Of a stretch of DNA of 42,166 nucleotides, positions 1 to 42,166 are shown piece after piece. The notes beneath the pieces were generated by a model. It was given only the letters and a program-made list of their open reading frames with translations, was not told where the DNA came from and searched no databases. Numbering within the stretch: the stretch's first letter is position 1; each line of letters starts with the position of its first letter. Position numbers and translations under genes: made by a program. This DNA is from a virus: IMG/VR virus record IMGVR_UViG_2554235236_000002; one strand, written 5' to 3'.

Positions 1-1
1 T

Positions 2-172
2 ATGAGATTTCAATTACAAAACGGTGTTGGTGAAGAAATGGCTCTATCTGATGCGGAAATAGATAAAATTATTCTCGGTATTGAAGATGATCAATCTTTT
101 TATGATCAATTAGACGATATCCTGAAGGAACACATTGAGGATTTCGGCAAGAATTATGGCATTGAACTGTAA
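2..172 (+). CDS. Acidic hypothetical phage protein, probably 5'-truncated by the window
   Basis: Manual translation: open frame MRFQLQNG...YGIEL, stop TAA at 170-172. Confidence 0.55.
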   Translation: MRFQLQNGVGEEMALSDAEIDKIILGIEDDQSFYDQLDDILKEHIEDFGKNYGIEL

Positions 173-195
173 TAAGAAAAAGATGGAGATGGAAG

Positions 196-369
196 ATGAG
201 TGGTGTTAGAACAAAACTTTCATACAAACAGCTACACACATTAAAACACGCTTTATTAGAGTATATGAAACGTAAAGATATAACAGATGATGACTTTAAA
301 AGCGAACAGGATTTGTTGATAAAAATTAACTGCCAAATTGAAGAAATGAAGGAACGTTACAATATTTAG
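196..369 (+). CDS. Hypothetical phage protein (57 aa)
   Basis: Manual translation MSGVRTKLSY...ERYNI; GGAGA upstream. Confidence 0.7.
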   Translation: MSGVRTKLSYKQLHTLKHALLEYMKRKDITDDDFKSEQDLLIKINCQIEEMKERYNI

Positions 370-461
370 TTTTAATGAACTGAAAGTTCGGGCGTAAATC
401 GGAAAGTGAAGGCACTGTTAGCTGTTAAATGATAAAGCGAAATAAGGAAAGGATGAAAAGA

Positions 462-653
462 ATGGATTTAGTTGTATTTAAAAGAGATGTTTTCTTTGAG
501 GATAAACACAGTAATCCAATTTTTAAAAAGGGTAAGGAGTATGAAATATTAAGCGAGGATAAAGAGTTCATATACGTCAATTCTAAGCCGAAAACAAACG
601 AATGTTCACAAGTTCCAAAAAAAGAAGAGGGATTTATTTTTGAATACAAGTAA
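462..653 (+). CDS. Hypothetical phage protein
   Basis: ORF 429..653; RBS GAAAGGA favours ATG at 462. Confidence 0.65.
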   Translation: MDLVVFKRDVFFEDKHSNPIFKKGKEYEILSEDKEFIYVNSKPKTNECSQVPKKEEGFIFEYK

Positions 654-851
654 TGCAGCCTCGCCATAACAACGAAACAGACAAGAAGAAAAGAACATTA
701 AAGTTAAATGTGATATGTGTAACCGTTTAGGGGATAAAGACAAAATGAAAATAGGAATGTCAGGGTTTATTAATTCGCATTTACACAAATCAGCGGCCGG
801 AGCCGGGAAGGAGAATGAGGGATATGGAAAAGGGTTATCGAGTTCGATAGA

Positions 852-879
852 TTAAGTTAAAATCGTCATTTTAAACAAA
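852..879. repeat. 28-bp 11-6-11 boundary site, copy 1
   Basis: TTAAGTTAAAA-TCGTCA-TTTTAAACAAA. Confidence 0.8.
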
Positions 880-920
880 TTAAAAGAAAATATGGCTTTA
901 TCGAGTGGGAGGAGGATTAT

Positions 921-1325
921 ATGGGTTTAGATGTGACACATGGCGCCTTCAGTGGAGCATACTCGGCGTTTAATAATCTTAGAAGGTTTTTATTAAGATC
1001 AATTGGAGGTAGTTGGCCACCTCATGATGATAAAAAATTAAAGGATGGCCATTGGTATTTTGGTGAGGGCTATTCCACAAAAACGCATAAGGGACTAACT
1101 GAGTTTTTCGGTCATTCAGATTGTGATGGTGAAATTAGTCCTGAAATGTGTAAAATTGTTGCGGATGAACTAGAAGCCATCTTGCCATATGTAGAAGAGT
1201 TAGCGAAAAAAGAAATGCCTCATGGTCATATATTACGTGATGGTGGATACATAGTGTGCACAAAACAGTTTATTGCTGGCTGCAGACTAGCACATGAATT
1301 AAATGAACCATTAGAGTTTAGATAA
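921..1325 (+). CDS. Hypothetical phage protein (134 aa)
   Basis: Strong RBS GGAGGAGG; ORF track. Confidence 0.85.
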   Translation: MGLDVTHGAFSGAYSAFNNLRRFLLRSIGGSWPPHDDKKLKDGHWYFGEGYSTKTHKGLTEFFGHSDCDGEISPEMCKIVADELEAILPYVEELAKKEMPHGHILRDGGYIVCTKQFIAGCRLAHELNEPLEFR

Positions 1326-1344
1326 AAGCATGTTTTTAACGAGA
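1317..1344. repeat. 28-bp boundary site, copy 2
   Basis: TTTAGATAAAA-GCATGT-TTTTAACGAGA; contains the upstream stop codon. Confidence 0.85.
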
Positions 1345-1357
1345 TGGGAGGTATTAT

Positions 1358-1873
1358 GTGGGAGATATCCAGTTTTTAAAAGAGTTGCAAGAAGAATTGA
1401 GAACGCAAGAAAACGACGGTCAAGCTGCATCACGATTTTGGACAGTCGGTGATTATGAATGGGTCGAAGCTCGGGAGGAGAACGCAGAGCGCTATTCTGT
1501 ATACCTGCCATATAATGCAGAATCATATGTTTTAGATGATTATCTGGAAGAAATAAAAAAAGATAGTGAGCTGTCTGAAGAATGCCTAACTGAGCTGAAA
1601 GAAATTGGGGAAGACTATGACGAAGCTATTGAGTGGATTCAAAAATACATAGATGAAGAAGCAGAGTTAATTCCAGAAAGAAAGGTTCACATTATACAAC
1701 CAAATACAATGTTTTTGACCAAAAAAGAAGCAAAGAGTCACATCAAATCGAATAAGCATCATTACACTTCAAAAGCTCATACTTATGCTATGACAGCTTG
1801 GAGAGCGCCTAAAGTGGAACGACTATTGAAGATATTAGAAACATTTGATTGGGATTCAATTAAGATCAAATAG
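1358..1873 (+). CDS. Hypothetical phage protein (171 aa)
   Basis: RBS GGGAGGT, GTG start; ORF track. Confidence 0.85.
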   Translation: MGDIQFLKELQEELRTQENDGQAASRFWTVGDYEWVEAREENAERYSVYLPYNAESYVLDDYLEEIKKDSELSEECLTELKEIGEDYDEAIEWIQKYIDEEAELIPERKVHIIQPNTMFLTKKEAKSHIKSNKHHYTSKAHTYAMTAWRAPKVERLLKILETFDWDSIKIK

Positions 1874-1887
1874 TTATTTTATTATGA
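1860..1887. repeat. 28-bp boundary site, copy 3
   Basis: TTAAGATCAAA-TAGTTA-TTTTATTATGA. Confidence 0.7.
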
Positions 1888-1899
1888 AGGAGGAATTGT

Positions 1900-2148
1900 G
1901 TGTTTATCATTCAAAACATCGAAACGGAATTCTATTTGAAACATAATGGGAGCGAGTCATTAGAACACCCCTATATCGAAGTGGCCTGTCCGGGAGATGC
2001 AGAAGCTTTCAGTTCATTGAAACACGCAAAATATGCAGTTACATGGTATTGCGATATGTTTAAAAAATGGAGAATTATCGATGTATACGAAGGTAAATCG
2101 TATGTGAAGAATAAAATTTTTGAATTTGTTTTAGAAGAAGCTATGTAA
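1900..2148 (+). CDS. Hypothetical phage protein (82 aa)
   Basis: RBS AAGGAGG. Confidence 0.8.
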   Translation: MFIIQNIETEFYLKHNGSESLEHPYIEVACPGDAEAFSSLKHAKYAVTWYCDMFKKWRIIDVYEGKSYVKNKIFEFVLEEAM

Positions 2149-2157
2149 CGGAGAGTA

Positions 2158-2970
2158 TTAATCTCTCCAGGAATTAAATGAGGGGATACGAAGTTTGCCA
2201 TTTTTAGTCTTAAAACGGTGCTTCACATTACATAATAAAGGCTTAATGAATACATAATCGTCATTTTCATATTCTATTTGTTTGATAGAGTGGAAGTATT
2301 TGCGTTCATCGAATGGCATAAATTCCATGAACCCGGCAGATAAACCGTCAGGGTAACTGAGAAGAAACTTGATATCTTCCTTAGTGTATCCAGTAATGAG
2401 CACGTCAGTGTACTGATAATTTATAACCTTGATCCAGTTTTCCGATCTCTTGTTGATCTCGTAAGGGGAGTTTGCTTTCTTAAGCACGATTCCTTCAAGG
2501 TTCTTTTCTTTAGTCATTTCAAAATAGGCTTTTCCTTTGCCTTGTACTCCTTCAATCACAAAGATATTTGGATGGTTAAGATTTAGTGATCTAAGGAATT
2601 CCTTGCGTTTAAAAAGTGGATTTGAAGCTATTGATATTTCATTTAATCTTATGACATCGAACACGCAATAAACAATTTGATGAGAAGATTTGCTTGATTG
2701 AAAACGTTCCATAACAGATTCAAAATCGGGCAACCCATCAGAATTGGTAACGATAATTTCCCCATCTAAGACTGTCCCTTCGGGAATATCAATATCATGC
2801 AGCTCAGGGAATTTATTGGTGACTTCATTATTATGGCGCGTGTAAAGCTTAATCTTGCCATCTTGATTAGAAAGAATGATCCGTATCCCATCAAATTTAA
2901 GCTCAGTAATATAGTTTTCATCATCAAATGGCTCTTTAGCTGAATCAAGCAGCATTGGAGCTATAAACAA
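2158..2970 (-). CDS. ligB: ATP-dependent DNA ligase
   Basis: Motifs ELKFDGIR, LDGEII, FDVI, EGIVLK; RBS GGAGGTGG before TTG at 2970. Confidence 0.92.
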   Translation of the reverse strand: MFIAPMLLDSAKEPFDDENYITELKFDGIRIILSNQDGKIKLYTRHNNEVTNKFPELHDIDIPEGTVLDGEIIVTNSDGLPDFESVMERFQSSKSSHQIVYCVFDVIRLNEISIASNPLFKRKEFLRSLNLNHPNIFVIEGVQGKGKAYFEMTKEKNLEGIVLKKANSPYEINKRSENWIKVINYQYTDVLITGYTKEDIKFLLSYPDGLSAGFMEFMPFDERKYFHSIKQIEYENDDYVFIKPLLCNVKHRFKTKNGKLRIPSFNSWRD

Positions 2971-3063
2971 AAAAACCACCTCCATTTAAACATCTTATCT
3001 AAGGAGAGATGTTATTTAAAGCAAAATGCTGATGGTACTTAATGGATTAAAAGGAGGGATGTA

Positions 3064-3288
3064 ATGCACCAAACAACAGTGCAGATTAAAGATGTGAAAG
3101 TATTGATTAGGGGGATCTGGACAAAGAAGAAATTCACTGAAATAGAACGCGGCCAGACATTTATGATTGAGGAAGATGGCTGCTTTAAAAAGTACATAGC
3201 AAGAACAGAGCCTTATTGGGATAAGGAATTTGAAGCTTATGTTGTTGATGTGATGGATAAAAACAAGTTGAGGAGAGGGATTAGATGA
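3064..3288 (+). CDS. Hypothetical phage protein (74 aa)
   Basis: RBS AAAGGAGG. Confidence 0.8.
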
Positions 3289-3428
3289 GCAAGCTTTCCA
3301 TATTAAAATTCAGTAGAGATATCGGGAAACCATTTAGTCAATTGGCGTTTGTAATTAATGAGTTGTCTTTTGATTATAAATCGAAAAGAGAGTTGCTGCA
3401 ACAAATTGAAAAAGTCCGGTTTAGTTAA
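3285..3428 (+). CDS. Small hypothetical protein (47 aa)
   Basis: Manual translation MSKLSILKF...KVRFS; ATGA overlap with upstream gene; stop lies in boundary site. Confidence 0.55.
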
Positions 3429-3447
3429 AACAGAAATTTTATATAAA
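3420..3447. repeat. 28-bp boundary site, copy 4
   Basis: TTTAGTTAAAA-CAGAAA-TTTTATATAAA. Confidence 0.85.
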
Positions 3448-3460
3448 TTAAAAGGAGATA

Positions 3461-4714
3461 ATGATGAATTATCAATTTGAAAAAAATAAGCTGTATGCTT
3501 ATCTAGGGGAAGACTTAGTGAAATCTTTAAAGAAATATGAAGTTATTATTGCTGGTGGAGCAATTACAAGCCTATTCAATAATAAAGAGATTAATGATAT
3601 TGACCTTTACTTTAGAAGTGACAAACTGGCCTGTGATTTTTTGAGTGAATATTGGCATGATGGTATTTATGTGGCATCTCTCACAAAGAAAGCAGCATTA
3701 TTTATAAAAGGTGAATTAAAAGTGCAAATGATCCATTTTAGATTTTTTACCGATCCAAAAGAGATCTTTAAAACGTTTGACTATACAGTTTGCATGGGTG
3801 TATTTGATTTTAAAACTGAGGAGTTCACCCTACATAACGATTTTTTAAAACACAATTCCCAGCGCGTGCTGAGATTTAATAGTGGCACAGCTTTTCCGAT
3901 TGTTTCGCTTATTAGAGTACAAAAATACATCGACAAAGGGTACACCATTTCTAAATCAGAATTAATCCGTGTAATTCTTGCTTGTATGAATTTGAATATT
4001 GATACATACGAAGAGCTTAAGGAACACATAGGAGGGATGTATGGAGTAAATTATGACAAGCTATTCGAAGAAGGAAATGATTCACCTTTCGATTTGCAAA
4101 AAGTTATTGATCAAATCGCAAATATCCACTTAAATGATGAGTATTTTAAAGAGCCTGTTTCATTAGAATTCAAAGATCTTGATGATATTTTAGATACTAT
4201 CAATAAGAGTCCAGTTAAAACAATCACAATAAATGATGATAAATATAGAATTGGACATGACGGATACTTGAATAATTCATGCGCAGCTCCAGTACAAGAG
4301 ATTAAGTTAGACACTGGAGACTTTTTTAAAAACGAACGGTTCTACAAATTTGTAAGAAAAAGAGGAGATGGAAGACTGACAAGCTTTTGGGACGAAGACT
4401 TTGAGTATGTGGTAGGAGAAATGGCTACGGCAAAAGGGGGCTTAACGTTATGGTCAGGAGAGGGCAAGTTATACTTCAATGAAAAGTCAGCAATTGATGA
4501 ATCGTCATATTATAACCGTGATGACAAAGTACTAATTGAAGTGTCAATTAAAGAAGAAGACTTCATTGAAGCTGAGTATGGGACTGTTGAAGCTAAGTCA
4601 TGTTTCGTATTAAGAGAGGTTCCACAGAAGGAATGGGAAACATATTTAGAGAATATCAATGACTCAACAATAAACGGCGAAGAAGATCAAGAAGCTGATG
4701 AAATTTTTATATAA
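3461..4714 (+). CDS. Nucleotidyltransferase-fold protein with extra C-terminal domain
   Basis: N-terminal IIAGGAI...DIDLYF matches the NTase hG[GS]...DhD signature. Confidence 0.65.
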   Translation: MMNYQFEKNKLYAYLGEDLVKSLKKYEVIIAGGAITSLFNNKEINDIDLYFRSDKLACDFLSEYWHDGIYVASLTKKAALFIKGELKVQMIHFRFFTDPKEIFKTFDYTVCMGVFDFKTEEFTLHNDFLKHNSQRVLRFNSGTAFPIVSLIRVQKYIDKGYTISKSELIRVILACMNLNIDTYEELKEHIGGMYGVNYDKLFEEGNDSPFDLQKVIDQIANIHLNDEYFKEPVSLEFKDLDDILDTINKSPVKTITINDDKYRIGHDGYLNNSCAAPVQEIKLDTGDFFKNERFYKFVRKRGDGRLTSFWDEDFEYVVGEMATAKGGLTLWSGEGKLYFNEKSAIDESSYYNRDDKVLIEVSIKEEDFIEAEYGTVEAKSCFVLREVPQKEWETYLENINDSTINGEEDQEADEIFI

Positions 4715-4733
4715 AAACGATATTTTATCCAGG
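4706..4733. repeat. 28-bp boundary site, copy 5
   Basis: TTTATATAAAA-ACGATA-TTTTATCCAGG; contains the upstream stop codon. Confidence 0.85.
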
Positions 4734-4755
4734 GAATAAGGAAAGGGGAAGAAAA

Positions 4756-5403
4756 ATGAGCAAGAGCAGCATTTATACAATTGATTCGAAGTTTAATGGA
4801 TTTGTAAAAAATGAATATAAAAACTCATGGTGGTTTAGCCCTGTGGTATGGGATGTTTTACTTGATAAATATATGCATGATGATATTCAAACACCATTTG
4901 GTTTTAAAAAAAGCATTATTGGATGGGATGGAGAGGAACTCAACAAGAAATTAAATCAACTCATGAACAGTTGTGATAATTTTTCAGATCGCATTTGTTG
5001 GGAAATCACTAATCAGCAAATATTTTTCACTAAAGATAAGGAGCAAATAGCAAAAGCTCTTAAAGATTTTGCTCAAATGAATAAAGAATTTCATAAAGAC
5101 TCTGAGGGCATTTCAGTTTTGACGTATGAACATATACTTGAGCGTTTTAATGAAATTGCAGACGATATATTAGCAATTAATGAAAAACATTATCCATATT
5201 TTGTGTTTAAAAACACAAGTGTTGATGACAATGTGGAATTTTGGTTTGAAAAATATGTTAAAGAAGCTGATGAGTATACAAGCAGAACTCTAAAGGAACT
5301 CAATGAGTATGTCACTGAATTTGTTAAGATTAAGGACAGCAAGATACAAGGGTTTATTAGCAATTTAGATTATTTTAATAAGAAACATGAAAAATTCGCA
5401 TAA
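4756..5403 (+). CDS. Hypothetical phage protein (215 aa)
   Basis: RBS AAAGGGG; ORF track. Confidence 0.85.
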   Translation: MSKSSIYTIDSKFNGFVKNEYKNSWWFSPVVWDVLLDKYMHDDIQTPFGFKKSIIGWDGEELNKKLNQLMNSCDNFSDRICWEITNQQIFFTKDKEQIAKALKDFAQMNKEFHKDSEGISVLTYEHILERFNEIADDILAINEKHYPYFVFKNTSVDDNVEFWFEKYVKEADEYTSRTLKELNEYVTEFVKIKDSKIQGFISNLDYFNKKHEKFA

Positions 5404-5422
5404 AAGTAATTTTTTATACAAA
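5395..5422. repeat. 28-bp boundary site, copy 6
   Basis: TTCGCATAAAA-GTAATT-TTTTATACAAA; contains the upstream stop codon. Confidence 0.85.
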
Positions 5423-5521
5423 TTAATAGTGAACAAATAAGGCGGGTTCAGAGGATGCTGCAGGCCGGATACAGGGAAAACAGATTGAACAATGGTTACA
5501 AGATGACGGGAGGTAAGGGGA

Positions 5522-5869
5522 ATGAGAGAGATTAAATTTCAGGCATGGGATTTAGATGCTGAACAAATGTATAACTGGGAAAGCATTAGACAACACTTTC
5601 ATGAACATTTAGATCAACCAAGGGTTAAGGTAAGACAATATGCTGGGTTAAATGATAAGCATGGAAAAGAATACTATGACGGAGACATTTTAAGAAATGA
5701 AAGAGGCGCTATTCTTGAAGTCGTGTTTGATGGTGGATGTTTTTATGTTGAGGGTTACGATCCTATTAGTAACCGTAATGTAAATGAGCTGCTATCTCTA
5801 TTTGCCACTTGGTCTGAGATTATTGGAGATAAATATCGAAATCCTGGTCTATTGGAGGCGGCGGAATGA
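5522..5869 (+). CDS. YopX family protein
   Basis: MREIKFxAWD, QYxGLxDKxGKExYxGDI, EIIGxxYxNPxLL motifs. Confidence 0.88.
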   Translation: MREIKFQAWDLDAEQMYNWESIRQHFHEHLDQPRVKVRQYAGLNDKHGKEYYDGDILRNERGAILEVVFDGGCFYVEGYDPISNRNVNELLSLFATWSEIIGDKYRNPGLLEAAE

Positions 5870-6129
5870 GCATCGATATCGTTGAATTTATAACATTTAA
5901 CCATAAAGGAGAACAAAAGCAAGAGCGCTTTCTGAAAACTGATCACGATAAATTTTTCGAGTTAATTGATGATTACACTAAAGATAGGGAGTTGATCGAG
6001 AATAAATCAATTTTTCAGGTTGACTTCTATGGATTTAAGACAGGTGACGAGCTTTTATATTTTGGTTTCTTCCGTGGAGATAATTTTTATTTAAGAGAGG
6101 ATTTTGCAGAATGTATATCATTGAGATAG
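5866..6129 (+). CDS. Hypothetical phage protein (87 aa)
   Basis: ATGA overlap; RBS GGAGG. Confidence 0.8.
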   Translation: MSIDIVEFITFNHKGEQKQERFLKTDHDKFFELIDDYTKDRELIENKSIFQVDFYGFKTGDELLYFGFFRGDNFYLREDFAECISLR

Positions 6130-6154
6130 AAAACCTTTAGGAGGCGGCGGAATA

Positions 6155-6277
6155 ATGGAAGATATTATTTGCCCTAGCTGCGGCGAAAGCGAATTAGAAC
6201 TATGGCATATGGATATTTACGAGTGCCCCGAGTGCGGGATCATGATTCCAAGTGAAGTATTGGAGGGGACGGGATGA
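6155..6277 (+). CDS. Small zinc-ribbon protein (40 aa)
   Basis: Manual translation MEDIICPSCG...YECPECG; RBS AGGAGG. Confidence 0.7.
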   Translation: MEDIICPSCGESELELWHMDIYECPECGIMIPSEVLEGTG

Positions 6278-6522
6278 TGCACCGCCTACTCTATCCGTTT
6301 AAGTGGACGTTTGCTGCGCTGGATTGGGTGTTTTATTACATTGGTGTTGCTGCGGCTTCCGTTTCGGACTTGTTCGGTGAGGCAGCCGACTACTTCCGTA
6401 TTTGTATCGAAATCGCAGAACAGCGGAAAAGAGGCGTGAGAGTCATTTATATCGAGAAGAAGAGGAGGCGGGATGATGGGGCAGATGACACAAGAGGAAA
6501 TCAATGTCGCTCTTTTCGATGA
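6274..6522 (+). CDS. Hypothetical phage protein
   Basis: RBS GGAGGGG; ORF track. Confidence 0.6.
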   Translation: MMHRLLYPFKWTFAALDWVFYYIGVAAASVSDLFGEAADYFRICIEIAEQRKRGVRVIYIEKKRRRDDGADDTRGNQCRSFR

Positions 6523-6688
6523 AGGTCAACGGTTGCGGCAAGAAATCAGGCGGATAAAAAAGGAGAAAGAACGGTACAGAAACGCCCTTGAGCAGATCGC
6601 GAAAATGGAAAAAGCGAGGACTGCGCCTGAATTAGTGATTTGTAAGTATGCGAGATACGCAAGGGAAGCATTGGAAGCGGCGGAATGA
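6473..6688 (+). CDS. Coiled-coil hypothetical protein
   Basis: RBS GAGGAGG; ends LEAAE. Confidence 0.7.
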   Translation: MMGQMTQEEINVALFDEGQRLRQEIRRIKKEKERYRNALEQIAKMEKARTAPELVICKYARYAREALEAAE

Positions 6689-6725
6689 GTTGCAGAGCGG
6701 GCAATCGAGGAATGATTACTTAACT

Positions 6726-6753
6726 TCTGAATAAAAACAATCTTTTATCTGAA
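6726..6753. repeat. 28-bp boundary site, copy 7
   Basis: TCTGAATAAAA-ACAATC-TTTTATCTGAA. Confidence 0.8.
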
Positions 6754-6766
6754 AGCAGGTGGCTTT

Positions 6767-7021
6767 TTGTTTAGTTTACTTAAAAATACTTGTGAGCAAT
6801 GCGAATTCTATTCAGAATATAAGACTGCAAATATGCTACATAAAGATAAGACAGTAACAAGAGGGGAAGTGCTCATGAGATATTGCAAAAAGATGAAAGA
6901 TGAACTCCGAGATATGGAGAAATGCGAGCTTTTTCAATTGAGAGGGGGAAAAATAACTTTTACTGAAGCAGTCGATCATTATTTTAAAACAAAAAGAGAA
7001 AATTTGAGGACAAAATACTAA
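6767..7021 (+). CDS. Cys-containing hypothetical protein
   Basis: CxxC...C...C; RBS AGGTGG. Confidence 0.7.
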   Translation: MFSLLKNTCEQCEFYSEYKTANMLHKDKTVTRGEVLMRYCKKMKDELRDMEKCELFQLRGGKITFTEAVDHYFKTKRENLRTKY

Positions 7022-7036
7022 TTAAAATGACAGGGA

Positions 7037-7300
7037 GTGTTTAATGTGTCAGTTAAGCAACTTTGCGGAGGACAATGCACAGAAGAAACAATTGATTTGG
7101 TTAGGAGGCAATTACTGCAGCAGCAAAGCGCCTTACTCACTCAAAAGGCAAAAATTGAGACTAAGATTAGACGTCTGACAGATTTACTGCAATTAGAAAA
7201 TGACAAGCTTGAAAAAGTTAAATGTGAGCTAGGAAAGATTCAGTGTGAGCTTGAGGAACTGGGTTGCCTGGAGAAAGCATTGCATGAAGAGAATTTTTAA
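7037..7300 (+). CDS. Coiled-coil hypothetical protein
   Basis: ORF track; heptad pattern. Confidence 0.65.
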   Translation: MFNVSVKQLCGGQCTEETIDLVRRQLLQQQSALLTQKAKIETKIRRLTDLLQLENDKLEKVKCELGKIQCELEELGCLEKALHEENF

Positions 7301-7381
7301 TTTCCATATTTTTTATTAGATTAGTAAAAATGTACAGAGGATGTAGTATAATGGTCTTGTTATAAGTTAAGGAGGAAAGTC

Positions 7382-8032
7382 ATGAGGAGACCGTTAATTA
7401 AGTATTTATCTGTTTTTGGGATAATCGTAGTAGTAGGAGGGGCCATAGTCATCTATAATGCCTTAAATAACAATGACAAAGAATCAAATGATAATGCTTC
7501 TTCTGAGGACACATCTGAAGAAAATTCTAATGATGTACATAGTATTTCTTCAAGTGAATCAGATGAAAATGGGATGACGCCTGATGAATTTCAACAGCGA
7601 TTTAACAAAGAGGCAAAGAAGCTATTAGGCGAAAACACTAAATCAATAAACCTTGAATATAGTGATGGAGAAAGTTTAAATAGTTTTTCTTATGAGTTTA
7701 ATGATAATTTGATTTTAGTAGGTGGATTTGAAAAGGGCACAAATAAAATTGCAGAATTAATATTAACGACAAAGGATGAGTTAGAAGGCGATAGCCTTAA
7801 AAGTTATCTGCAGGTTGCTGGGGTTATAATTAAAGTGTTTAATCCGTATATGACAACGACTGAAATAACAAATATGATTTACAGTAAATTGGACTTGAAC
7901 AATGTAATAAATAATCATGGGGTAAAATCACATAAAGTTGAATCAGAAGTTTATGATAATTTAAGGTATTCTTTTAATTATTCTGTTGAAAAATTAGGAT
8001 TATTGTTTACAATTTCAATTTCAGAAGATTGA
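7382..8032 (+). CDS. Membrane-anchored exported protein
   Basis: N-terminal TM helix, acidic Ser/Asn linker; RBS AAGGAGG; TATAAT at 7347-7352. Confidence 0.8.
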   Translation: MRRPLIKYLSVFGIIVVVGGAIVIYNALNNNDKESNDNASSEDTSEENSNDVHSISSSESDENGMTPDEFQQRFNKEAKKLLGENTKSINLEYSDGESLNSFSYEFNDNLILVGGFEKGTNKIAELILTTKDELEGDSLKSYLQVAGVIIKVFNPYMTTTEITNMIYSKLDLNNVINNHGVKSHKVESEVYDNLRYSFNYSVEKLGLLFTISISED

Positions 8033-8040
8033 ATGTACAG

Positions 8041-8069
8041 AATATAGCAGGCATTCAGCCTGCTATATT
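8041..8069. terminator. Bidirectional intrinsic terminator
   Basis: AATATAGCAGGC-ATTCA-GCCTGCTATATT perfect 12-bp stem between convergent genes. Confidence 0.85.
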
Positions 8070-8071
8070 AG

Positions 8072-8419
8072 TTACTTTAATACCTTTTTAATCATCTTAT
8101 CCATTATGCCATCAGCTTGATAACCTTTTAGGATATCTTCAACTTTGTCCATTGGAACACTGTCTGTTGGGAGATCTTGTATTTCTGCTAATTTAGATCT
8201 AACATCTTCTTTCGTCGGAGCTTTGCTTTGAATATGATGGTCAATGAGATATTTCTCAAGCTTCCCCGATTCTTCAGAAGTGAGTCCATACTTCAAAATT
8301 ACAAAATCCCTAGTTGTGAAATCAGGAGCAAGATGCTCATACAGTGAAACAATTGCATTTTTCATGTGCATCAAAGTTGCGGTAAGCTCTTCTCTTTCTT
8401 TATCGTTCATTGTATTCAC
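8072..8419 (-). CDS. Small helical cytoplasmic protein, candidate immunity protein
   Basis: Directly downstream of the secreted protein gene; role inferred from position. Confidence 0.7.
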   Translation of the reverse strand: MNTMNDKEREELTATLMHMKNAIVSLYEHLAPDFTTRDFVILKYGLTSEESGKLEKYLIDHHIQSKAPTKEDVRSKLAEIQDLPTDSVPMDKVEDILKGYQADGIMDKMIKKVLK

Positions 8420-8435
8420 CTTCCAACATCGTTAA

Positions 8436-9014
8436 TTAGAAAAACCATTCCATAACATGCCTAATCCAAAAAGCTATACTTCTTGCTGTGGTATCTTTTA
8501 TACCAGTACCTTTAAGTGCATTAGCTGCTGCGCCTTCAATATTATCCCATGCTAATGATTCGTATTTTAAAAGTTTCTTTAATGCTGGTTCAACATATTT
8601 GTTAAAGCGTTTCTCTAAAGTGTTTCTGTGTCTTTTTCCAGCAACACTTTGGAATATTCTAAATAGCTTATCCTTGTTTTTAAGAACCGTTTTAATTGTT
8701 GCTTTTACAGCTTTTGTTGTGCCAGCTTGTGTTTTCATGACAGGCTCTTGTTGCTTTGCAAGCTGCTGGGTTTTAAACATTAAAGTGCTAAAATTCGAAA
8801 ATAGAGCATCAAGTTCCTGATCTTCAGTTAGAGCACCATTTTCAAATAAAACACTATCATTATGTGTCACATATGTAATTTTATTATTTCCAGACGGCTC
8901 ATGGATTTGAAGACTTTCACTTTCCTTAGCTTTGGCCATTGGCGTTAGTGAAGATGCAATCAAAGTAAAAGCAACACTTGAAAGTAAAACTTTTGTAGGT
9001 ATGTTGATTTTCAT
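8436..9014 (-). CDS. Secreted protein with cationic amphipathic C-terminus (bacteriocin/toxin-like)
   Basis: Sec signal peptide ending AKA; Lys/Arg-rich helical C-terminal half; RBS AAAGGAG. Confidence 0.7.
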   Translation of the reverse strand: MKINIPTKVLLSSVAFTLIASSLTPMAKAKESESLQIHEPSGNNKITYVTHNDSVLFENGALTEDQELDALFSNFSTLMFKTQQLAKQQEPVMKTQAGTTKAVKATIKTVLKNKDKLFRIFQSVAGKRHRNTLEKRFNKYVEPALKKLLKYESLAWDNIEGAAANALKGTGIKDTTARSIAFWIRHVMEWFF

Positions 9015-9388
9015 TATAACAAACTCCTTTACAATTAAAATAAGAAGAACACCCTAAAATAAAGATTCACTGCCTTAGATATTTATACTCACCTTCCTTT
9101 TTTGGTATATTTAGGGTATGTAAATTGTATCAATTAACGACAATAATATACAATAGTAAATTGTTAATTTAATGGAAAATGATTTTAAATTCCTTCAAAT
9201 GAACAGGTTAAAAGTCCTTAATATCGGTTGTGATAAATCAATTAACGGTATATTTGAACGATTCAGGAGAGTTTGACTGTCTATTAAAGCAATAGGAGGT
9301 AAGAGAGATGATTAATGTCATAGGAGGGTGGCTTATAGGCGTAAAAGTTGGAGGTCAAAATGATTTTTGAATAATGTTGAAAAAACAA

Positions 9389-9417
9389 TAGACAAACACA
9401 AATTAAAAGTATATAAT
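9389..9417 (+). promoter_or_regulatory. Conserved sigmaA-type phage promoter (SPBRE-like), copy 1
   Basis: TAGACA-AACACAAATTAAAAGTA(17)-TATAAT. Confidence 0.9.
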
Positions 9418-9448
9418 GGAAACATACTGATGAGAAAGAGGTGATTAT

Positions 9449-9781
9449 ATGAAAATGCTTAAGGTGTCAGAAGACGCTCTAAATTATTACAGGGAGTGCG
9501 TCAAGGGGAACAAAAACATAAGTGAAGATCAGGCAAGAGCAAAGCTCACTCGGAATGTTAACTTAGTACAAGCTGAGGCTCCAGAGAGGATATTGCGTAG
9601 CGGGCTCTTATCTAAGGTTTACATGTATCATGATCTTCATATTACTGTCAGAAATGGCAAGGTGATTAAAATCGTAAATTTTAAGAGACCGAGATTTTCA
9701 AAGAAAAGATACATAGAGTTATCAAAAGCTTTAGGAATTAAAGACATCAAGTATTACAGGAAGCATTGTGCAACCAGGTAA
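9449..9781 (+). CDS. yorE: Basic phage protein at the head of the replication operon
   Basis: Synteny; RBS AGAGGTGA. Confidence 0.7.
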   Translation: MKMLKVSEDALNYYRECVKGNKNISEDQARAKLTRNVNLVQAEAPERILRSGLLSKVYMYHDLHITVRNGKVIKIVNFKRPRFSKKRYIELSKALGIKDIKYYRKHCATR

Positions 9782-9863
9782 CATACATATGAGATCTAGA
9801 ATAACATTGCGTATATTGATTCGATTATACATCAATTAAAAGAACAAAAGGGAGTGTTGTAAA

Positions 9864-10775
9864 GTGTCAGAAAATCAAACAGTATTGCGTGAAGCAGAAA
9901 ACAAAGTAGTTTTAGAGGGGTTGCTTCTAGAAGTTCGTCACAACGAATGGAAAAGTGGAGAAGGGTTAAATATTGAACTAGATATCGAAACAGCTCCAAA
10001 CGAAGTGCATACTGTCACTGGAATGTCAAAGTATAAAAAAGAAGACGGCTCAGATAATGGGATTGCTAAGGGTTATAAAACAATAATTAATGACTATAAG
10101 TCTGTAGCTACTCATGGTAAAGAAGAAGCTGACAAAGTTAGAATAACACAAGGGAAAATTGGACTAAATGAATTTTATGTCCAAGACAATTTAAAGTCAT
10201 ACCCGCAATTGTCGACTAACTTTGTTAACCGGTTAAAATCAGATGAAGAATACAATCCGAGAGCAAAGTTTGAAGTTGAATTATTTGTAAAAGGGGTTAA
10301 AGAAGAAAAAGTGAAAGGGGAGGAAACGGGAAGAGTTCTATTGGAAGGATACATTCCTTTATATGGAGGAAAAATTATCCCCTTTACATTTGCGGTAACA
10401 AAAGAGGGTTCTGATTACGTAGAAAAGAATTACGAAAAGGGGAACACAGTTAAAGTATTCGGGGATATCATTAATTTTAAAGAAGTGAAAGTGACCGTTC
10501 AAGAATCAGCATTTGGAAAAGACAAAGAAAACATTACATATAACACAAAGCGTGAATTCTTAATTACAGGTGGCTTTGAACCATATGACGAAGACGATAA
10601 AGCAGCTTTTGACGAAGCAGCAGTTAAAGCAGCATTGACTGAAAGAGAACTTAAACTAGAGGAAATGAAGAATGACACTAAGAAAAGCAATAAAAATGAG
10701 AAGAAAACTGGATTCGGAGGGAAAGCAGTCACAGGCTCTTCTCAATCGATCTCTAAAGATGATTTGCCATTTTAA
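9864..10775 (+). CDS. yorF: SSB-like OB-fold protein
   Basis: C-terminal DDLPF tail; synteny. Confidence 0.8.
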
Positions 10776-10827
10776 TAATTAATGGCTATTAAGAAAGCAA
10801 TATAAAATAATTAAAAGGAGAATATAG

Positions 10828-11799
10828 ATGGCGATAGACATTTTTAACCCTCAGATTTCTGTAGTAGCAAAAGGACTTGAAGGAAAAGTTATTACGATAT
10901 ACGGATCTAACAACTTAGGGAAAACAAAGCAAAGCACCAGAATGAAAAAGCCACTTTATCTTCCATTTGAAAAAGGATTGAACGCAATTGCTGGAGTCCC
11001 TTTCATGCCGATTAATAGCTGGGGAGATTTCAAAAAAGTGAACAAACAGCTTACAAAAAATCCCGAAAAGGCTAAAGAAGCTTATCAAACCATAATTGTT
11101 GATGAAGTTGATGCTTTCTCAAAATATGCTACGAGATATGTATGTGACCAATATGATGTTGATCGAATTAAGGATGGAAACGATGGATTTGGTTTATGGA
11201 AAGAGTATGAAACCGAAATCTGGGAGGAAATTAACAAACTCTTAAATGTAGGATTTACTGTTGTCTTTATTGCTCACGCAACCGAAGATAAGGATGGGAA
11301 AATCATTCCTAAAGGGGATAAGCGAGTGCTCGCACCAGTAATCGATAATAGCGATATAGTCTTATTTCTTAGCTCAAATGGTGTGGATGAAGATAACAGG
11401 GTAATTAAATCTAGTGCTTGGTTAGCTGAAACAAAGAAATTTTTTGCTCGAAGCCGTTTTGATTATATTGATACATACATTGAGGAGTTTACTGCTGAGA
11501 ACCTTGAAAAGGCTGTTATCGAAGCAATTAAACGACAAGAAGAAGCAGAGGGGATTCAGGCCGTTACATATGAAGAACAGAAGCAAAAGAACTCATCAGA
11601 GAAATTGGACTATGACCAATTAATGGAGCAGATAATCGAAATCGGCACAAAGCTAAGCGAAGAAGGCAGACTTGAGGAAGTAAATGAGGTAACCGAAAAG
11701 CATCTCGGTCAAGGGGCGAGGGTAACAGAATGTACGAAAAAACAGACAGATGTAATGTCAGTTATTTTAGACGATCTTAAAGACCTTCTTGAAAATTAA
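10828..11799 (+). CDS. yorG: AAA-family ATPase (Sak4-like)
   Basis: Walker A GSNNLGKT, Walker B IIVDE; synteny. Confidence 0.85.
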   Translation: MAIDIFNPQISVVAKGLEGKVITIYGSNNLGKTKQSTRMKKPLYLPFEKGLNAIAGVPFMPINSWGDFKKVNKQLTKNPEKAKEAYQTIIVDEVDAFSKYATRYVCDQYDVDRIKDGNDGFGLWKEYETEIWEEINKLLNVGFTVVFIAHATEDKDGKIIPKGDKRVLAPVIDNSDIVLFLSSNGVDEDNRVIKSSAWLAETKKFFARSRFDYIDTYIEEFTAENLEKAVIEAIKRQEEAEGIQAVTYEEQKQKNSSEKLDYDQLMEQIIEIGTKLSEEGRLEEVNEVTEKHLGQGARVTECTKKQTDVMSVILDDLKDLLEN

Positions 11800-11804
11800 G
11801 GCGC

Positions 11805-11831
11805 GAGGGAGTTTATCTCCCTCATTATTTT
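11805..11831 (+). terminator. Intra-operon hairpin, possible weak terminator
   Basis: GAGGGAG-TTTAT-CTCCCTC followed by ATTATTTT. Confidence 0.45.
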
Positions 11832-11845
11832 AAAGAGGTGGGTAT

Positions 11846-12316
11846 ATGGCACGTCGAGTTAAATGTCCATACTGCGAAACTTATTTAGACAAAGATGATG
11901 CAATCCCTTATAAAAAAAGATATTATCACCAGCATTGTTTTGATACCTGGAAGATGGAAGCAGAACATCGGAAAGAGTTAATTAAATACATATGTGAACT
12001 ATATAAGATTGATGCACCAACTGGAATGATGTTAAAACAGATTAAAGGATTCCAGGAAGAATACAAATACAAATTAAAAGGTATAGAGTTAGCTTTAAGG
12101 TACTTTCATGAAACGCTGGGGAATCCTGTCCGTGAAGGAGATGGATTGGGAATAGTCCCATTCATTTATGAAGAAGCAAAAGCGGACTATCTTCAGAAAA
12201 AGGCGATTAAAGAATCAGTTGAAAAAGCAAAAAAACACAAACCAAAAGAAAGAATTGTTGTAATAAAAAAACAAAATAGAAAAAATATAAAGATTGTTGA
12301 TATATCTACTTTGTAG
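11846..12316 (+). CDS. yorH: Zinc-finger protein, putative helicase loader
   Basis: CPYC...HQHC; lies upstream of helicase. Confidence 0.75.
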   Translation: MARRVKCPYCETYLDKDDAIPYKKRYYHQHCFDTWKMEAEHRKELIKYICELYKIDAPTGMMLKQIKGFQEEYKYKLKGIELALRYFHETLGNPVREGDGLGIVPFIYEEAKADYLQKKAIKESVEKAKKHKPKERIVVIKKQNRKNIKIVDISTL

Positions 12317-12330
12317 AAAGGGGAGTTCAA

Positions 12331-13845
12331 TTGCTACAAGATAAAAAAGCAATTATTCAAGTGTTAGGCAGTATATTAAAGGAGCCCTCTCTTTTATCAG
12401 ACAGCAACAAATATCAAATTACAGCAAACGATTTCCCTGAACGCTTTCATTCAATTCTTTTTTTTGCGATGTATAATTTATTTCACCAGGGAACAGAAGT
12501 TATTAATGAAATTGAAATTGATGGCTATCTTAGAGATTTCGATATACAATACAAAATTTTCAATGAAAACAACGGACATGATTATGTCGAGCAAATTCAA
12601 AAGTTAGCTGTAGTTGAAAACTTTGATTATTATTACACAAGGCTGAAAAAATTTAGCCTTTTAAGAGAGATGGTCGGCTTAGGCTTTAATATTGATGAAA
12701 TATACGATGAGTCCATAATTGATCCCAAAGAACAAGAAGTCATGAAAGAGAAATTCGACAAAACATCTATCGAAGACATTCTTTCCTTTTATGAAATGAA
12801 AATTGTTGATATTAAAGAGAAGTTTAGCACAAACCCTGAAAGCATTGGAATTCAAGGTGGAGAGGGAGTAGACGAGCTACTCAAACGACTTGAAGATTCA
12901 CCGGACATTGGAGTACCTATGAACAGTGAGATGTTAACATCTATTTTTCGTGGTTCTAGGAAAAAGAAATTTTATTTAAGGTCAAGTATGACTGGTGGAG
13001 GAAAAACCCGTAATATGGTAGCTGATGCTTGCAGGCTTAGTGCAACTGAATTATATGATCTAAAGCAGAATAAATGGGTTAAAAACGATTTTCAAGAAAA
13101 GTCGGTAGTTATTTCTACAGAAATGATTTCTGAAGAACTGCAAAGTTTAGCTTTGGCATATATCAGTGGAGTTGAAGAAAAAAAAATACTCAGGAACACC
13201 ACAACAGAAGATGAAAAAACGCGTGTGAAAAAAGCTGCTGAGGTGTTAAAAGAGTCGCCTATTTGGTTCGAGCATTTACCAGATTTCAATATTAAAGAGA
13301 TAGAGAGAACAATTGAAAAAAACGTAATCAGAAATGAAGTCGAATACGTTTATTTTGATTATATTCATTCCTCTGTAACGATTTTTGCTGAAATGAGTAA
13401 GAAAAGCGGGATTAATTTAAGAGAAGATCAAATATTATTGCTTATGTCGGATAAGCTTAAGGGACTTTGCAACAAGTATGACATCTATATGATGAGCGCA
13501 ACACAGTTAAATGGTGATTGGAAAGATGCATGGCTAAGAGGGCTTCAAATTGATGCTACATATTTAAGAGGGAGTAAAGCGATTGCCGATAAAACTGATG
13601 CTGCAATGATTGTTTTGCCATTAAGTAAAAAAGAAAAAGATGCTATTGGCGCCATCTTAGAATCTGGCTTCTATCCGGAGCCTAACTTCGTTACTCATGT
13701 GTTTAAAAACAGAGGGAATGAACACGATAAAGTCAAAGTCTTTTCACATATTGATATGGGTACTATGAGAATAAAAGATTGCTTTGTCACAGATGTGGAC
13801 AATAAATTAATCCAAATCGAGAAATTAATTATAAAAGCAGGGTAG
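12331..13845 (+). CDS. yorI: DnaB-like replicative helicase
   Basis: TGGGKT, STEM, YFDYI, ATQLN, RGSKAI motifs. Confidence 0.92.
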   Translation: MLQDKKAIIQVLGSILKEPSLLSDSNKYQITANDFPERFHSILFFAMYNLFHQGTEVINEIEIDGYLRDFDIQYKIFNENNGHDYVEQIQKLAVVENFDYYYTRLKKFSLLREMVGLGFNIDEIYDESIIDPKEQEVMKEKFDKTSIEDILSFYEMKIVDIKEKFSTNPESIGIQGGEGVDELLKRLEDSPDIGVPMNSEMLTSIFRGSRKKKFYLRSSMTGGGKTRNMVADACRLSATELYDLKQNKWVKNDFQEKSVVISTEMISEELQSLALAYISGVEEKKILRNTTTEDEKTRVKKAAEVLKESPIWFEHLPDFNIKEIERTIEKNVIRNEVEYVYFDYIHSSVTIFAEMSKKSGINLREDQILLLMSDKLKGLCNKYDIYMMSATQLNGDWKDAWLRGLQIDATYLRGSKAIADKTDAAMIVLPLSKKEKDAIGAILESGFYPEPNFVTHVFKNRGNEHDKVKVFSHIDMGTMRIKDCFVTDVDNKLIQIEKLIIKAG

Positions 13846-13861
13846 TGGGGTGTAAAGCCCT

Positions 13862-14995
13862 TTGAGATATGAAAAAGATAAATTAAAAGAAAGTTTATCA
13901 ATTAAAGACATACATAAGATTTTGCAAGAACTTGGCAGTGAGACATATAAAATAGATAGCAGCGGAAATCCAATCTACAGAACAGTCTGCCACAATAAGA
14001 CAAAGGGGAGTTTTAAGCTTTATTACTACCATGAAAAACAGCAGTTTCACTGTTATACAGAATGTGGAGACACTTTTGATATTTATGAGCTGGTAATCAG
14101 GGCTAAAAAGCAGCAAGGGATTTCTTTCACCTTTACACAAGCGATTGAATTTGTGGTTAATGTGTCAGGCAAAACTTTTGGACTGGGTTTTACGCCTTCA
14201 GCTAAAAATGAACATATTGTTGACGATTGGGATTGGATTTCCAAGTTTAAAAAACGCAAAAAAATTGAAACGAGGCTACCAGCATACAGCGAAACTGTCC
14301 TGGATGTTTTTATGAAACATCCCCATGAGGCATGGCTTAACGAAGGGATTAGTCATGAAACCATTATAGATTTCGAAATCGGGTACTATTTTCGGAACCG
14401 AGAGGAAGGAATTGTAATTCCTCATAGAGATATCGATGGAAGGCTAATTGGCATAAGAAGACGCTCAATGATCCAAGAAGACGTAGACAATGGACGAAAG
14501 TATATGCCGTTAACCGTCGGGAATACGATGTACAATCATCAAACAGTAATGAACCTGTATGGATTACATAAAACACAAAAAGCAATTAAGCGCTTGAAAA
14601 AAGCAATGCTTTTCGAATCGGAAAAATCAGTTTTAAAATGTCAAGATTTTTATGGAGATTTGAATTTTACCTGCGCTGTTTGTTCAAACAATATTTCAAA
14701 TTTCCATAGAGACATTCTTCTTTCGTTAGATGTAGATGAAGTGTTTATTGCCTTAGATAAATTTAGAGGGATTAAGGAAGGAGAGAGCAACGAAAAGTAC
14801 AAAGAAAAGCTAAAAAATTATGAAGAAAAAATTTTGAAATTAGCAGCAAAATTTACACCATTTATGCGCGTATATGTTCTCTGGGATACAAAAGGATTAC
14901 TTGACTTTAAAGACAGCCCAGCTGACAAAGGGAAGGAAGTTCTTGAGGAGTTGATGAGTAATAAAATTGAAATTGGAACAAGAGAAGGTGAATAG
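13862..14995 (+). CDS. yorJ: DNA primase
   Basis: CH...CxxxC zinc domain, TOPRIM FESEKS...ALD. Confidence 0.88.
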   Translation: MRYEKDKLKESLSIKDIHKILQELGSETYKIDSSGNPIYRTVCHNKTKGSFKLYYYHEKQQFHCYTECGDTFDIYELVIRAKKQQGISFTFTQAIEFVVNVSGKTFGLGFTPSAKNEHIVDDWDWISKFKKRKKIETRLPAYSETVLDVFMKHPHEAWLNEGISHETIIDFEIGYYFRNREEGIVIPHRDIDGRLIGIRRRSMIQEDVDNGRKYMPLTVGNTMYNHQTVMNLYGLHKTQKAIKRLKKAMLFESEKSVLKCQDFYGDLNFTCAVCSNNISNFHRDILLSLDVDEVFIALDKFRGIKEGESNEKYKEKLKNYEEKILKLAAKFTPFMRVYVLWDTKGLLDFKDSPADKGKEVLEELMSNKIEIGTREGE

Positions 14996-14998
14996 TTT

Positions 14999-16720
14999 TT
15001 GAAATATAAATTAATTGGCAATAATGATTTTTGTTTTTCTCCTCTAAAAACCATACTTAAGAACAGAGGAATTGAAGATATAGAAGGTTTTTTAAGTTTA
15101 TCTGAGGACGCAGTAAATCATTATTCTAACCTTATTAATATTGATGAAGCAGCAGAATGTTTAATAAAGCATCTCAGAAAAAAGGCTAGAATTTTTATTC
15201 AGGTAGACAGTGACGTTGATGGAGTTACTTCAAGCTCTATTATTATTAACTACATAAAGATAGTGTTCCCTGAGGCCAATATTGAATGGAGAATGCATGA
15301 AGGAAAGCAACACGGGATAATTTTAGAAACTATACCTAAAGGCGTGGATCTTGTCTTAATACCCGATGCAGGCTCTAATCAATTTGAAGAACATCTCGTC
15401 CTTAGGCAAAAAGGGATCGATGTAATAGTAATTGATCACCACGAGTGTGATAAGGAGTCCAAAAATGCAATTGAGGTAAATAATCAGCTCTCACCGAAGT
15501 ATAAAAATAAAGCTTTGACTGGTGCGGGTATGGCATATAAGCTCTGCCAAGCTTTAGATGATAAACTCGGAAAAAATGAAGCAAAACGATTTATAGATCT
15601 TGTGTCTGTCGGTAACATTGCGGATTCGGCAGACTCAAGGGAGCCAGAGACGCGATACTATATGAATCAAGGTCTCAAAAGGCTAAGGAATCCTTTGATT
15701 AAAGAGCTCTTTATAAAACAAGCGTACTCAACCAAAGGAAAAAAGAACATACAGAACACACAGTTCTATATCAACCCGTTAATTAATGCAGCCATTCGAA
15801 TAGGCTCCCAAGAAGAGAAAGCTCAGATGATGAGGTCGCTGCTCGAATCTAATGAAGAGATATATTACAAAAAACGCGGAAAAGATGAGGCGGAACTGGT
15901 ATCGATTCATTGGGATACAGCGAGGATTCTGGGGAATATTAAGCAGCGCCAAAAGAAATTGGTTGACAGTGCAGTTTTTGAAATCGAGAAGCGGATTGAA
16001 GAAAAAGGACTGTTGAAAAATAAGATTTTAATAGTTTATATTGAAGGAATCTTAAACAAGAACTTAACAGGGCTTGTTGCGAATCAGTTGGCAGCTGAAT
16101 ACAAAAGACCAGTTTTATTGGCCAGGGAACTTGAAGATGGAACTCTAGGAGGATCAGGAAGAGGATATGACAAAGGGGCAGTTAAAAATTTTAAGCAGCT
16201 CTTAGAGGAAACAGGTAAATTCGAGTTTGTCGAGGGACATGCTGAAGCATTTGGATTTAGCATAACACCAGAAAATTTAGTTCAGGTCAATGATATTCTT
16301 AATCACAAATTGAAAGATATTGTGATTAATCAAAATGAGTATGAAGTTGATTTTAAGATTGCTGCAGACAACCTCACTGACCGATTTATTAAGCTAATCA
16401 ATAGTTACCAAGACTATTGGGGATACAAAGTTGAGGAACCGTTGCTCGCCATTACTGATATTGAAATAAACAAAGAAGATATCAGTCATATCGGAAAAAA
16501 AACAAAGAACACTGTAAAGTTCAAGGTTGGCGGAATTGAGTACATGAAATTTAAAAGCGACGAGGAATTTTATGAATCTCTCATCAATAGAGGAGATCAA
16601 TTGGTTCTTACTGTAATCGGAAAAGCTAAAGTAAATGAATACAAGGGTAAAGAAACACCTCAGATCGAAATCGAAGAGATGGAGGTGGTGAAAGTTAAGA
16701 AAAAAGCACTTGTTTTTTAA
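14999..16720 (+). CDS. yorK: RecJ-like ssDNA exonuclease (DHH)
   Basis: DSDVDG, DHH, GSGR, GHAEAFG. Confidence 0.92.
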   Translation: MKYKLIGNNDFCFSPLKTILKNRGIEDIEGFLSLSEDAVNHYSNLINIDEAAECLIKHLRKKARIFIQVDSDVDGVTSSSIIINYIKIVFPEANIEWRMHEGKQHGIILETIPKGVDLVLIPDAGSNQFEEHLVLRQKGIDVIVIDHHECDKESKNAIEVNNQLSPKYKNKALTGAGMAYKLCQALDDKLGKNEAKRFIDLVSVGNIADSADSREPETRYYMNQGLKRLRNPLIKELFIKQAYSTKGKKNIQNTQFYINPLINAAIRIGSQEEKAQMMRSLLESNEEIYYKKRGKDEAELVSIHWDTARILGNIKQRQKKLVDSAVFEIEKRIEEKGLLKNKILIVYIEGILNKNLTGLVANQLAAEYKRPVLLARELEDGTLGGSGRGYDKGAVKNFKQLLEETGKFEFVEGHAEAFGFSITPENLVQVNDILNHKLKDIVINQNEYEVDFKIAADNLTDRFIKLINSYQDYWGYKVEEPLLAITDIEINKEDISHIGKKTKNTVKFKVGGIEYMKFKSDEEFYESLINRGDQLVLTVIGKAKVNEYKGKETPQIEIEEMEVVKVKKKALVF

Positions 16721-16735
16721 ATGGGAGGGAATGCT

Positions 16736-19700
16736 GTGATTGGATGTCATTGTCACACATGTAAAAGCAACATCAGGCTGCTGGATTCCACCAATTCAGT
16801 AAAAGGGTTGCTTGAAACAGCGCTAGAAATGAATTATAAAGGACTAGCTATAACAGATCATGAAGTTCTGTCAGCGCATCTGGAAGCAATTCAGACTGTC
16901 CGAAGCATGAAAAAAGAGGGGGAAATGCCTCAAGATTTTAAACTTATCCTTGGCAATGAAGCATATCTGGTTGATTCTTTAGAAGAAGTTAGAGACAGCT
17001 ACCAGCCTGGTAAAACAAAATTTCCTCACTTCTTAATGCTGGCTGTTGATGAAAAAGGACATGAACAGCTAAGGATTTTATCATCTAAAGCATGGGAAAA
17101 TTCTTTCTACACTGGAACTATGGAAAGAGTACCTACAGTGAAAAAAGACGTGGAAGATCTTCTCAAGAAAGATCCTGGCCACATTATTGCAACCACGGCA
17201 TGTCTAGGGTCGGAAGTGAATATTTACTTACAGAAGATCATGGAAGTTGAAAAGAACGATGGAGATCCTGAACTAATTAAAGAATACAAATTAAAAATAC
17301 ATCAGTTTATTACTTGGTGTATTGATGTATTTGGGAAAGATAAATTTTTTATTGAGTTGCAACCTGCTTTGAGTGAGGAGCAGATTTATTGTAATAAAAA
17401 GTTGGTTCAGATAGCTGATGGCTATGGCTTAAAAAGAATAGTAACCACTGATGCTCACTATTTAAGACCCGAAGACAGAGCAATACACCAAGCATTCTTG
17501 AATGCCAAAGACGGGGAAAGAGAAGTCGACTCATTTTATGAAGCTTGTTTTGTGCAAAATGTAGATGAGATCCATGAAAGAATGAATTATATCGATAAAG
17601 AGATTGTTGAAGAAGCAATTCAAAACACTCTTTTAATTGGTGAAATGATTGAAGATTATACGATTGAGCATGAGCCGATTATTCCTAAAATGGAACTGCC
17701 AAACTTCAAATTGAGGCATTTGTTTAAACCAGCCTACGATAAGTATGAATACATAAGAAAAATGTCGGAGTCAAAGGATGACCAAGACAGGTATTTATTA
17801 AAGCTTATTGAAGACGGGTTTGAAAATAAACTTCTAAAAAACGATCTAACAAGAGATGAATTTCATAAAATTCTAACTAGAATTAATGTTGAATTGGGTG
17901 AGTTATGGGAGATCAGTCAAAAGCTAAATCAATCGATGGCATCTTACTATGTAACTGTAAGGGAAATCATTAATATTATTTGGGATGATGAATGTGGGGG
18001 AGACAGTTTAGTTGGAGCCGCAAGAGGAAGTGCAGCAGGATTCTTAATCAATTACTTGCTTGATAATACACAGATTAATCCAATGCAATACGACTTGCCG
18101 CATTGGAGACACATTCATAAATCAAGACCAGATTTGCCTGATATTGATATAGATACCGAGGGGACAAAAAGAGAAAAGATACTTAAAGCACTTCGCGAAA
18201 GATTTGGAGAAAAACGTGTTCTGCAGATAGCTACTTTTGGGACTGAAGGATCTAAATCTGCACTTCAAACTGCGTGCAGAGGATTGGGAATTGATAATGA
18301 CATATCACAATTTCTGAGTGAAATGATTCCATTTGAAAGGGGATCAAACTGGCCTCTCAAACACTGTTTTTATGGAGACGTGGAAACAGGTAGAAAGCCA
18401 ATTAAAGAATTCATTAGGGAAGTTGAGCGCTATCCCAATCTCAAAGAAACTGCTCTAAAAATCGAAGGGCTAACCAATAAACGCTCATCACATGCTGCTG
18501 GGGTAATTATTTTTAATGATAAGTATACAAAGTCTAATGCAATGATGAAGACTCCTAAAGGGGCATATATTACCCAATTCAATATGGGTGACAGTGAAGC
18601 AATGGGATCTGTAAAATTTGACCTTCTTACGATTGAAGCATTAGATAAGATCCGTGTAACTCTTGATCAATTGATCGAAAACGAAGAAATTCAATGGCAG
18701 GGCTCTTTAAAAGAGACGTATAACAAATATATTCATCCTGATGTGCTTGAGTATGAAGACGCAAGGTTATGGGAAATGGCCGGGAATGGAGAAATAATGG
18801 ATTTGTTTCAGTTTTCAACGGAGGTCGGCCATCAAGCAGTAATAAAAGTTCAACCTAAAAATTTGCTTGAAGCTGCTGTTACAAATTCTTTAATGAGACT
18901 CATGTCAGATGGCGAAGAGCAACCCGTAGACACTTATGTGAAATATAAAAACAATTTGTCACTGTGGTACGAGGAAATGCGTAAATACGGCCTAAGCGAT
19001 GATGCAATAAAGGTAGTTGAGAAGCATTTAAAAGACATCTATGGGGTTGCTGATACGCAAGAAGTTGTCATGCAAATGGTAATGGATAAAGAAATAGCAG
19101 GGTTCGATATTAAGGAATCAAACTATTTAAGAAAATCCATAGCTAAGAAAAAAGAGGACGTATTAAAAGAGGTTCAGAAATTATTCTTCAAAAAGGGGAA
19201 GGAAATTGGAGCGTCAGATAACCTTTTGAATTATGTATGGAATGTTCAATTTAAAAGACAGTTTGGTTATAGTTTTAGTTTACTTCATACTTTGGCATAT
19301 TCAATCATCGCTCTACAGGAATTGAACTTAAACTATCGATATAACCCTTTATACTGGAATACAGCCTGCCTAACTGTGAACAGCGGAGGAGTCGAAAATG
19401 AAGAAGAATCTGATGACCCAGACAAAAAGAAGAAGACACAAAAAACAGATTACGGTAAAGTTGCTTCAGCAATAGGGAATATACGCCGCCGTGGAATTAA
19501 AGTTGATTTACCTGATATCAACAAGGCCGGATTTGGCTTTAAAGCCGATATTGAAAATAGCTCAATTATTTTTGGCATGAAGGGGATGAACGGTATCGGC
19601 GACGAGGTTGTTCATCAAATTATCAGCAATAGACCTTATACTGATTTTGACGACTTTCTAGAGAGAATGTACCATAGCGGTATCATAAAGAAAGGACAGG

Positions 19701-20665
19701 TCATTCAATTAATAAAGGGAGGCTGCTTTGATTCATTTGGGGAGAGAAAAGATTTAATGAAATCGTTTATTTCTTTAATCTCCGAACCTAAAAGTAAGCT
19801 AACCATGTCCAATTTGAAGATGCTTATTGAAAATGATTTAGTTCCAGGGGATTTTGCATTAGAAATACGGTTCTTTCGTTTCAAAGATTATATTTGCAAG
19901 AGAGTTTTTAAAAAGGTCGATTCACCAAAAGACAAATTATTGCTGCTTGATGATATAGCATCTACTTTCTATAATGAACACTTTGATGAAAGTAGCATAG
20001 TTGATGTACATAACGGTCATCTTGTGATATCTGAGAAGGGATTTAAAAAGGAATACGACAGAAAAATGCTGAAATTGAAAAATTGGATTGGAACCCAAGA
20101 GCCTTTAAAAAAGCTAAATGATTGTCTATTTAGACAAGAATGGGAAAAGTACGCAAACGGTTCATATGGAAAATGGGAGATGGACTCACTTAGTTATTAT
20201 TATCACGATCATGAGTTAAGCAATGTGAACTTTTCAAAGTACAGCATCGTTGATTTTCATAAACTGCCCGATGAACCAGTAAAAGGTCGACCATACAAGT
20301 GGAGAGGAAAAGAGCTTTATGAATATGAAACTCATAGAATTATAGGTACAGCTCTTGATCGAGATAAAAACAAACACACAATTACATTGTTAACACCAAC
20401 AGGAGTTGTTACAGTCAAACAGTGGGCTGGGAGCTTCAGTCATTACAATAAACAAATTTCACGAAACATAACCGGAAAGAAAGAAGTTGTTGAAAAGTCC
20501 TGGTATACAAGAGGCACACTGTTAATGTTTACTGGCTTTAGAAGAGGAAACAATTTTATCCCTAAGACATATAAGAATAGTGTCTATCAGCATACGGTGT
20601 GTAAAATCGAAGGTGTAGACGCTGAAGGAAATTTAATCTTAACCTCAGAAAGAAAGCAATTATAA
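16736..20665 (+). CDS. yorL: DNA polymerase III alpha subunit (DnaE-type)
   Basis: PHP domain (AITDH, TDAHY), RGSAAG, PDIDID, HAAG; RBS GGGAGG favours GTG at 16736; no intein visible. Confidence 0.95.
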   Translation: MIGCHCHTCKSNIRLLDSTNSVKGLLETALEMNYKGLAITDHEVLSAHLEAIQTVRSMKKEGEMPQDFKLILGNEAYLVDSLEEVRDSYQPGKTKFPHFLMLAVDEKGHEQLRILSSKAWENSFYTGTMERVPTVKKDVEDLLKKDPGHIIATTACLGSEVNIYLQKIMEVEKNDGDPELIKEYKLKIHQFITWCIDVFGKDKFFIELQPALSEEQIYCNKKLVQIADGYGLKRIVTTDAHYLRPEDRAIHQAFLNAKDGEREVDSFYEACFVQNVDEIHERMNYIDKEIVEEAIQNTLLIGEMIEDYTIEHEPIIPKMELPNFKLRHLFKPAYDKYEYIRKMSESKDDQDRYLLKLIEDGFENKLLKNDLTRDEFHKILTRINVELGELWEISQKLNQSMASYYVTVREIINIIWDDECGGDSLVGAARGSAAGFLINYLLDNTQINPMQYDLPHWRHIHKSRPDLPDIDIDTEGTKREKILKALRERFGEKRVLQIATFGTEGSKSALQTACRGLGIDNDISQFLSEMIPFERGSNWPLKHCFYGDVETGRKPIKEFIREVERYPNLKETALKIEGLTNKRSSHAAGVIIFNDKYTKSNAMMKTPKGAYITQFNMGDSEAMGSVKFDLLTIEALDKIRVTLDQLIENEEIQWQGSLKETYNKYIHPDVLEYEDARLWEMAGNGEIMDLFQFSTEVGHQAVIKVQPKNLLEAAVTNSLMRLMSDGEEQPVDTYVKYKNNLSLWYEEMRKYGLSDDAIKVVEKHLKDIYGVADTQEVVMQMVMDKEIAGFDIKESNYLRKSIAKKKEDVLKEVQKLFFKKGKEIGASDNLLNYVWNVQFKRQFGYSFSLLHTLAYSIIALQELNLNYRYNPLYWNTACLTVNSGGVENEEESDDPDKKKKTQKTDYGKVASAIGNIRRRGIKVDLPDINKAGFGFKADIENSSIIFGMKGMNGIGDEVVHQIISNRPYTDFDDFLERMYHSGIIKKGQVIQLIKGGCFDSFGERKDLMKSFISLISEPKSKLTMSNLKMLIENDLVPGDFALEIRFFRFKDYICKRVFKKVDSPKDKLLLLDDIASTFYNEHFDESSIVDVHNGHLVISEKGFKKEYDRKMLKLKNWIGTQEPLKKLNDCLFRQEWEKYANGSYGKWEMDSLSYYYHDHELSNVNFSKYSIVDFHKLPDEPVKGRPYKWRGKELYEYETHRIIGTALDRDKNKHTITLLTPTGVVTVKQWAGSFSHYNKQISRNITGKKEVVEKSWYTRGTLLMFTGFRRGNNFIPKTYKNSVYQHTVCKIEGVDAEGNLILTSERKQL

Positions 20666-20672
20666 TACGGAT

Positions 20673-21389
20673 GTGATGGAAATTTTCAAAAAACTGATAG
20701 ACTCAAACAAATTAAAAGTATATAATAAACGAAAAGAGTTGCAGATCTATTCTGTAATCTTTCTATTGGGGGTGGGATCAACATTAGGCTACAAGATGAT
20801 AGAGGAACATATCCAGCAGCAAAAGAAGGTTTCAATAAAAGAGCCATTTTATAAAAAACCAGACTTCATTCGTGAAGTGAAGTTAAAAAGGCAGCTGCTG
20901 CCTCATTTAGAGACTCGCCAAGAGATTATTGAAAAGGCACAAGATAAGTATTTACATATTAAAGTAGAAGAAGTTAAAAAAAATAAACCAAAAAGCAAAT
21001 TAAAAGAAAATACAAAGAGTAAAGTTTCTAAACCCAAGCAAAAGACTCAAAAGAGGCCTCACGAACAAAATCAAGTCATTAAAATGGAGGCCACGGCTTA
21101 TGTTCCATTTTGCGATACTGGCTGTATAGGGACAACTAAAACAGGCTATGACGTGTCAAATACAATTTACTATAAAGGGAAAAGAGTGATTGCAGTTGAT
21201 CCATCTGTAATTCCTCTGCACTCTTTAGTGAAGGTATCTTATAATAACGATTCGTTTGAGGCTTATGCTATAGATACAGGAGGTGATATTAAAGGAAATC
21301 GAATCGATCTTCTTGTTCAATCAGAATCAATCGCTAGAGATTTTGGTCGAAGAAATGTTGATGTGAGTATCATTACAAAAGGGAGCTGA
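20673..21389 (+). CDS. yorM: 3D-domain cell-wall protein with N-terminal TM segment
   Basis: ATAY, IAVDPSVIPL, DTGGDIKGNRID. Confidence 0.88.
   Translation: MMEIFKKLIDSNKLKVYNKRKELQIYSVIFLLGVGSTLGYKMIEEHIQQQKKVSIKEPFYKKPDFIREVKLKRQLLPHLETRQEIIEKAQDKYLHIKVEEVKKNKPKSKLKENTKSKVSKPKQKTQKRPHEQNQVIKMEATAYVPFCDTGCIGTTKTGYDVSNTIYYKGKRVIAVDPSVIPLHSLVKVSYNNDSFEAYAIDTGGDIKGNRIDLLVQSESIARDFGRRNVDVSIITKGS
20698..20726 (+). promoter_or_regulatory. Conserved phage promoter, copy 2 (inside yorM 5' end)
   Basis: TAGACT-CAAACAAATTAAAAGTA(17)-TATAAT. Confidence 0.8.
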
Positions 21390-21393
21390 TTGA

Positions 21394-21609
21394 TTGCCAA
21401 AGTATTGGACTTACAATGTGAATGATGAAGTAGAAATTAATAGTAATGCAAAGTATGGTATGCCTTCATTTGTTGGACTTAAGGGCGTTATCATTGCTAA
21501 GGTAAACAGCTGGCAATATGATTATGATGTACTTCATTACAACGGTGAGATTGGGAGATACAAAGAATCAGAATTGAATTTAATACATAAAGTGAGTGAT
21601 ACATATTGA
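21394..21609 (+). CDS. yorP: YorP family small beta-barrel protein
   Basis: MPKYW start, 71 aa, synteny. Confidence 0.75.
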   Translation: MPKYWTYNVNDEVEINSNAKYGMPSFVGLKGVIIAKVNSWQYDYDVLHYNGEIGRYKESELNLIHKVSDTY

Positions 21610-21758
21610 GATTGAATCAAAAGGCTTTTGTAGATGAAATGGGGACAGGCGTTGTCTCTTACATAGATTATGAGAATAAAAGAGTTGGTATTGAGTTTGA
21701 TGGTATCGGTTATGAGGAATATGATTTTGAGGATAAAGATCTCATCTTATTACAGTAA
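21606..21758 (+). CDS. Small hypothetical protein (50 aa)
   Basis: Manual translation MRLNQKAFVDEMGTGVVSYIDY...; overlaps yorP stop. Confidence 0.6.
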   Translation: MRLNQKAFVDEMGTGVVSYIDYENKRVGIEFDGIGYEEYDFEDKDLILLQ

Positions 21759-21777
21759 TTAAAAGGAGTTGATTGGT

Positions 21778-21939
21778 TTGTATAAAGTCGATGAGAAGGT
21801 AATTGTTAATCTCTCCGGTGAAAAAGCAACTGTAAAAACAGTGGATGAACGATATCATCAAGTAGAAGTTCAATATGAAGATGGATCTTATGAAGTATTG
21901 GGATGGCACAAAGTCAGAAGGGAGGTGGATGAATGCTAA
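21778..21939 (+). CDS. Small hypothetical protein (53 aa)
   Basis: Manual translation MYKVDEKVIVNLSGEKATV...; RBS AAAGGAG. Confidence 0.65.
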   Translation: MYKVDEKVIVNLSGEKATVKTVDERYHQVEVQYEDGSYEVLGWHKVRREVDEC

Positions 21940-22517
21940 TAATTTTAGAGGGAGCCAGGGGGACTGGAAAGTCTTCAGTTGCATATAAACTTAGGCAACG
22001 GTTGAAGCATAGTACATTGATTAATCCAACAGGATTTCATGAAGATGGTGATAAGGGACTTGCTAAGATTTCAAATTATTACGAAGGAATATTCGACCTC
22101 TTATACAAATGGAAGGCAAGAGTAAACGATTATACAACGATATTGGATCGTTTCTTCCCAACGGAGATGGTGTTCTCATCCCTATATAAGCAATATAATT
22201 TTCATCAAAAATTTAAGAGTCTTTGTAAACTGCTGCCCACACTGGATGATGATATTTACATTTTCTTTTTTACGGTATCGAATAAGGAAGTTTTAAAAGA
22301 AAGACTAAACAGAGATAAGATTCAGTTTGGGCAAGTGGAAGAAAGTGTAGAAGAGTCATTAAAGCAACAAGACGCTTATTATAAATACATAAACAAATTA
22401 AAAGAATATGTTGATTGGTTTGAAAAGGGAAGTATGAAAATCATCGAGATTGATACGGCTTATTTGTCTCAGGATGACGTTATTAACTTTGTAATTAGGC
22501 GTATAAAAAAGGAGTGA
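21933..22517 (+). CDS. yorR: Nucleoside monophosphate (thymidylate-like) kinase
   Basis: IILEGARGTGKS P-loop, LDRF motif. Confidence 0.75.
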   Translation: MLIILEGARGTGKSSVAYKLRQRLKHSTLINPTGFHEDGDKGLAKISNYYEGIFDLLYKWKARVNDYTTILDRFFPTEMVFSSLYKQYNFHQKFKSLCKLLPTLDDDIYIFFFTVSNKEVLKERLNRDKIQFGQVEESVEESLKQQDAYYKYINKLKEYVDWFEKGSMKIIEIDTAYLSQDDVINFVIRRIKKE

Positions 22518-22532
22518 ATAATCACTCCTTTT
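22507..22532. terminator. Bidirectional terminator
   Basis: AAAAGGAGTGA-ATAA-TCACTCCTTTT between convergent genes. Confidence 0.85.
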
Positions 22533-22541
22533 ACCAAGAAT

Positions 22542-22886
22542 TTATCGAGGTTCTACAGTAATCTTATAAATCACATAGTTATCATTGATATCATAAGCAT
22601 AAACCAATGCTGTACCGAGTGAAGAATGGGAAGATACGACACCACCAGGGCTTATGCTAATAAGATGGCTACCAGAAACTATTTCCCATCTTGTATAGCC
22701 ATTTAACAACAAAACATTAGAATTCCTTAGCATATGGAAATCTACTGTTCCAATGGCATCGGCAGGTTTTACAACTTGTTTAATTTGTGCTGGCTCTTGG
22801 GCATATGCTTGATTTGTCAGCGCTGGAAGAGCTAATGAAGAAATAGATAATGCTGAAACAATCAATCCTTTGTAAAACTTATTCAT
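22542..22886 (-). CDS. Secreted Ig-like protein (YjdB-like)
   Basis: Signal peptide ending AYA; beta-rich body; extended -10 TGATATACT at about 22925-22933. Confidence 0.7.
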   Translation of the reverse strand: MNKFYKGLIVSALSISSLALPALTNQAYAQEPAQIKQVVKPADAIGTVDFHMLRNSNVLLLNGYTRWEIVSGSHLISISPGGVVSSHSSLGTALVYAYDINDNYVIYKITVEPR

Positions 22887-22968
22887 AAGATTTACCCCCT
22901 AGGTTTTGATTGAGTTACAAGTCTAGTATATCATGTAAAAATTTAGTAATGTGTGAAGTGTTTGTGAA

Positions 22969-22996
22969 ACTGAATAAAATATCAATTTTAAACAGA
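22969..22996. repeat. 28-bp boundary site, copy 8
   Basis: ACTGAATAAAA-TATCAA-TTTTAAACAGA. Confidence 0.85.
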
Positions 22997-23021
22997 CTAT
23001 AAAAGAGAAAGGTAAGTGAAT

Positions 23022-23195
23022 TTGGGAGAGAATTATTTTAGAGTATTGTGGAATGGAACAAGGGTTAATCTTAAGTTTCCAACTAAACAGAAAGCTATTG
23101 CATACATAAACAGAAGAAGAGCATTTAATTGTGAGATTCAAGAGCGAACACAAGATCATAAGCTTGTGAACAGTTGGATCATCCATACATATTGA
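23022..23195 (+). CDS. Small hypothetical protein (57 aa)
   Basis: Manual translation MGENYFRVLWNG...IIHTY; RBS GAAAGG. Confidence 0.6.
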   Translation: MGENYFRVLWNGTRVNLKFPTKQKAIAYINRRRAFNCEIQERTQDHKLVNSWIIHTY

Positions 23196-23396
23196 TTGGG
23201 GGAGGGTACTATCAACTACTACGCTTATAATTTCATATTAGATAACTTAGATTTGATCGAGAAAAGACTTGATGATCTTCATACATATCTAGAGAATACT
23301 TTTACATATGAGGAAAGAAAAGTGTGGAATCGTGCTGACAAGGATTTGATTTTTGCACTTATGAAAATCGAAGAAATTAAAAACGACATTCGCTAA
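23196..23396 (+). CDS. Hypothetical phage protein
   Basis: ORF track; start uncertain. Confidence 0.55.
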   Translation: MGEGTINYYAYNFILDNLDLIEKRLDDLHTYLENTFTYEERKVWNRADKDLIFALMKIEEIKNDIR

Positions 23397-23403
23397 TTTT
23401 TTA

Positions 23404-23432
23404 TAGACAAACACAAATTAAAAGTATATAAT
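23404..23432 (+). promoter_or_regulatory. Conserved phage promoter, copy 3
   Basis: TAGACA-AACACAAATTAAAAGTA-TATAAT, identical to copy 1. Confidence 0.9.
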
Positions 23433-23455
23433 ATTTTCATAGTTAAGAGGTATTT

Positions 23456-23677
23456 ATGAACTACATATGCGATATTTGCAGTGGCTATACAACTCACCCA
23501 ATGTGCATAAGGATTTCTGAAGAGAAAGTAAGAACAGCAGAGGACAAAGTTGAAATCAACTGCTGTAAGAAATGTGGTGAGGCTCTTTTCAAAAGAGTTA
23601 AAAAAGAGTGCAAAGGGATGACTATAAGGAAAACTGTAAACCATTTAAATCTAAATAAACTAATTAAAAGTAATTAA
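23456..23677 (+). CDS. Zinc-binding hypothetical protein
   Basis: CDIC...CKKC; RBS GAGGT. Confidence 0.8.
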   Translation: MNYICDICSGYTTHPMCIRISEEKVRTAEDKVEINCCKKCGEALFKRVKKECKGMTIRKTVNHLNLNKLIKSN

Positions 23678-23885
23678 ATGTCGTGATTGGGGTTGAGGTG
23701 GTCATTGGTTGATTGAAAATGGGACGGTAAAACACCTAAAGAAACAGGAACGAATTCAATGATTCAACTTCCACTGAATGAAAAGAAATAAGGGAAATAG
23801 GGGAGTTATTCCCCTTTGAAAATTTCCCAGGCAAGCGCACATAACGACAAATGTAAACAAAAAGAAAACAAAGGGAGATGAACGT

Positions 23886-24356
23886 ATGCAAACATTAGAT
23901 GCACCAATTTACGAAGTTAAACAGGAGAGCGACTGGTATAGGTCTGAGAAGAAACGAAAAGAAGACATTAACTCATTCTTTGATAAATTTGAAGAAAAGT
24001 ATGGAGTCAAAGAGGGTTTTTCGTTTTATCACTCTGAGTATTTCGGAGTCTACGAAGGAACAGAAGCGTATGACGTATTTAAAAACGACATTGTTAAAAA
24101 TCCAGTAGACGGATTCTATGCTTTCAAAAAACGATCTAAGTTCTTCAAAGAAATAAAAACTATGATTGAGCAAATTGAAGAAGTGAATCCATTTAGGTCT
24201 CATGATGAACTAGGGTTAAACAACATGACTGGTCGTCAATGGATAGATGACAGATGGTTCTTTGGAGTTAAAAGTGAAAAACTTGTTAAAGGAGGCAGTG
24301 TAGTTGCTATTGATTATAAAGATTATCTGAAAATTGTAATGGAGCATTTAGATTAA
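23886..24356 (+). CDS. Hypothetical phage protein (156 aa)
   Basis: RBS AAGGGAG. Confidence 0.85.
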   Translation: MQTLDAPIYEVKQESDWYRSEKKRKEDINSFFDKFEEKYGVKEGFSFYHSEYFGVYEGTEAYDVFKNDIVKNPVDGFYAFKKRSKFFKEIKTMIEQIEEVNPFRSHDELGLNNMTGRQWIDDRWFFGVKSEKLVKGGSVVAIDYKDYLKIVMEHLD

Positions 24357-24375
24357 AATTCAAATTTTATTGAGA
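24348..24375. repeat. 28-bp boundary site, copy 9
   Basis: TTAGATTAAAA-TTCAAA-TTTTATTGAGA; contains the upstream stop codon. Confidence 0.85.
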
Positions 24376-24389
24376 AGGGAAGAGGGAGT

Positions 24390-24515
24390 ATGAAAGATAA
24401 ATTAAAAATTGCTGTGCACCATATTGAAGTAAATAGAGAGACAATGAGTGATAAGGCAGCACTTGACTTGTTCATTAAAGCAATCAAGAAAATCATAGCA
24501 GAAGCGGATGTTTGA
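24390..24515 (+). CDS. Small hypothetical protein (41 aa)
   Basis: Manual translation MKDKLKIAVHH...EADV; RBS GAGGGAG. Confidence 0.6.
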   Translation: MKDKLKIAVHHIEVNRETMSDKAALDLFIKAIKKIIAEADV

Positions 24516-24534
24516 TTTTAAGGAGGTGAGATTT

Positions 24535-24897
24535 TTGAATTTATTCAGTAGAGGTAAAACAAGCACATTCATTAGCGGTAACGGTAAGGTCAATATTAAT
24601 GGGGTTACATATGAAGGAAATAGCATTACGATAACCAATAACGAAGTTCTTATTGATGGGAAGGCTGTAGAGAACTCTGTATCTGGAGTGGTTAAGATTA
24701 AAATTGAAGGCAATCCCGCAAAAGTTTATTCTGATGCTTCTGTTGAAGTAAAGGGTGATGTTTTAGGTGACGTTGATTCTGGAGGAAGTGTAAATTGCGG
24801 CAATGTTAAAGGGAAAGTAGATGCTGGGGGAAGTGTCCGTTGTGGAACTGTAGGCGGAAGTGTAGACGCGGGTGGCAGTGTAAGCATGAGAAGGTGA
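24535..24897 (+). CDS. Beta-solenoid repeat protein
   Basis: Three 15-aa GxVDxGGSVxCGxVx repeats; RBS AGGAGGTG before TTG at 24535. Confidence 0.75.
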   Translation: MNLFSRGKTSTFISGNGKVNINGVTYEGNSITITNNEVLIDGKAVENSVSGVVKIKIEGNPAKVYSDASVEVKGDVLGDVDSGGSVNCGNVKGKVDAGGSVRCGTVGGSVDAGGSVSMRR

Positions 24898-24911
24898 AAG
24901 GAGCTGAATAA

Positions 24912-25043
24912 ATGTCGAATGTGAATATAAAAGATTCTGCTACGATTATTTTTAAAAAGAGTCCATCTGGAGAAACAGTGGATGAAATAAAGGTGGTTAC
25001 TATGCCGTCGAAGATAGCTGGTCAAAAGTTTTATTTTAACTAA
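24912..25043 (+). CDS. Small hypothetical protein (43 aa)
   Basis: Manual translation MSNVNIKDS...KFYFN; RBS AAAGGAG. Confidence 0.55.
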   Translation: MSNVNIKDSATIIFKKSPSGETVDEIKVVTMPSKIAGQKFYFN

Positions 25044-25044
25044 A
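25017..25044. repeat. 28-bp boundary site, copy 10
   Basis: GCTGGTCAAAA-GTTTTA-TTTTAACTAAA. Confidence 0.65.
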
Positions 25045-25055
25045 AAACAAAAAGG

Positions 25056-25742
25056 GTGATGAAAATGGATTTAAATTTAATTATAAATGACACTCTTACA
25101 GAATTAAAAGATCAAGGATACGTTGAGAAAATTGTAAGGAAGCAACTTGAAGAAACCATTCAAGATATTATTAAAGATTCTTTTAAAAGTTGGAGTGACT
25201 TTGGGAAAGAATTGAAGCAGCAAGTTCAAGATCAGATACAATTTAATTTAGAAAGTTTGGATATTCCATCTTACAACCAAGTTATTGTAAATATCATAAG
25301 AGATGAATTAGAGCGATCTGTCCATGAGGAAGGGGGAAGACGTATTCAAGAAAGTATCCGGGATATTTTGGGTACTGCAAAAGAAGAATACAAGCTGTCT
25401 GAACTTATCAATGAAATCGTAGAGCAAGATTGTGAACTGAATGAACTGCACTATGATGATTACAAAGAGATCACTGTAATTGTTGAAAATAAATATGGTG
25501 GTAAATACATTTATATCGATCCAGAAGAAGACCAAGACTGGTACAGATGCAAATATCGATTAACACTTGACAACGATTTAACAGTCACACGAGCAGAAAT
25601 TAATGATAGGGCTTTTGATAATAAGACAATCATGGGCGGATTATATGGCGCAGATGCAACTATTTTCAAAATGTGGACTCGTAAATCAAAGTTGATTATC
25701 GATAATTATCAGACGAGCTTTACCAACCCAGAATATGAGTGA
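25056..25742 (+). CDS. Hypothetical phage protein (about 225 aa)
   Basis: ORF track; start may be a few codons downstream. Confidence 0.85.
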   Translation: MMKMDLNLIINDTLTELKDQGYVEKIVRKQLEETIQDIIKDSFKSWSDFGKELKQQVQDQIQFNLESLDIPSYNQVIVNIIRDELERSVHEEGGRRIQESIRDILGTAKEEYKLSELINEIVEQDCELNELHYDDYKEITVIVENKYGGKYIYIDPEEDQDWYRCKYRLTLDNDLTVTRAEINDRAFDNKTIMGGLYGADATIFKMWTRKSKLIIDNYQTSFTNPEYE

Positions 25743-25758
25743 TTGGTGCCCTACATAG

Positions 25759-25786
25759 TTTAAATAAAAGGATGATTTCAAACAGA
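25759..25786. repeat. 28-bp boundary site, copy 11
   Basis: TTTAAATAAAA-GGATGA-TTTCAAACAGA. Confidence 0.8.
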
Positions 25787-25800
25787 AAGAAGCGATTCAA

Positions 25801-26013
25801 ATGGACACTTATGATTTTATCTTATGCAATTTTAAACACTATAAAGGTGGCATCTATAAGGTTATTGGCGAAGTTATTCATTCAGAAACAGAAGAAATAC
25901 TAGTTGTATACGATGATATGAATGGCACTGTGTGGGCAAGACCTAAGGACATGTTCTTTGGAAAAGTTGTTGTTGATGGAAAAGAGATTAAAAGGTTCAC
26001 AAAAATAAATTAG
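25801..26013 (+). CDS. DUF1653-like protein
   Basis: HYKGGxY...HSETxExLVVY...WARPxxMF. Confidence 0.85.
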   Translation: MDTYDFILCNFKHYKGGIYKVIGEVIHSETEEILVVYDDMNGTVWARPKDMFFGKVVVDGKEIKRFTKIN

Positions 26014-26029
26014 GAGATGAAGTAACAAG

Positions 26030-26296
26030 ATGAAATTCTTTGAGCTGTGTGACCCATACTACGCATTAATTAAAGCAAATACAAAAGAAAGGGCATTGAA
26101 GCTTTACACAGAAGCAGTTGCAGACGATACTGGAGAATTGAGCGATGAGATGAGAGAGGTAGGTCAAGTGTATGCAGCAATTAAACATGGAAGAGCTCCT
26201 GGAGAAGATAAAGAACTCGTCCCGTTTGATCAAGCTCTTGAAGAAATTTCGAATGATGAAGAAATGGTGTTGATTATTGATGGTGGATTACTTTAA
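26030..26296 (+). CDS. Hypothetical phage protein (88 aa)
   Basis: ORF track; RBS AGGAG. Confidence 0.8.
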   Translation: MKFFELCDPYYALIKANTKERALKLYTEAVADDTGELSDEMREVGQVYAAIKHGRAPGEDKELVPFDQALEEISNDEEMVLIIDGGLL

Positions 26297-26401
26297 TTAG
26301 GACATATGACGTGCAATTGAAGCTCATGAAGATGCTGTAGTTGCTCAGGAGGAAAATGGAGTGCCACATGAGGTGAAAGAACTCCAATAAAACCAGGAGG
26401 A

Positions 26402-26581
26402 ATGAACATGGAGCTTGAGGCTAGACTAGCAATACACAACGATACAGACAATACAAATCCAAAAGGAAAACTCATCGTAAAACCAAACGGAGAATATGTA
26501 GACTTTAAATTTGATGATTATGGTCGTGAAGTTTCAGTATTGGCTGATGAATTAAGAGCCGTGCTTAATATAGGGAAATGA
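26402..26581 (+). CDS. Small hypothetical protein
   Basis: Manual translation MNMELEARLAIH...LNIGK; RBS AGGAGG. Confidence 0.65.
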   Translation: MNMELEARLAIHNDTDNTNPKGKLIVKPNGEYVDFKFDDYGREVSVLADELRAVLNIGK

Positions 26582-26594
26582 AAGGAGGAAGATT

Positions 26595-26801
26595 ATGAGT
26601 AACCATTTCAAATTTAAACTGTCAGAAAAAATACAATCAAATTCTGACGTCGACTTCAGTAGAGTTGTATTCGAGGCAAAAAGAAGGGGTAATGCTGACT
26701 TGTATGATGTGACTAACAACATGTATGACGAAGCTTTTATTTATACAAAGACGAATGTAGATCAATATATCGAAAATGGTGATTGGATTCTAATAATCTA
26801 A
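26595..26801 (+). CDS. Hypothetical phage protein (68 aa)
   Basis: RBS AAAGGAGG. Confidence 0.8.
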   Translation: MSNHFKFKLSEKIQSNSDVDFSRVVFEAKRRGNADLYDVTNNMYDEAFIYTKTNVDQYIENGDWILII

Positions 26802-26824
26802 ATAAAATCATAATATTATATACT
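26797..26824. repeat. 28-bp boundary site, copy 12 (degenerate)
   Basis: TCTAAATAAAA-TCATAA-TATTATATACT. Confidence 0.6.
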
Positions 26825-26853
26825 AATTAAAAGTAATATAAGGAGGAAGGATT

Positions 26854-27201
26854 ATGGGTGCTGCTAAAAAACTGTATGTGAAAAAAGATCAACTTGTGAG
26901 CATTGAAGAAGCTAAAAGTAATATGACAATACATACACCGGAAGGCTATTCTGTCCCTGTAGCAGTGGGAGAGCTTGTGGCCACCAATCCAAAAGGAGAG
27001 CAATACGTAGTACCTAAAAGCTACAGGAACAAATATGTCGAAGTCAAACAATTTAAGGATGCTTCATTATACGAGTCAATGGCAAAAGGATATCAAGAAA
27101 TGGCTGCAATTAATTTAGAAGAGGCAAGCACTGGGTTTTCTGCGGAAAATCAAGCAGAAGAAATCACAGAGAAATTTGTTTCAGGAAGTATAAACGAATA
27201 A
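26854..27201 (+). CDS. Hypothetical protein upstream of nrdI
   Basis: RBS AAGGAGG; yosL position. Confidence 0.8.
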   Translation: MGAAKKLYVKKDQLVSIEEAKSNMTIHTPEGYSVPVAVGELVATNPKGEQYVVPKSYRNKYVEVKQFKDASLYESMAKGYQEMAAINLEEASTGFSAENQAEEITEKFVSGSINE

Positions 27202-27602
27202 TGCTTGTTACATATGAAAGCATGACAGGTAATGTTAGAAGATTTGTAAGAAAGTTTGAGCAAAAAATGCAAATTAAAACTATGGAAATCACTGAGGATT
27301 TAAAGGTTGATGAGCCATTCATACATATTACATACACAATTAAATTCGGGCAAATTCCTGAAAAAACTCAGAAGTTTATACATAATAATAAAGATTTTTT
27401 GTACGGGGTTTGTTCAAGTGGGAATCGAAATTGGGGAAGCTATTATGCTGCGGCTGCAGATAAACTCTCACAACATTATCAAGTACCAGTACTTCTTAAG
27501 TTTGAATTAAGTGGATCAGATTCAGACTTGGACAAGTTAATACAGGAGGTTAAGTTTATTGACAGTAATCAATCAGGTGCCAAAGTGGGTTCAACTGAAT
27601 AA
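27201..27602 (+). CDS. nrdI: Class Ib RNR flavodoxin
   Basis: YESMTGNVRRFV, SSGNRNWG, KFELSG. Confidence 0.95.
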   Translation: MLVTYESMTGNVRRFVRKFEQKMQIKTMEITEDLKVDEPFIHITYTIKFGQIPEKTQKFIHNNKDFLYGVCSSGNRNWGSYYAAAADKLSQHYQVPVLLKFELSGSDSDLDKLIQEVKFIDSNQSGAKVGSTE

Positions 27603-28284
27603 CGAAATTATGATTCAAAAAGACGGGAAGTTTCAATTCGAGAAGGACAGGGAAGCTGTGCACAGTTATTTTGTTGACTATGTTAATCAAAACACTGTTT
27701 TCTTTCACGATCTCAAAGAAAAGCTGGACTATCTTTTAGAGAATGATTATTACGAAGAAGAGTTTTTAAGCAAATATACATTTGAACAGATTAAAGAAGT
27801 GTTCAAATTGGCGTATAGCTTCAAATTCAGATTCCCTTCATTCATGAGCGCTTTTAAGTTTTACAATGACTATGCCTTGAAGACAAATGATAAAACGAAA
27901 ATTCTTGAACGATATGAAGATCGAGTAAGTATTGTTGCTTTGTTTTTCGCCAATGGGGATGTTGAAAAAGCAAAAGAATTCACTTCACTTATGATGAAAC
28001 AAGAATATCAACCATCAACACCTACTTTTCTTAATGCAGGACGAAAAAGAAGAGGAGAAATGGTCAGTTGCTTCTTGCTTGAGGTTAATGATTCATTGAA
28101 TGACATTTCAAGAGCAGTTGATATTTCAATGCAGTTATCTAAGCTTGGTGGTGGTGTTGCACTTAATCTGAGCAAGATTCGAGCAAAAGGTGAGCCAATT
28201 AAAGAAGTTGAAAATGCTACAAAAGGCGTTGTAGGCGTAATGAAACTGCTCGATAACGCTTTTCGGTATGCAGACCAGATGGGT
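27559..28284 (+). CDS. nrdE: Ribonucleotide reductase alpha subunit, exon 1
   Basis: PSTPTFLNAG, SCF, GGGV; ends ...YADQMG. Confidence 0.93.
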
Positions 28285-29231
28285 TAATTTGGCCCCTTTC
28301 GTCAGCAATGGCGATCGAAAACCTCTTTAATTCATGGGAACTCCCCAAGATACGGGTTTGGGTCAAATTCAAACCAAAATAAAGGGGGACGATCATGAGC
28401 GAAGCAAGACGGCCACACAACAAATTAGATATCGATGAGGAATTTATTCGCAAAAATTATTACATAATGAGTGCAAGAGAAATTGGTGAGGTTTTAGGTG
28501 TATCGCGGGAAGCAATAAATCATCGAGTAATTAAAATGGGATTACGAAAGACACAAATACCTTTCAAGAAAAGAGAGGGAGAAATATTAGTCCCAATACA
28601 AGAGCTTCCCAACTACGGGGTCACAAATCACAGCCGAGTAGTCAATCTAAAACGCATGACTTTAGTTAAAACGAAAATTGATTGTGAGGGTTATGTTAAA
28701 GTGACTCTTAATAAAAACGGTAAAGCTGTTGACAGACGTGTTCACCGTTTAGTAGCACTTCATTTCATACCTAACCCGAATAATTTACCGCAAGTTAATC
28801 ATATTGACGGAGATAAGTCAAATCCAAGTATTAATAATCTTGAATGGGTGACAGCAAAAGGAAATGCTCAACACGCCTTAAAACATGGGTTGATTCGTGT
28901 TGGTGAAAAAAGCCCAAATGCTACAATTACTGAAAAACAGGCACTATCAATTTTAAAAGATTTTCAAAACGGTATGACTATTTCTGAGGTAAGAAAAGCT
29001 CACCCATATGCGAGTAAATCAATTGTCGATAAAATTTGTCAGAGGCAAAGGTGGAAACACCTTGATAAAACGTCTTGAACGTGCAACGACTAGCCGGAAG
29101 GCGTAGGCTACAAGCGATTGGTAGCCGAAACAGGAGGCATCCCAATGGGATGAAGATATAGTCTAATCTTCGTGGTAACATGAAGCTGCCGAAAGGCGGG
29201 GCGTGTGTAGCGAACACGTCCGAATAGTCTG
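28285..29231 (+). ncRNA. Group I self-splicing intron (947 nt) in nrdE
   Basis: Exon ends in U, intron ends in G; joining restores ADQMG|QRQGSGAAYL; P1 GGGU/GCCC; core elements AATTCATGGGAA, GATCATGAGCGAAG, GCAACGACTA, AAGATATAGTCT. Confidence 0.93.
28395..29078 (+). CDS. Intron-encoded HNH homing endonuclease
   Basis: VHRLVA..F, VNHIDGDKSNP...NLEWVT...N..H; HTH-like termini. Confidence 0.92.
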   Translation: MSEARRPHNKLDIDEEFIRKNYYIMSAREIGEVLGVSREAINHRVIKMGLRKTQIPFKKREGEILVPIQELPNYGVTNHSRVVNLKRMTLVKTKIDCEGYVKVTLNKNGKAVDRRVHRLVALHFIPNPNNLPQVNHIDGDKSNPSINNLEWVTAKGNAQHALKHGLIRVGEKSPNATITEKQALSILKDFQNGMTISEVRKAHPYASKSIVDKICQRQRWKHLDKTS

Positions 29232-30611
29232 CAAAGACAAGGATCAGGAGCTGCTTATCTTAATGTTTTTCATCCAGACATTAATGACTTCCTTGATACC
29301 AAAAAAATCTCAGCAGATGAGGATGTTAGGGCAAAAACCTTATCAATTGGTGTAGTTATACCAAATAAATTTATTGAACTTGCTAGGGAAGACAAGGACT
29401 TCTACATGTTTTATCCCTATTCAGTCTATAAGGAATACGGACAACATTTAGACGAAATGGATATTACAAAAATGTATGACAAACTGGTGGAAAACCCAAA
29501 AGTCAGAAAGAAAAAAGCGAACGCCCGTAAACTATTAGAAAAGCTTGCATTGTTACGATCAGAGTCAGGGTATCCTTACCTGATGTTTGCCGACAATGTA
29601 AATCGATTCCACGCGAACAGTCATGTTTCGAAGGTTAAATTTTCTAACCTTTGTAGTGAGGTTCTACAATCCTCCAAAGTATCAACGTATACAGACTATG
29701 GCGAAGAGGACGAAATTGGCTTGGACATTTCATGTAATCTAGGCTCGATTAATATCTTCAACGTAATGAAGAACGATTCAATTAAGAATACAGTTAAATT
29801 AGCTATTGATGCATTGACTCATGTATCGAATAAAACCAATATTACAAATGCTCCAGCAGTTGCTAAGGCAAATAAGCTTATGAGGTCAGTTGGGCTTGGA
29901 GCAATGAATCTGCACGGTTTCTTAGCTCAAAATGGTATTGCCTACGAAAGTGAGGAAGCGAGGGACTTCGCGAACACTTTCTTTATGATGATGAACTTTT
30001 ATTCTCTTGAGCGTTCAATGGAAATCGCCAAAGAAGCCGGGGAAACATATTACCAGTTTGAAGGCTCTACATACAAATCAGGTGAATATTTCAAGAAATA
30101 CGAAGAACAAAGCTTTAGTCCAAAGTTTGAAAAGGTAAAAAAACTGTTTGGGCAACAGCATATTCCAACAATTGAAGATTGGAAGCAGCTTAAACAAGCT
30201 GTGATGAAGTATGGCTTATATCATTCTTATAGACAAGCAATAGCTCCTACAGGAAGCATCTCATATGTTCAATCCTCAACAGCTGGTGTCATGCCGATCA
30301 TGGAGCGGATTGAAGAAAGAACATACGGCAACTCCAAGACGTACTATCCGATGCCTGGACTTGCGCCGAGCAACTGGTTCTACTATAAAGAAGCGTATGA
30401 TATGGACATGTTCAGAGTTGTCGACATGATCTCGACGATTCAGCAGCACGTTGACCAAGGCATAAGCTTTACATTGTTCCTGAAAGATACAATGACGACA
30501 CGCGATCTGAACCGAATTGACTTGTACGCTCATCACAAAGGGATCAAGACGTTGTACTATGCGCGGACAAAAGACACGGGGCAGGAAGGCTGCCTATCAT
30601 GTGTGGTTTAA
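29232..30611 (+). CDS. nrdE: Ribonucleotide reductase alpha subunit, exon 2
   Basis: FSNLCSE, SCNLGS, APTGSIS, KTLYY, CLSC; spliced length 701 aa. Confidence 0.93.
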   Translation, partial: QRQGSGAAYLNVFHPDINDFLDTKKISADEDVRAKTLSIGVVIPNKFIELAREDKDFYMFYPYSVYKEYGQHLDEMDITKMYDKLVENPKVRKKKANARKLLEKLALLRSESGYPYLMFADNVNRFHANSHVSKVKFSNLCSEVLQSSKVSTYTDYGEEDEIGLDISCNLGSINIFNVMKNDSIKNTVKLAIDALTHVSNKTNITNAPAVAKANKLMRSVGLGAMNLHGFLAQNGIAYESEEARDFANTFFMMMNFYSLERSMEIAKEAGETYYQFEGSTYKSGEYFKKYEEQSFSPKFEKVKKLFGQQHIPTIEDWKQLKQAVMKYGLYHSYRQAIAPTGSISYVQSSTAGVMPIMERIEERTYGNSKTYYPMPGLAPSNWFYYKEAYDMDMFRVVDMISTIQQHVDQGISFTLFLKDTMTTRDLNRIDLYAHHKGIKTLYYARTKDTGQEGCLSCVV

Positions 30612-30613
30612 AT

Positions 30614-30835
30614 GTGAGTTATCAGATACATTGTGCGCAAGGGAGCAAGGTAAGGTGCCTATACATAGATGTGTTTAGATTTCGCATCCTTACAGTTTAT
30701 AGTGACACGGAGTGGTACACAAAAGGAAAAACAAGAAAAGTTCCAGTGTGGATCAGCGATAATGGACTCTTCTTTTACAGGTTAGCTATCCGGATAGGGA
30801 TTCCAAAAACAAAAAGGAGGTGTTTTGATGATTAA
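30614..30835 (+). CDS. Basic hypothetical protein
   Basis: ORF between nrdE and nrdF; start uncertain. Confidence 0.5.
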   Translation: MSYQIHCAQGSKVRCLYIDVFRFRILTVYSDTEWYTKGKTRKVPVWISDNGLFFYRLAIRIGIPKTKRRCFDD

Positions 30836-31076
30836 TTTTACAAGCAAAGTTTTAGAAATTGCTACGCATTTTTCAGTGTTTTTAATTGTATTTTTAGGTT
30901 GTTTAGCTACCGTAATCATTCTCTTATGTCCAATTTGGCTACTGTTAAACAACATATTATACAAACGGACAAAAGCGTCTATTTATTTTGTATCTTACAT
31001 TAAAAACAGACATGCGTTTATGGAGTGGAAGAAAGAGAAAAAGACCAAGGTCTATAAGCCATCAATTAAAAAATAA
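30825..31076 (+). CDS. Small membrane protein
   Basis: Hydrophobic segment; RBS AAGGAGGTG. Confidence 0.75.
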   Translation: MMINFTSKVLEIATHFSVFLIVFLGCLATVIILLCPIWLLLNNILYKRTKASIYFVSYIKNRHAFMEWKKEKKTKVYKPSIKK

Positions 31077-31088
31077 AGAGGTGCAGAT

Positions 31089-31262
31089 GTGCGGAAGGTT
31101 AAAATCGAGGGCTACGTGATTTACAACGAGGACGAATTAATTCAAGGAACGTGTGTGACGCATGAAATCGATCATTGGTTATTCAACGAAGATTTTCCTC
31201 GCGAATGGTCTTTCAGTGCTGTATCAGACGAGGAAGTAGATTATGACGAGGAGGACGAATAA
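31089..31262 (+). CDS. Small acidic protein (57 aa)
   Basis: Manual translation MRKVKIEGYVIY...DEEDE; RBS AGAGGTG. Confidence 0.65.
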   Translation: MRKVKIEGYVIYNEDELIQGTCVTHEIDHWLFNEDFPREWSFSAVSDEEVDYDEEDE

Positions 31263-32243
31263 TTGACGCAATATACAGCGGCCAACTGGTCGCAGCACGA
31301 AGACGGATTCACACAAATGTTTTATGAACAGAACGTTAAGCAGTTTTGGCTCCCTGAAGAGATCGCACTTAACGGAGATTTGCTTACATGGAAATACTTA
31401 GGGAAAGATGAACAAGATACATATATGAAAGTGTTGGCCGGATTAACCTTACTAGACACAGAACAAGGGAATACTGGTATGCCTACAATCGCTGAGCATG
31501 TGAAAGGGCATCAGCGCAAAGCCGTCCTGAATTTCATGGCGATGATGGAGAACGCAGTCCATGCGAAATCCTATTCGAACATCTTCATGACGCTTGCGCC
31601 AACGGAGAAGATAACGGAACTGTTCGAATGGGTGAAGACGAATCGCTACTTGCAGCGGAAAGCCGCAATCATTGGCGGACTGTATAACGCGATTGAGGCA
31701 GGCGATGACATTTCGTTATACAAGGCGATGGTTGCATCTGTTTATCTCGAAAGCTTCCTATTCTACAGCGGCTTTTATTATCCGTTATATTTCTACGGTC
31801 AAGGAAAGCTGATGCAGTGCGGAGAGATTATCAACCTCATAATTCGGGACGAAGCGATTCACGGTGTTTATGTCGGTTTGCTTGCCCAGGAAATTTACAA
31901 CAAGAAAGACGAAGGCACGCAGCATCGACTTGAAATGTTTGCGTTAAGCCTCATCGAAGAACTCTATCGCAACGAGATCGCCTACACTGAAGAACTGTAT
32001 GATCAAGTCGGCCTCACACATGACGTTAAAAAATTCATCCGGTATAACGGAAACAAAGCGTTGTCCAATCTCGGATTCGATCCGTACTTTGAAGAAGAAG
32101 AGATCAATCCGATCGTGTTGAACGGGTTGAATACGAAAACGAAGTCACACGATTTCTTCTCAATGAAAGGGAACGGCTACAAAAAAGCATCAGTTGAACC
32201 GTTAAAGGATTCAGATTTTTATTTCGAGGAGGTATCACTATGA
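31263..32243 (+). CDS. nrdF: Ribonucleotide reductase beta subunit (uninterrupted)
   Basis: [33 protein letters not shown]. Confidence 0.95.
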
Positions 32244-32494
32244 TGAAATTAATCAAATTAGAACAGCCTTCATGCACCCCTTGTCAATTAGTCTCTAATT
32301 ATCTAAAAGAAAAAGGGATTGAATTTGAGGCGATTGATGTTACTGTACGGCCAGAAGTAGCAGCAGAGTATGGAGTGATGGGAGTCCCCGTCACTATCCT
32401 ACTCGATGGAGAAGGTAAAGAAGTAAAACGCAGCAGCGGTTTTAAGCCAAATGAATTAGATGAATTAATTTTTAAAATCGAAAACTATAAATAA
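32240..32494 (+). CDS. yosR: Thioredoxin/NrdH-like redoxin
   Basis: CTPC active site, GVP motif. Confidence 0.88.
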
Positions 32495-32513
32495 TATGGT
32501 ATTTTTAATGAGA
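32486..32513. repeat. 28-bp boundary site, copy 13
   Basis: TATAAATAATA-TGGTAT-TTTTAATGAGA; contains the upstream stop codon. Confidence 0.65.
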
Positions 32514-32531
32514 ATTAAAAGGGGAGATTGA

Positions 32532-32918
32532 ATGTATTTCATTGAAAAACAAGAAGAATTAATCGGAAAAGAAATTGCTTATGTCTGGGCAAATCAGTTT
32601 TGTGAACAAACAACTATCATTACAAAAGATAAAGGTGTATTTATGGTTTGCCAAGAAGTTGGCTGGGACGATGGAGATAAAGAGACAAGAGTATTTTATG
32701 CACATGAAGCCAAGGAAATATTATATCCTCTTAGAAGAGAATTGCATACAAAAGGAATCATTGACGAATCTGAGTGGGGAGAATATGAAAAAGAATTGAA
32801 AAAGAAACAGGAAGCTGAAAGGGAAAGATTTCGTAAGAAACAAGAAGAAAGAGAACGTAAACAGTATGAGGAGTTGAAAGCAAAGTTTGAAAATCAGGCA
32901 GAGCCAATTAAGGATTAG
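32532..32918 (+). CDS. Hypothetical phage protein with charged C-terminal coil
   Basis: RBS AAGGGGAG. Confidence 0.85.
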   Translation: MYFIEKQEELIGKEIAYVWANQFCEQTTIITKDKGVFMVCQEVGWDDGDKETRVFYAHEAKEILYPLRRELHTKGIIDESEWGEYEKELKKKQEAERERFRKKQEERERKQYEELKAKFENQAEPIKD

Positions 32919-33023
32919 GGGGAATAAATAATATCTAAGTGGAAAGTTGATTTTTTTATTGAAGAATTAACCGATCTTGATTTTTTTTATCCAACTACTG
33001 TAAGCTCGCACACTAACTTAGAT

Positions 33024-33317
33024 TTGGATATTGTATTTGAAAGACTTATGGAATTAACGCTTGATTGCAAACTAACATTGAAGTTTGAATGGAGGACAGA
33101 GGAAGGCACTAAGATTCTTGATTTGGATAGAATCAATAATTTATTTAAATTAAAGAGGCATGATCAAATACCTCTACATGAATTATATCCTGTGTTCCAA
33201 ATTTCCGAAGAATATCAAAGACACTTAAATAAAAGGAGCTTGAAAAATGACACTACAAATCAAAATCAAATATGCAGACGAAAAACAAACGCGCATTTCA
33301 AAAATCGAACAGGGTGA
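33024..33317 (+). CDS. Possible degraded hypothetical ORF
   Basis: No clear RBS; overlaps dUTPase start. Confidence 0.3.
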
Positions 33318-33681
33318 TTGGATTGATCTGAGGGCTGCGGAAGATGTATCTATTCCAAAGAATGAGTTTCAATTGATTCCTCTCGGAGTAGCGATGGAAT
33401 TGCCTGAAGGGTATGAAGCCCATGTCGTTCCTCGTTCAAGTACATATAAAAATTTCGGTATCATTCAGACAAATTCAATGGGTGTGATTGATGAGTCATA
33501 CAAAGGGGACGATGATTTCTGGTTCTTCCCAGCTTATGCGCTACGAGATACTGAAATTAAAAAAGGAGATCGGATTTGTCAATTCAGAATTATGAAGAAG
33601 ATGCCTGCAATTGAATTGGTCGAGGTAGATCATTTAGGTAACGAAAATCGCGGAGGGCACGGTTCAACGGGCACTAAGTAA
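33247..33681 (+). CDS. yosS: Trimeric dUTPase
   Basis: [27 protein letters not shown]. Confidence 0.95.
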
Positions 33682-33776
33682 TTTATTAATTCCTAGATAA
33701 TGAGGATCTCTTTATCCTGAAACTTTGATAAAGCATTAACGTATTACATTATAGAGGGAATAAGGAGGTTGCTTAT

Positions 33777-33959
33777 ATGGGATTAAATTTCTTTGATATA
33801 GAGCTAATATGCTCTAACTGCGGAAAAACATTAAAATCAGGCGATGAGATAGTAGCTCATATTACACTTCCAAGTGAGAAGAAGATGCCTGTGGGGAGAA
33901 TGGACAGAGTGTTAAGCAAACACTCTGATAAGGTTTACTGTAAAAAGTGTAGCGAGTAG
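33777..33959 (+). CDS. Small zinc-binding protein
   Basis: CSNC...CKKC; RBS AAGGAGGT. Confidence 0.75.
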   Translation: MGLNFFDIELICSNCGKTLKSGDEIVAHITLPSEKKMPVGRMDRVLSKHSDKVYCKKCSE

Positions 33960-33962
33960 ATT

Positions 33963-33994
33963 TTCTGAGGAAGCCCATTAAAGCTTCCTCAGAA
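33963..33994. terminator. Bidirectional terminator
   Basis: TTCTGAGGAAGC-N8-GCTTCCTCAGAA. Confidence 0.8.
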
Positions 33995-34004
33995 CTAATA
34001 TTAA

Positions 34005-34169
34005 TCAATTTAAATTAGAGAAAAGCGAAATAGTAATGACTAAAGTTGATAAAGAGCCTAAAGACATCAAAGAGATCATTTTTCGTTTACTTTGCTCTTT
34101 TGAAGGTTTACTTAGCTCGTGGATGACTGCACCCCATAAAAGCATGGATGCCAAAATGATAATACTCAT
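34005..34169 (-). CDS. Small two-TM membrane protein (54 aa)
   Basis: Manual translation MSIIILASMLLWGAVIHELSK...LFSNLN; RBS AAAGGAG; converges on terminator. Confidence 0.7.
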   Translation of the reverse strand: MSIIILASMLLWGAVIHELSKPSKEQSKRKMISLMSLGSLSTLVITISLFSNLN

Positions 34170-34242
34170 GTCTAACGGAGCTCCTTTACTTATTTTTTAT
34201 AATTTTACCACATATAGGACAGAGATACCGATCTAATAAACA

Positions 34243-34270
34243 TCGCTATAAAAGAAGACTTTTATCGTAA
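34243..34270. repeat. 28-bp boundary site, copy 14
   Basis: TCGCTATAAAA-GAAGAC-TTTTATCGTAA. Confidence 0.75.
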
Positions 34271-34288
34271 TTGTTAAGGAGGTGCAAA

Positions 34289-34576
34289 ATGAAGAAGATA
34301 GATGAAATAAAGCAACACTTAGAAAAAATTAATAAGCTAGAACAAACATTGGTTGTTTTTGAGGAGTCAGACGAATTACACCTTGACGTGCTTCATAAAA
34401 TCCAGGGGGAATTTGATGAGATCAGTGATTTAGCTTTGAACGCTTTTCGAGAATTAACTGAAAAAATACGCAATGTAGGAAGCAAAACAATCAACACTAA
34501 AATTAAAGCTTTGCCCAATACAGTACAGAAAAGTGTCAAGGAGAATATGGATGAACTAATAAATGAATTAAAATGA
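34289..34576 (+). CDS. Helical hypothetical protein
   Basis: RBS AAGGAGGTG before ATG at 34289. Confidence 0.8.
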   Translation: MKKIDEIKQHLEKINKLEQTLVVFEESDELHLDVLHKIQGEFDEISDLALNAFRELTEKIRNVGSKTINTKIKALPNTVQKSVKENMDELINELK

Positions 34577-34577
34577 G

Positions 34578-35429
34578 GTGAGTAATATAGTTAACACCGC
34601 GGATACAGTTTTAAAATCAAATTTATATAAAATACTGTCCGAAGGCAAATCGGATAAAGGGCAAAAGATTCGACCTAAGTGGTCTGATGATACGCCAGCT
34701 TATACATTAAAATGCTTTGGAGTGTTGAATGAATATGATTTACAGAAAGAATTCCCTATTGCTACTCTAAGGCCAACGGCTTTTAAATCAGGGTTAAAAG
34801 AAATTCTCTGGATATACCAAGATAAATCAAACGATGTTCAGTTGCTTGAAGAAAAATATGGAGTTAAATATTGGCGTAGCTGGGCTAATGAAGATGGCAA
34901 TTTAGGGTTAGCTTATGGGAGACAGATGCAGTATGAGCACAAATACAAAGAAGGATACTTTAACCAGATTGACAGGTTGATTTGGGATCTGAAAAACAAC
35001 CCATACAGCAGACGAATCATTACAAATTTGTATAATCATCAAGATCTTCATGGAATGACGTTATATCCATGCGCTTTCTTGACAATGTGGGATTATGACG
35101 GAGAATTTTTAAACATGACCCTTGTCCAACGCTCGTCAGATTATCTTGTAGCAGGGAACATAAATGTAACTCAATATGCATTATTACAGCATATGATTGC
35201 ACAAGTTTGTGGTTATAAGCCAGGGAAATTTCATCACTATATTAACAACTTACATATCTATGACCGACATATCGAACAAGCCAAAGAAATTATTAACCGC
35301 GAATCCTTGGCAGCACCAAAGTTAGTAATAGATAATTCAATAAAGAATTTTTATGACTATAAACCTGAACACTTCATTCTTGAAGGGTATAGGCCACATA
35401 GCCAAATCAAACTTGAGGTAGCCTTATAA
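34578..35429 (+). CDS. thyA: Thymidylate synthase (ThyA/ThyP3 type)
   Basis: PYSRR, LYPC, QRSSD, HIYDRH. Confidence 0.95.
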   Translation: MSNIVNTADTVLKSNLYKILSEGKSDKGQKIRPKWSDDTPAYTLKCFGVLNEYDLQKEFPIATLRPTAFKSGLKEILWIYQDKSNDVQLLEEKYGVKYWRSWANEDGNLGLAYGRQMQYEHKYKEGYFNQIDRLIWDLKNNPYSRRIITNLYNHQDLHGMTLYPCAFLTMWDYDGEFLNMTLVQRSSDYLVAGNINVTQYALLQHMIAQVCGYKPGKFHHYINNLHIYDRHIEQAKEIINRESLAAPKLVIDNSIKNFYDYKPEHFILEGYRPHSQIKLEVAL

Positions 35430-35445
35430 AGAATGTAAAAAACAA

Positions 35446-35474
35446 TAGACAAACACAAATTAAAAGTATATAAT
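35446..35474 (+). promoter_or_regulatory. Conserved phage promoter, copy 4
   Basis: TAGACA-AACACAAATTAAAAGTA-TATAAT, identical to copy 1. Confidence 0.9.
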
Positions 35475-35573
35475 CAGGATGAGGTCGTTGCTCACCCTTT
35501 TTCTGTAGGATACATGGCAAAGGAGATGTTTCATTTATAAAACAAATTAAAAGTATTTTGAGGTGGTGAGAAA

Positions 35574-35939
35574 TTGAGTTCTGAAGCGAGTGACTTACAT
35601 AAGATTGAGCTGGCAGCAAAAAAAGTTGAATTAGAAAAAGAAAGTGAAACTCTTCAAGGGAAAATACTCGAAAAGGAACGTGACATACTACAACTCGAAA
35701 CTGAACAGGATAAAGAACAGCTTGATTTATTGCTTGAAATGAGTGAAGTTCTTCAGCAAATTGAAAATAAGAAATGGGTTAGTGCAACAATAGCTTTTAA
35801 GATTATTAGAAGCAATCCAGGAAAATACTCTGATTTATTTGAAATGAAAGATGGTAAAGCCTACATAGTAAATAAAAGATTCAAAGAATTAGAGCACGAA
35901 TTTTTCATAATAAAAGGTGAACTGAATGAAATTAAATGA
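35574..35939 (+). CDS. Coiled-coil hypothetical protein
   Basis: RBS GAGGTGG. Confidence 0.8.
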   Translation: MSSEASDLHKIELAAKKVELEKESETLQGKILEKERDILQLETEQDKEQLDLLLEMSEVLQQIENKKWVSATIAFKIIRSNPGKYSDLFEMKDGKAYIVNKRFKELEHEFFIIKGELNEIK

Positions 35940-35963
35940 AATAAACAAATTAAAAATATTTAA

Positions 35964-36188
35964 TTGAGGATGCGAAGGATGACAGAGAAGAAAGATTACG
36001 AAAGAATGAAGAGCGAAATTGCAGACCTACGCTGTGCCGTTGCCGGATTGATTTGGGAAAACAAGCAGTTGAAGAACGCGTTAAAATTAATTGAATCGAA
36101 GTCAGAGCTTCCCGAAAAGCCAGTCGATTTAGTTCCGATTACTGAGCTGTTCGAAATAAATTTACACGCGAAGGAGGCACTAAAATGA
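35964..36188 (+). CDS. Hypothetical protein
   Basis: ORF track; start probably at a downstream ATG. Confidence 0.7.
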   Translation: MRMRRMTEKKDYERMKSEIADLRCAVAGLIWENKQLKNALKLIESKSELPEKPVDLVPITELFEINLHAKEALK

Positions 36189-37290
36189 GCGAAATTAAAA
36201 AGTATGTGCGGATTAAGAGGGCGTATAGTAAAGGTGTCTGGTATGCAAACCAGATCGGGAGCGTCTTTCCTTCACTGGGAACATGGGAGAATGCATATAA
36301 AGTCAATAGTCCAGACAGGGCGTTGTATATTCGTCAAGAAGACGCCGAACTTATCGTCACAGAAAAGCGTCCGGCCAAAGTTGGCGAGCGTGTGTTGATT
36401 ACGAATAAATACGGAACTTCCGGTGAGTACAAAAACGGGGATATTTTAACCGCAGACCTGTGTATAGGGTATGCAATCACGACGAAGGAAGTTGATCTGA
36501 CGTTTATTTTTCATAGTGAATACGAAGTCATCGTCAATAACGAAGTTAAAAACGAGGGGGCTGACGAAATGGAAAATAAACTACTAATCGAAAATGCTAA
36601 AACAGTTTTTGAAAAGAAGGGCGATAAATACTTCGGCTATAAATCTCGTCTAGGCGATATTGTTATAGGTGGAAATTATTCTTATGCATTCGTAGTTCAT
36701 TACGCAAAAACAAATGAGGATGTTGTTATTATTCCGGGCGATGTTAATGCAGTCACAACACCAGTTTGCACAACAGAAGAAGAACGTCTGTGGAAGCCAG
36801 AAAAGACCGCCGGGATGAAATCGTTGTGCAGGCGAAGGCGGATATCAATGCGTTAAAAAATTATAATTTCTACGAAGTGTCTGACGCTGATGATCTCTAT
36901 AATCCCTATATTTGTACTGCGGAGTTTATCGTAAACAACCAAAAACGAACTGTTGTAGTATTATTGCGTGGTGCTAATTCGAGTAAAGTCTACGCAAGAG
37001 GAATCGCCAAGACCGCACCGGACGACTGCTTCAACGAACATATCGGAAAGGCTATCGCTCTCCACCGCGCACTTGGACTCGAAGTACCTGACGAATATCT
37101 TAACGCACCGCAACCGACTGAGGTTCGTGTGGGGGATGTTGTGAAGCACACTGTCACTTCAGAAATTGCGACGGTTATTGAAGATGATAGTTGGTCACCG
37201 TTAACAGGCGCTTATGTTTATCAGAGGGATGTTGAATCATCGCGTCGATATGCCCGCATTATTGACGACAGCCGGACGGAGGCGATTTAG
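36185..37290 (+). pseudogene. Frameshifted multidomain phage protein
   Basis: ORFs 36185..36856 and 36766..37290 overlap; protein-like sequence switches frame near 36805-36812. Confidence 0.6.
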
Positions 37291-37333
37291 ATCAGTTTTT
37301 AGGAGCTGACATCTATCTACTGACACAATTGAT

Positions 37334-37361
37334 TCTGTATGAAATCTGTATTTTATTTAGA
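37334..37361. repeat. 28-bp boundary site, copy 15
   Basis: TCTGTATGAAA-TCTGTA-TTTTATTTAGA. Confidence 0.8.
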
Positions 37362-37375
37362 TTAAGACACAAAAA

Positions 37376-37398
37376 ATGAAGAGGGTTAACCTCTTCAT
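37376..37398 (-). terminator. Intrinsic terminator
   Basis: ATGAAGAGG-GTTAA-CCTCTTCAT with U-tract on the minus strand. Confidence 0.75.
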
Positions 37399-37592
37399 CA
37401 GGTAGTTTTCTTCTTAGGTTCCCAACTGCAGCCTAAAACTGAATTAATAGTCCCAGCTGTTAAGAATCCCAAAAAAACACCTAAGTAATGATTTATATTC
37501 ACACTAAACCATACACCAAGAGAAATAGCTGTGATTAGAATTTCAGAAATATTTTTAATAAATGGATGTGAATTGAAAAAATTTTTAAACAT
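37398..37592 (-). CDS. Small membrane protein
   Basis: Two hydrophobic segments; terminator directly downstream. Confidence 0.6.
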   Translation of the reverse strand: MFKNFFNSHPFIKNISEILITAISLGVWFSVNINHYLGVFLGFLTAGTINSVLGCSWEPKKKTT

Positions 37593-37860
37593 GTATTGCT
37601 CTCTTTCTGCTTTGATTTCTTAAATAGTGACTTTTTTAAACAAAGTATGTAAATAAAAAATTAGGAATCAAGCACAAGGCCAGAAATTAAAGAAGAATAC
37701 GATTATATTGACCAAACACTTATTTTTCTTTGTTTTGTGCTTATTTTGCCACAAGTTAATACACCTCTAGATGATATTTACATAGAAAATCATACCATTG
37801 AAAAATGTGATAGAGCAAGTGAGAGGGTTAAATGTAATGGCAGGGATTAGACAGGAGCAT

Positions 37861-37882
37861 AAAAAGAGGGGATTTACCCCTC
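37861..37882 (-). terminator. sspC terminator
   Basis: GAGGGG-N5-CCCCTC followed by TTTTT on the minus strand. Confidence 0.8.
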
Positions 37883-37883
37883 C

Positions 37884-38102
37884 TTAATGAAATTGACCGC
37901 CCATGTTCTGTTGAGCTAAGCGAACTAAACGTTTGGTGATTTCTCCACCAACTGAACCGTTTGCACGAGAAGTAGTCTCAGCACCTAATTGGACACCAAA
38001 CTCAGAAGCTATTTCAAGTTTCATTTGTTCAATAGCTGAAGCTGCTTGAGGAATTAATAACTCGTTATTGTTGTTTGATCTTGATCTACTTTGTTGAGCC
38101 AT
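37884..38102 (-). CDS. sspC: Small acid-soluble spore protein, alpha/beta type
   Basis: MAQQSRSRS...[10 protein letters not shown]...[16 protein letters not shown]; RBS AGGAGA. Confidence 0.96.
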
Positions 38103-38148
38103 CTTATTCATCTCCTAAAGTTTAATGAAAACAAGCTTGTTTGAATCA

Positions 38149-38177
38149 TATTATGGAGAGATTATTTTAATTTATAC
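38149..38177 (-). promoter_or_regulatory. SigG-type promoter of sspC
   Basis: Minus strand GTATA-N17-CATAATA. Confidence 0.7.
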
Positions 38178-38221
38178 ACGCCAAAGAAATAAATTTTTTC
38201 ATTAAGAAAGGTAGGGGACAA

Positions 38222-39049
38222 ATGAAAATTGATTATGTATCAGATCTCCATATCAATCATTGGATTCCTTGGAATGTAAATCAGATCAAGTGGGAGAAGC
38301 GAACAAGGGAAATTGTAAATAGGTTGATCTCAAACGGTAATGGGGAGGTATTGGTCATTGCTGGTGATTTTACTGAATGGAATCAACAAGCCATTTGGGT
38401 TTTAGATGAAGTAGCAAAACAGTACGAGAAGGTTTACTTCACATATGGAAATCATGATCTTTATTTACTCAGTAAAAGTCAAAAAAGAAAATACTCTGAT
38501 TCATTAGGCAGGGTGAATGATTTAGTCAAAAAGGCTGATGACATAAAGAATGTGACTCCGTTAATCAAGTCAATGGATACTTTCAAAGGGAAAGTCTTTG
38601 CAGGAGATGTTATGTGGTATTTACCAAAAGGGATTGAAGGATGGGATTTCTTCAAAGGAGTCTCTAATGACTCAAATTACATTAGCATTAATGGTTACAG
38701 TAAGGAAGATGGAGTAAGAGCAATGTGGAAAGGTTCGATGGATTGGTATGAAACGCTCGAAAAAACTCACATCGATGTGTTTGTTTCTCATGTCCCTCCT
38801 GTTCATAATCCTTTTTCTCCATTTGAACCTAATAGCTGTTATATGGTCGATGTGCCATTCATTAACGCTAAACATTGGATTTGTGGGCATGAACATTTGC
38901 AAACTGAGTTTAATCATGAGGGGACAAGCTTTCACATGAACTGTATTGGGTATCCATACGACTACGATAAGTATCCGAGTGTAAACGAGATACCAGGTAA
39001 TGAAGTAGATACCTATAAAACGTTTGAGATTAAAACCTTTGAGATTTAA
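38222..39049 (+). CDS. yotB: Calcineurin-like metallophosphoesterase
   Basis: SDLH, AGD, GNHD, SH, GHEH. Confidence 0.92.
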
Positions 39050-39073
39050 AATGAAACTCCAATTTTATACAGA
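39046..39073. repeat. 28-bp boundary site, copy 16
   Basis: TTAAAATGAAA-CTCCAA-TTTTATACAGA. Confidence 0.75.
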
Positions 39074-39087
39074 AGGGAAGGGGAGAC

Positions 39088-39279
39088 ATGGAAAATGAAG
39101 TTGTATTTTTTTGTAGAAAATGCAACCATCACTTGTTTGCTAAAAATCCTACGATAAACAAATTAAATATTATATCAGAAATGGATTGCCCTAATTGTGG
39201 AGAAGAGGGTTATCATAATTGGATTCTTTCGCATATAGGAGATTCAGAGAAAGAAAAGGAGAACTACAATTGGAAGTAG
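39088..39279 (+). CDS. yotC: Zinc-ribbon protein
   Basis: CRKC...CPNC; synteny. Confidence 0.7.
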   Translation: MENEVVFFCRKCNHHLFAKNPTINKLNIISEMDCPNCGEEGYHNWILSHIGDSEKEKENYNWK

Positions 39280-39302
39280 ATAAAATGTTGATTTCATTTA
39301 GA
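39275..39302. repeat. 28-bp boundary site, copy 17
   Basis: AGTAGATAAAA-TGTTGA-TTTCATTTAGA. Confidence 0.75.
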
Positions 39303-39316
39303 AAGGTGGAAAAGTA

Positions 39317-39490
39317 TTGACCGTTACAGCTTGGATTTTGTTGATTATGTTTGGTTTATTCGCCTTATCAGATTTGAACTTAACTGAAGATGAAACAAAG
39401 CATATCAAGTTCTTCATAATAATGAAATTTGTTTCTGTCTTTATAGCTGCTATAGCTGCAGGCGTGATTTGGGGAGGGTTATTTCAATGA
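39317..39490 (+). CDS. Small two-TM membrane protein (57 aa)
   Basis: Manual translation [15 protein letters not shown]...WGGLFQ; RBS AAAGGTGG. Confidence 0.7.
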
Positions 39491-39548
39491 GATTAATAAG
39501 GAGAATGACCGTAATCTGCTTAATTAAAAATAAGACAGGAGTGGTGGA

Positions 39549-39905
39549 ATGATTCTCAAATGGATAGAAAATAAGGAGAAGAATAAGTTGATGGATGAGC
39601 TAAGTACTTTCATCGACAATTTGATGGGTGAAAGAGATTCATTTGCAGAAAAGCTGAGGAACTTCAAAAAAGATGAAGAAATCTCTAAATTGTTAAAAGA
39701 AAACGAGAATCTTAGAATTAACAGCCTTCATACATTATCTGAAAAAGAAAGGGAGGAAGCGGATGCTTTTAGGGAAGAACATTGGAAAAAATGTAAAGGT
39801 AACACATCTTTTCTTTTAACAGGTGCAAGTATTGGTACAAGAGTAGAGGTGATTTGCTCAAAATGTAAAACCCAAAAAGACATCACAGACATTAGTGTGT
39901 GGTAA
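39549..39905 (+). CDS. Hypothetical protein with C-terminal zinc motif
   Basis: HxxxC...CSKC; RBS AGGAG. Confidence 0.8.
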   Translation: MILKWIENKEKNKLMDELSTFIDNLMGERDSFAEKLRNFKKDEEISKLLKENENLRINSLHTLSEKEREEADAFREEHWKKCKGNTSFLLTGASIGTRVEVICSKCKTQKDITDISVW

Positions 39906-39923
39906 AGAATAATTTATTTCGAG

Positions 39924-40160
39924 GTGAATAAAATGGCGAAAGTTTATAAAGCAGAATTTTATATTACAGATATGTCTAATGAATTTTACAGTGTTGATGA
40001 TCTTAAAGAAAAAATTGAAGAATCGCCAACATTCAGGTGGGCACTTGTTCATGTTTCAGATGTTAAAGAATCCGAAGAATTTGAGTGGGATGATGATTTG
40101 AAAATTAACAATATTGCGGCTACAACAGAAGATCATGAAAAGTATTTCAAGGGAAGATGA
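39924..40160 (+). CDS. Acidic hypothetical protein
   Basis: ORF track; RBS GAGGTG favours a downstream ATG. Confidence 0.75.
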   Translation: MNKMAKVYKAEFYITDMSNEFYSVDDLKEKIEESPTFRWALVHVSDVKESEEFEWDDDLKINNIAATTEDHEKYFKGR

Positions 40161-40202
40161 AAAATTTATGTCTTTCAAAAAGAATAATTAAAAGGAGTAT
40201 AA

Positions 40203-40655
40203 ATGATGGATGTAATTGATGAATTTAAAGGTAAGTATTATTTCTTAAGCAATTTCTATTCAGCACCAGTTATGTATCAAGGAATCACATATCAAAATAA
40301 TGAAGCAGCTTTTCAAGCAATGAAAGTGACAAACAAATCAATTCACTTGGAGTTTTCAGATTTACCTCCTAATCTAGCAAAAAGGAAAGGGCGTAGAGTT
40401 AAACTGATGCCGGATTGGGAAGAAGTCAAAGAAACGTTTATGTATGAGATCGCGAAAGCTAAATTTGAACAAAATGATCAACTCAAGAATTGGCTTTTAC
40501 AAACTGGGGAATCAATTTTAATTGAAGGAAACACTTGGGGAGACAGAGTTTGGGGAGTTTGTAACGGGATTGGAGAAAACAAGCTTGGAAAAATTCTAAT
40601 GAGAGTCCGAAATGAACTGAAGGAGGTTTCACATGGAGGAAAGCAATCAACTTGA
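40203..40655 (+). CDS. NADAR (YbiA-like) family protein
   Basis: FLSNFY, EAAFQAMK, KFxQ, LLxTG, LIE...D..WG, G.N.LG..LM.VR. Confidence 0.92.
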   Translation: MMDVIDEFKGKYYFLSNFYSAPVMYQGITYQNNEAAFQAMKVTNKSIHLEFSDLPPNLAKRKGRRVKLMPDWEEVKETFMYEIAKAKFEQNDQLKNWLLQTGESILIEGNTWGDRVWGVCNGIGENKLGKILMRVRNELKEVSHGGKQST

Positions 40656-40830
40656 ATCGCTTTTAAGTAAGATTCAGAGAAAACTAGATACCGTGAAAGA
40701 AGCTATTGCGGACAATGATTATCCAAGAGCCAACAGAAACCTAATTAACCTTGCAAATGACAATGAGGAGCTAATGTATCAATGTAGGTTGGCCATGAAA
40801 AAGAATGGACTAAATAAAAAGACGAATTAA
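40633..40830 (+). CDS. Small helical hypothetical protein
   Basis: RBS AAGGAGGT. Confidence 0.7.
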   Translation: MEESNQLESLLSKIQRKLDTVKEAIADNDYPRANRNLINLANDNEELMYQCRLAMKKNGLNKKTN

Positions 40831-40855
40831 AAGAACTTAATCGGAGAGTGATTAA

Positions 40856-41446
40856 TTGGCAGCAACCAATCAAGGGAAAGTATTTGAAGCGAATGTTGAA
40901 AAATCAGCAAAAGATCAGAGTATATTCTTTTACAGAATTAAAGATGTTAATCCAATGTTTTTAAAGAGAGGGACTGCAGTATCCAAAAATAAATACGATT
41001 GTTTCATTCATTATAAGGGGTACTTGTTCCCTGTTGAGATGAAGTCGACAAAGAATAAGTCATTCTCGTTCAGCGAGAAAATTATAAAGCCTCAGCAAAT
41101 CAAATATCTTGCTGAAGCAGCCAAATACCCATACATAATTCCTGGTTTTTTGTTTCAATTCAGGGAACCAGAAAATAAAGTGTATTTCGTACACATTGAT
41201 GAATTCCTTACATATAAACATATAGCTGAAAATCAGTTAGAACATACATACGAGAATAAAGTTAATAAATCAAGTATTCCGATCAACATCTGTGAAGAGA
41301 TTGGAACTGAAGTCAGATGGATGAAGAAGAAAGTCAATTATACATATTACTTAAACAAGCTCTGTGATGAGCTTATAAAACAGCATGGTAATAAGACAAG
41401 TTTCGAATCACATACCCTTTTGAAAAGGGGTGGTGGTGCTTATTGA
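40856..41446 (+). CDS. yotM: RecU-like Holliday junction resolvase
   Basis: NQGKxFE, YD, EMKST, QIxYL. Confidence 0.82.
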   Translation: MAATNQGKVFEANVEKSAKDQSIFFYRIKDVNPMFLKRGTAVSKNKYDCFIHYKGYLFPVEMKSTKNKSFSFSEKIIKPQQIKYLAEAAKYPYIIPGFLFQFREPENKVYFVHIDEFLTYKHIAENQLEHTYENKVNKSSIPINICEEIGTEVRWMKKKVNYTYYLNKLCDELIKQHGNKTSFESHTLLKRGGGAY

Positions 41447-41595
41447 AATATGTTCCTGGAGTAAGATATGAACTCGAAAGAGAAAGCAGTCCAAATTGCA
41501 TTTTAAGTTTCAAAAATGAACCTAATTACGATCTTATGGCAGAGGCTTTTATAAATTTATATTATAGACTTAAACTAAAAGGAACAGTGGATTGA
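41443..41595 (+). CDS. Small terminal protein (50 aa), candidate recombination directionality factor
   Basis: Manual translation MKYVPGVRYELERES...EPNYDLMAEAFINLYYRLKLKGTVD; RBS GGTGGTG; position after yotM. Confidence 0.5.
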   Translation: MKYVPGVRYELERESSPNCILSFKNEPNYDLMAEAFINLYYRLKLKGTVD

Positions 41596-41609
41596 TCCAT
41601 TGTTCCTTT
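41578..41609. terminator. Bidirectional terminator
   Basis: AAAGGAACAGTGGA-TTGA-TCCATTGTTCCTTT between convergent genes. Confidence 0.85.
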
Positions 41610-41623
41610 ATAAATTAGAAGGC

Positions 41624-42136
41624 TTAACAATCTTCAGCTTTACTAAGGTGTAATGGTGGCGGGATCAACCATCCTTTTTCTTTATTAAGACGAAGAACCT
41701 TTGCTCCAAGTGCTGCTTTTTGAACATGAAATTGCCCGAACATCATAGCTATATCTTCTCGAATTGATTGCCCCATAATCTGACTACATGAAACTAATCC
41801 TGCAGCGATGTCTTTAGACAAAGAAGCAGATATTTCTGGGTCTTGAAAACGAGCCCCCGTTGGAATATCATCTAAACATGCTTTAGGCCGTTCAGGAGGA
41901 GTTGGCGGTAAACCGATACCATTTTGTTTTAATAGAGCTTCAATTTGTTTAATTTCTTGCTGTCCTCCCTGTATGGCTTCTTCAAGTAATTTTTGCAAGT
42001 CTCCATCACCAGCATGATTCAACTGTGTTTGATAACTCGCAACCATTCCTTTAGCAGTTGTAAGAAATGACCATGCACCAAAAACTTCACCATAATGCAT
42101 CGGTTCATCAGTTGGATTTCCACTTAAAATACCCAT
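41624..42136 (-). CDS. DUF3231 family (ferritin-like) protein
   Basis: MGILSGNP..EPMHYGEVF start, KEKGWLIPPP end; RBS AAGGAG before ATG at 42136. Confidence 0.8.
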   Translation of the reverse strand: MGILSGNPTDEPMHYGEVFGAWSFLTTAKGMVASYQTQLNHAGDGDLQKLLEEAIQGGQQEIKQIEALLKQNGIGLPPTPPERPKACLDDIPTGARFQDPEISASLSKDIAAGLVSCSQIMGQSIREDIAMMFGQFHVQKAALGAKVLRLNKEKGWLIPPPLHLSKAEDC

Positions 42137-42166
42137 AAAAACACTCCTTATCGTTTCAAAATTCAT

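What the first reader, a model, noticed from the sequence alone, without database searches (positions are those of the whole stretch)
852..39302. Candidate phage gene-cassette system: 17 symmetric 28-bp 11-6-11 sites at accessory gene boundaries
Seen: sites start at 852, 1317, 1860, 3420, 4706, 5395, 6726, 22969, 24348, 25017, 25759, 26797, 32486, 34243, 37334, 39046 and 39275. The consensus is TYTRNWTRAAA-N6-TTTYAWNYARA, and nine copies have a perfect TAAAA-N6-TTTTA core. The outer 6 bp of the two arms are also mutually symmetric (TYTnnW / WnnARA), which simple AT-richness would not produce. All 17 six-bp spacers differ. Sites usually overlap the upstream stop codon and sit just before the next RBS. 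I found none at gene boundaries of the core yorE-yorR module (9.4-22.5 kb). Established: two 11-bp arms around a 6-bp crossover region is the architecture of Xer/dif and pdif tyrosine-recombinase sites, and Tn916-type integrases tolerate non-matching 6-bp overlaps. Inference: these are recombination sites of an integron- or pdif-like system that inserts, excises or shuffles accessory genes in SPbeta-like phages. No recombinase is in the window; SPbeta-family tyrosine-recombinase-fold genes elsewhere in the phage (YopP, YomM, MrpR/YopR) or host RipX/CodV are candidates. An alternative is an operator for a dimeric repressor.
Basis: partly seen in the sequence, partly recalled or inferred. Interest (0 to 1): 0.95.

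Follow-up and report, generated by a model that had tools for sequence, protein, structure and literature searches.

The report
Barcoded gene-swap joints in SPbeta-like phage
A 28-base mirror-symmetric DNA site sits between the accessory genes of this SPbeta-like Bacillus prophage and its relatives. Related phages differ by gene gain, loss or swap right at these sites, an anti-defence gene (gad2) included, so the sites look like built-in joints for gene exchange, probably bound by a very conserved, unstudied recombinase-like phage protein (YomM).

Summary
All 17 sites are present, and a weight-matrix scan adds two (20830, 33122): 19 sites score at least 16 bits and the next best about 11. The two arms match one consensus (TYTRRATAAAA) independently, with no compensatory pairing and no stable RNA fold. 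This fits a dimeric protein site on duplex DNA, not a hairpin.

The site is not the SPBRE/SroF(MrpR) operator. It occurs about 36 times in SPbeta itself. It is enriched in SPbeta-like phages of Bacillus, Geobacillus, Psychrobacillus, Mammaliicoccus and Staphylococcus and in B. cereus phage PBC2, but not in a host chromosome.

Homology between related phages breaks inside the sites far more often than at other gene junctions. The core and its 6-bp centre persist while neighbouring genes are replaced. The window's nearest relative lacks two cassettes, a Gad2 anti-Gabija homologue among them, with the joint inside a site.

The best candidate binder is YomM, a Xer/Cre-fold protein and the most conserved SPbeta/Geobacillus E3 protein. 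Its catalytic competence is uncertain (invariant Lys replaces the second Arg). Recombinase action is inferred, not shown. Earlier reports of this scan found the same element on other DNA.

The parts
852..879 (.). palindromic site, spacer tcgtca
   Evidence: 23.9 bits. Left flank differs from G001; spacer and right flank are shared.
1317..1344 (.). palindromic site, spacer gcatgt; TAA stop of gene 921-1325 at site positions 7-9
   Evidence: 26.6 bits. Homology to G001 ends at site position 21, and the outer right arm and downstream gene differ.
1358..1873 (+). cassette gene (171 aa, phrog_3205, unknown function) between sites 1317 and 1860
   Evidence: G001 has unrelated DNA here, while both flanking spacers are kept.
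1860..1887 (.). palindromic site, spacer tagtta (holds the TAG stop of gene 1358-1873)
   Evidence: 19.7 bits. Homology to G001 starts at site position 2.
3420..3447 (.). palindromic site, spacer cagaaa
   Evidence: 23.4 bits. Its left arm and spacer are joined in G001 to the right arm of site 5395.
3464..4714 (+). cassette gene: Gad2 (anti-Gabija) homologue, 416 aa
   Evidence: 66% identity over 399 aa to Gad2 of SPbetaL6. Absent from G001.
4706..4733 (.). palindromic site, spacer acgata
   Evidence: 24.6 bits. The same spacer follows yoqX in SPbeta (95123) and follows Gad2 in SPbetaL6.
4756..5403 (+). cassette gene (215 aa, unknown) in the slot that holds yoqY in SPbeta
   Evidence: No homology to yoqY. 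Absent from G001.
5395..5422 (.). palindromic site, spacer gtaatt
   Evidence: 20.9 bits. SPbeta has the same spacer at 95557. Homology to G001 resumes at site position 17.
6726..6753 (.). palindromic site, spacer acaatc
   Evidence: 21.9 bits. Both flanks differ from G001, but the core GAATAAAA-acaatc-TTTTAT is kept.
   Evidence: 19.6 bits. SPbeta 111023 and G001 104339 have a site at the same place.
22969..22996 (.). palindromic site, spacer tatcaa
   Evidence: 23.2 bits.
24348..24375 (.). palindromic site, spacer ttcaaa; stop of the yosC-like gene at positions 7-9
   Evidence: 23.0 bits. The blastn block with SPbeta (89% identity) ends exactly at the site's last base, 24375.
25017..25044 (.). 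palindromic site, spacer gtttta
   Evidence: 19.3 bits. SPbeta has the same spacer at 118464, after yosF.
25759..25786 (.). palindromic site, spacer ggatga
   Evidence: 24.6 bits. SPbeta has the same spacer at 118861, although the gene between the two sites is unrelated (225 aa against yosG). The G001 block ends at +31.
26797..26824 (.). palindromic site, spacer tcataa
   Evidence: 20.1 bits. A G001 block starts 35 nt upstream.
32486..32513 (.). palindromic site, spacer tggtat
   Evidence: 19.0 bits.
   Evidence: 17.4 bits.
34243..34270 (.). palindromic site, spacer gaagac
   Evidence: 16.5 bits.
37334..37361 (.). palindromic site, spacer tctgta
   Evidence: 25.0 bits.
39046..39073 (.). palindromic site, spacer ctccaa
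   Evidence: 22.6 bits. The G001 block ends at site position 4.
39088..39279 (+). cassette gene (63 aa, yotC-like) between sites 39046 and 39275
   Evidence: G001 has unrelated DNA of similar length here, with both joints at position 4 of the flanking sites.
39275..39302 (.). palindromic site, spacer tgttga
   Evidence: 20.2 bits. SPbeta has the same spacer at 131385. SPbeta carries yotD-yotG after this site, and the window goes straight to a yotH-like gene.

Best explanation
The 28-bp sites are duplex-DNA binding sites for a two-fold symmetric phage protein, and they act as preferred joints where accessory genes are exchanged, gained or lost between related phages. Each site has two equivalent 11-bp arms (TYTRRATAAAA) around a 6-bp centre. 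The invariant inner arms plus the centre stay at a given genome position, like a barcode. The outer arm bases, the ribosome-binding site and the gene travel with whichever cassette sits next to the site. Matching centres would favour exchange between the same slot in two genomes and so keep gene order. Rarer events between sites with different centres delete or insert cassettes. The most likely binder, and possibly the catalyst, is the YomM-family Xer/Cre-type tyrosine-recombinase-fold protein encoded among the tail genes outside this window.

Shown here: the sites, their symmetry, their restriction to phage DNA, and breakpoints lying inside them. Inferred: protein binding, the identity of the protein, and that it catalyses the exchange.
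For: Reality and symmetry:
- Scores are bimodal, and the core occurs 10 times against 0.54 expected.
- In 55 sites the outer arms show 154 Watson-Crick pairs against 160.9 +/- 6.7 when arms are permuted, and G-U pairs equal A-C mismatches.
- RNA folds reach 0 to -1.1 kcal/mol, no better than shuffles.

Phage-specific and family-wide:
- A Metabacillus host genome has 115 hits against 113 in the control, with about 36 of the listed hits clustered in the ~165-kb stretch of contig C2 that contains the YorL-like polymerase gene, read here as the prophage.
- Counts against control: G001 35/6, E3 30/7, Perkons 17/2, Mammaliicoccus phi127 37/3, PBC2 23/1.
- It is the top 5-N-5 palindrome in each of these genomes.

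Joints:
- 93 of 272 homology-block ends among SPbeta, phi3T, L1, L4 and L6 lie in site windows that cover 1.4% of the DNA.
- In SPbeta 15 of 25 site-bearing intergenic regions carry a breakpoint, against 13 of 87 others (odds ratio 8.5, p = 2e-5).
- When one flank is shared, identity runs through that arm, the centre and the opposite inner arm, then stops at about position 23-25 or 5-6.
- Window against G001: 9 of 29 block ends lie at sites. G001 has a hybrid site made of the left arm and centre of 3420 and the right arm of 5395. Site 6726 keeps its core although both flanks differ.
- The window and SPbeta share 5 exact centres (0.47 expected) in the same order, some between unrelated genes.

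Binder:
- YomM is 83% identical between SPbeta and E3, where the next most conserved protein is 61%. It is 53-88% identical in the strong-motif SPbeta-like phages and 32% in PBC2.
- The fold model (mean pLDDT 74.7, pTM 0.51) matches XerA, Cre and XerH over its whole length by Foldseek (probability 1.0, TM-score 0.37-0.50, rmsd 11-15 A).
- Arg, Lys, His, His and Tyr of the active site are invariant.
Against: - No binding or recombination has been shown for any protein.
- YomM and YopP have an invariant Lys where canonical tyrosine recombinases have the second catalytic Arg, so they may only bind DNA, as MrpR does.
- Gene-content profiling does not separate YomM from YopP or YopR. Lactococcus phage 949 has a 31%-identical YomM-like protein but no such motif. 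Phage c-st has a weak enrichment (3 times the k-mer expectation) without a clear YomM.
- Half or more of the mosaic breakpoints lie outside sites. The window-only test is modest (p = 0.009, or 0.05 under the strictest null).
- Aligners extend into the conserved inner arms, so the crossover point cannot be placed more finely than positions 6-23.
- Pairwise comparisons of five related phages are not independent events, and gene calls came from my own heuristic.
Confidence: 0.55

Rival explanations
1. The sites are docking sites for a phage DNA-binding dimer with a regulatory or architectural role, such as a roadblock or silencer inside long operons, or genome organisation. Recombination joints coincide with them only because recombinants that keep the sites survive, or because bound protein stalls replication forks.
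For: The symmetry and lack of covariation fit any dimeric binder. MrpR shows that this phage family has turned a recombinase fold into a pure DNA binder. YomM and YopP lack the second catalytic Arg. Some SPbeta sites lie next to promoters or terminators, for example just upstream of the aimR and yorE SPBRE promoters.
Against: In the window no site overlaps one of the four strong TAGACA-17-TATAAT promoters. A plain operator role does not explain why the otherwise free 6-bp centre is kept at a position while the genes on both sides are replaced, nor why joints fall within a few bases of the core.
Confidence: 0.25
2. The sites are conserved linker sequences in the sense of the Susskind-Botstein modular theory. 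General or phage-encoded homologous recombination (for example the Sak4-like YorG annealase) uses the roughly 18 bp of identity in allelic cores, with no dedicated site-specific enzyme.
For: Allelic sites share ATAAAA + centre + TTTTAT, about 18 bp, in otherwise unalignable DNA. Joints can lie on either side of the centre. The phage encodes its own recombination proteins.
Against: This does not explain why the outer arms, which travel with the cassettes, still keep the TYTRR consensus. It does not explain strict dyad symmetry or conservation across genera. Hybrid joints between sites with different centres share only 5-6 bp.
Confidence: 0.13
3. The sites act in RNA, as a hairpin that terminates or processes the transcript or tunes translation of the next gene.
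For: They lie between a stop codon and the next ribosome-binding site. The SPbeta record annotates two of them as stem-loops.
Against: Folds reach 0 to -1.1 kcal/mol, no better than shuffles. There is no compensatory change, and G-U pairs are as frequent as A-C mismatches. The sites have the same form on both strands and after convergent genes. The host genome shows no enrichment.
Confidence: 0.03
4. The sites are SPBRE boxes, the operators of the master repressor MrpR/YopR/SroF.
For: Both are repeated elements of SPbeta bound (SPBRE) or possibly bound (this site) by recombinase-fold proteins.
Against: SPBRE is ACAAAnAnAAAwAATATGTATA, found at exactly the ten ChAP-seq targets, and it is read by a monomer. 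The window has its own variant box at other coordinates.
Confidence: 0.01

Closest known systems
pdif sites and dif modules of Acinetobacter plasmids (XerC/XerD); Xer/dif in general
   Same: A 28-bp site with 11-bp arms around a 6-bp centre. Many copies in one replicon flank discrete accessory-gene modules that differ between relatives.
   Different: The two arms here are equivalent, which suggests a homodimer as in XerH/difH or XerA, not a XerC arm plus a XerD arm. The sequence is unrelated AT-rich DNA. The sites are phage-specific and not enriched in the host chromosome, so a phage protein rather than host Xer is expected. Every site has its own centre, kept by position.
Integron attC sites with IntI
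   Same: Promoter-less genes are each followed by an imperfect palindrome that often overlaps the gene's 3' end. Cassette content varies between relatives.
   Different: These sites are 28 bp, not 57-141 bp. There is no folded single-strand structure or arm covariation. There is no attI/Pc platform and no IntI. Sites are spread over the whole genome.
PeSL (promoter-early stem-loop) cassettes of T4-type phages (from my own knowledge: Arbiol et al. 2010)
   Same: Short repeated intergenic elements bound small accessory genes in the plastic regions of a phage genome and coincide with module shuffling.
   Different: PeSLs carry an early promoter and a real stem-loop and are thought to work by homologous recombination. 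These sites have neither a promoter nor a stable stem.
Heterospecific lox/FRT sites used for recombinase-mediated cassette exchange (engineered)
   Same: Identical arms with different spacers, so only like-spacer sites would pair. This would give in-register exchange of the DNA between two sites.
   Different: That system is man-made, and the activity here is only inferred. Natural hybrid joints between unlike centres also occur.
SPBRE / SroF (MrpR) operators of SPbeta
   Same: A repeated element of the same phage family recognised by a recombinase-fold protein.
   Different: SPBRE has a different sequence, is asymmetric, is bound by a monomer, sits at about 10 promoters, and varies between heteroimmune phages. 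The palindrome is invariant across the family.

Membership tests
Xer/dif-type (simple tyrosine-recombinase) core site | Two inverted recombinase-binding arms of about 11-13 bp around a 6-8 bp central region | tested here: met
   The 11-6-11 layout holds, and the mirrored base counts of 55 sites are nearly identical.
Xer/dif-type (simple tyrosine-recombinase) core site | A cognate tyrosine recombinase with the full catalytic set (R-K-H-R-H/W-Y) | tested here: inconclusive
   YomM has a full-length Xer/Cre fold with invariant R180, K211, H281, H309 and Y319, but invariant K284 at the second-Arg position. YopP shows the same substitution.
Xer/dif-type (simple tyrosine-recombinase) core site | Strand exchange at the edges of the central region, demonstrated biochemically or genetically | not testable with these tools
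   Comparative joints place the crossovers somewhere between positions 6 and 23 of the site.
pdif / dif modules | Distinct XerC and XerD arms recognised by the host XerC/XerD pair | tested here: not met
   The arms are equivalent. The motif is not enriched in a host chromosome outside the prophage.
Integron attC | A long imperfect palindrome that folds as a single strand (paired R/L boxes, extrahelical bases) | tested here: not met
   No arm covariation and no stable fold. The site is only 28 bp.
Integron attC | An IntI integrase with an attI site and Pc promoter next to the array | tested here: not met
   PF00589 finds only a weak YopP-like match in the complete relative G001. Sites are dispersed over more than 100 kb.
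SPBRE / SroF operator | The asymmetric 24-26 bp box ACAAAnAnAAAwAATATGTATA overlapping a sigma-A promoter | tested here: not met
   The sequence and the positions differ.
Intrinsic terminator / RNA stem-loop | A stable G+C-containing stem followed by a U tract | tested here: not met
   Folds reach at best -1.1 kcal/mol. None of the terminator-like hits coincides with a site.
ParB/KorB/Noc-type dispersed palindromic docking sites | A ParB-fold protein conserved together with the sites | tested here: inconclusive
   The only ParB-superfamily-like candidate, YopQ/SroE (Pfam DndB), is absent from PBC2, which has 23 sites against 1 in the control.

The most novel reading that the evidence does not exclude
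SPbeta-like phages and some other large Bacillota siphoviruses carry a natural cassette-exchange system. A conserved phage Xer/Cre-type protein (YomM family) pairs sites with matching 6-bp centres in two co-resident genomes and swaps the genes between them in register. This would shuffle anti-defence genes such as gad1 and gad2 through a phage population without scrambling gene order.
Probability: 0.3. Interest if true: 0.95.

Novelty: new variant of a known kind. Interest (0 to 1): 0.8.

Why it matters
SPbeta is a model phage, yet I found no description of this element in the papers I could search. The known repeated element, SPBRE, is a different sequence. The published 'dedicated anti-Gabija locus' of SPbeta-like phages (bioRxiv 10.1101/2023.05.01.538930) lies in a stretch bounded by these palindromes. 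In this window a gad2 homologue is a cassette that the nearest relative lacks, with the joint inside a site.

If the sites are real exchange joints, three things follow:
- They give a concrete, testable mechanism for phage mosaicism and for the turnover of anti-defence genes.
- They assign a role to a highly conserved orphan recombinase-like gene that also puzzles in strictly lytic phages.
- They offer a simple rule for finding accessory and anti-defence genes: look between the palindromes.

Tried and rejected
- The window's own genome is not held, so I used the nearest provirus record, G001.
- The paper on SroE/SroF binding sites (Cell Host Microbe 2023) is not held. I could not check whether SroE peaks match the palindromes. 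Lazarevic 1999 is also out of reach.
- PDB sequence searches with YomM, YopP and YopQ found nothing.
- Identity with SPBRE is rejected.
- An RNA hairpin is rejected.
- A host-wide signal is rejected.
- As a universal binder, YonN (HU-like) is absent from the Mammaliicoccus phage and gives only a marginal tblastn hit (E = 0.006, 57 aa) in the Staphylococcus SPbeta-like phage. YopQ/SroE is absent from PBC2.
I found only 3 times the k-mer expectation, no outer-arm consensus and no clear YomM, so I count c-st as doubtful.
- Exact spacers shared between distant genera (E3, Perkons, Mammaliicoccus, c-st) do not exceed chance. Barcode conservation is shown only within the Bacillus group.
- Lactococcus phage 949, Enterococcus phage nattely, Lactobacillus phage Ldl1 and Staphylococcus phage CF1, with YomM-like proteins at 24-31% identity, show no enrichment of this core.

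Full report
**1. What the window is.** It is the early and accessory arm of an SPbeta-like prophage. It contains a yorE-yorR replication block at 9.4-22.5 kb, nrd genes, thymidylate synthase and a yotB-like phosphoesterase. Only about 15% of it aligns to SPbeta by megablast. The window's own genome is not held. The nearest record, G001, is a 127-kb provirus that is 96-98% identical in shared blocks.

**2.
- The strict core TAAAA-N6-TTTTA occurs 10 times against 0.54 expected.
- A weight matrix separates 19 positions (at least 16 bits) from everything else (at most about 11 bits). This adds sites at 20830 and 33122.
- Eighteen of the 19 sites are intergenic or overlap only a gene's end. Twelve overlap the upstream stop codon.
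- In 7 window sites and 12 SPbeta sites the stop is the TAA at site positions 7-9, so the last two codons of many genes lie in the outer left arm.
- Where a co-directional gene follows closely, its start codon lies 12-29 nt after the site.

**3. What kind of element it is.** I pooled 55 sites from the window and SPbeta.
- The two arms have almost the same mirrored base composition: T-Y-T-R-R-A-T-A-A-A-A, then a weak T/G.
- Within single sites the outer arm bases do not pair better than when arms are swapped among sites (154 pairs against 160.9 +/- 6.7). G-U pairs are no more frequent than A-C mismatches.
- As RNA the sites fold at 0 to -1.1 kcal/mol, no better than shuffles.
- The symmetry therefore belongs to the consensus and not to the individual sequence. 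That is the mark of a dimeric protein reading duplex DNA, and it argues against a hairpin, terminator or attC-like folded site.

**4. It is not the known repeat of SPbeta.**
- SPBRE, the operator of MrpR/YopR/SroF, is ACAAAnAnAAAwAATATGTATA.
- I found it at yonP, yonT, yonX, aimR, yopM, yopV, yorE, yorM, yorZ and yosX. These are the ten ChAP-seq targets of PMC10516654.
- SroF reads its 24-26 bp box as a monomer (bioRxiv 10.1101/2025.11.27.690993).
- The window has its own version of that box, TAGACAAACACAAATTAAAAGTATATAAT. It occurs three times unchanged (9389, 23404, 35446), with a variant near 20697. None overlaps a palindrome.
- The repressor box has diverged between the two phages, and the palindrome has not.

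**5. Distribution.**
- SPbeta itself has 36 sites scoring at least 15 bits. They occur in the late, opposite-strand region too, and after terminators and convergent genes.
- In a Metabacillus genome with a related prophage, the core is no more frequent than its reversed control overall (115 against 113). About 36 of the listed hits cluster in the ~165-kb stretch of contig C2 that holds the YorL-like polymerase gene, which I read as the prophage. This points to a phage factor, not a host factor.
- The core is the most enriched 5-N-5 palindrome in G001, Geobacillus virus E3, Psychrobacillus phage Perkons, Mammaliicoccus phage phi127, Staphylococcus phage SPbeta-like and B. cereus phage PBC2.
- In PBC2 it again sits between a stop codon and a ribosome-binding site.
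- It is weak in Clostridium phage c-st.
- It is absent as an enriched motif from Lactococcus phage 949, Enterococcus phage nattely, Lactobacillus phage Ldl1 and Staphylococcus phage CF1.

I compared SPbeta with phi3T, SPbetaL1, L4 and L6, which are 95-97% identical mosaics.
- 93 of 272 distinct ends of homology blocks fall within -5 to +32 of a site start, a window covering 1.4% of the DNA.
- In SPbeta 15 of 25 site-bearing intergenic regions carry a breakpoint, against 13 of 87 others (odds ratio 8.5, p = 2e-5). In the other four phages the figures are 64-93% against 15-21%.
- The fine structure is more telling. When two phages share only the left flank, identity runs through the left arm, the centre and TTTTA, and stops at about position 23-25. 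When they share only the right flank, identity starts at about position 5-6.
- The same core with the same centre therefore appears beside different genes on either side.
- A few joints are hybrids of two different sites. For example, L1 22012 joins the arm and centre 'acgata' to the right arm of the yoqY/yoqZ site. That is what a deletion between two sites would leave.

I compared the window with G001.
- 9 of 29 block ends lie at sites (852, 1317, 1860, 3420, 5395, 25759, 26797, 39046, 39275). Fisher p is 0.009 over all intergenic regions and 0.05 under the strictest null.
- The gene 1358-1873 is replaced by unrelated DNA, while both flanking centres (gcatgt, tagtta) are kept.
- Gene 39088-39279 is replaced from position 4 of one site to position 4 of the next.
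- At 6726 both flanks differ, yet GAATAAAA-acaatc-TTTTAT is unchanged.
- G001's site at 86930 has the left arm and centre of window site 3420 and the right arm of window site 5395. The window therefore carries two extra cassettes between them.
- The first cassette (3464-4714) is 66% identical to Gad2, the anti-Gabija protein of SPbetaL6. The second (4756-5403) is an unknown 215-aa protein in the slot that holds yoqY in SPbeta.
[quoted passage not shown] In my alignments that locus is bounded by these palindromes.

**8. Barcodes.**
- The window and SPbeta share five exact centres (acgata, gtaatt, gtttta, ggatga, tgttga) against 0.47 expected, in the same order.
- For gtttta/ggatga and acgata/gtaatt, the genes between the two sites are unrelated in the two phages.
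- Sharing of centres beyond the Bacillus group does not exceed chance.

**9. Who binds.**
- Because the motif is invariant across genera, its reader should be unusually conserved. YomM (SPbeta 40301-41302) is 83% identical between SPbeta and E3, where the next most conserved protein is 61% and the polymerase is 23%.
- YomM is 88% identical in G001, 61% in Perkons, 53-56% in the staphylococcal-family phages and 32% in PBC2.
- The family is large and tightly conserved across Bacillales.
- Its predicted structure (mean pLDDT 74.7, pTM 0.51) matches XerA, Cre, XerH, Tn1549 Int and IntI over its full length by Foldseek (probability 1.0; TM-scores 0.31-0.50, rmsd 11-16 A). It is thus a simple two-domain recombinase fold with no arm-binding domain. 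That type of protein binds inverted 11-13 bp arms.
- R180, K211, H281, H309 and Y319 are invariant, but position 284 is an invariant Lys where the second catalytic Arg is expected. YopP has the same change.
- YopQ/SroE (Pfam DndB) is missing from PBC2. The HU-like YonN is missing from the Mammaliicoccus phage and has only a marginal hit (E = 0.006) in the Staphylococcus SPbeta-like phage. MrpR has its own, different box.
- Gene-content profiling alone cannot separate YomM from YopP. Phage 949 has a YomM-like protein at 31% identity without this motif. The assignment therefore remains an inference.

**10. Verdict.** The sites are real, specific to this phage group, and mark the places where related phages differ by whole genes. 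That they are protein-bound exchange joints with position-specific centres is the best reading (about 0.55). That a YomM-type protein catalyses the exchange is plausible but unproven (about 0.3). A purely regulatory or architectural site, and conserved linkers used by general recombination, remain open rivals.

**Previous reports in this scan.** Earlier reports of this scan described the same palindrome on other DNA, one of them next to this window. I reached the breakpoint and barcode results before reading those notes. They agree with most of the notes and disagree with the two that rejected a role in gene exchange.

**Caveats.**
- Gene calls are from my own heuristic.
- Block ends from megablast extend into the conserved inner arms.
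- The five-phage comparisons are not independent events.

Noticed in passing
window 3464-4714 (+): Encodes a 416-aa homologue of Gad2, the anti-Gabija protein of SPbetaL6/L7 (66% identity over 399 aa). The nearest relative G001 lacks it.
   Followed up: yes
window 4756-5403 (+): A 215-aa protein with no Pfam family and only a weak PHROG hit. It occupies the slot that holds yoqY in SPbeta and lies beside the anti-Gabija genes of other SPbeta-like phages, so it is a candidate anti-defence gene.
   Followed up: partly
window 9389-9417, 23404-23432, 35446-35474; variant near 20697-20725: Three identical copies of TAGACAAACACAAATTAAAAGTATATAAT, a near-consensus sigma-A promoter with a fixed spacer, plus one variant. 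They lie upstream of the yorE-like, yorM-like and two other genes. They look like this phage's own version of the SPBRE/SroF operator-promoter and differ from SPbeta's box, as expected for a different immunity type.
   Followed up: partly
SPbeta 40301-41302 (L002); G001 24054-25055 (L011:4054-5055, minus strand): YomM is the most conserved protein between SPbeta and Geobacillus virus E3. It has a Xer/Cre fold with an invariant Lys at the second-Arg position. Homologues at 24-34% identity sit next to the tape-measure or lysis genes of large, reportedly lytic siphoviruses (PBC2, Lactococcus 949, Enterococcus nattely, Staphylococcus CF1), where a recombinase has no obvious role.
   Followed up: partly
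window 19269-19273 against G001 101767-102782: G001 has about 1 kb inside the YorL-like DNA polymerase gene that the window lacks, possibly an intein or intron.
   Followed up: no
SPbeta 79874-81256 (yopQ / sroE): The second 'master repressor' SroE matches Pfam DndB (DNA-sulfur-modification-associated, E = 7e-16). The trio yopP-yopQ-yopR is syntenic in E3, Perkons and the Staphylococcus and Mammaliicoccus SPbeta-like phages.
   Followed up: partly
window 2158-2970 (-): An ATP-dependent DNA ligase-like gene (yoqV/LigB type) on the opposite strand within the accessory arm.
   Followed up: no

Follow-up and report, generated by a model that had tools for sequence, protein, structure and literature searches.

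Ordered 28-bp sites as candidate exchange joints between accessory-gene slots in an SPbeta-like prophage

The stretch of DNA analysed here (the window; 42,166 nucleotides, IMG/VR record IMGVR_UViG_2554235236_000002) is the yoqV–yotM early region of a divergent SPbeta-like prophage of Bacillus. On balance, positions 852–6753 of the window probably represent a run of exchangeable accessory-gene slots with ordered exchange joints, a region that behaves like an integron without being one. Phage anti-defence genes cluster in fixed loci, an example being the anti-Gabija locus of SPbeta-like phages. A 28-bp joint carrying a slot-specific barcode would be a concrete and testable answer to how unrelated genes come to share one place, and the setting in which such joints can be tested is the most tractable Gram-positive phage-host pair.

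The 28-bp site and the units it bounds

The site is a 28-bp dyad, TYTnRA-TAAAA-N6-TTTTA-WnnARA, with two-fold symmetry, in which two 11-bp arms of the same AT-rich sequence surround a 6-bp centre. The window contains 10 exact TAAAA-N6-TTTTA cores against 0.54 expected from dinucleotide shuffles; six of them start within 852–6753 (858, 1323, 3426, 4712, 5401, and 6732) and four lie elsewhere. Core spacing is strict: seven genomes hold 139 cores with N6 and at most 10 at each other spacing from 0 to 12, and this control rules out a composition artefact as the source of the motif. A position matrix built on 104 sites from seven phages, on which real sites score 14–27, recovered all seven 28-bp sites of the array (852, 1317, 1860, 3420, 4706, 5395, and 6726) and so confirmed the original prediction that seven sites divide the region into six units. 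A pattern scan of viral contigs for the motif gave, among the matches listed, true and chance hits mixed together, and a literature search for the motif found no report.

Variable positions of the arms show no pairing covariation, pairing being equal to or below the shuffled expectation, and a reading of the sites as RNA or single-strand hairpins was therefore rejected. No Rfam match was obtained in 1–10000, and the leader at 5417–5525 folds no better than its shuffles. Since the arms are conserved as sequence and not as a hairpin, the site is a putative docking place on double-stranded DNA for a dimeric protein. Sites occupy the gap that separates a gene's stop codon from the ribosome-binding site of the following gene; they fill most of this short intergenic space, with a median of 23 nt from site to next start codon. 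The stop codon itself is often supplied by the site: in 54 of 154 sites the TAA ends an ORF of 40 codons or more, compared with 5% for a random TAA.

Four units hold a single ORF each, as originally proposed, all on the plus strand. Unit 1 consists of gene A (134 aa; 921..1325; phrog_11026) and unit 2 of gene B (171 aa; 1358..1873; GTG start; phrog_3205), both with a ribosome-binding site. Unit 4 (3461..4714) encodes a 417-aa, nucleotidyltransferase-like homologue of the anti-Gabija protein Gad2, which is 66% identical over 399 residues to the annotated Gad2 of SPbetaL6 and weakly matches the phrog_1614 nucleotidyltransferase. Unit 5 (4756..5403) encodes a 215-aa protein for which an Atlas search matched only unnamed viral clusters; its homologues in other viral contigs (43–47% identity) are not accompanied by sites. 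The predicted sharing of stop codons was also borne out, as the TAA stops of 921..1325, 3461..4714, and 4756..5403 are the first three bases of the next core and the TAG stop of 1358..1873 lies inside the centre of the site at 1860.

The other units are composite. Unit 3 (1900..3428, between the sites at 1860 and 3420) is alignable to SPbeta yoqV and yoqX, matches phrog_19340, and contains three plus-strand ORFs and one antisense gene: an 82-aa ORF, a YoqV-like ATP-dependent DNA ligase on the minus strand (2158–2985; Pfam DNA_ligase_A_M, 1.3e-30), a YoqX homologue (3064–3288), and a 47-aa ORF (3285–3428), in place of which two relatives (L011 and L025) have a longer ORF. Unit 6 (5522..6688, plus strand) consists of five small genes that are coupled, beginning with a member of the YopX family (Pfam YopX, 3.7e-15); in L011 about 550 bp of other DNA stands in place of this block. 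Just past site 7 lies a single-gene unit of 84 aa (6767..7021, plus strand), whose right edge is a left-arm half-site near 7014–7024. L011 lacks the 84-aa gene and has the next gene immediately after site 7.

The proposal that all units point the same way thus holds for the single-ORF units and fails for unit 3 with its antisense ligase gene. Consensus scans of 1–9900 detected one strong sigma-A-like promoter (9389–9417) and one strong terminator (8041–8069). The scans show neither at the sites, which were accordingly rejected as sigma-A promoters or terminators, and on the same scans the claim that the units lack promoters and terminators stands. The idea that the array is read as one transcript from an upstream promoter is ruled out, because the array is not continuous past 2148, where a hairpin and the antisense ligase gene intervene.

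Site centres and homology boundaries among relatives

Each of the seven array sites marks an edge of homology to at least one relative. At site 1 (852..879; centre TCGTCA; matrix score 23.1) homology to the IMG/VR relatives L017, L022, and L025 starts exactly at core base 858, and the upstream context differs. At site 2 (1317..1344; GCATGT; 25.3) homology to L024 stops at 1344 and homology to SPbetaL6 begins at 1363. Site 3 (1860..1887; TAGTTA; 16.0) has a degenerate left core (TCAAA); its orthologue in L017 and L018 has a perfect core and the identical centre, and homology begins within the left arm. In L017–L023, unit 2 is replaced by a diverged, longer unit bounded by the same two sites. 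Homology to L011 and L012 begins at 3421 in site 4 (3420..3447; CAGAAA; 22.6), a slot that, with centre CAGAGA, precedes Gad2 in SPbetaL6 and Gad1 in SPbetaL4. The centre of site 5 (4706..4733; ACGATA; 21.8) is also found in SPbeta, SPbetaL6, and SPbetaL4; its left neighbours are of four different kinds and its right neighbours of three. That of site 6 (5395..5422; GTAATT; 21.6) occurs in SPbeta after yoqY, whose product occupies the slot between the same two centres as the 215-aa protein and is unrelated to it. In L011, 72 bp of homology form an island whose end at 6748 falls in site 7 (6726..6753; ACAATC; 24.6). Unrelated genes are thus found between identical centres, and either Gad1 or Gad2 after the same centre. 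Two checks attached to the original prediction, that genes have different neighbours in different phages and that homology begins and stops at the sites, therefore came out in its favour.

Each site has its own six-base centre, and centres are unique within any genome. No pair of centres within any genome is one mismatch or less apart, where 26 sites would be expected to give 4.6 such pairs (P(0) = 0.017 per genome). Between six B. subtilis phages, exact same-centre pairs number 175 compared with 7.7 by chance. Both flanks are homologous in 54 of these pairs, one flank in 73, and neither in 48, so that 69% have unrelated DNA on at least one side. The 48 pairs share only the 16–28 bp site between unrelated flanks, where at most 8 would be expected by chance. 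Shared centres are perfectly collinear, with no order inversion in 21 genome pairs. An inverted centre in phi3T (before yorE) was rejected, as it is only two substitutions from its own reverse complement.

Same-strand junctions with spacers of 20–120 nt in seven phages were homology breakpoints in 61 of 82 cases with a site versus 48 of 123 (39%) without (odds ratio 4.5; the P values are inflated because the statistics pool related genomes). Part of the coincidence of sites and boundaries is forced, since viable recombinants break between genes, where the site takes up most of the space. Some homology boundaries lie at a start codon or inside a gene end.

The clean empty-site alleles that the original prediction called for were found for gene A and for gad2 together with the 215-aa gene. 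Gene A is present in SPbetaL2 and missing from SPbetaL6, where one hybrid site remains; in L018 and L025 units 4 and 5 are missing and a single hybrid of sites 4 and 6 is left. In both clean deletion alleles the recombined sites had different centres, and the crossover lay in shared right-arm and leader sequence. Some insertions have a half-site at one edge.

Laboratory recombinants are also available. Dragos et al. have listed 17 junctions in SPbeta x phi3Ts recombinants (Suppl. Table 1), only two of which have 30 bp of homology or less, and both fall on same-centre sites. Junction 7 (30 bp homology) maps to SPbeta 69,415 and phi3Ts 62,446, a same-centre site pair with 21 exact bases shared and unrelated flanks. 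The 'non-homologous' junction N1 lies at SPbeta 116,414, where 18 bases shared by a second same-centre pair begin; the phi3Ts end point given by the authors is 14 nt before the shared 18-mer. The other 15 of the 17 junctions lie in long homology, which spans over half of both parent genomes. Mapping of the coordinates was calibrated on Hyb2, and the Hyb2 crossover near a site with centre GATCAA was discarded as uninformative, as 1.4 kb there is identical in both parents.

Explanations for exchange at the sites

Exchange would take place in a cell shared by two related phages, or by a phage and a resident prophage, whose DNA recombines inside a short identical site with a matching barcode. After a single exchange, the left neighbour would come from one phage and the right neighbour from the other, and two exchanges at successive barcodes would swap the cassette between them. 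Where two different sites of the same genome have arm and leader sequence in common, exchange between them would delete cassettes and leave one hybrid site. The cargo would be anti-defence and other accessory genes, here gad2. We infer that the acting enzymes are most likely phage annealing-type recombination functions (Sak4-like YorG and exonucleases) working on 16–28 bp of identity, possibly assisted by the putative site-binding protein.

A possible, though rather unlikely, alternative is dedicated site-specific recombination, in which the sites would be 11-6-11 core sites of a tyrosine-recombinase-type enzyme (YopP, YomM, or a host protein) that requires matching centres. The barcodes would then be slot addresses, and cassettes would be exchanged as in engineered recombinase-mediated cassette exchange. 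The conserved arms, free 6-bp centre, and strict spacing resemble Xer/Cre-type core sites, and the over-dispersion of centres inside genomes, together with their conservation and collinearity from one genome to another, is in line with addresses. Two of 17 laboratory junctions fell on about 20 bp of identity even though long homology covers over half of the genomes, and the XerC-like YopP is conserved in SPbeta-like phages and expressed in lysogens. However, both clean deletions joined sites with different centres, which fits short homology better, and the half-sites at one edge of some insertions also speak against such an enzyme, as does the lack of a recombinase gene adjoining the array. 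Box II of YopP, read by eye, is H-S-F-K, with Lys in the position of the second catalytic Arg, and the neighbouring MrpR, a repressor with a recombinase fold, has been proven inactive as a recombinase. YopP gave only marginal matches to solved structures, to Cre, and a literature search for its function found no report. The bolder form of the proposal, that SPbeta-like phages run a natural address-coded cassette exchange in which a tyrosine-recombinase-fold protein (YopP, YomM, or another) synapses only centre-matched 11-6-11 sites, is speculative and appears unlikely.

Passive punctuation is improbable. On this view the sites would do no more than bind a protein for regulation or architecture, for instance as roadblock operators comparable to mycobacteriophage stoperators, and mosaic boundaries would fall on them only because viable recombinants must break between genes. 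Strict spacing without pairing covariation is as expected for a protein-binding site, the little room that the site leaves in the intergenic gap agrees with forced boundaries, and many boundaries lie elsewhere than at sites. These points are countered by the 48 pairs in which the site is the sole shared sequence, by the higher breakpoint frequency of site-bearing junctions at equal spacer length, by the hybrid sites that deletions leave behind, and by the two laboratory junctions on sites. A true integron, in which an IntI integrase would act on an array of attC cassettes, is very improbable indeed: co-oriented single-gene units each ending in a repeated site recall one, but intI, attI, and Pc are all missing, the 28-bp sites are conserved in sequence with no structural covariation, and they do not move along with genes. 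No ORF in 1–9000 matches an IntI-type integrase, the only large ORFs being the ligase and Gad2, and the consensus scan found no strong promoter (Pc) at the array head.

Exchange through short identity at barcoded joints, the preferred reading, provides a discovery rule by which accessory or anti-defence candidates are the cargo between two barcodes that flank different genes in relatives. In the window this rule points to gene A, gene B, the 215-aa gene, and the 84-aa gene as candidates. The barcoded sites would also be a ready-made route to engineered cassette swaps in SPbeta-like phages. Should a dedicated recombinase be involved, they would represent a new class of gene-exchange system.

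Comparison with known systems

The original prediction likened the region to an integron cassette array. The likeness holds for behaviour (swaps, site-bounded homology, and empty-site alleles) and not for membership of the integron family, whose defining features fail. Like attC arrays, the region consists of tandem, mostly co-oriented, apparently promoterless units (promoter absence resting on the consensus scan) that end in a recombination-associated site, with adaptive accessory cargo and empty-site alleles; unlike them, some units hold several genes and there is no integrase platform. An attC site is a long inverted repeat of imperfect symmetry that is recognised when folded from a single strand, its structure being conserved and its sequence free, whereas the sites here are short, conserved double-strand dyads of 28 bp. 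Nor does the site travel with the gene, as the centre is kept while the genes on both sides change. Homologues of gene A in other phage types also lack sites, and since such distant homologues are without them, the sites belong to the slot in the phage backbone and not to the cassette. Identity with the host dif site was rejected, because the sequence that we take to be B. subtilis dif scores −9.7 and −14.2 on the matrix, far from real sites.

In Acinetobacter plasmids, pdif sites of 28 bp with an 11-6-11 layout flank accessory modules in variable parts of the replicon (PMC6449649). The sites here share this length, layout, and flanking of gene modules. The arms of pdif, however, are host-dif-like and asymmetric, with XerC and XerD sides, whereas both arms here have the same AT-rich sequence; the centres here are also collinear and each specific to its slot, in a replicon that is a phage. 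In T4-type phages, the PeSL motifs are repeated short intergenic motifs that bound insertions, deletions, and replacements in plastic accessory regions; exchange is ascribed to recombination between copies, and each PeSL combines an early promoter and a stem-loop terminator (PMC2839356, PMC4122927). The present motif likewise bounds indels and replacements of accessory genes between close relatives. Unlike PeSL, it carries no sigma-A promoter or terminator, its arms do not covary as a stem, and its copies are 28-bp dyads with a unique centre each and a fixed order, in a temperate Bacillus siphovirus.

SPbeta itself has a dispersed intergenic dyad, SPBRE, which is bound by the tyrosine-recombinase-fold repressor MrpR, and ChAP-seq of MrpR gave SPBRE peaks only (PMC10516654). 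The sites are not MrpR operators, as SPBRE, derived here from ten MrpR-bound upstream regions of SPbeta, has a different sequence and occurs at about ten promoters; copies of it lie separately from the sites at about 9377–9417, 20679–20729, 23403–23451, and 35433–35474.

If address-coded exchange were true, phages would possess a counterpart to integrons and to the engineered exchange of cassettes by heterospecific lox/FRT sites. Downstream of yoqX, SPbeta-like phages have been reported to carry a dedicated anti-Gabija locus, with gad1 or gad2 in different phages, and the part of that work drawn on here describes the locus and not its borders (10.1101/2023.05.01.538930). The gad2 homologue of the window sits in this same locus, and the borders are here seen to be barcoded sites common to gad1-bearing, gad2-bearing, and gad-free phages.

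Form and placement of the repeated sites

Nucleotide alignment places the window opposite SPbeta yoqV to yotM. The yorF-yorL replication genes share ~72% nucleotide identity with those of SPbeta and are followed in the window by the nrd genes, dUTPase and yotB-yotM, as aligned to SPbeta. Because of this synteny and of a YorL polymerase ~84% identical in protein to its counterpart in every Bacillus SPbeta-like phage, the window is identified by sequence as coming from a divergent SPbeta-like prophage, of which it is the early, plus-strand region. The seven sites claimed for 852-6753 (28 bp each, starting at 852, 1317, 1860, 3420, 4706, 5395, and 6726) were all recovered, among 19 in the window, by a search matrix built from 104 sites; the claim of a repeated site thus holds for seven copies, with the one at 1860 degenerate in the window. 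Their common core, TAAAA-N6-TTTTA, occurs 10 times in exact form in the window (0.54 expected) and six times within 852-6753. Alignment of 86 unique sites from five phages revealed conserved TYTnRA to the left of the core and WnnARA to its right. Because these are mirror images of each other, the site is laid out as a dyad of 28 bp, in which two 11-bp arms enclose a 6-bp centre of free sequence, here called the barcode. Seven genomes contain 139 N6 cores against at most 10 at each other spacing from 0 to 12, and the reversed core arrangement was not enriched in the same control. At the variable arm positions, complementarity within a site was not above that of shuffled partners, from which the symmetry is predicted to be that of a dimeric-protein site on double-stranded DNA and not of a hairpin.

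Counted over seven phages, 54 of 154 sites provide an ORF of 40 codons or more with its TAA stop (random TAA, 5%), eleven further sites have a stop at position -4, and the median distance to the next start codon is 23 nt. Four units of the array contain a single ORF (921..1325, 1358..1873, 3461..4714, and 4756..5403), with ribosome-binding sites and stop-codon overlaps matching the original description. Single-gene content does not extend to unit 6 (between the sites at 5395 and 6726), which has a coupled run of five small genes beginning with a YopX-family member, and the uniform direction is broken by an antisense ligase gene in unit 3 (between 1860 and 3420). Hairpins between convergent genes, at 2149-2172 (3' of an 82-aa ORF, facing the antisense ligase) and 8041-8069 (3' of 7382-8032, facing a minus-strand pair at 8072-9014), divide the region into separate transcription units. 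A further barcoded site, 20830-20857, lies inside a long ORF (20673-21389, YorM homologue) 3' of an SPBRE promoter, and a site is placed likewise in yorM at SPbeta 111029; the true yorM start may follow the site.

Several known elements were rejected as the identity of the sites. The operator recognised by the master repressor MrpR, SPBRE (PMC10516654), is a different sequence as derived here from ten MrpR-bound upstream regions of SPbeta. A consensus scan gave no match to a sigma-A promoter or terminator, no known RNA family matched, and B. subtilis dif is unlike the site matrix. SPBRE copies with sigma-A-type promoters, distinct from the barcoded sites, are present in the window at ~9377-9417, 20679-20729, 23403-23451 (minus strand), and 35433-35474, the best linked promoter being TAGACA-17-TATAAT at 9389-9417. 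These are likely the MrpR-controlled early promoters of this phage.

Homology boundaries and cargo of the array

Homology starting and stopping at the sites, as proposed for a cassette array, was observed at all seven, each being a boundary in some relative. Homology to three IMG/VR relatives starts at core base 858 of site 1, with a different gene upstream. At site 2 homology ends at 1344 (relative L024) and starts at 1363 (SPbetaL6), at site 3 several relatives have an end or start of homology at 1862-1883, and at site 4 it starts at 3421 for the relatives L011 and L012. At site 7, a 72-bp island common to L011 and the window ends at 6748; L011 is without the 84-aa gene at 6767-7021, the right edge of which is a left-arm half-site. 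Empty-site alleles also exist, each with one hybrid site. SPbetaL2 has gene A (921..1325 in the window, 134 aa) and gene B (1358..1873 in the window) both between sites, whereas SPbetaL6 is missing gene A and has one site combining the left site's centre with the right site's flank. The relative L018 matches the window at 98% identity as far as 3454. It and L025, which has the same allele, are missing units 4 and 5 and have a single hybrid site, whose left arm and centre are those of site 4 and whose right flank is that of site 6.

Unit 4 (3461..4714) is 66% identical to Gad2 of SPbetaL6. The slot 3' of yoqX is described (bioRxiv 10.1101/2023.05.01.538930) as a dedicated anti-Gabija locus holding gad1 or gad2 depending on the phage. 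One barcode and leader, conserved to the start codon, precede both gad1 in SPbetaL4 and gad2 in SPbetaL6. A site with centre ACGATA is present in SPbeta, SPbetaL6, SPbetaL4, and the window alike, and nothing but this site is common to its four left and three right contexts. The centres of sites 5 and 6 are identical to those around yoqY in SPbeta, although the 215-aa gene between them (4756..5403) is unrelated to YoqY. Since unrelated viral contigs with homologues of gene A or the 215-aa gene have no sites, the sites belong to the SPbeta-type backbone and not to the genes. In SPbeta and phi3T (e.g., SPbeta 113677, 120655, and 132761), a second dispersed leader motif, AGAATAAAAATAAAAT, separates some sites from the ribosome-binding site that follows, the gad1/gad2 leader included; it has many copies per genome and none in the window.

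Barcodes and junctions between phages

In all seven genomes, any two centres of the same genome differ by more than one mismatch (4.6 pairs closer than this expected for 26 sites; P(0) = 0.017 per genome). Between six B. subtilis phages, 175 identical-centre pairs were found against 7.7 expected by chance, with flank homology on both sides in 54, right only in 47, left only in 26, and neither in 48. The order of shared centres (up to 23) is collinear in 21 of 21 genome pairs. Of same-strand junctions with spacers of 20-120 nt in seven genomes, 61 of 82 that hold a site are breakpoints of homology, as are 48 of 123 that hold none (odds ratio 4.5); the direction is identical in each genome, and the P value is inflated because the genomes are related. 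Clean indels of 728, 1161, and 806 bp separate the nrdE/nrdF region of the window from SPbeta and phi3T at 28344-29072, 29654-29658, and 31842-31844, where SPbeta has its intron, intein, and endonuclease. Their edges have no barcoded site, a negative control for site-independent mobile insertions. The SPbeta-like Staphylococcus phage L147 (NC_029119, 77727-127726) has a weak N6 core enrichment (7 against at most 3 at other spacings), and some of its cores lie directly 5' of a ribosome-binding site. The motif may therefore also occur, sparsely, outside Bacillus.

Dragos et al. have reported 17 unique SPbeta x phi3Ts junctions in laboratory-evolved hybrids and extrachromosomal DNA (bioRxiv 10.1101/2020.05.06.055103). 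Homology was 400 bp to 19.7 kb at 15 of these and 30 bp at junction 7, and N1 was classed by them as non-homologous. Chromosome positions were converted to the SPbeta record as 2,286,447 minus the chromosome coordinate, calibrated on two independently measured boundaries. Junction 7 is located at SPbeta 69,415 and phi3Ts 62,446, on two sites of the same barcode that have an exact match of 21 bases while their flanks are unrelated. At another same-barcode pair, an identity of 18 bases starts at SPbeta 116,414, which is the position of N1; the authors' phi3Ts end point lies 14 nt before this identity. The only two of the 17 junctions with homology of 30 bp or less are thus both on barcoded sites. 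Short-homology exchange with a viability filter could also yield this result, because orthologous sites make up 7 of the 44 isolated exact matches of at least 16 nt between the early regions of the two phages.

Candidate machinery and known systems

Overall, the sites are barcoded, ordered dyads of protein type, with binding predicted, and are enriched at mosaic boundaries; deletions leave them as hybrids, and they served as joints in the laboratory. DNA exchange would take place inside the short identical site. A dedicated recombinase acting there is in play, being consistent with the 11-6-11 layout, with centres both over-dispersed and conserved, and with the ~20 bp used in laboratory junctions. 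However, in both clean deletions the joined sites differ in centre and the join runs through right-arm and leader sequence common to them, and half-sites accompany some insertions; these observations favour short-homology recombination by phage annealing functions. The XerC-like YopP is conserved in SPbeta-like phages and expressed in lysogens, and SPbeta yopP (L002 28691-29767) matches the phage integrase family at 1.8e-10. The first catalytic Arg of YopP lines up with R173 of Cre, and box II, read by eye, has Lys at the expected second catalytic Arg. YopP may be a DNA binder, like its neighbour MrpR, rather than an active recombinase.

No published description of these sites was found in a literature search that did not extend to the 1999 SPbeta genome paper. 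The integron likeness originally proposed is retained in the behaviour of the array, but the array failed the defining features of an integron. The known systems most similar to it are the PeSL motifs of T4-type phages and, in Acinetobacter plasmids, the dif modules flanked by pdif sites.
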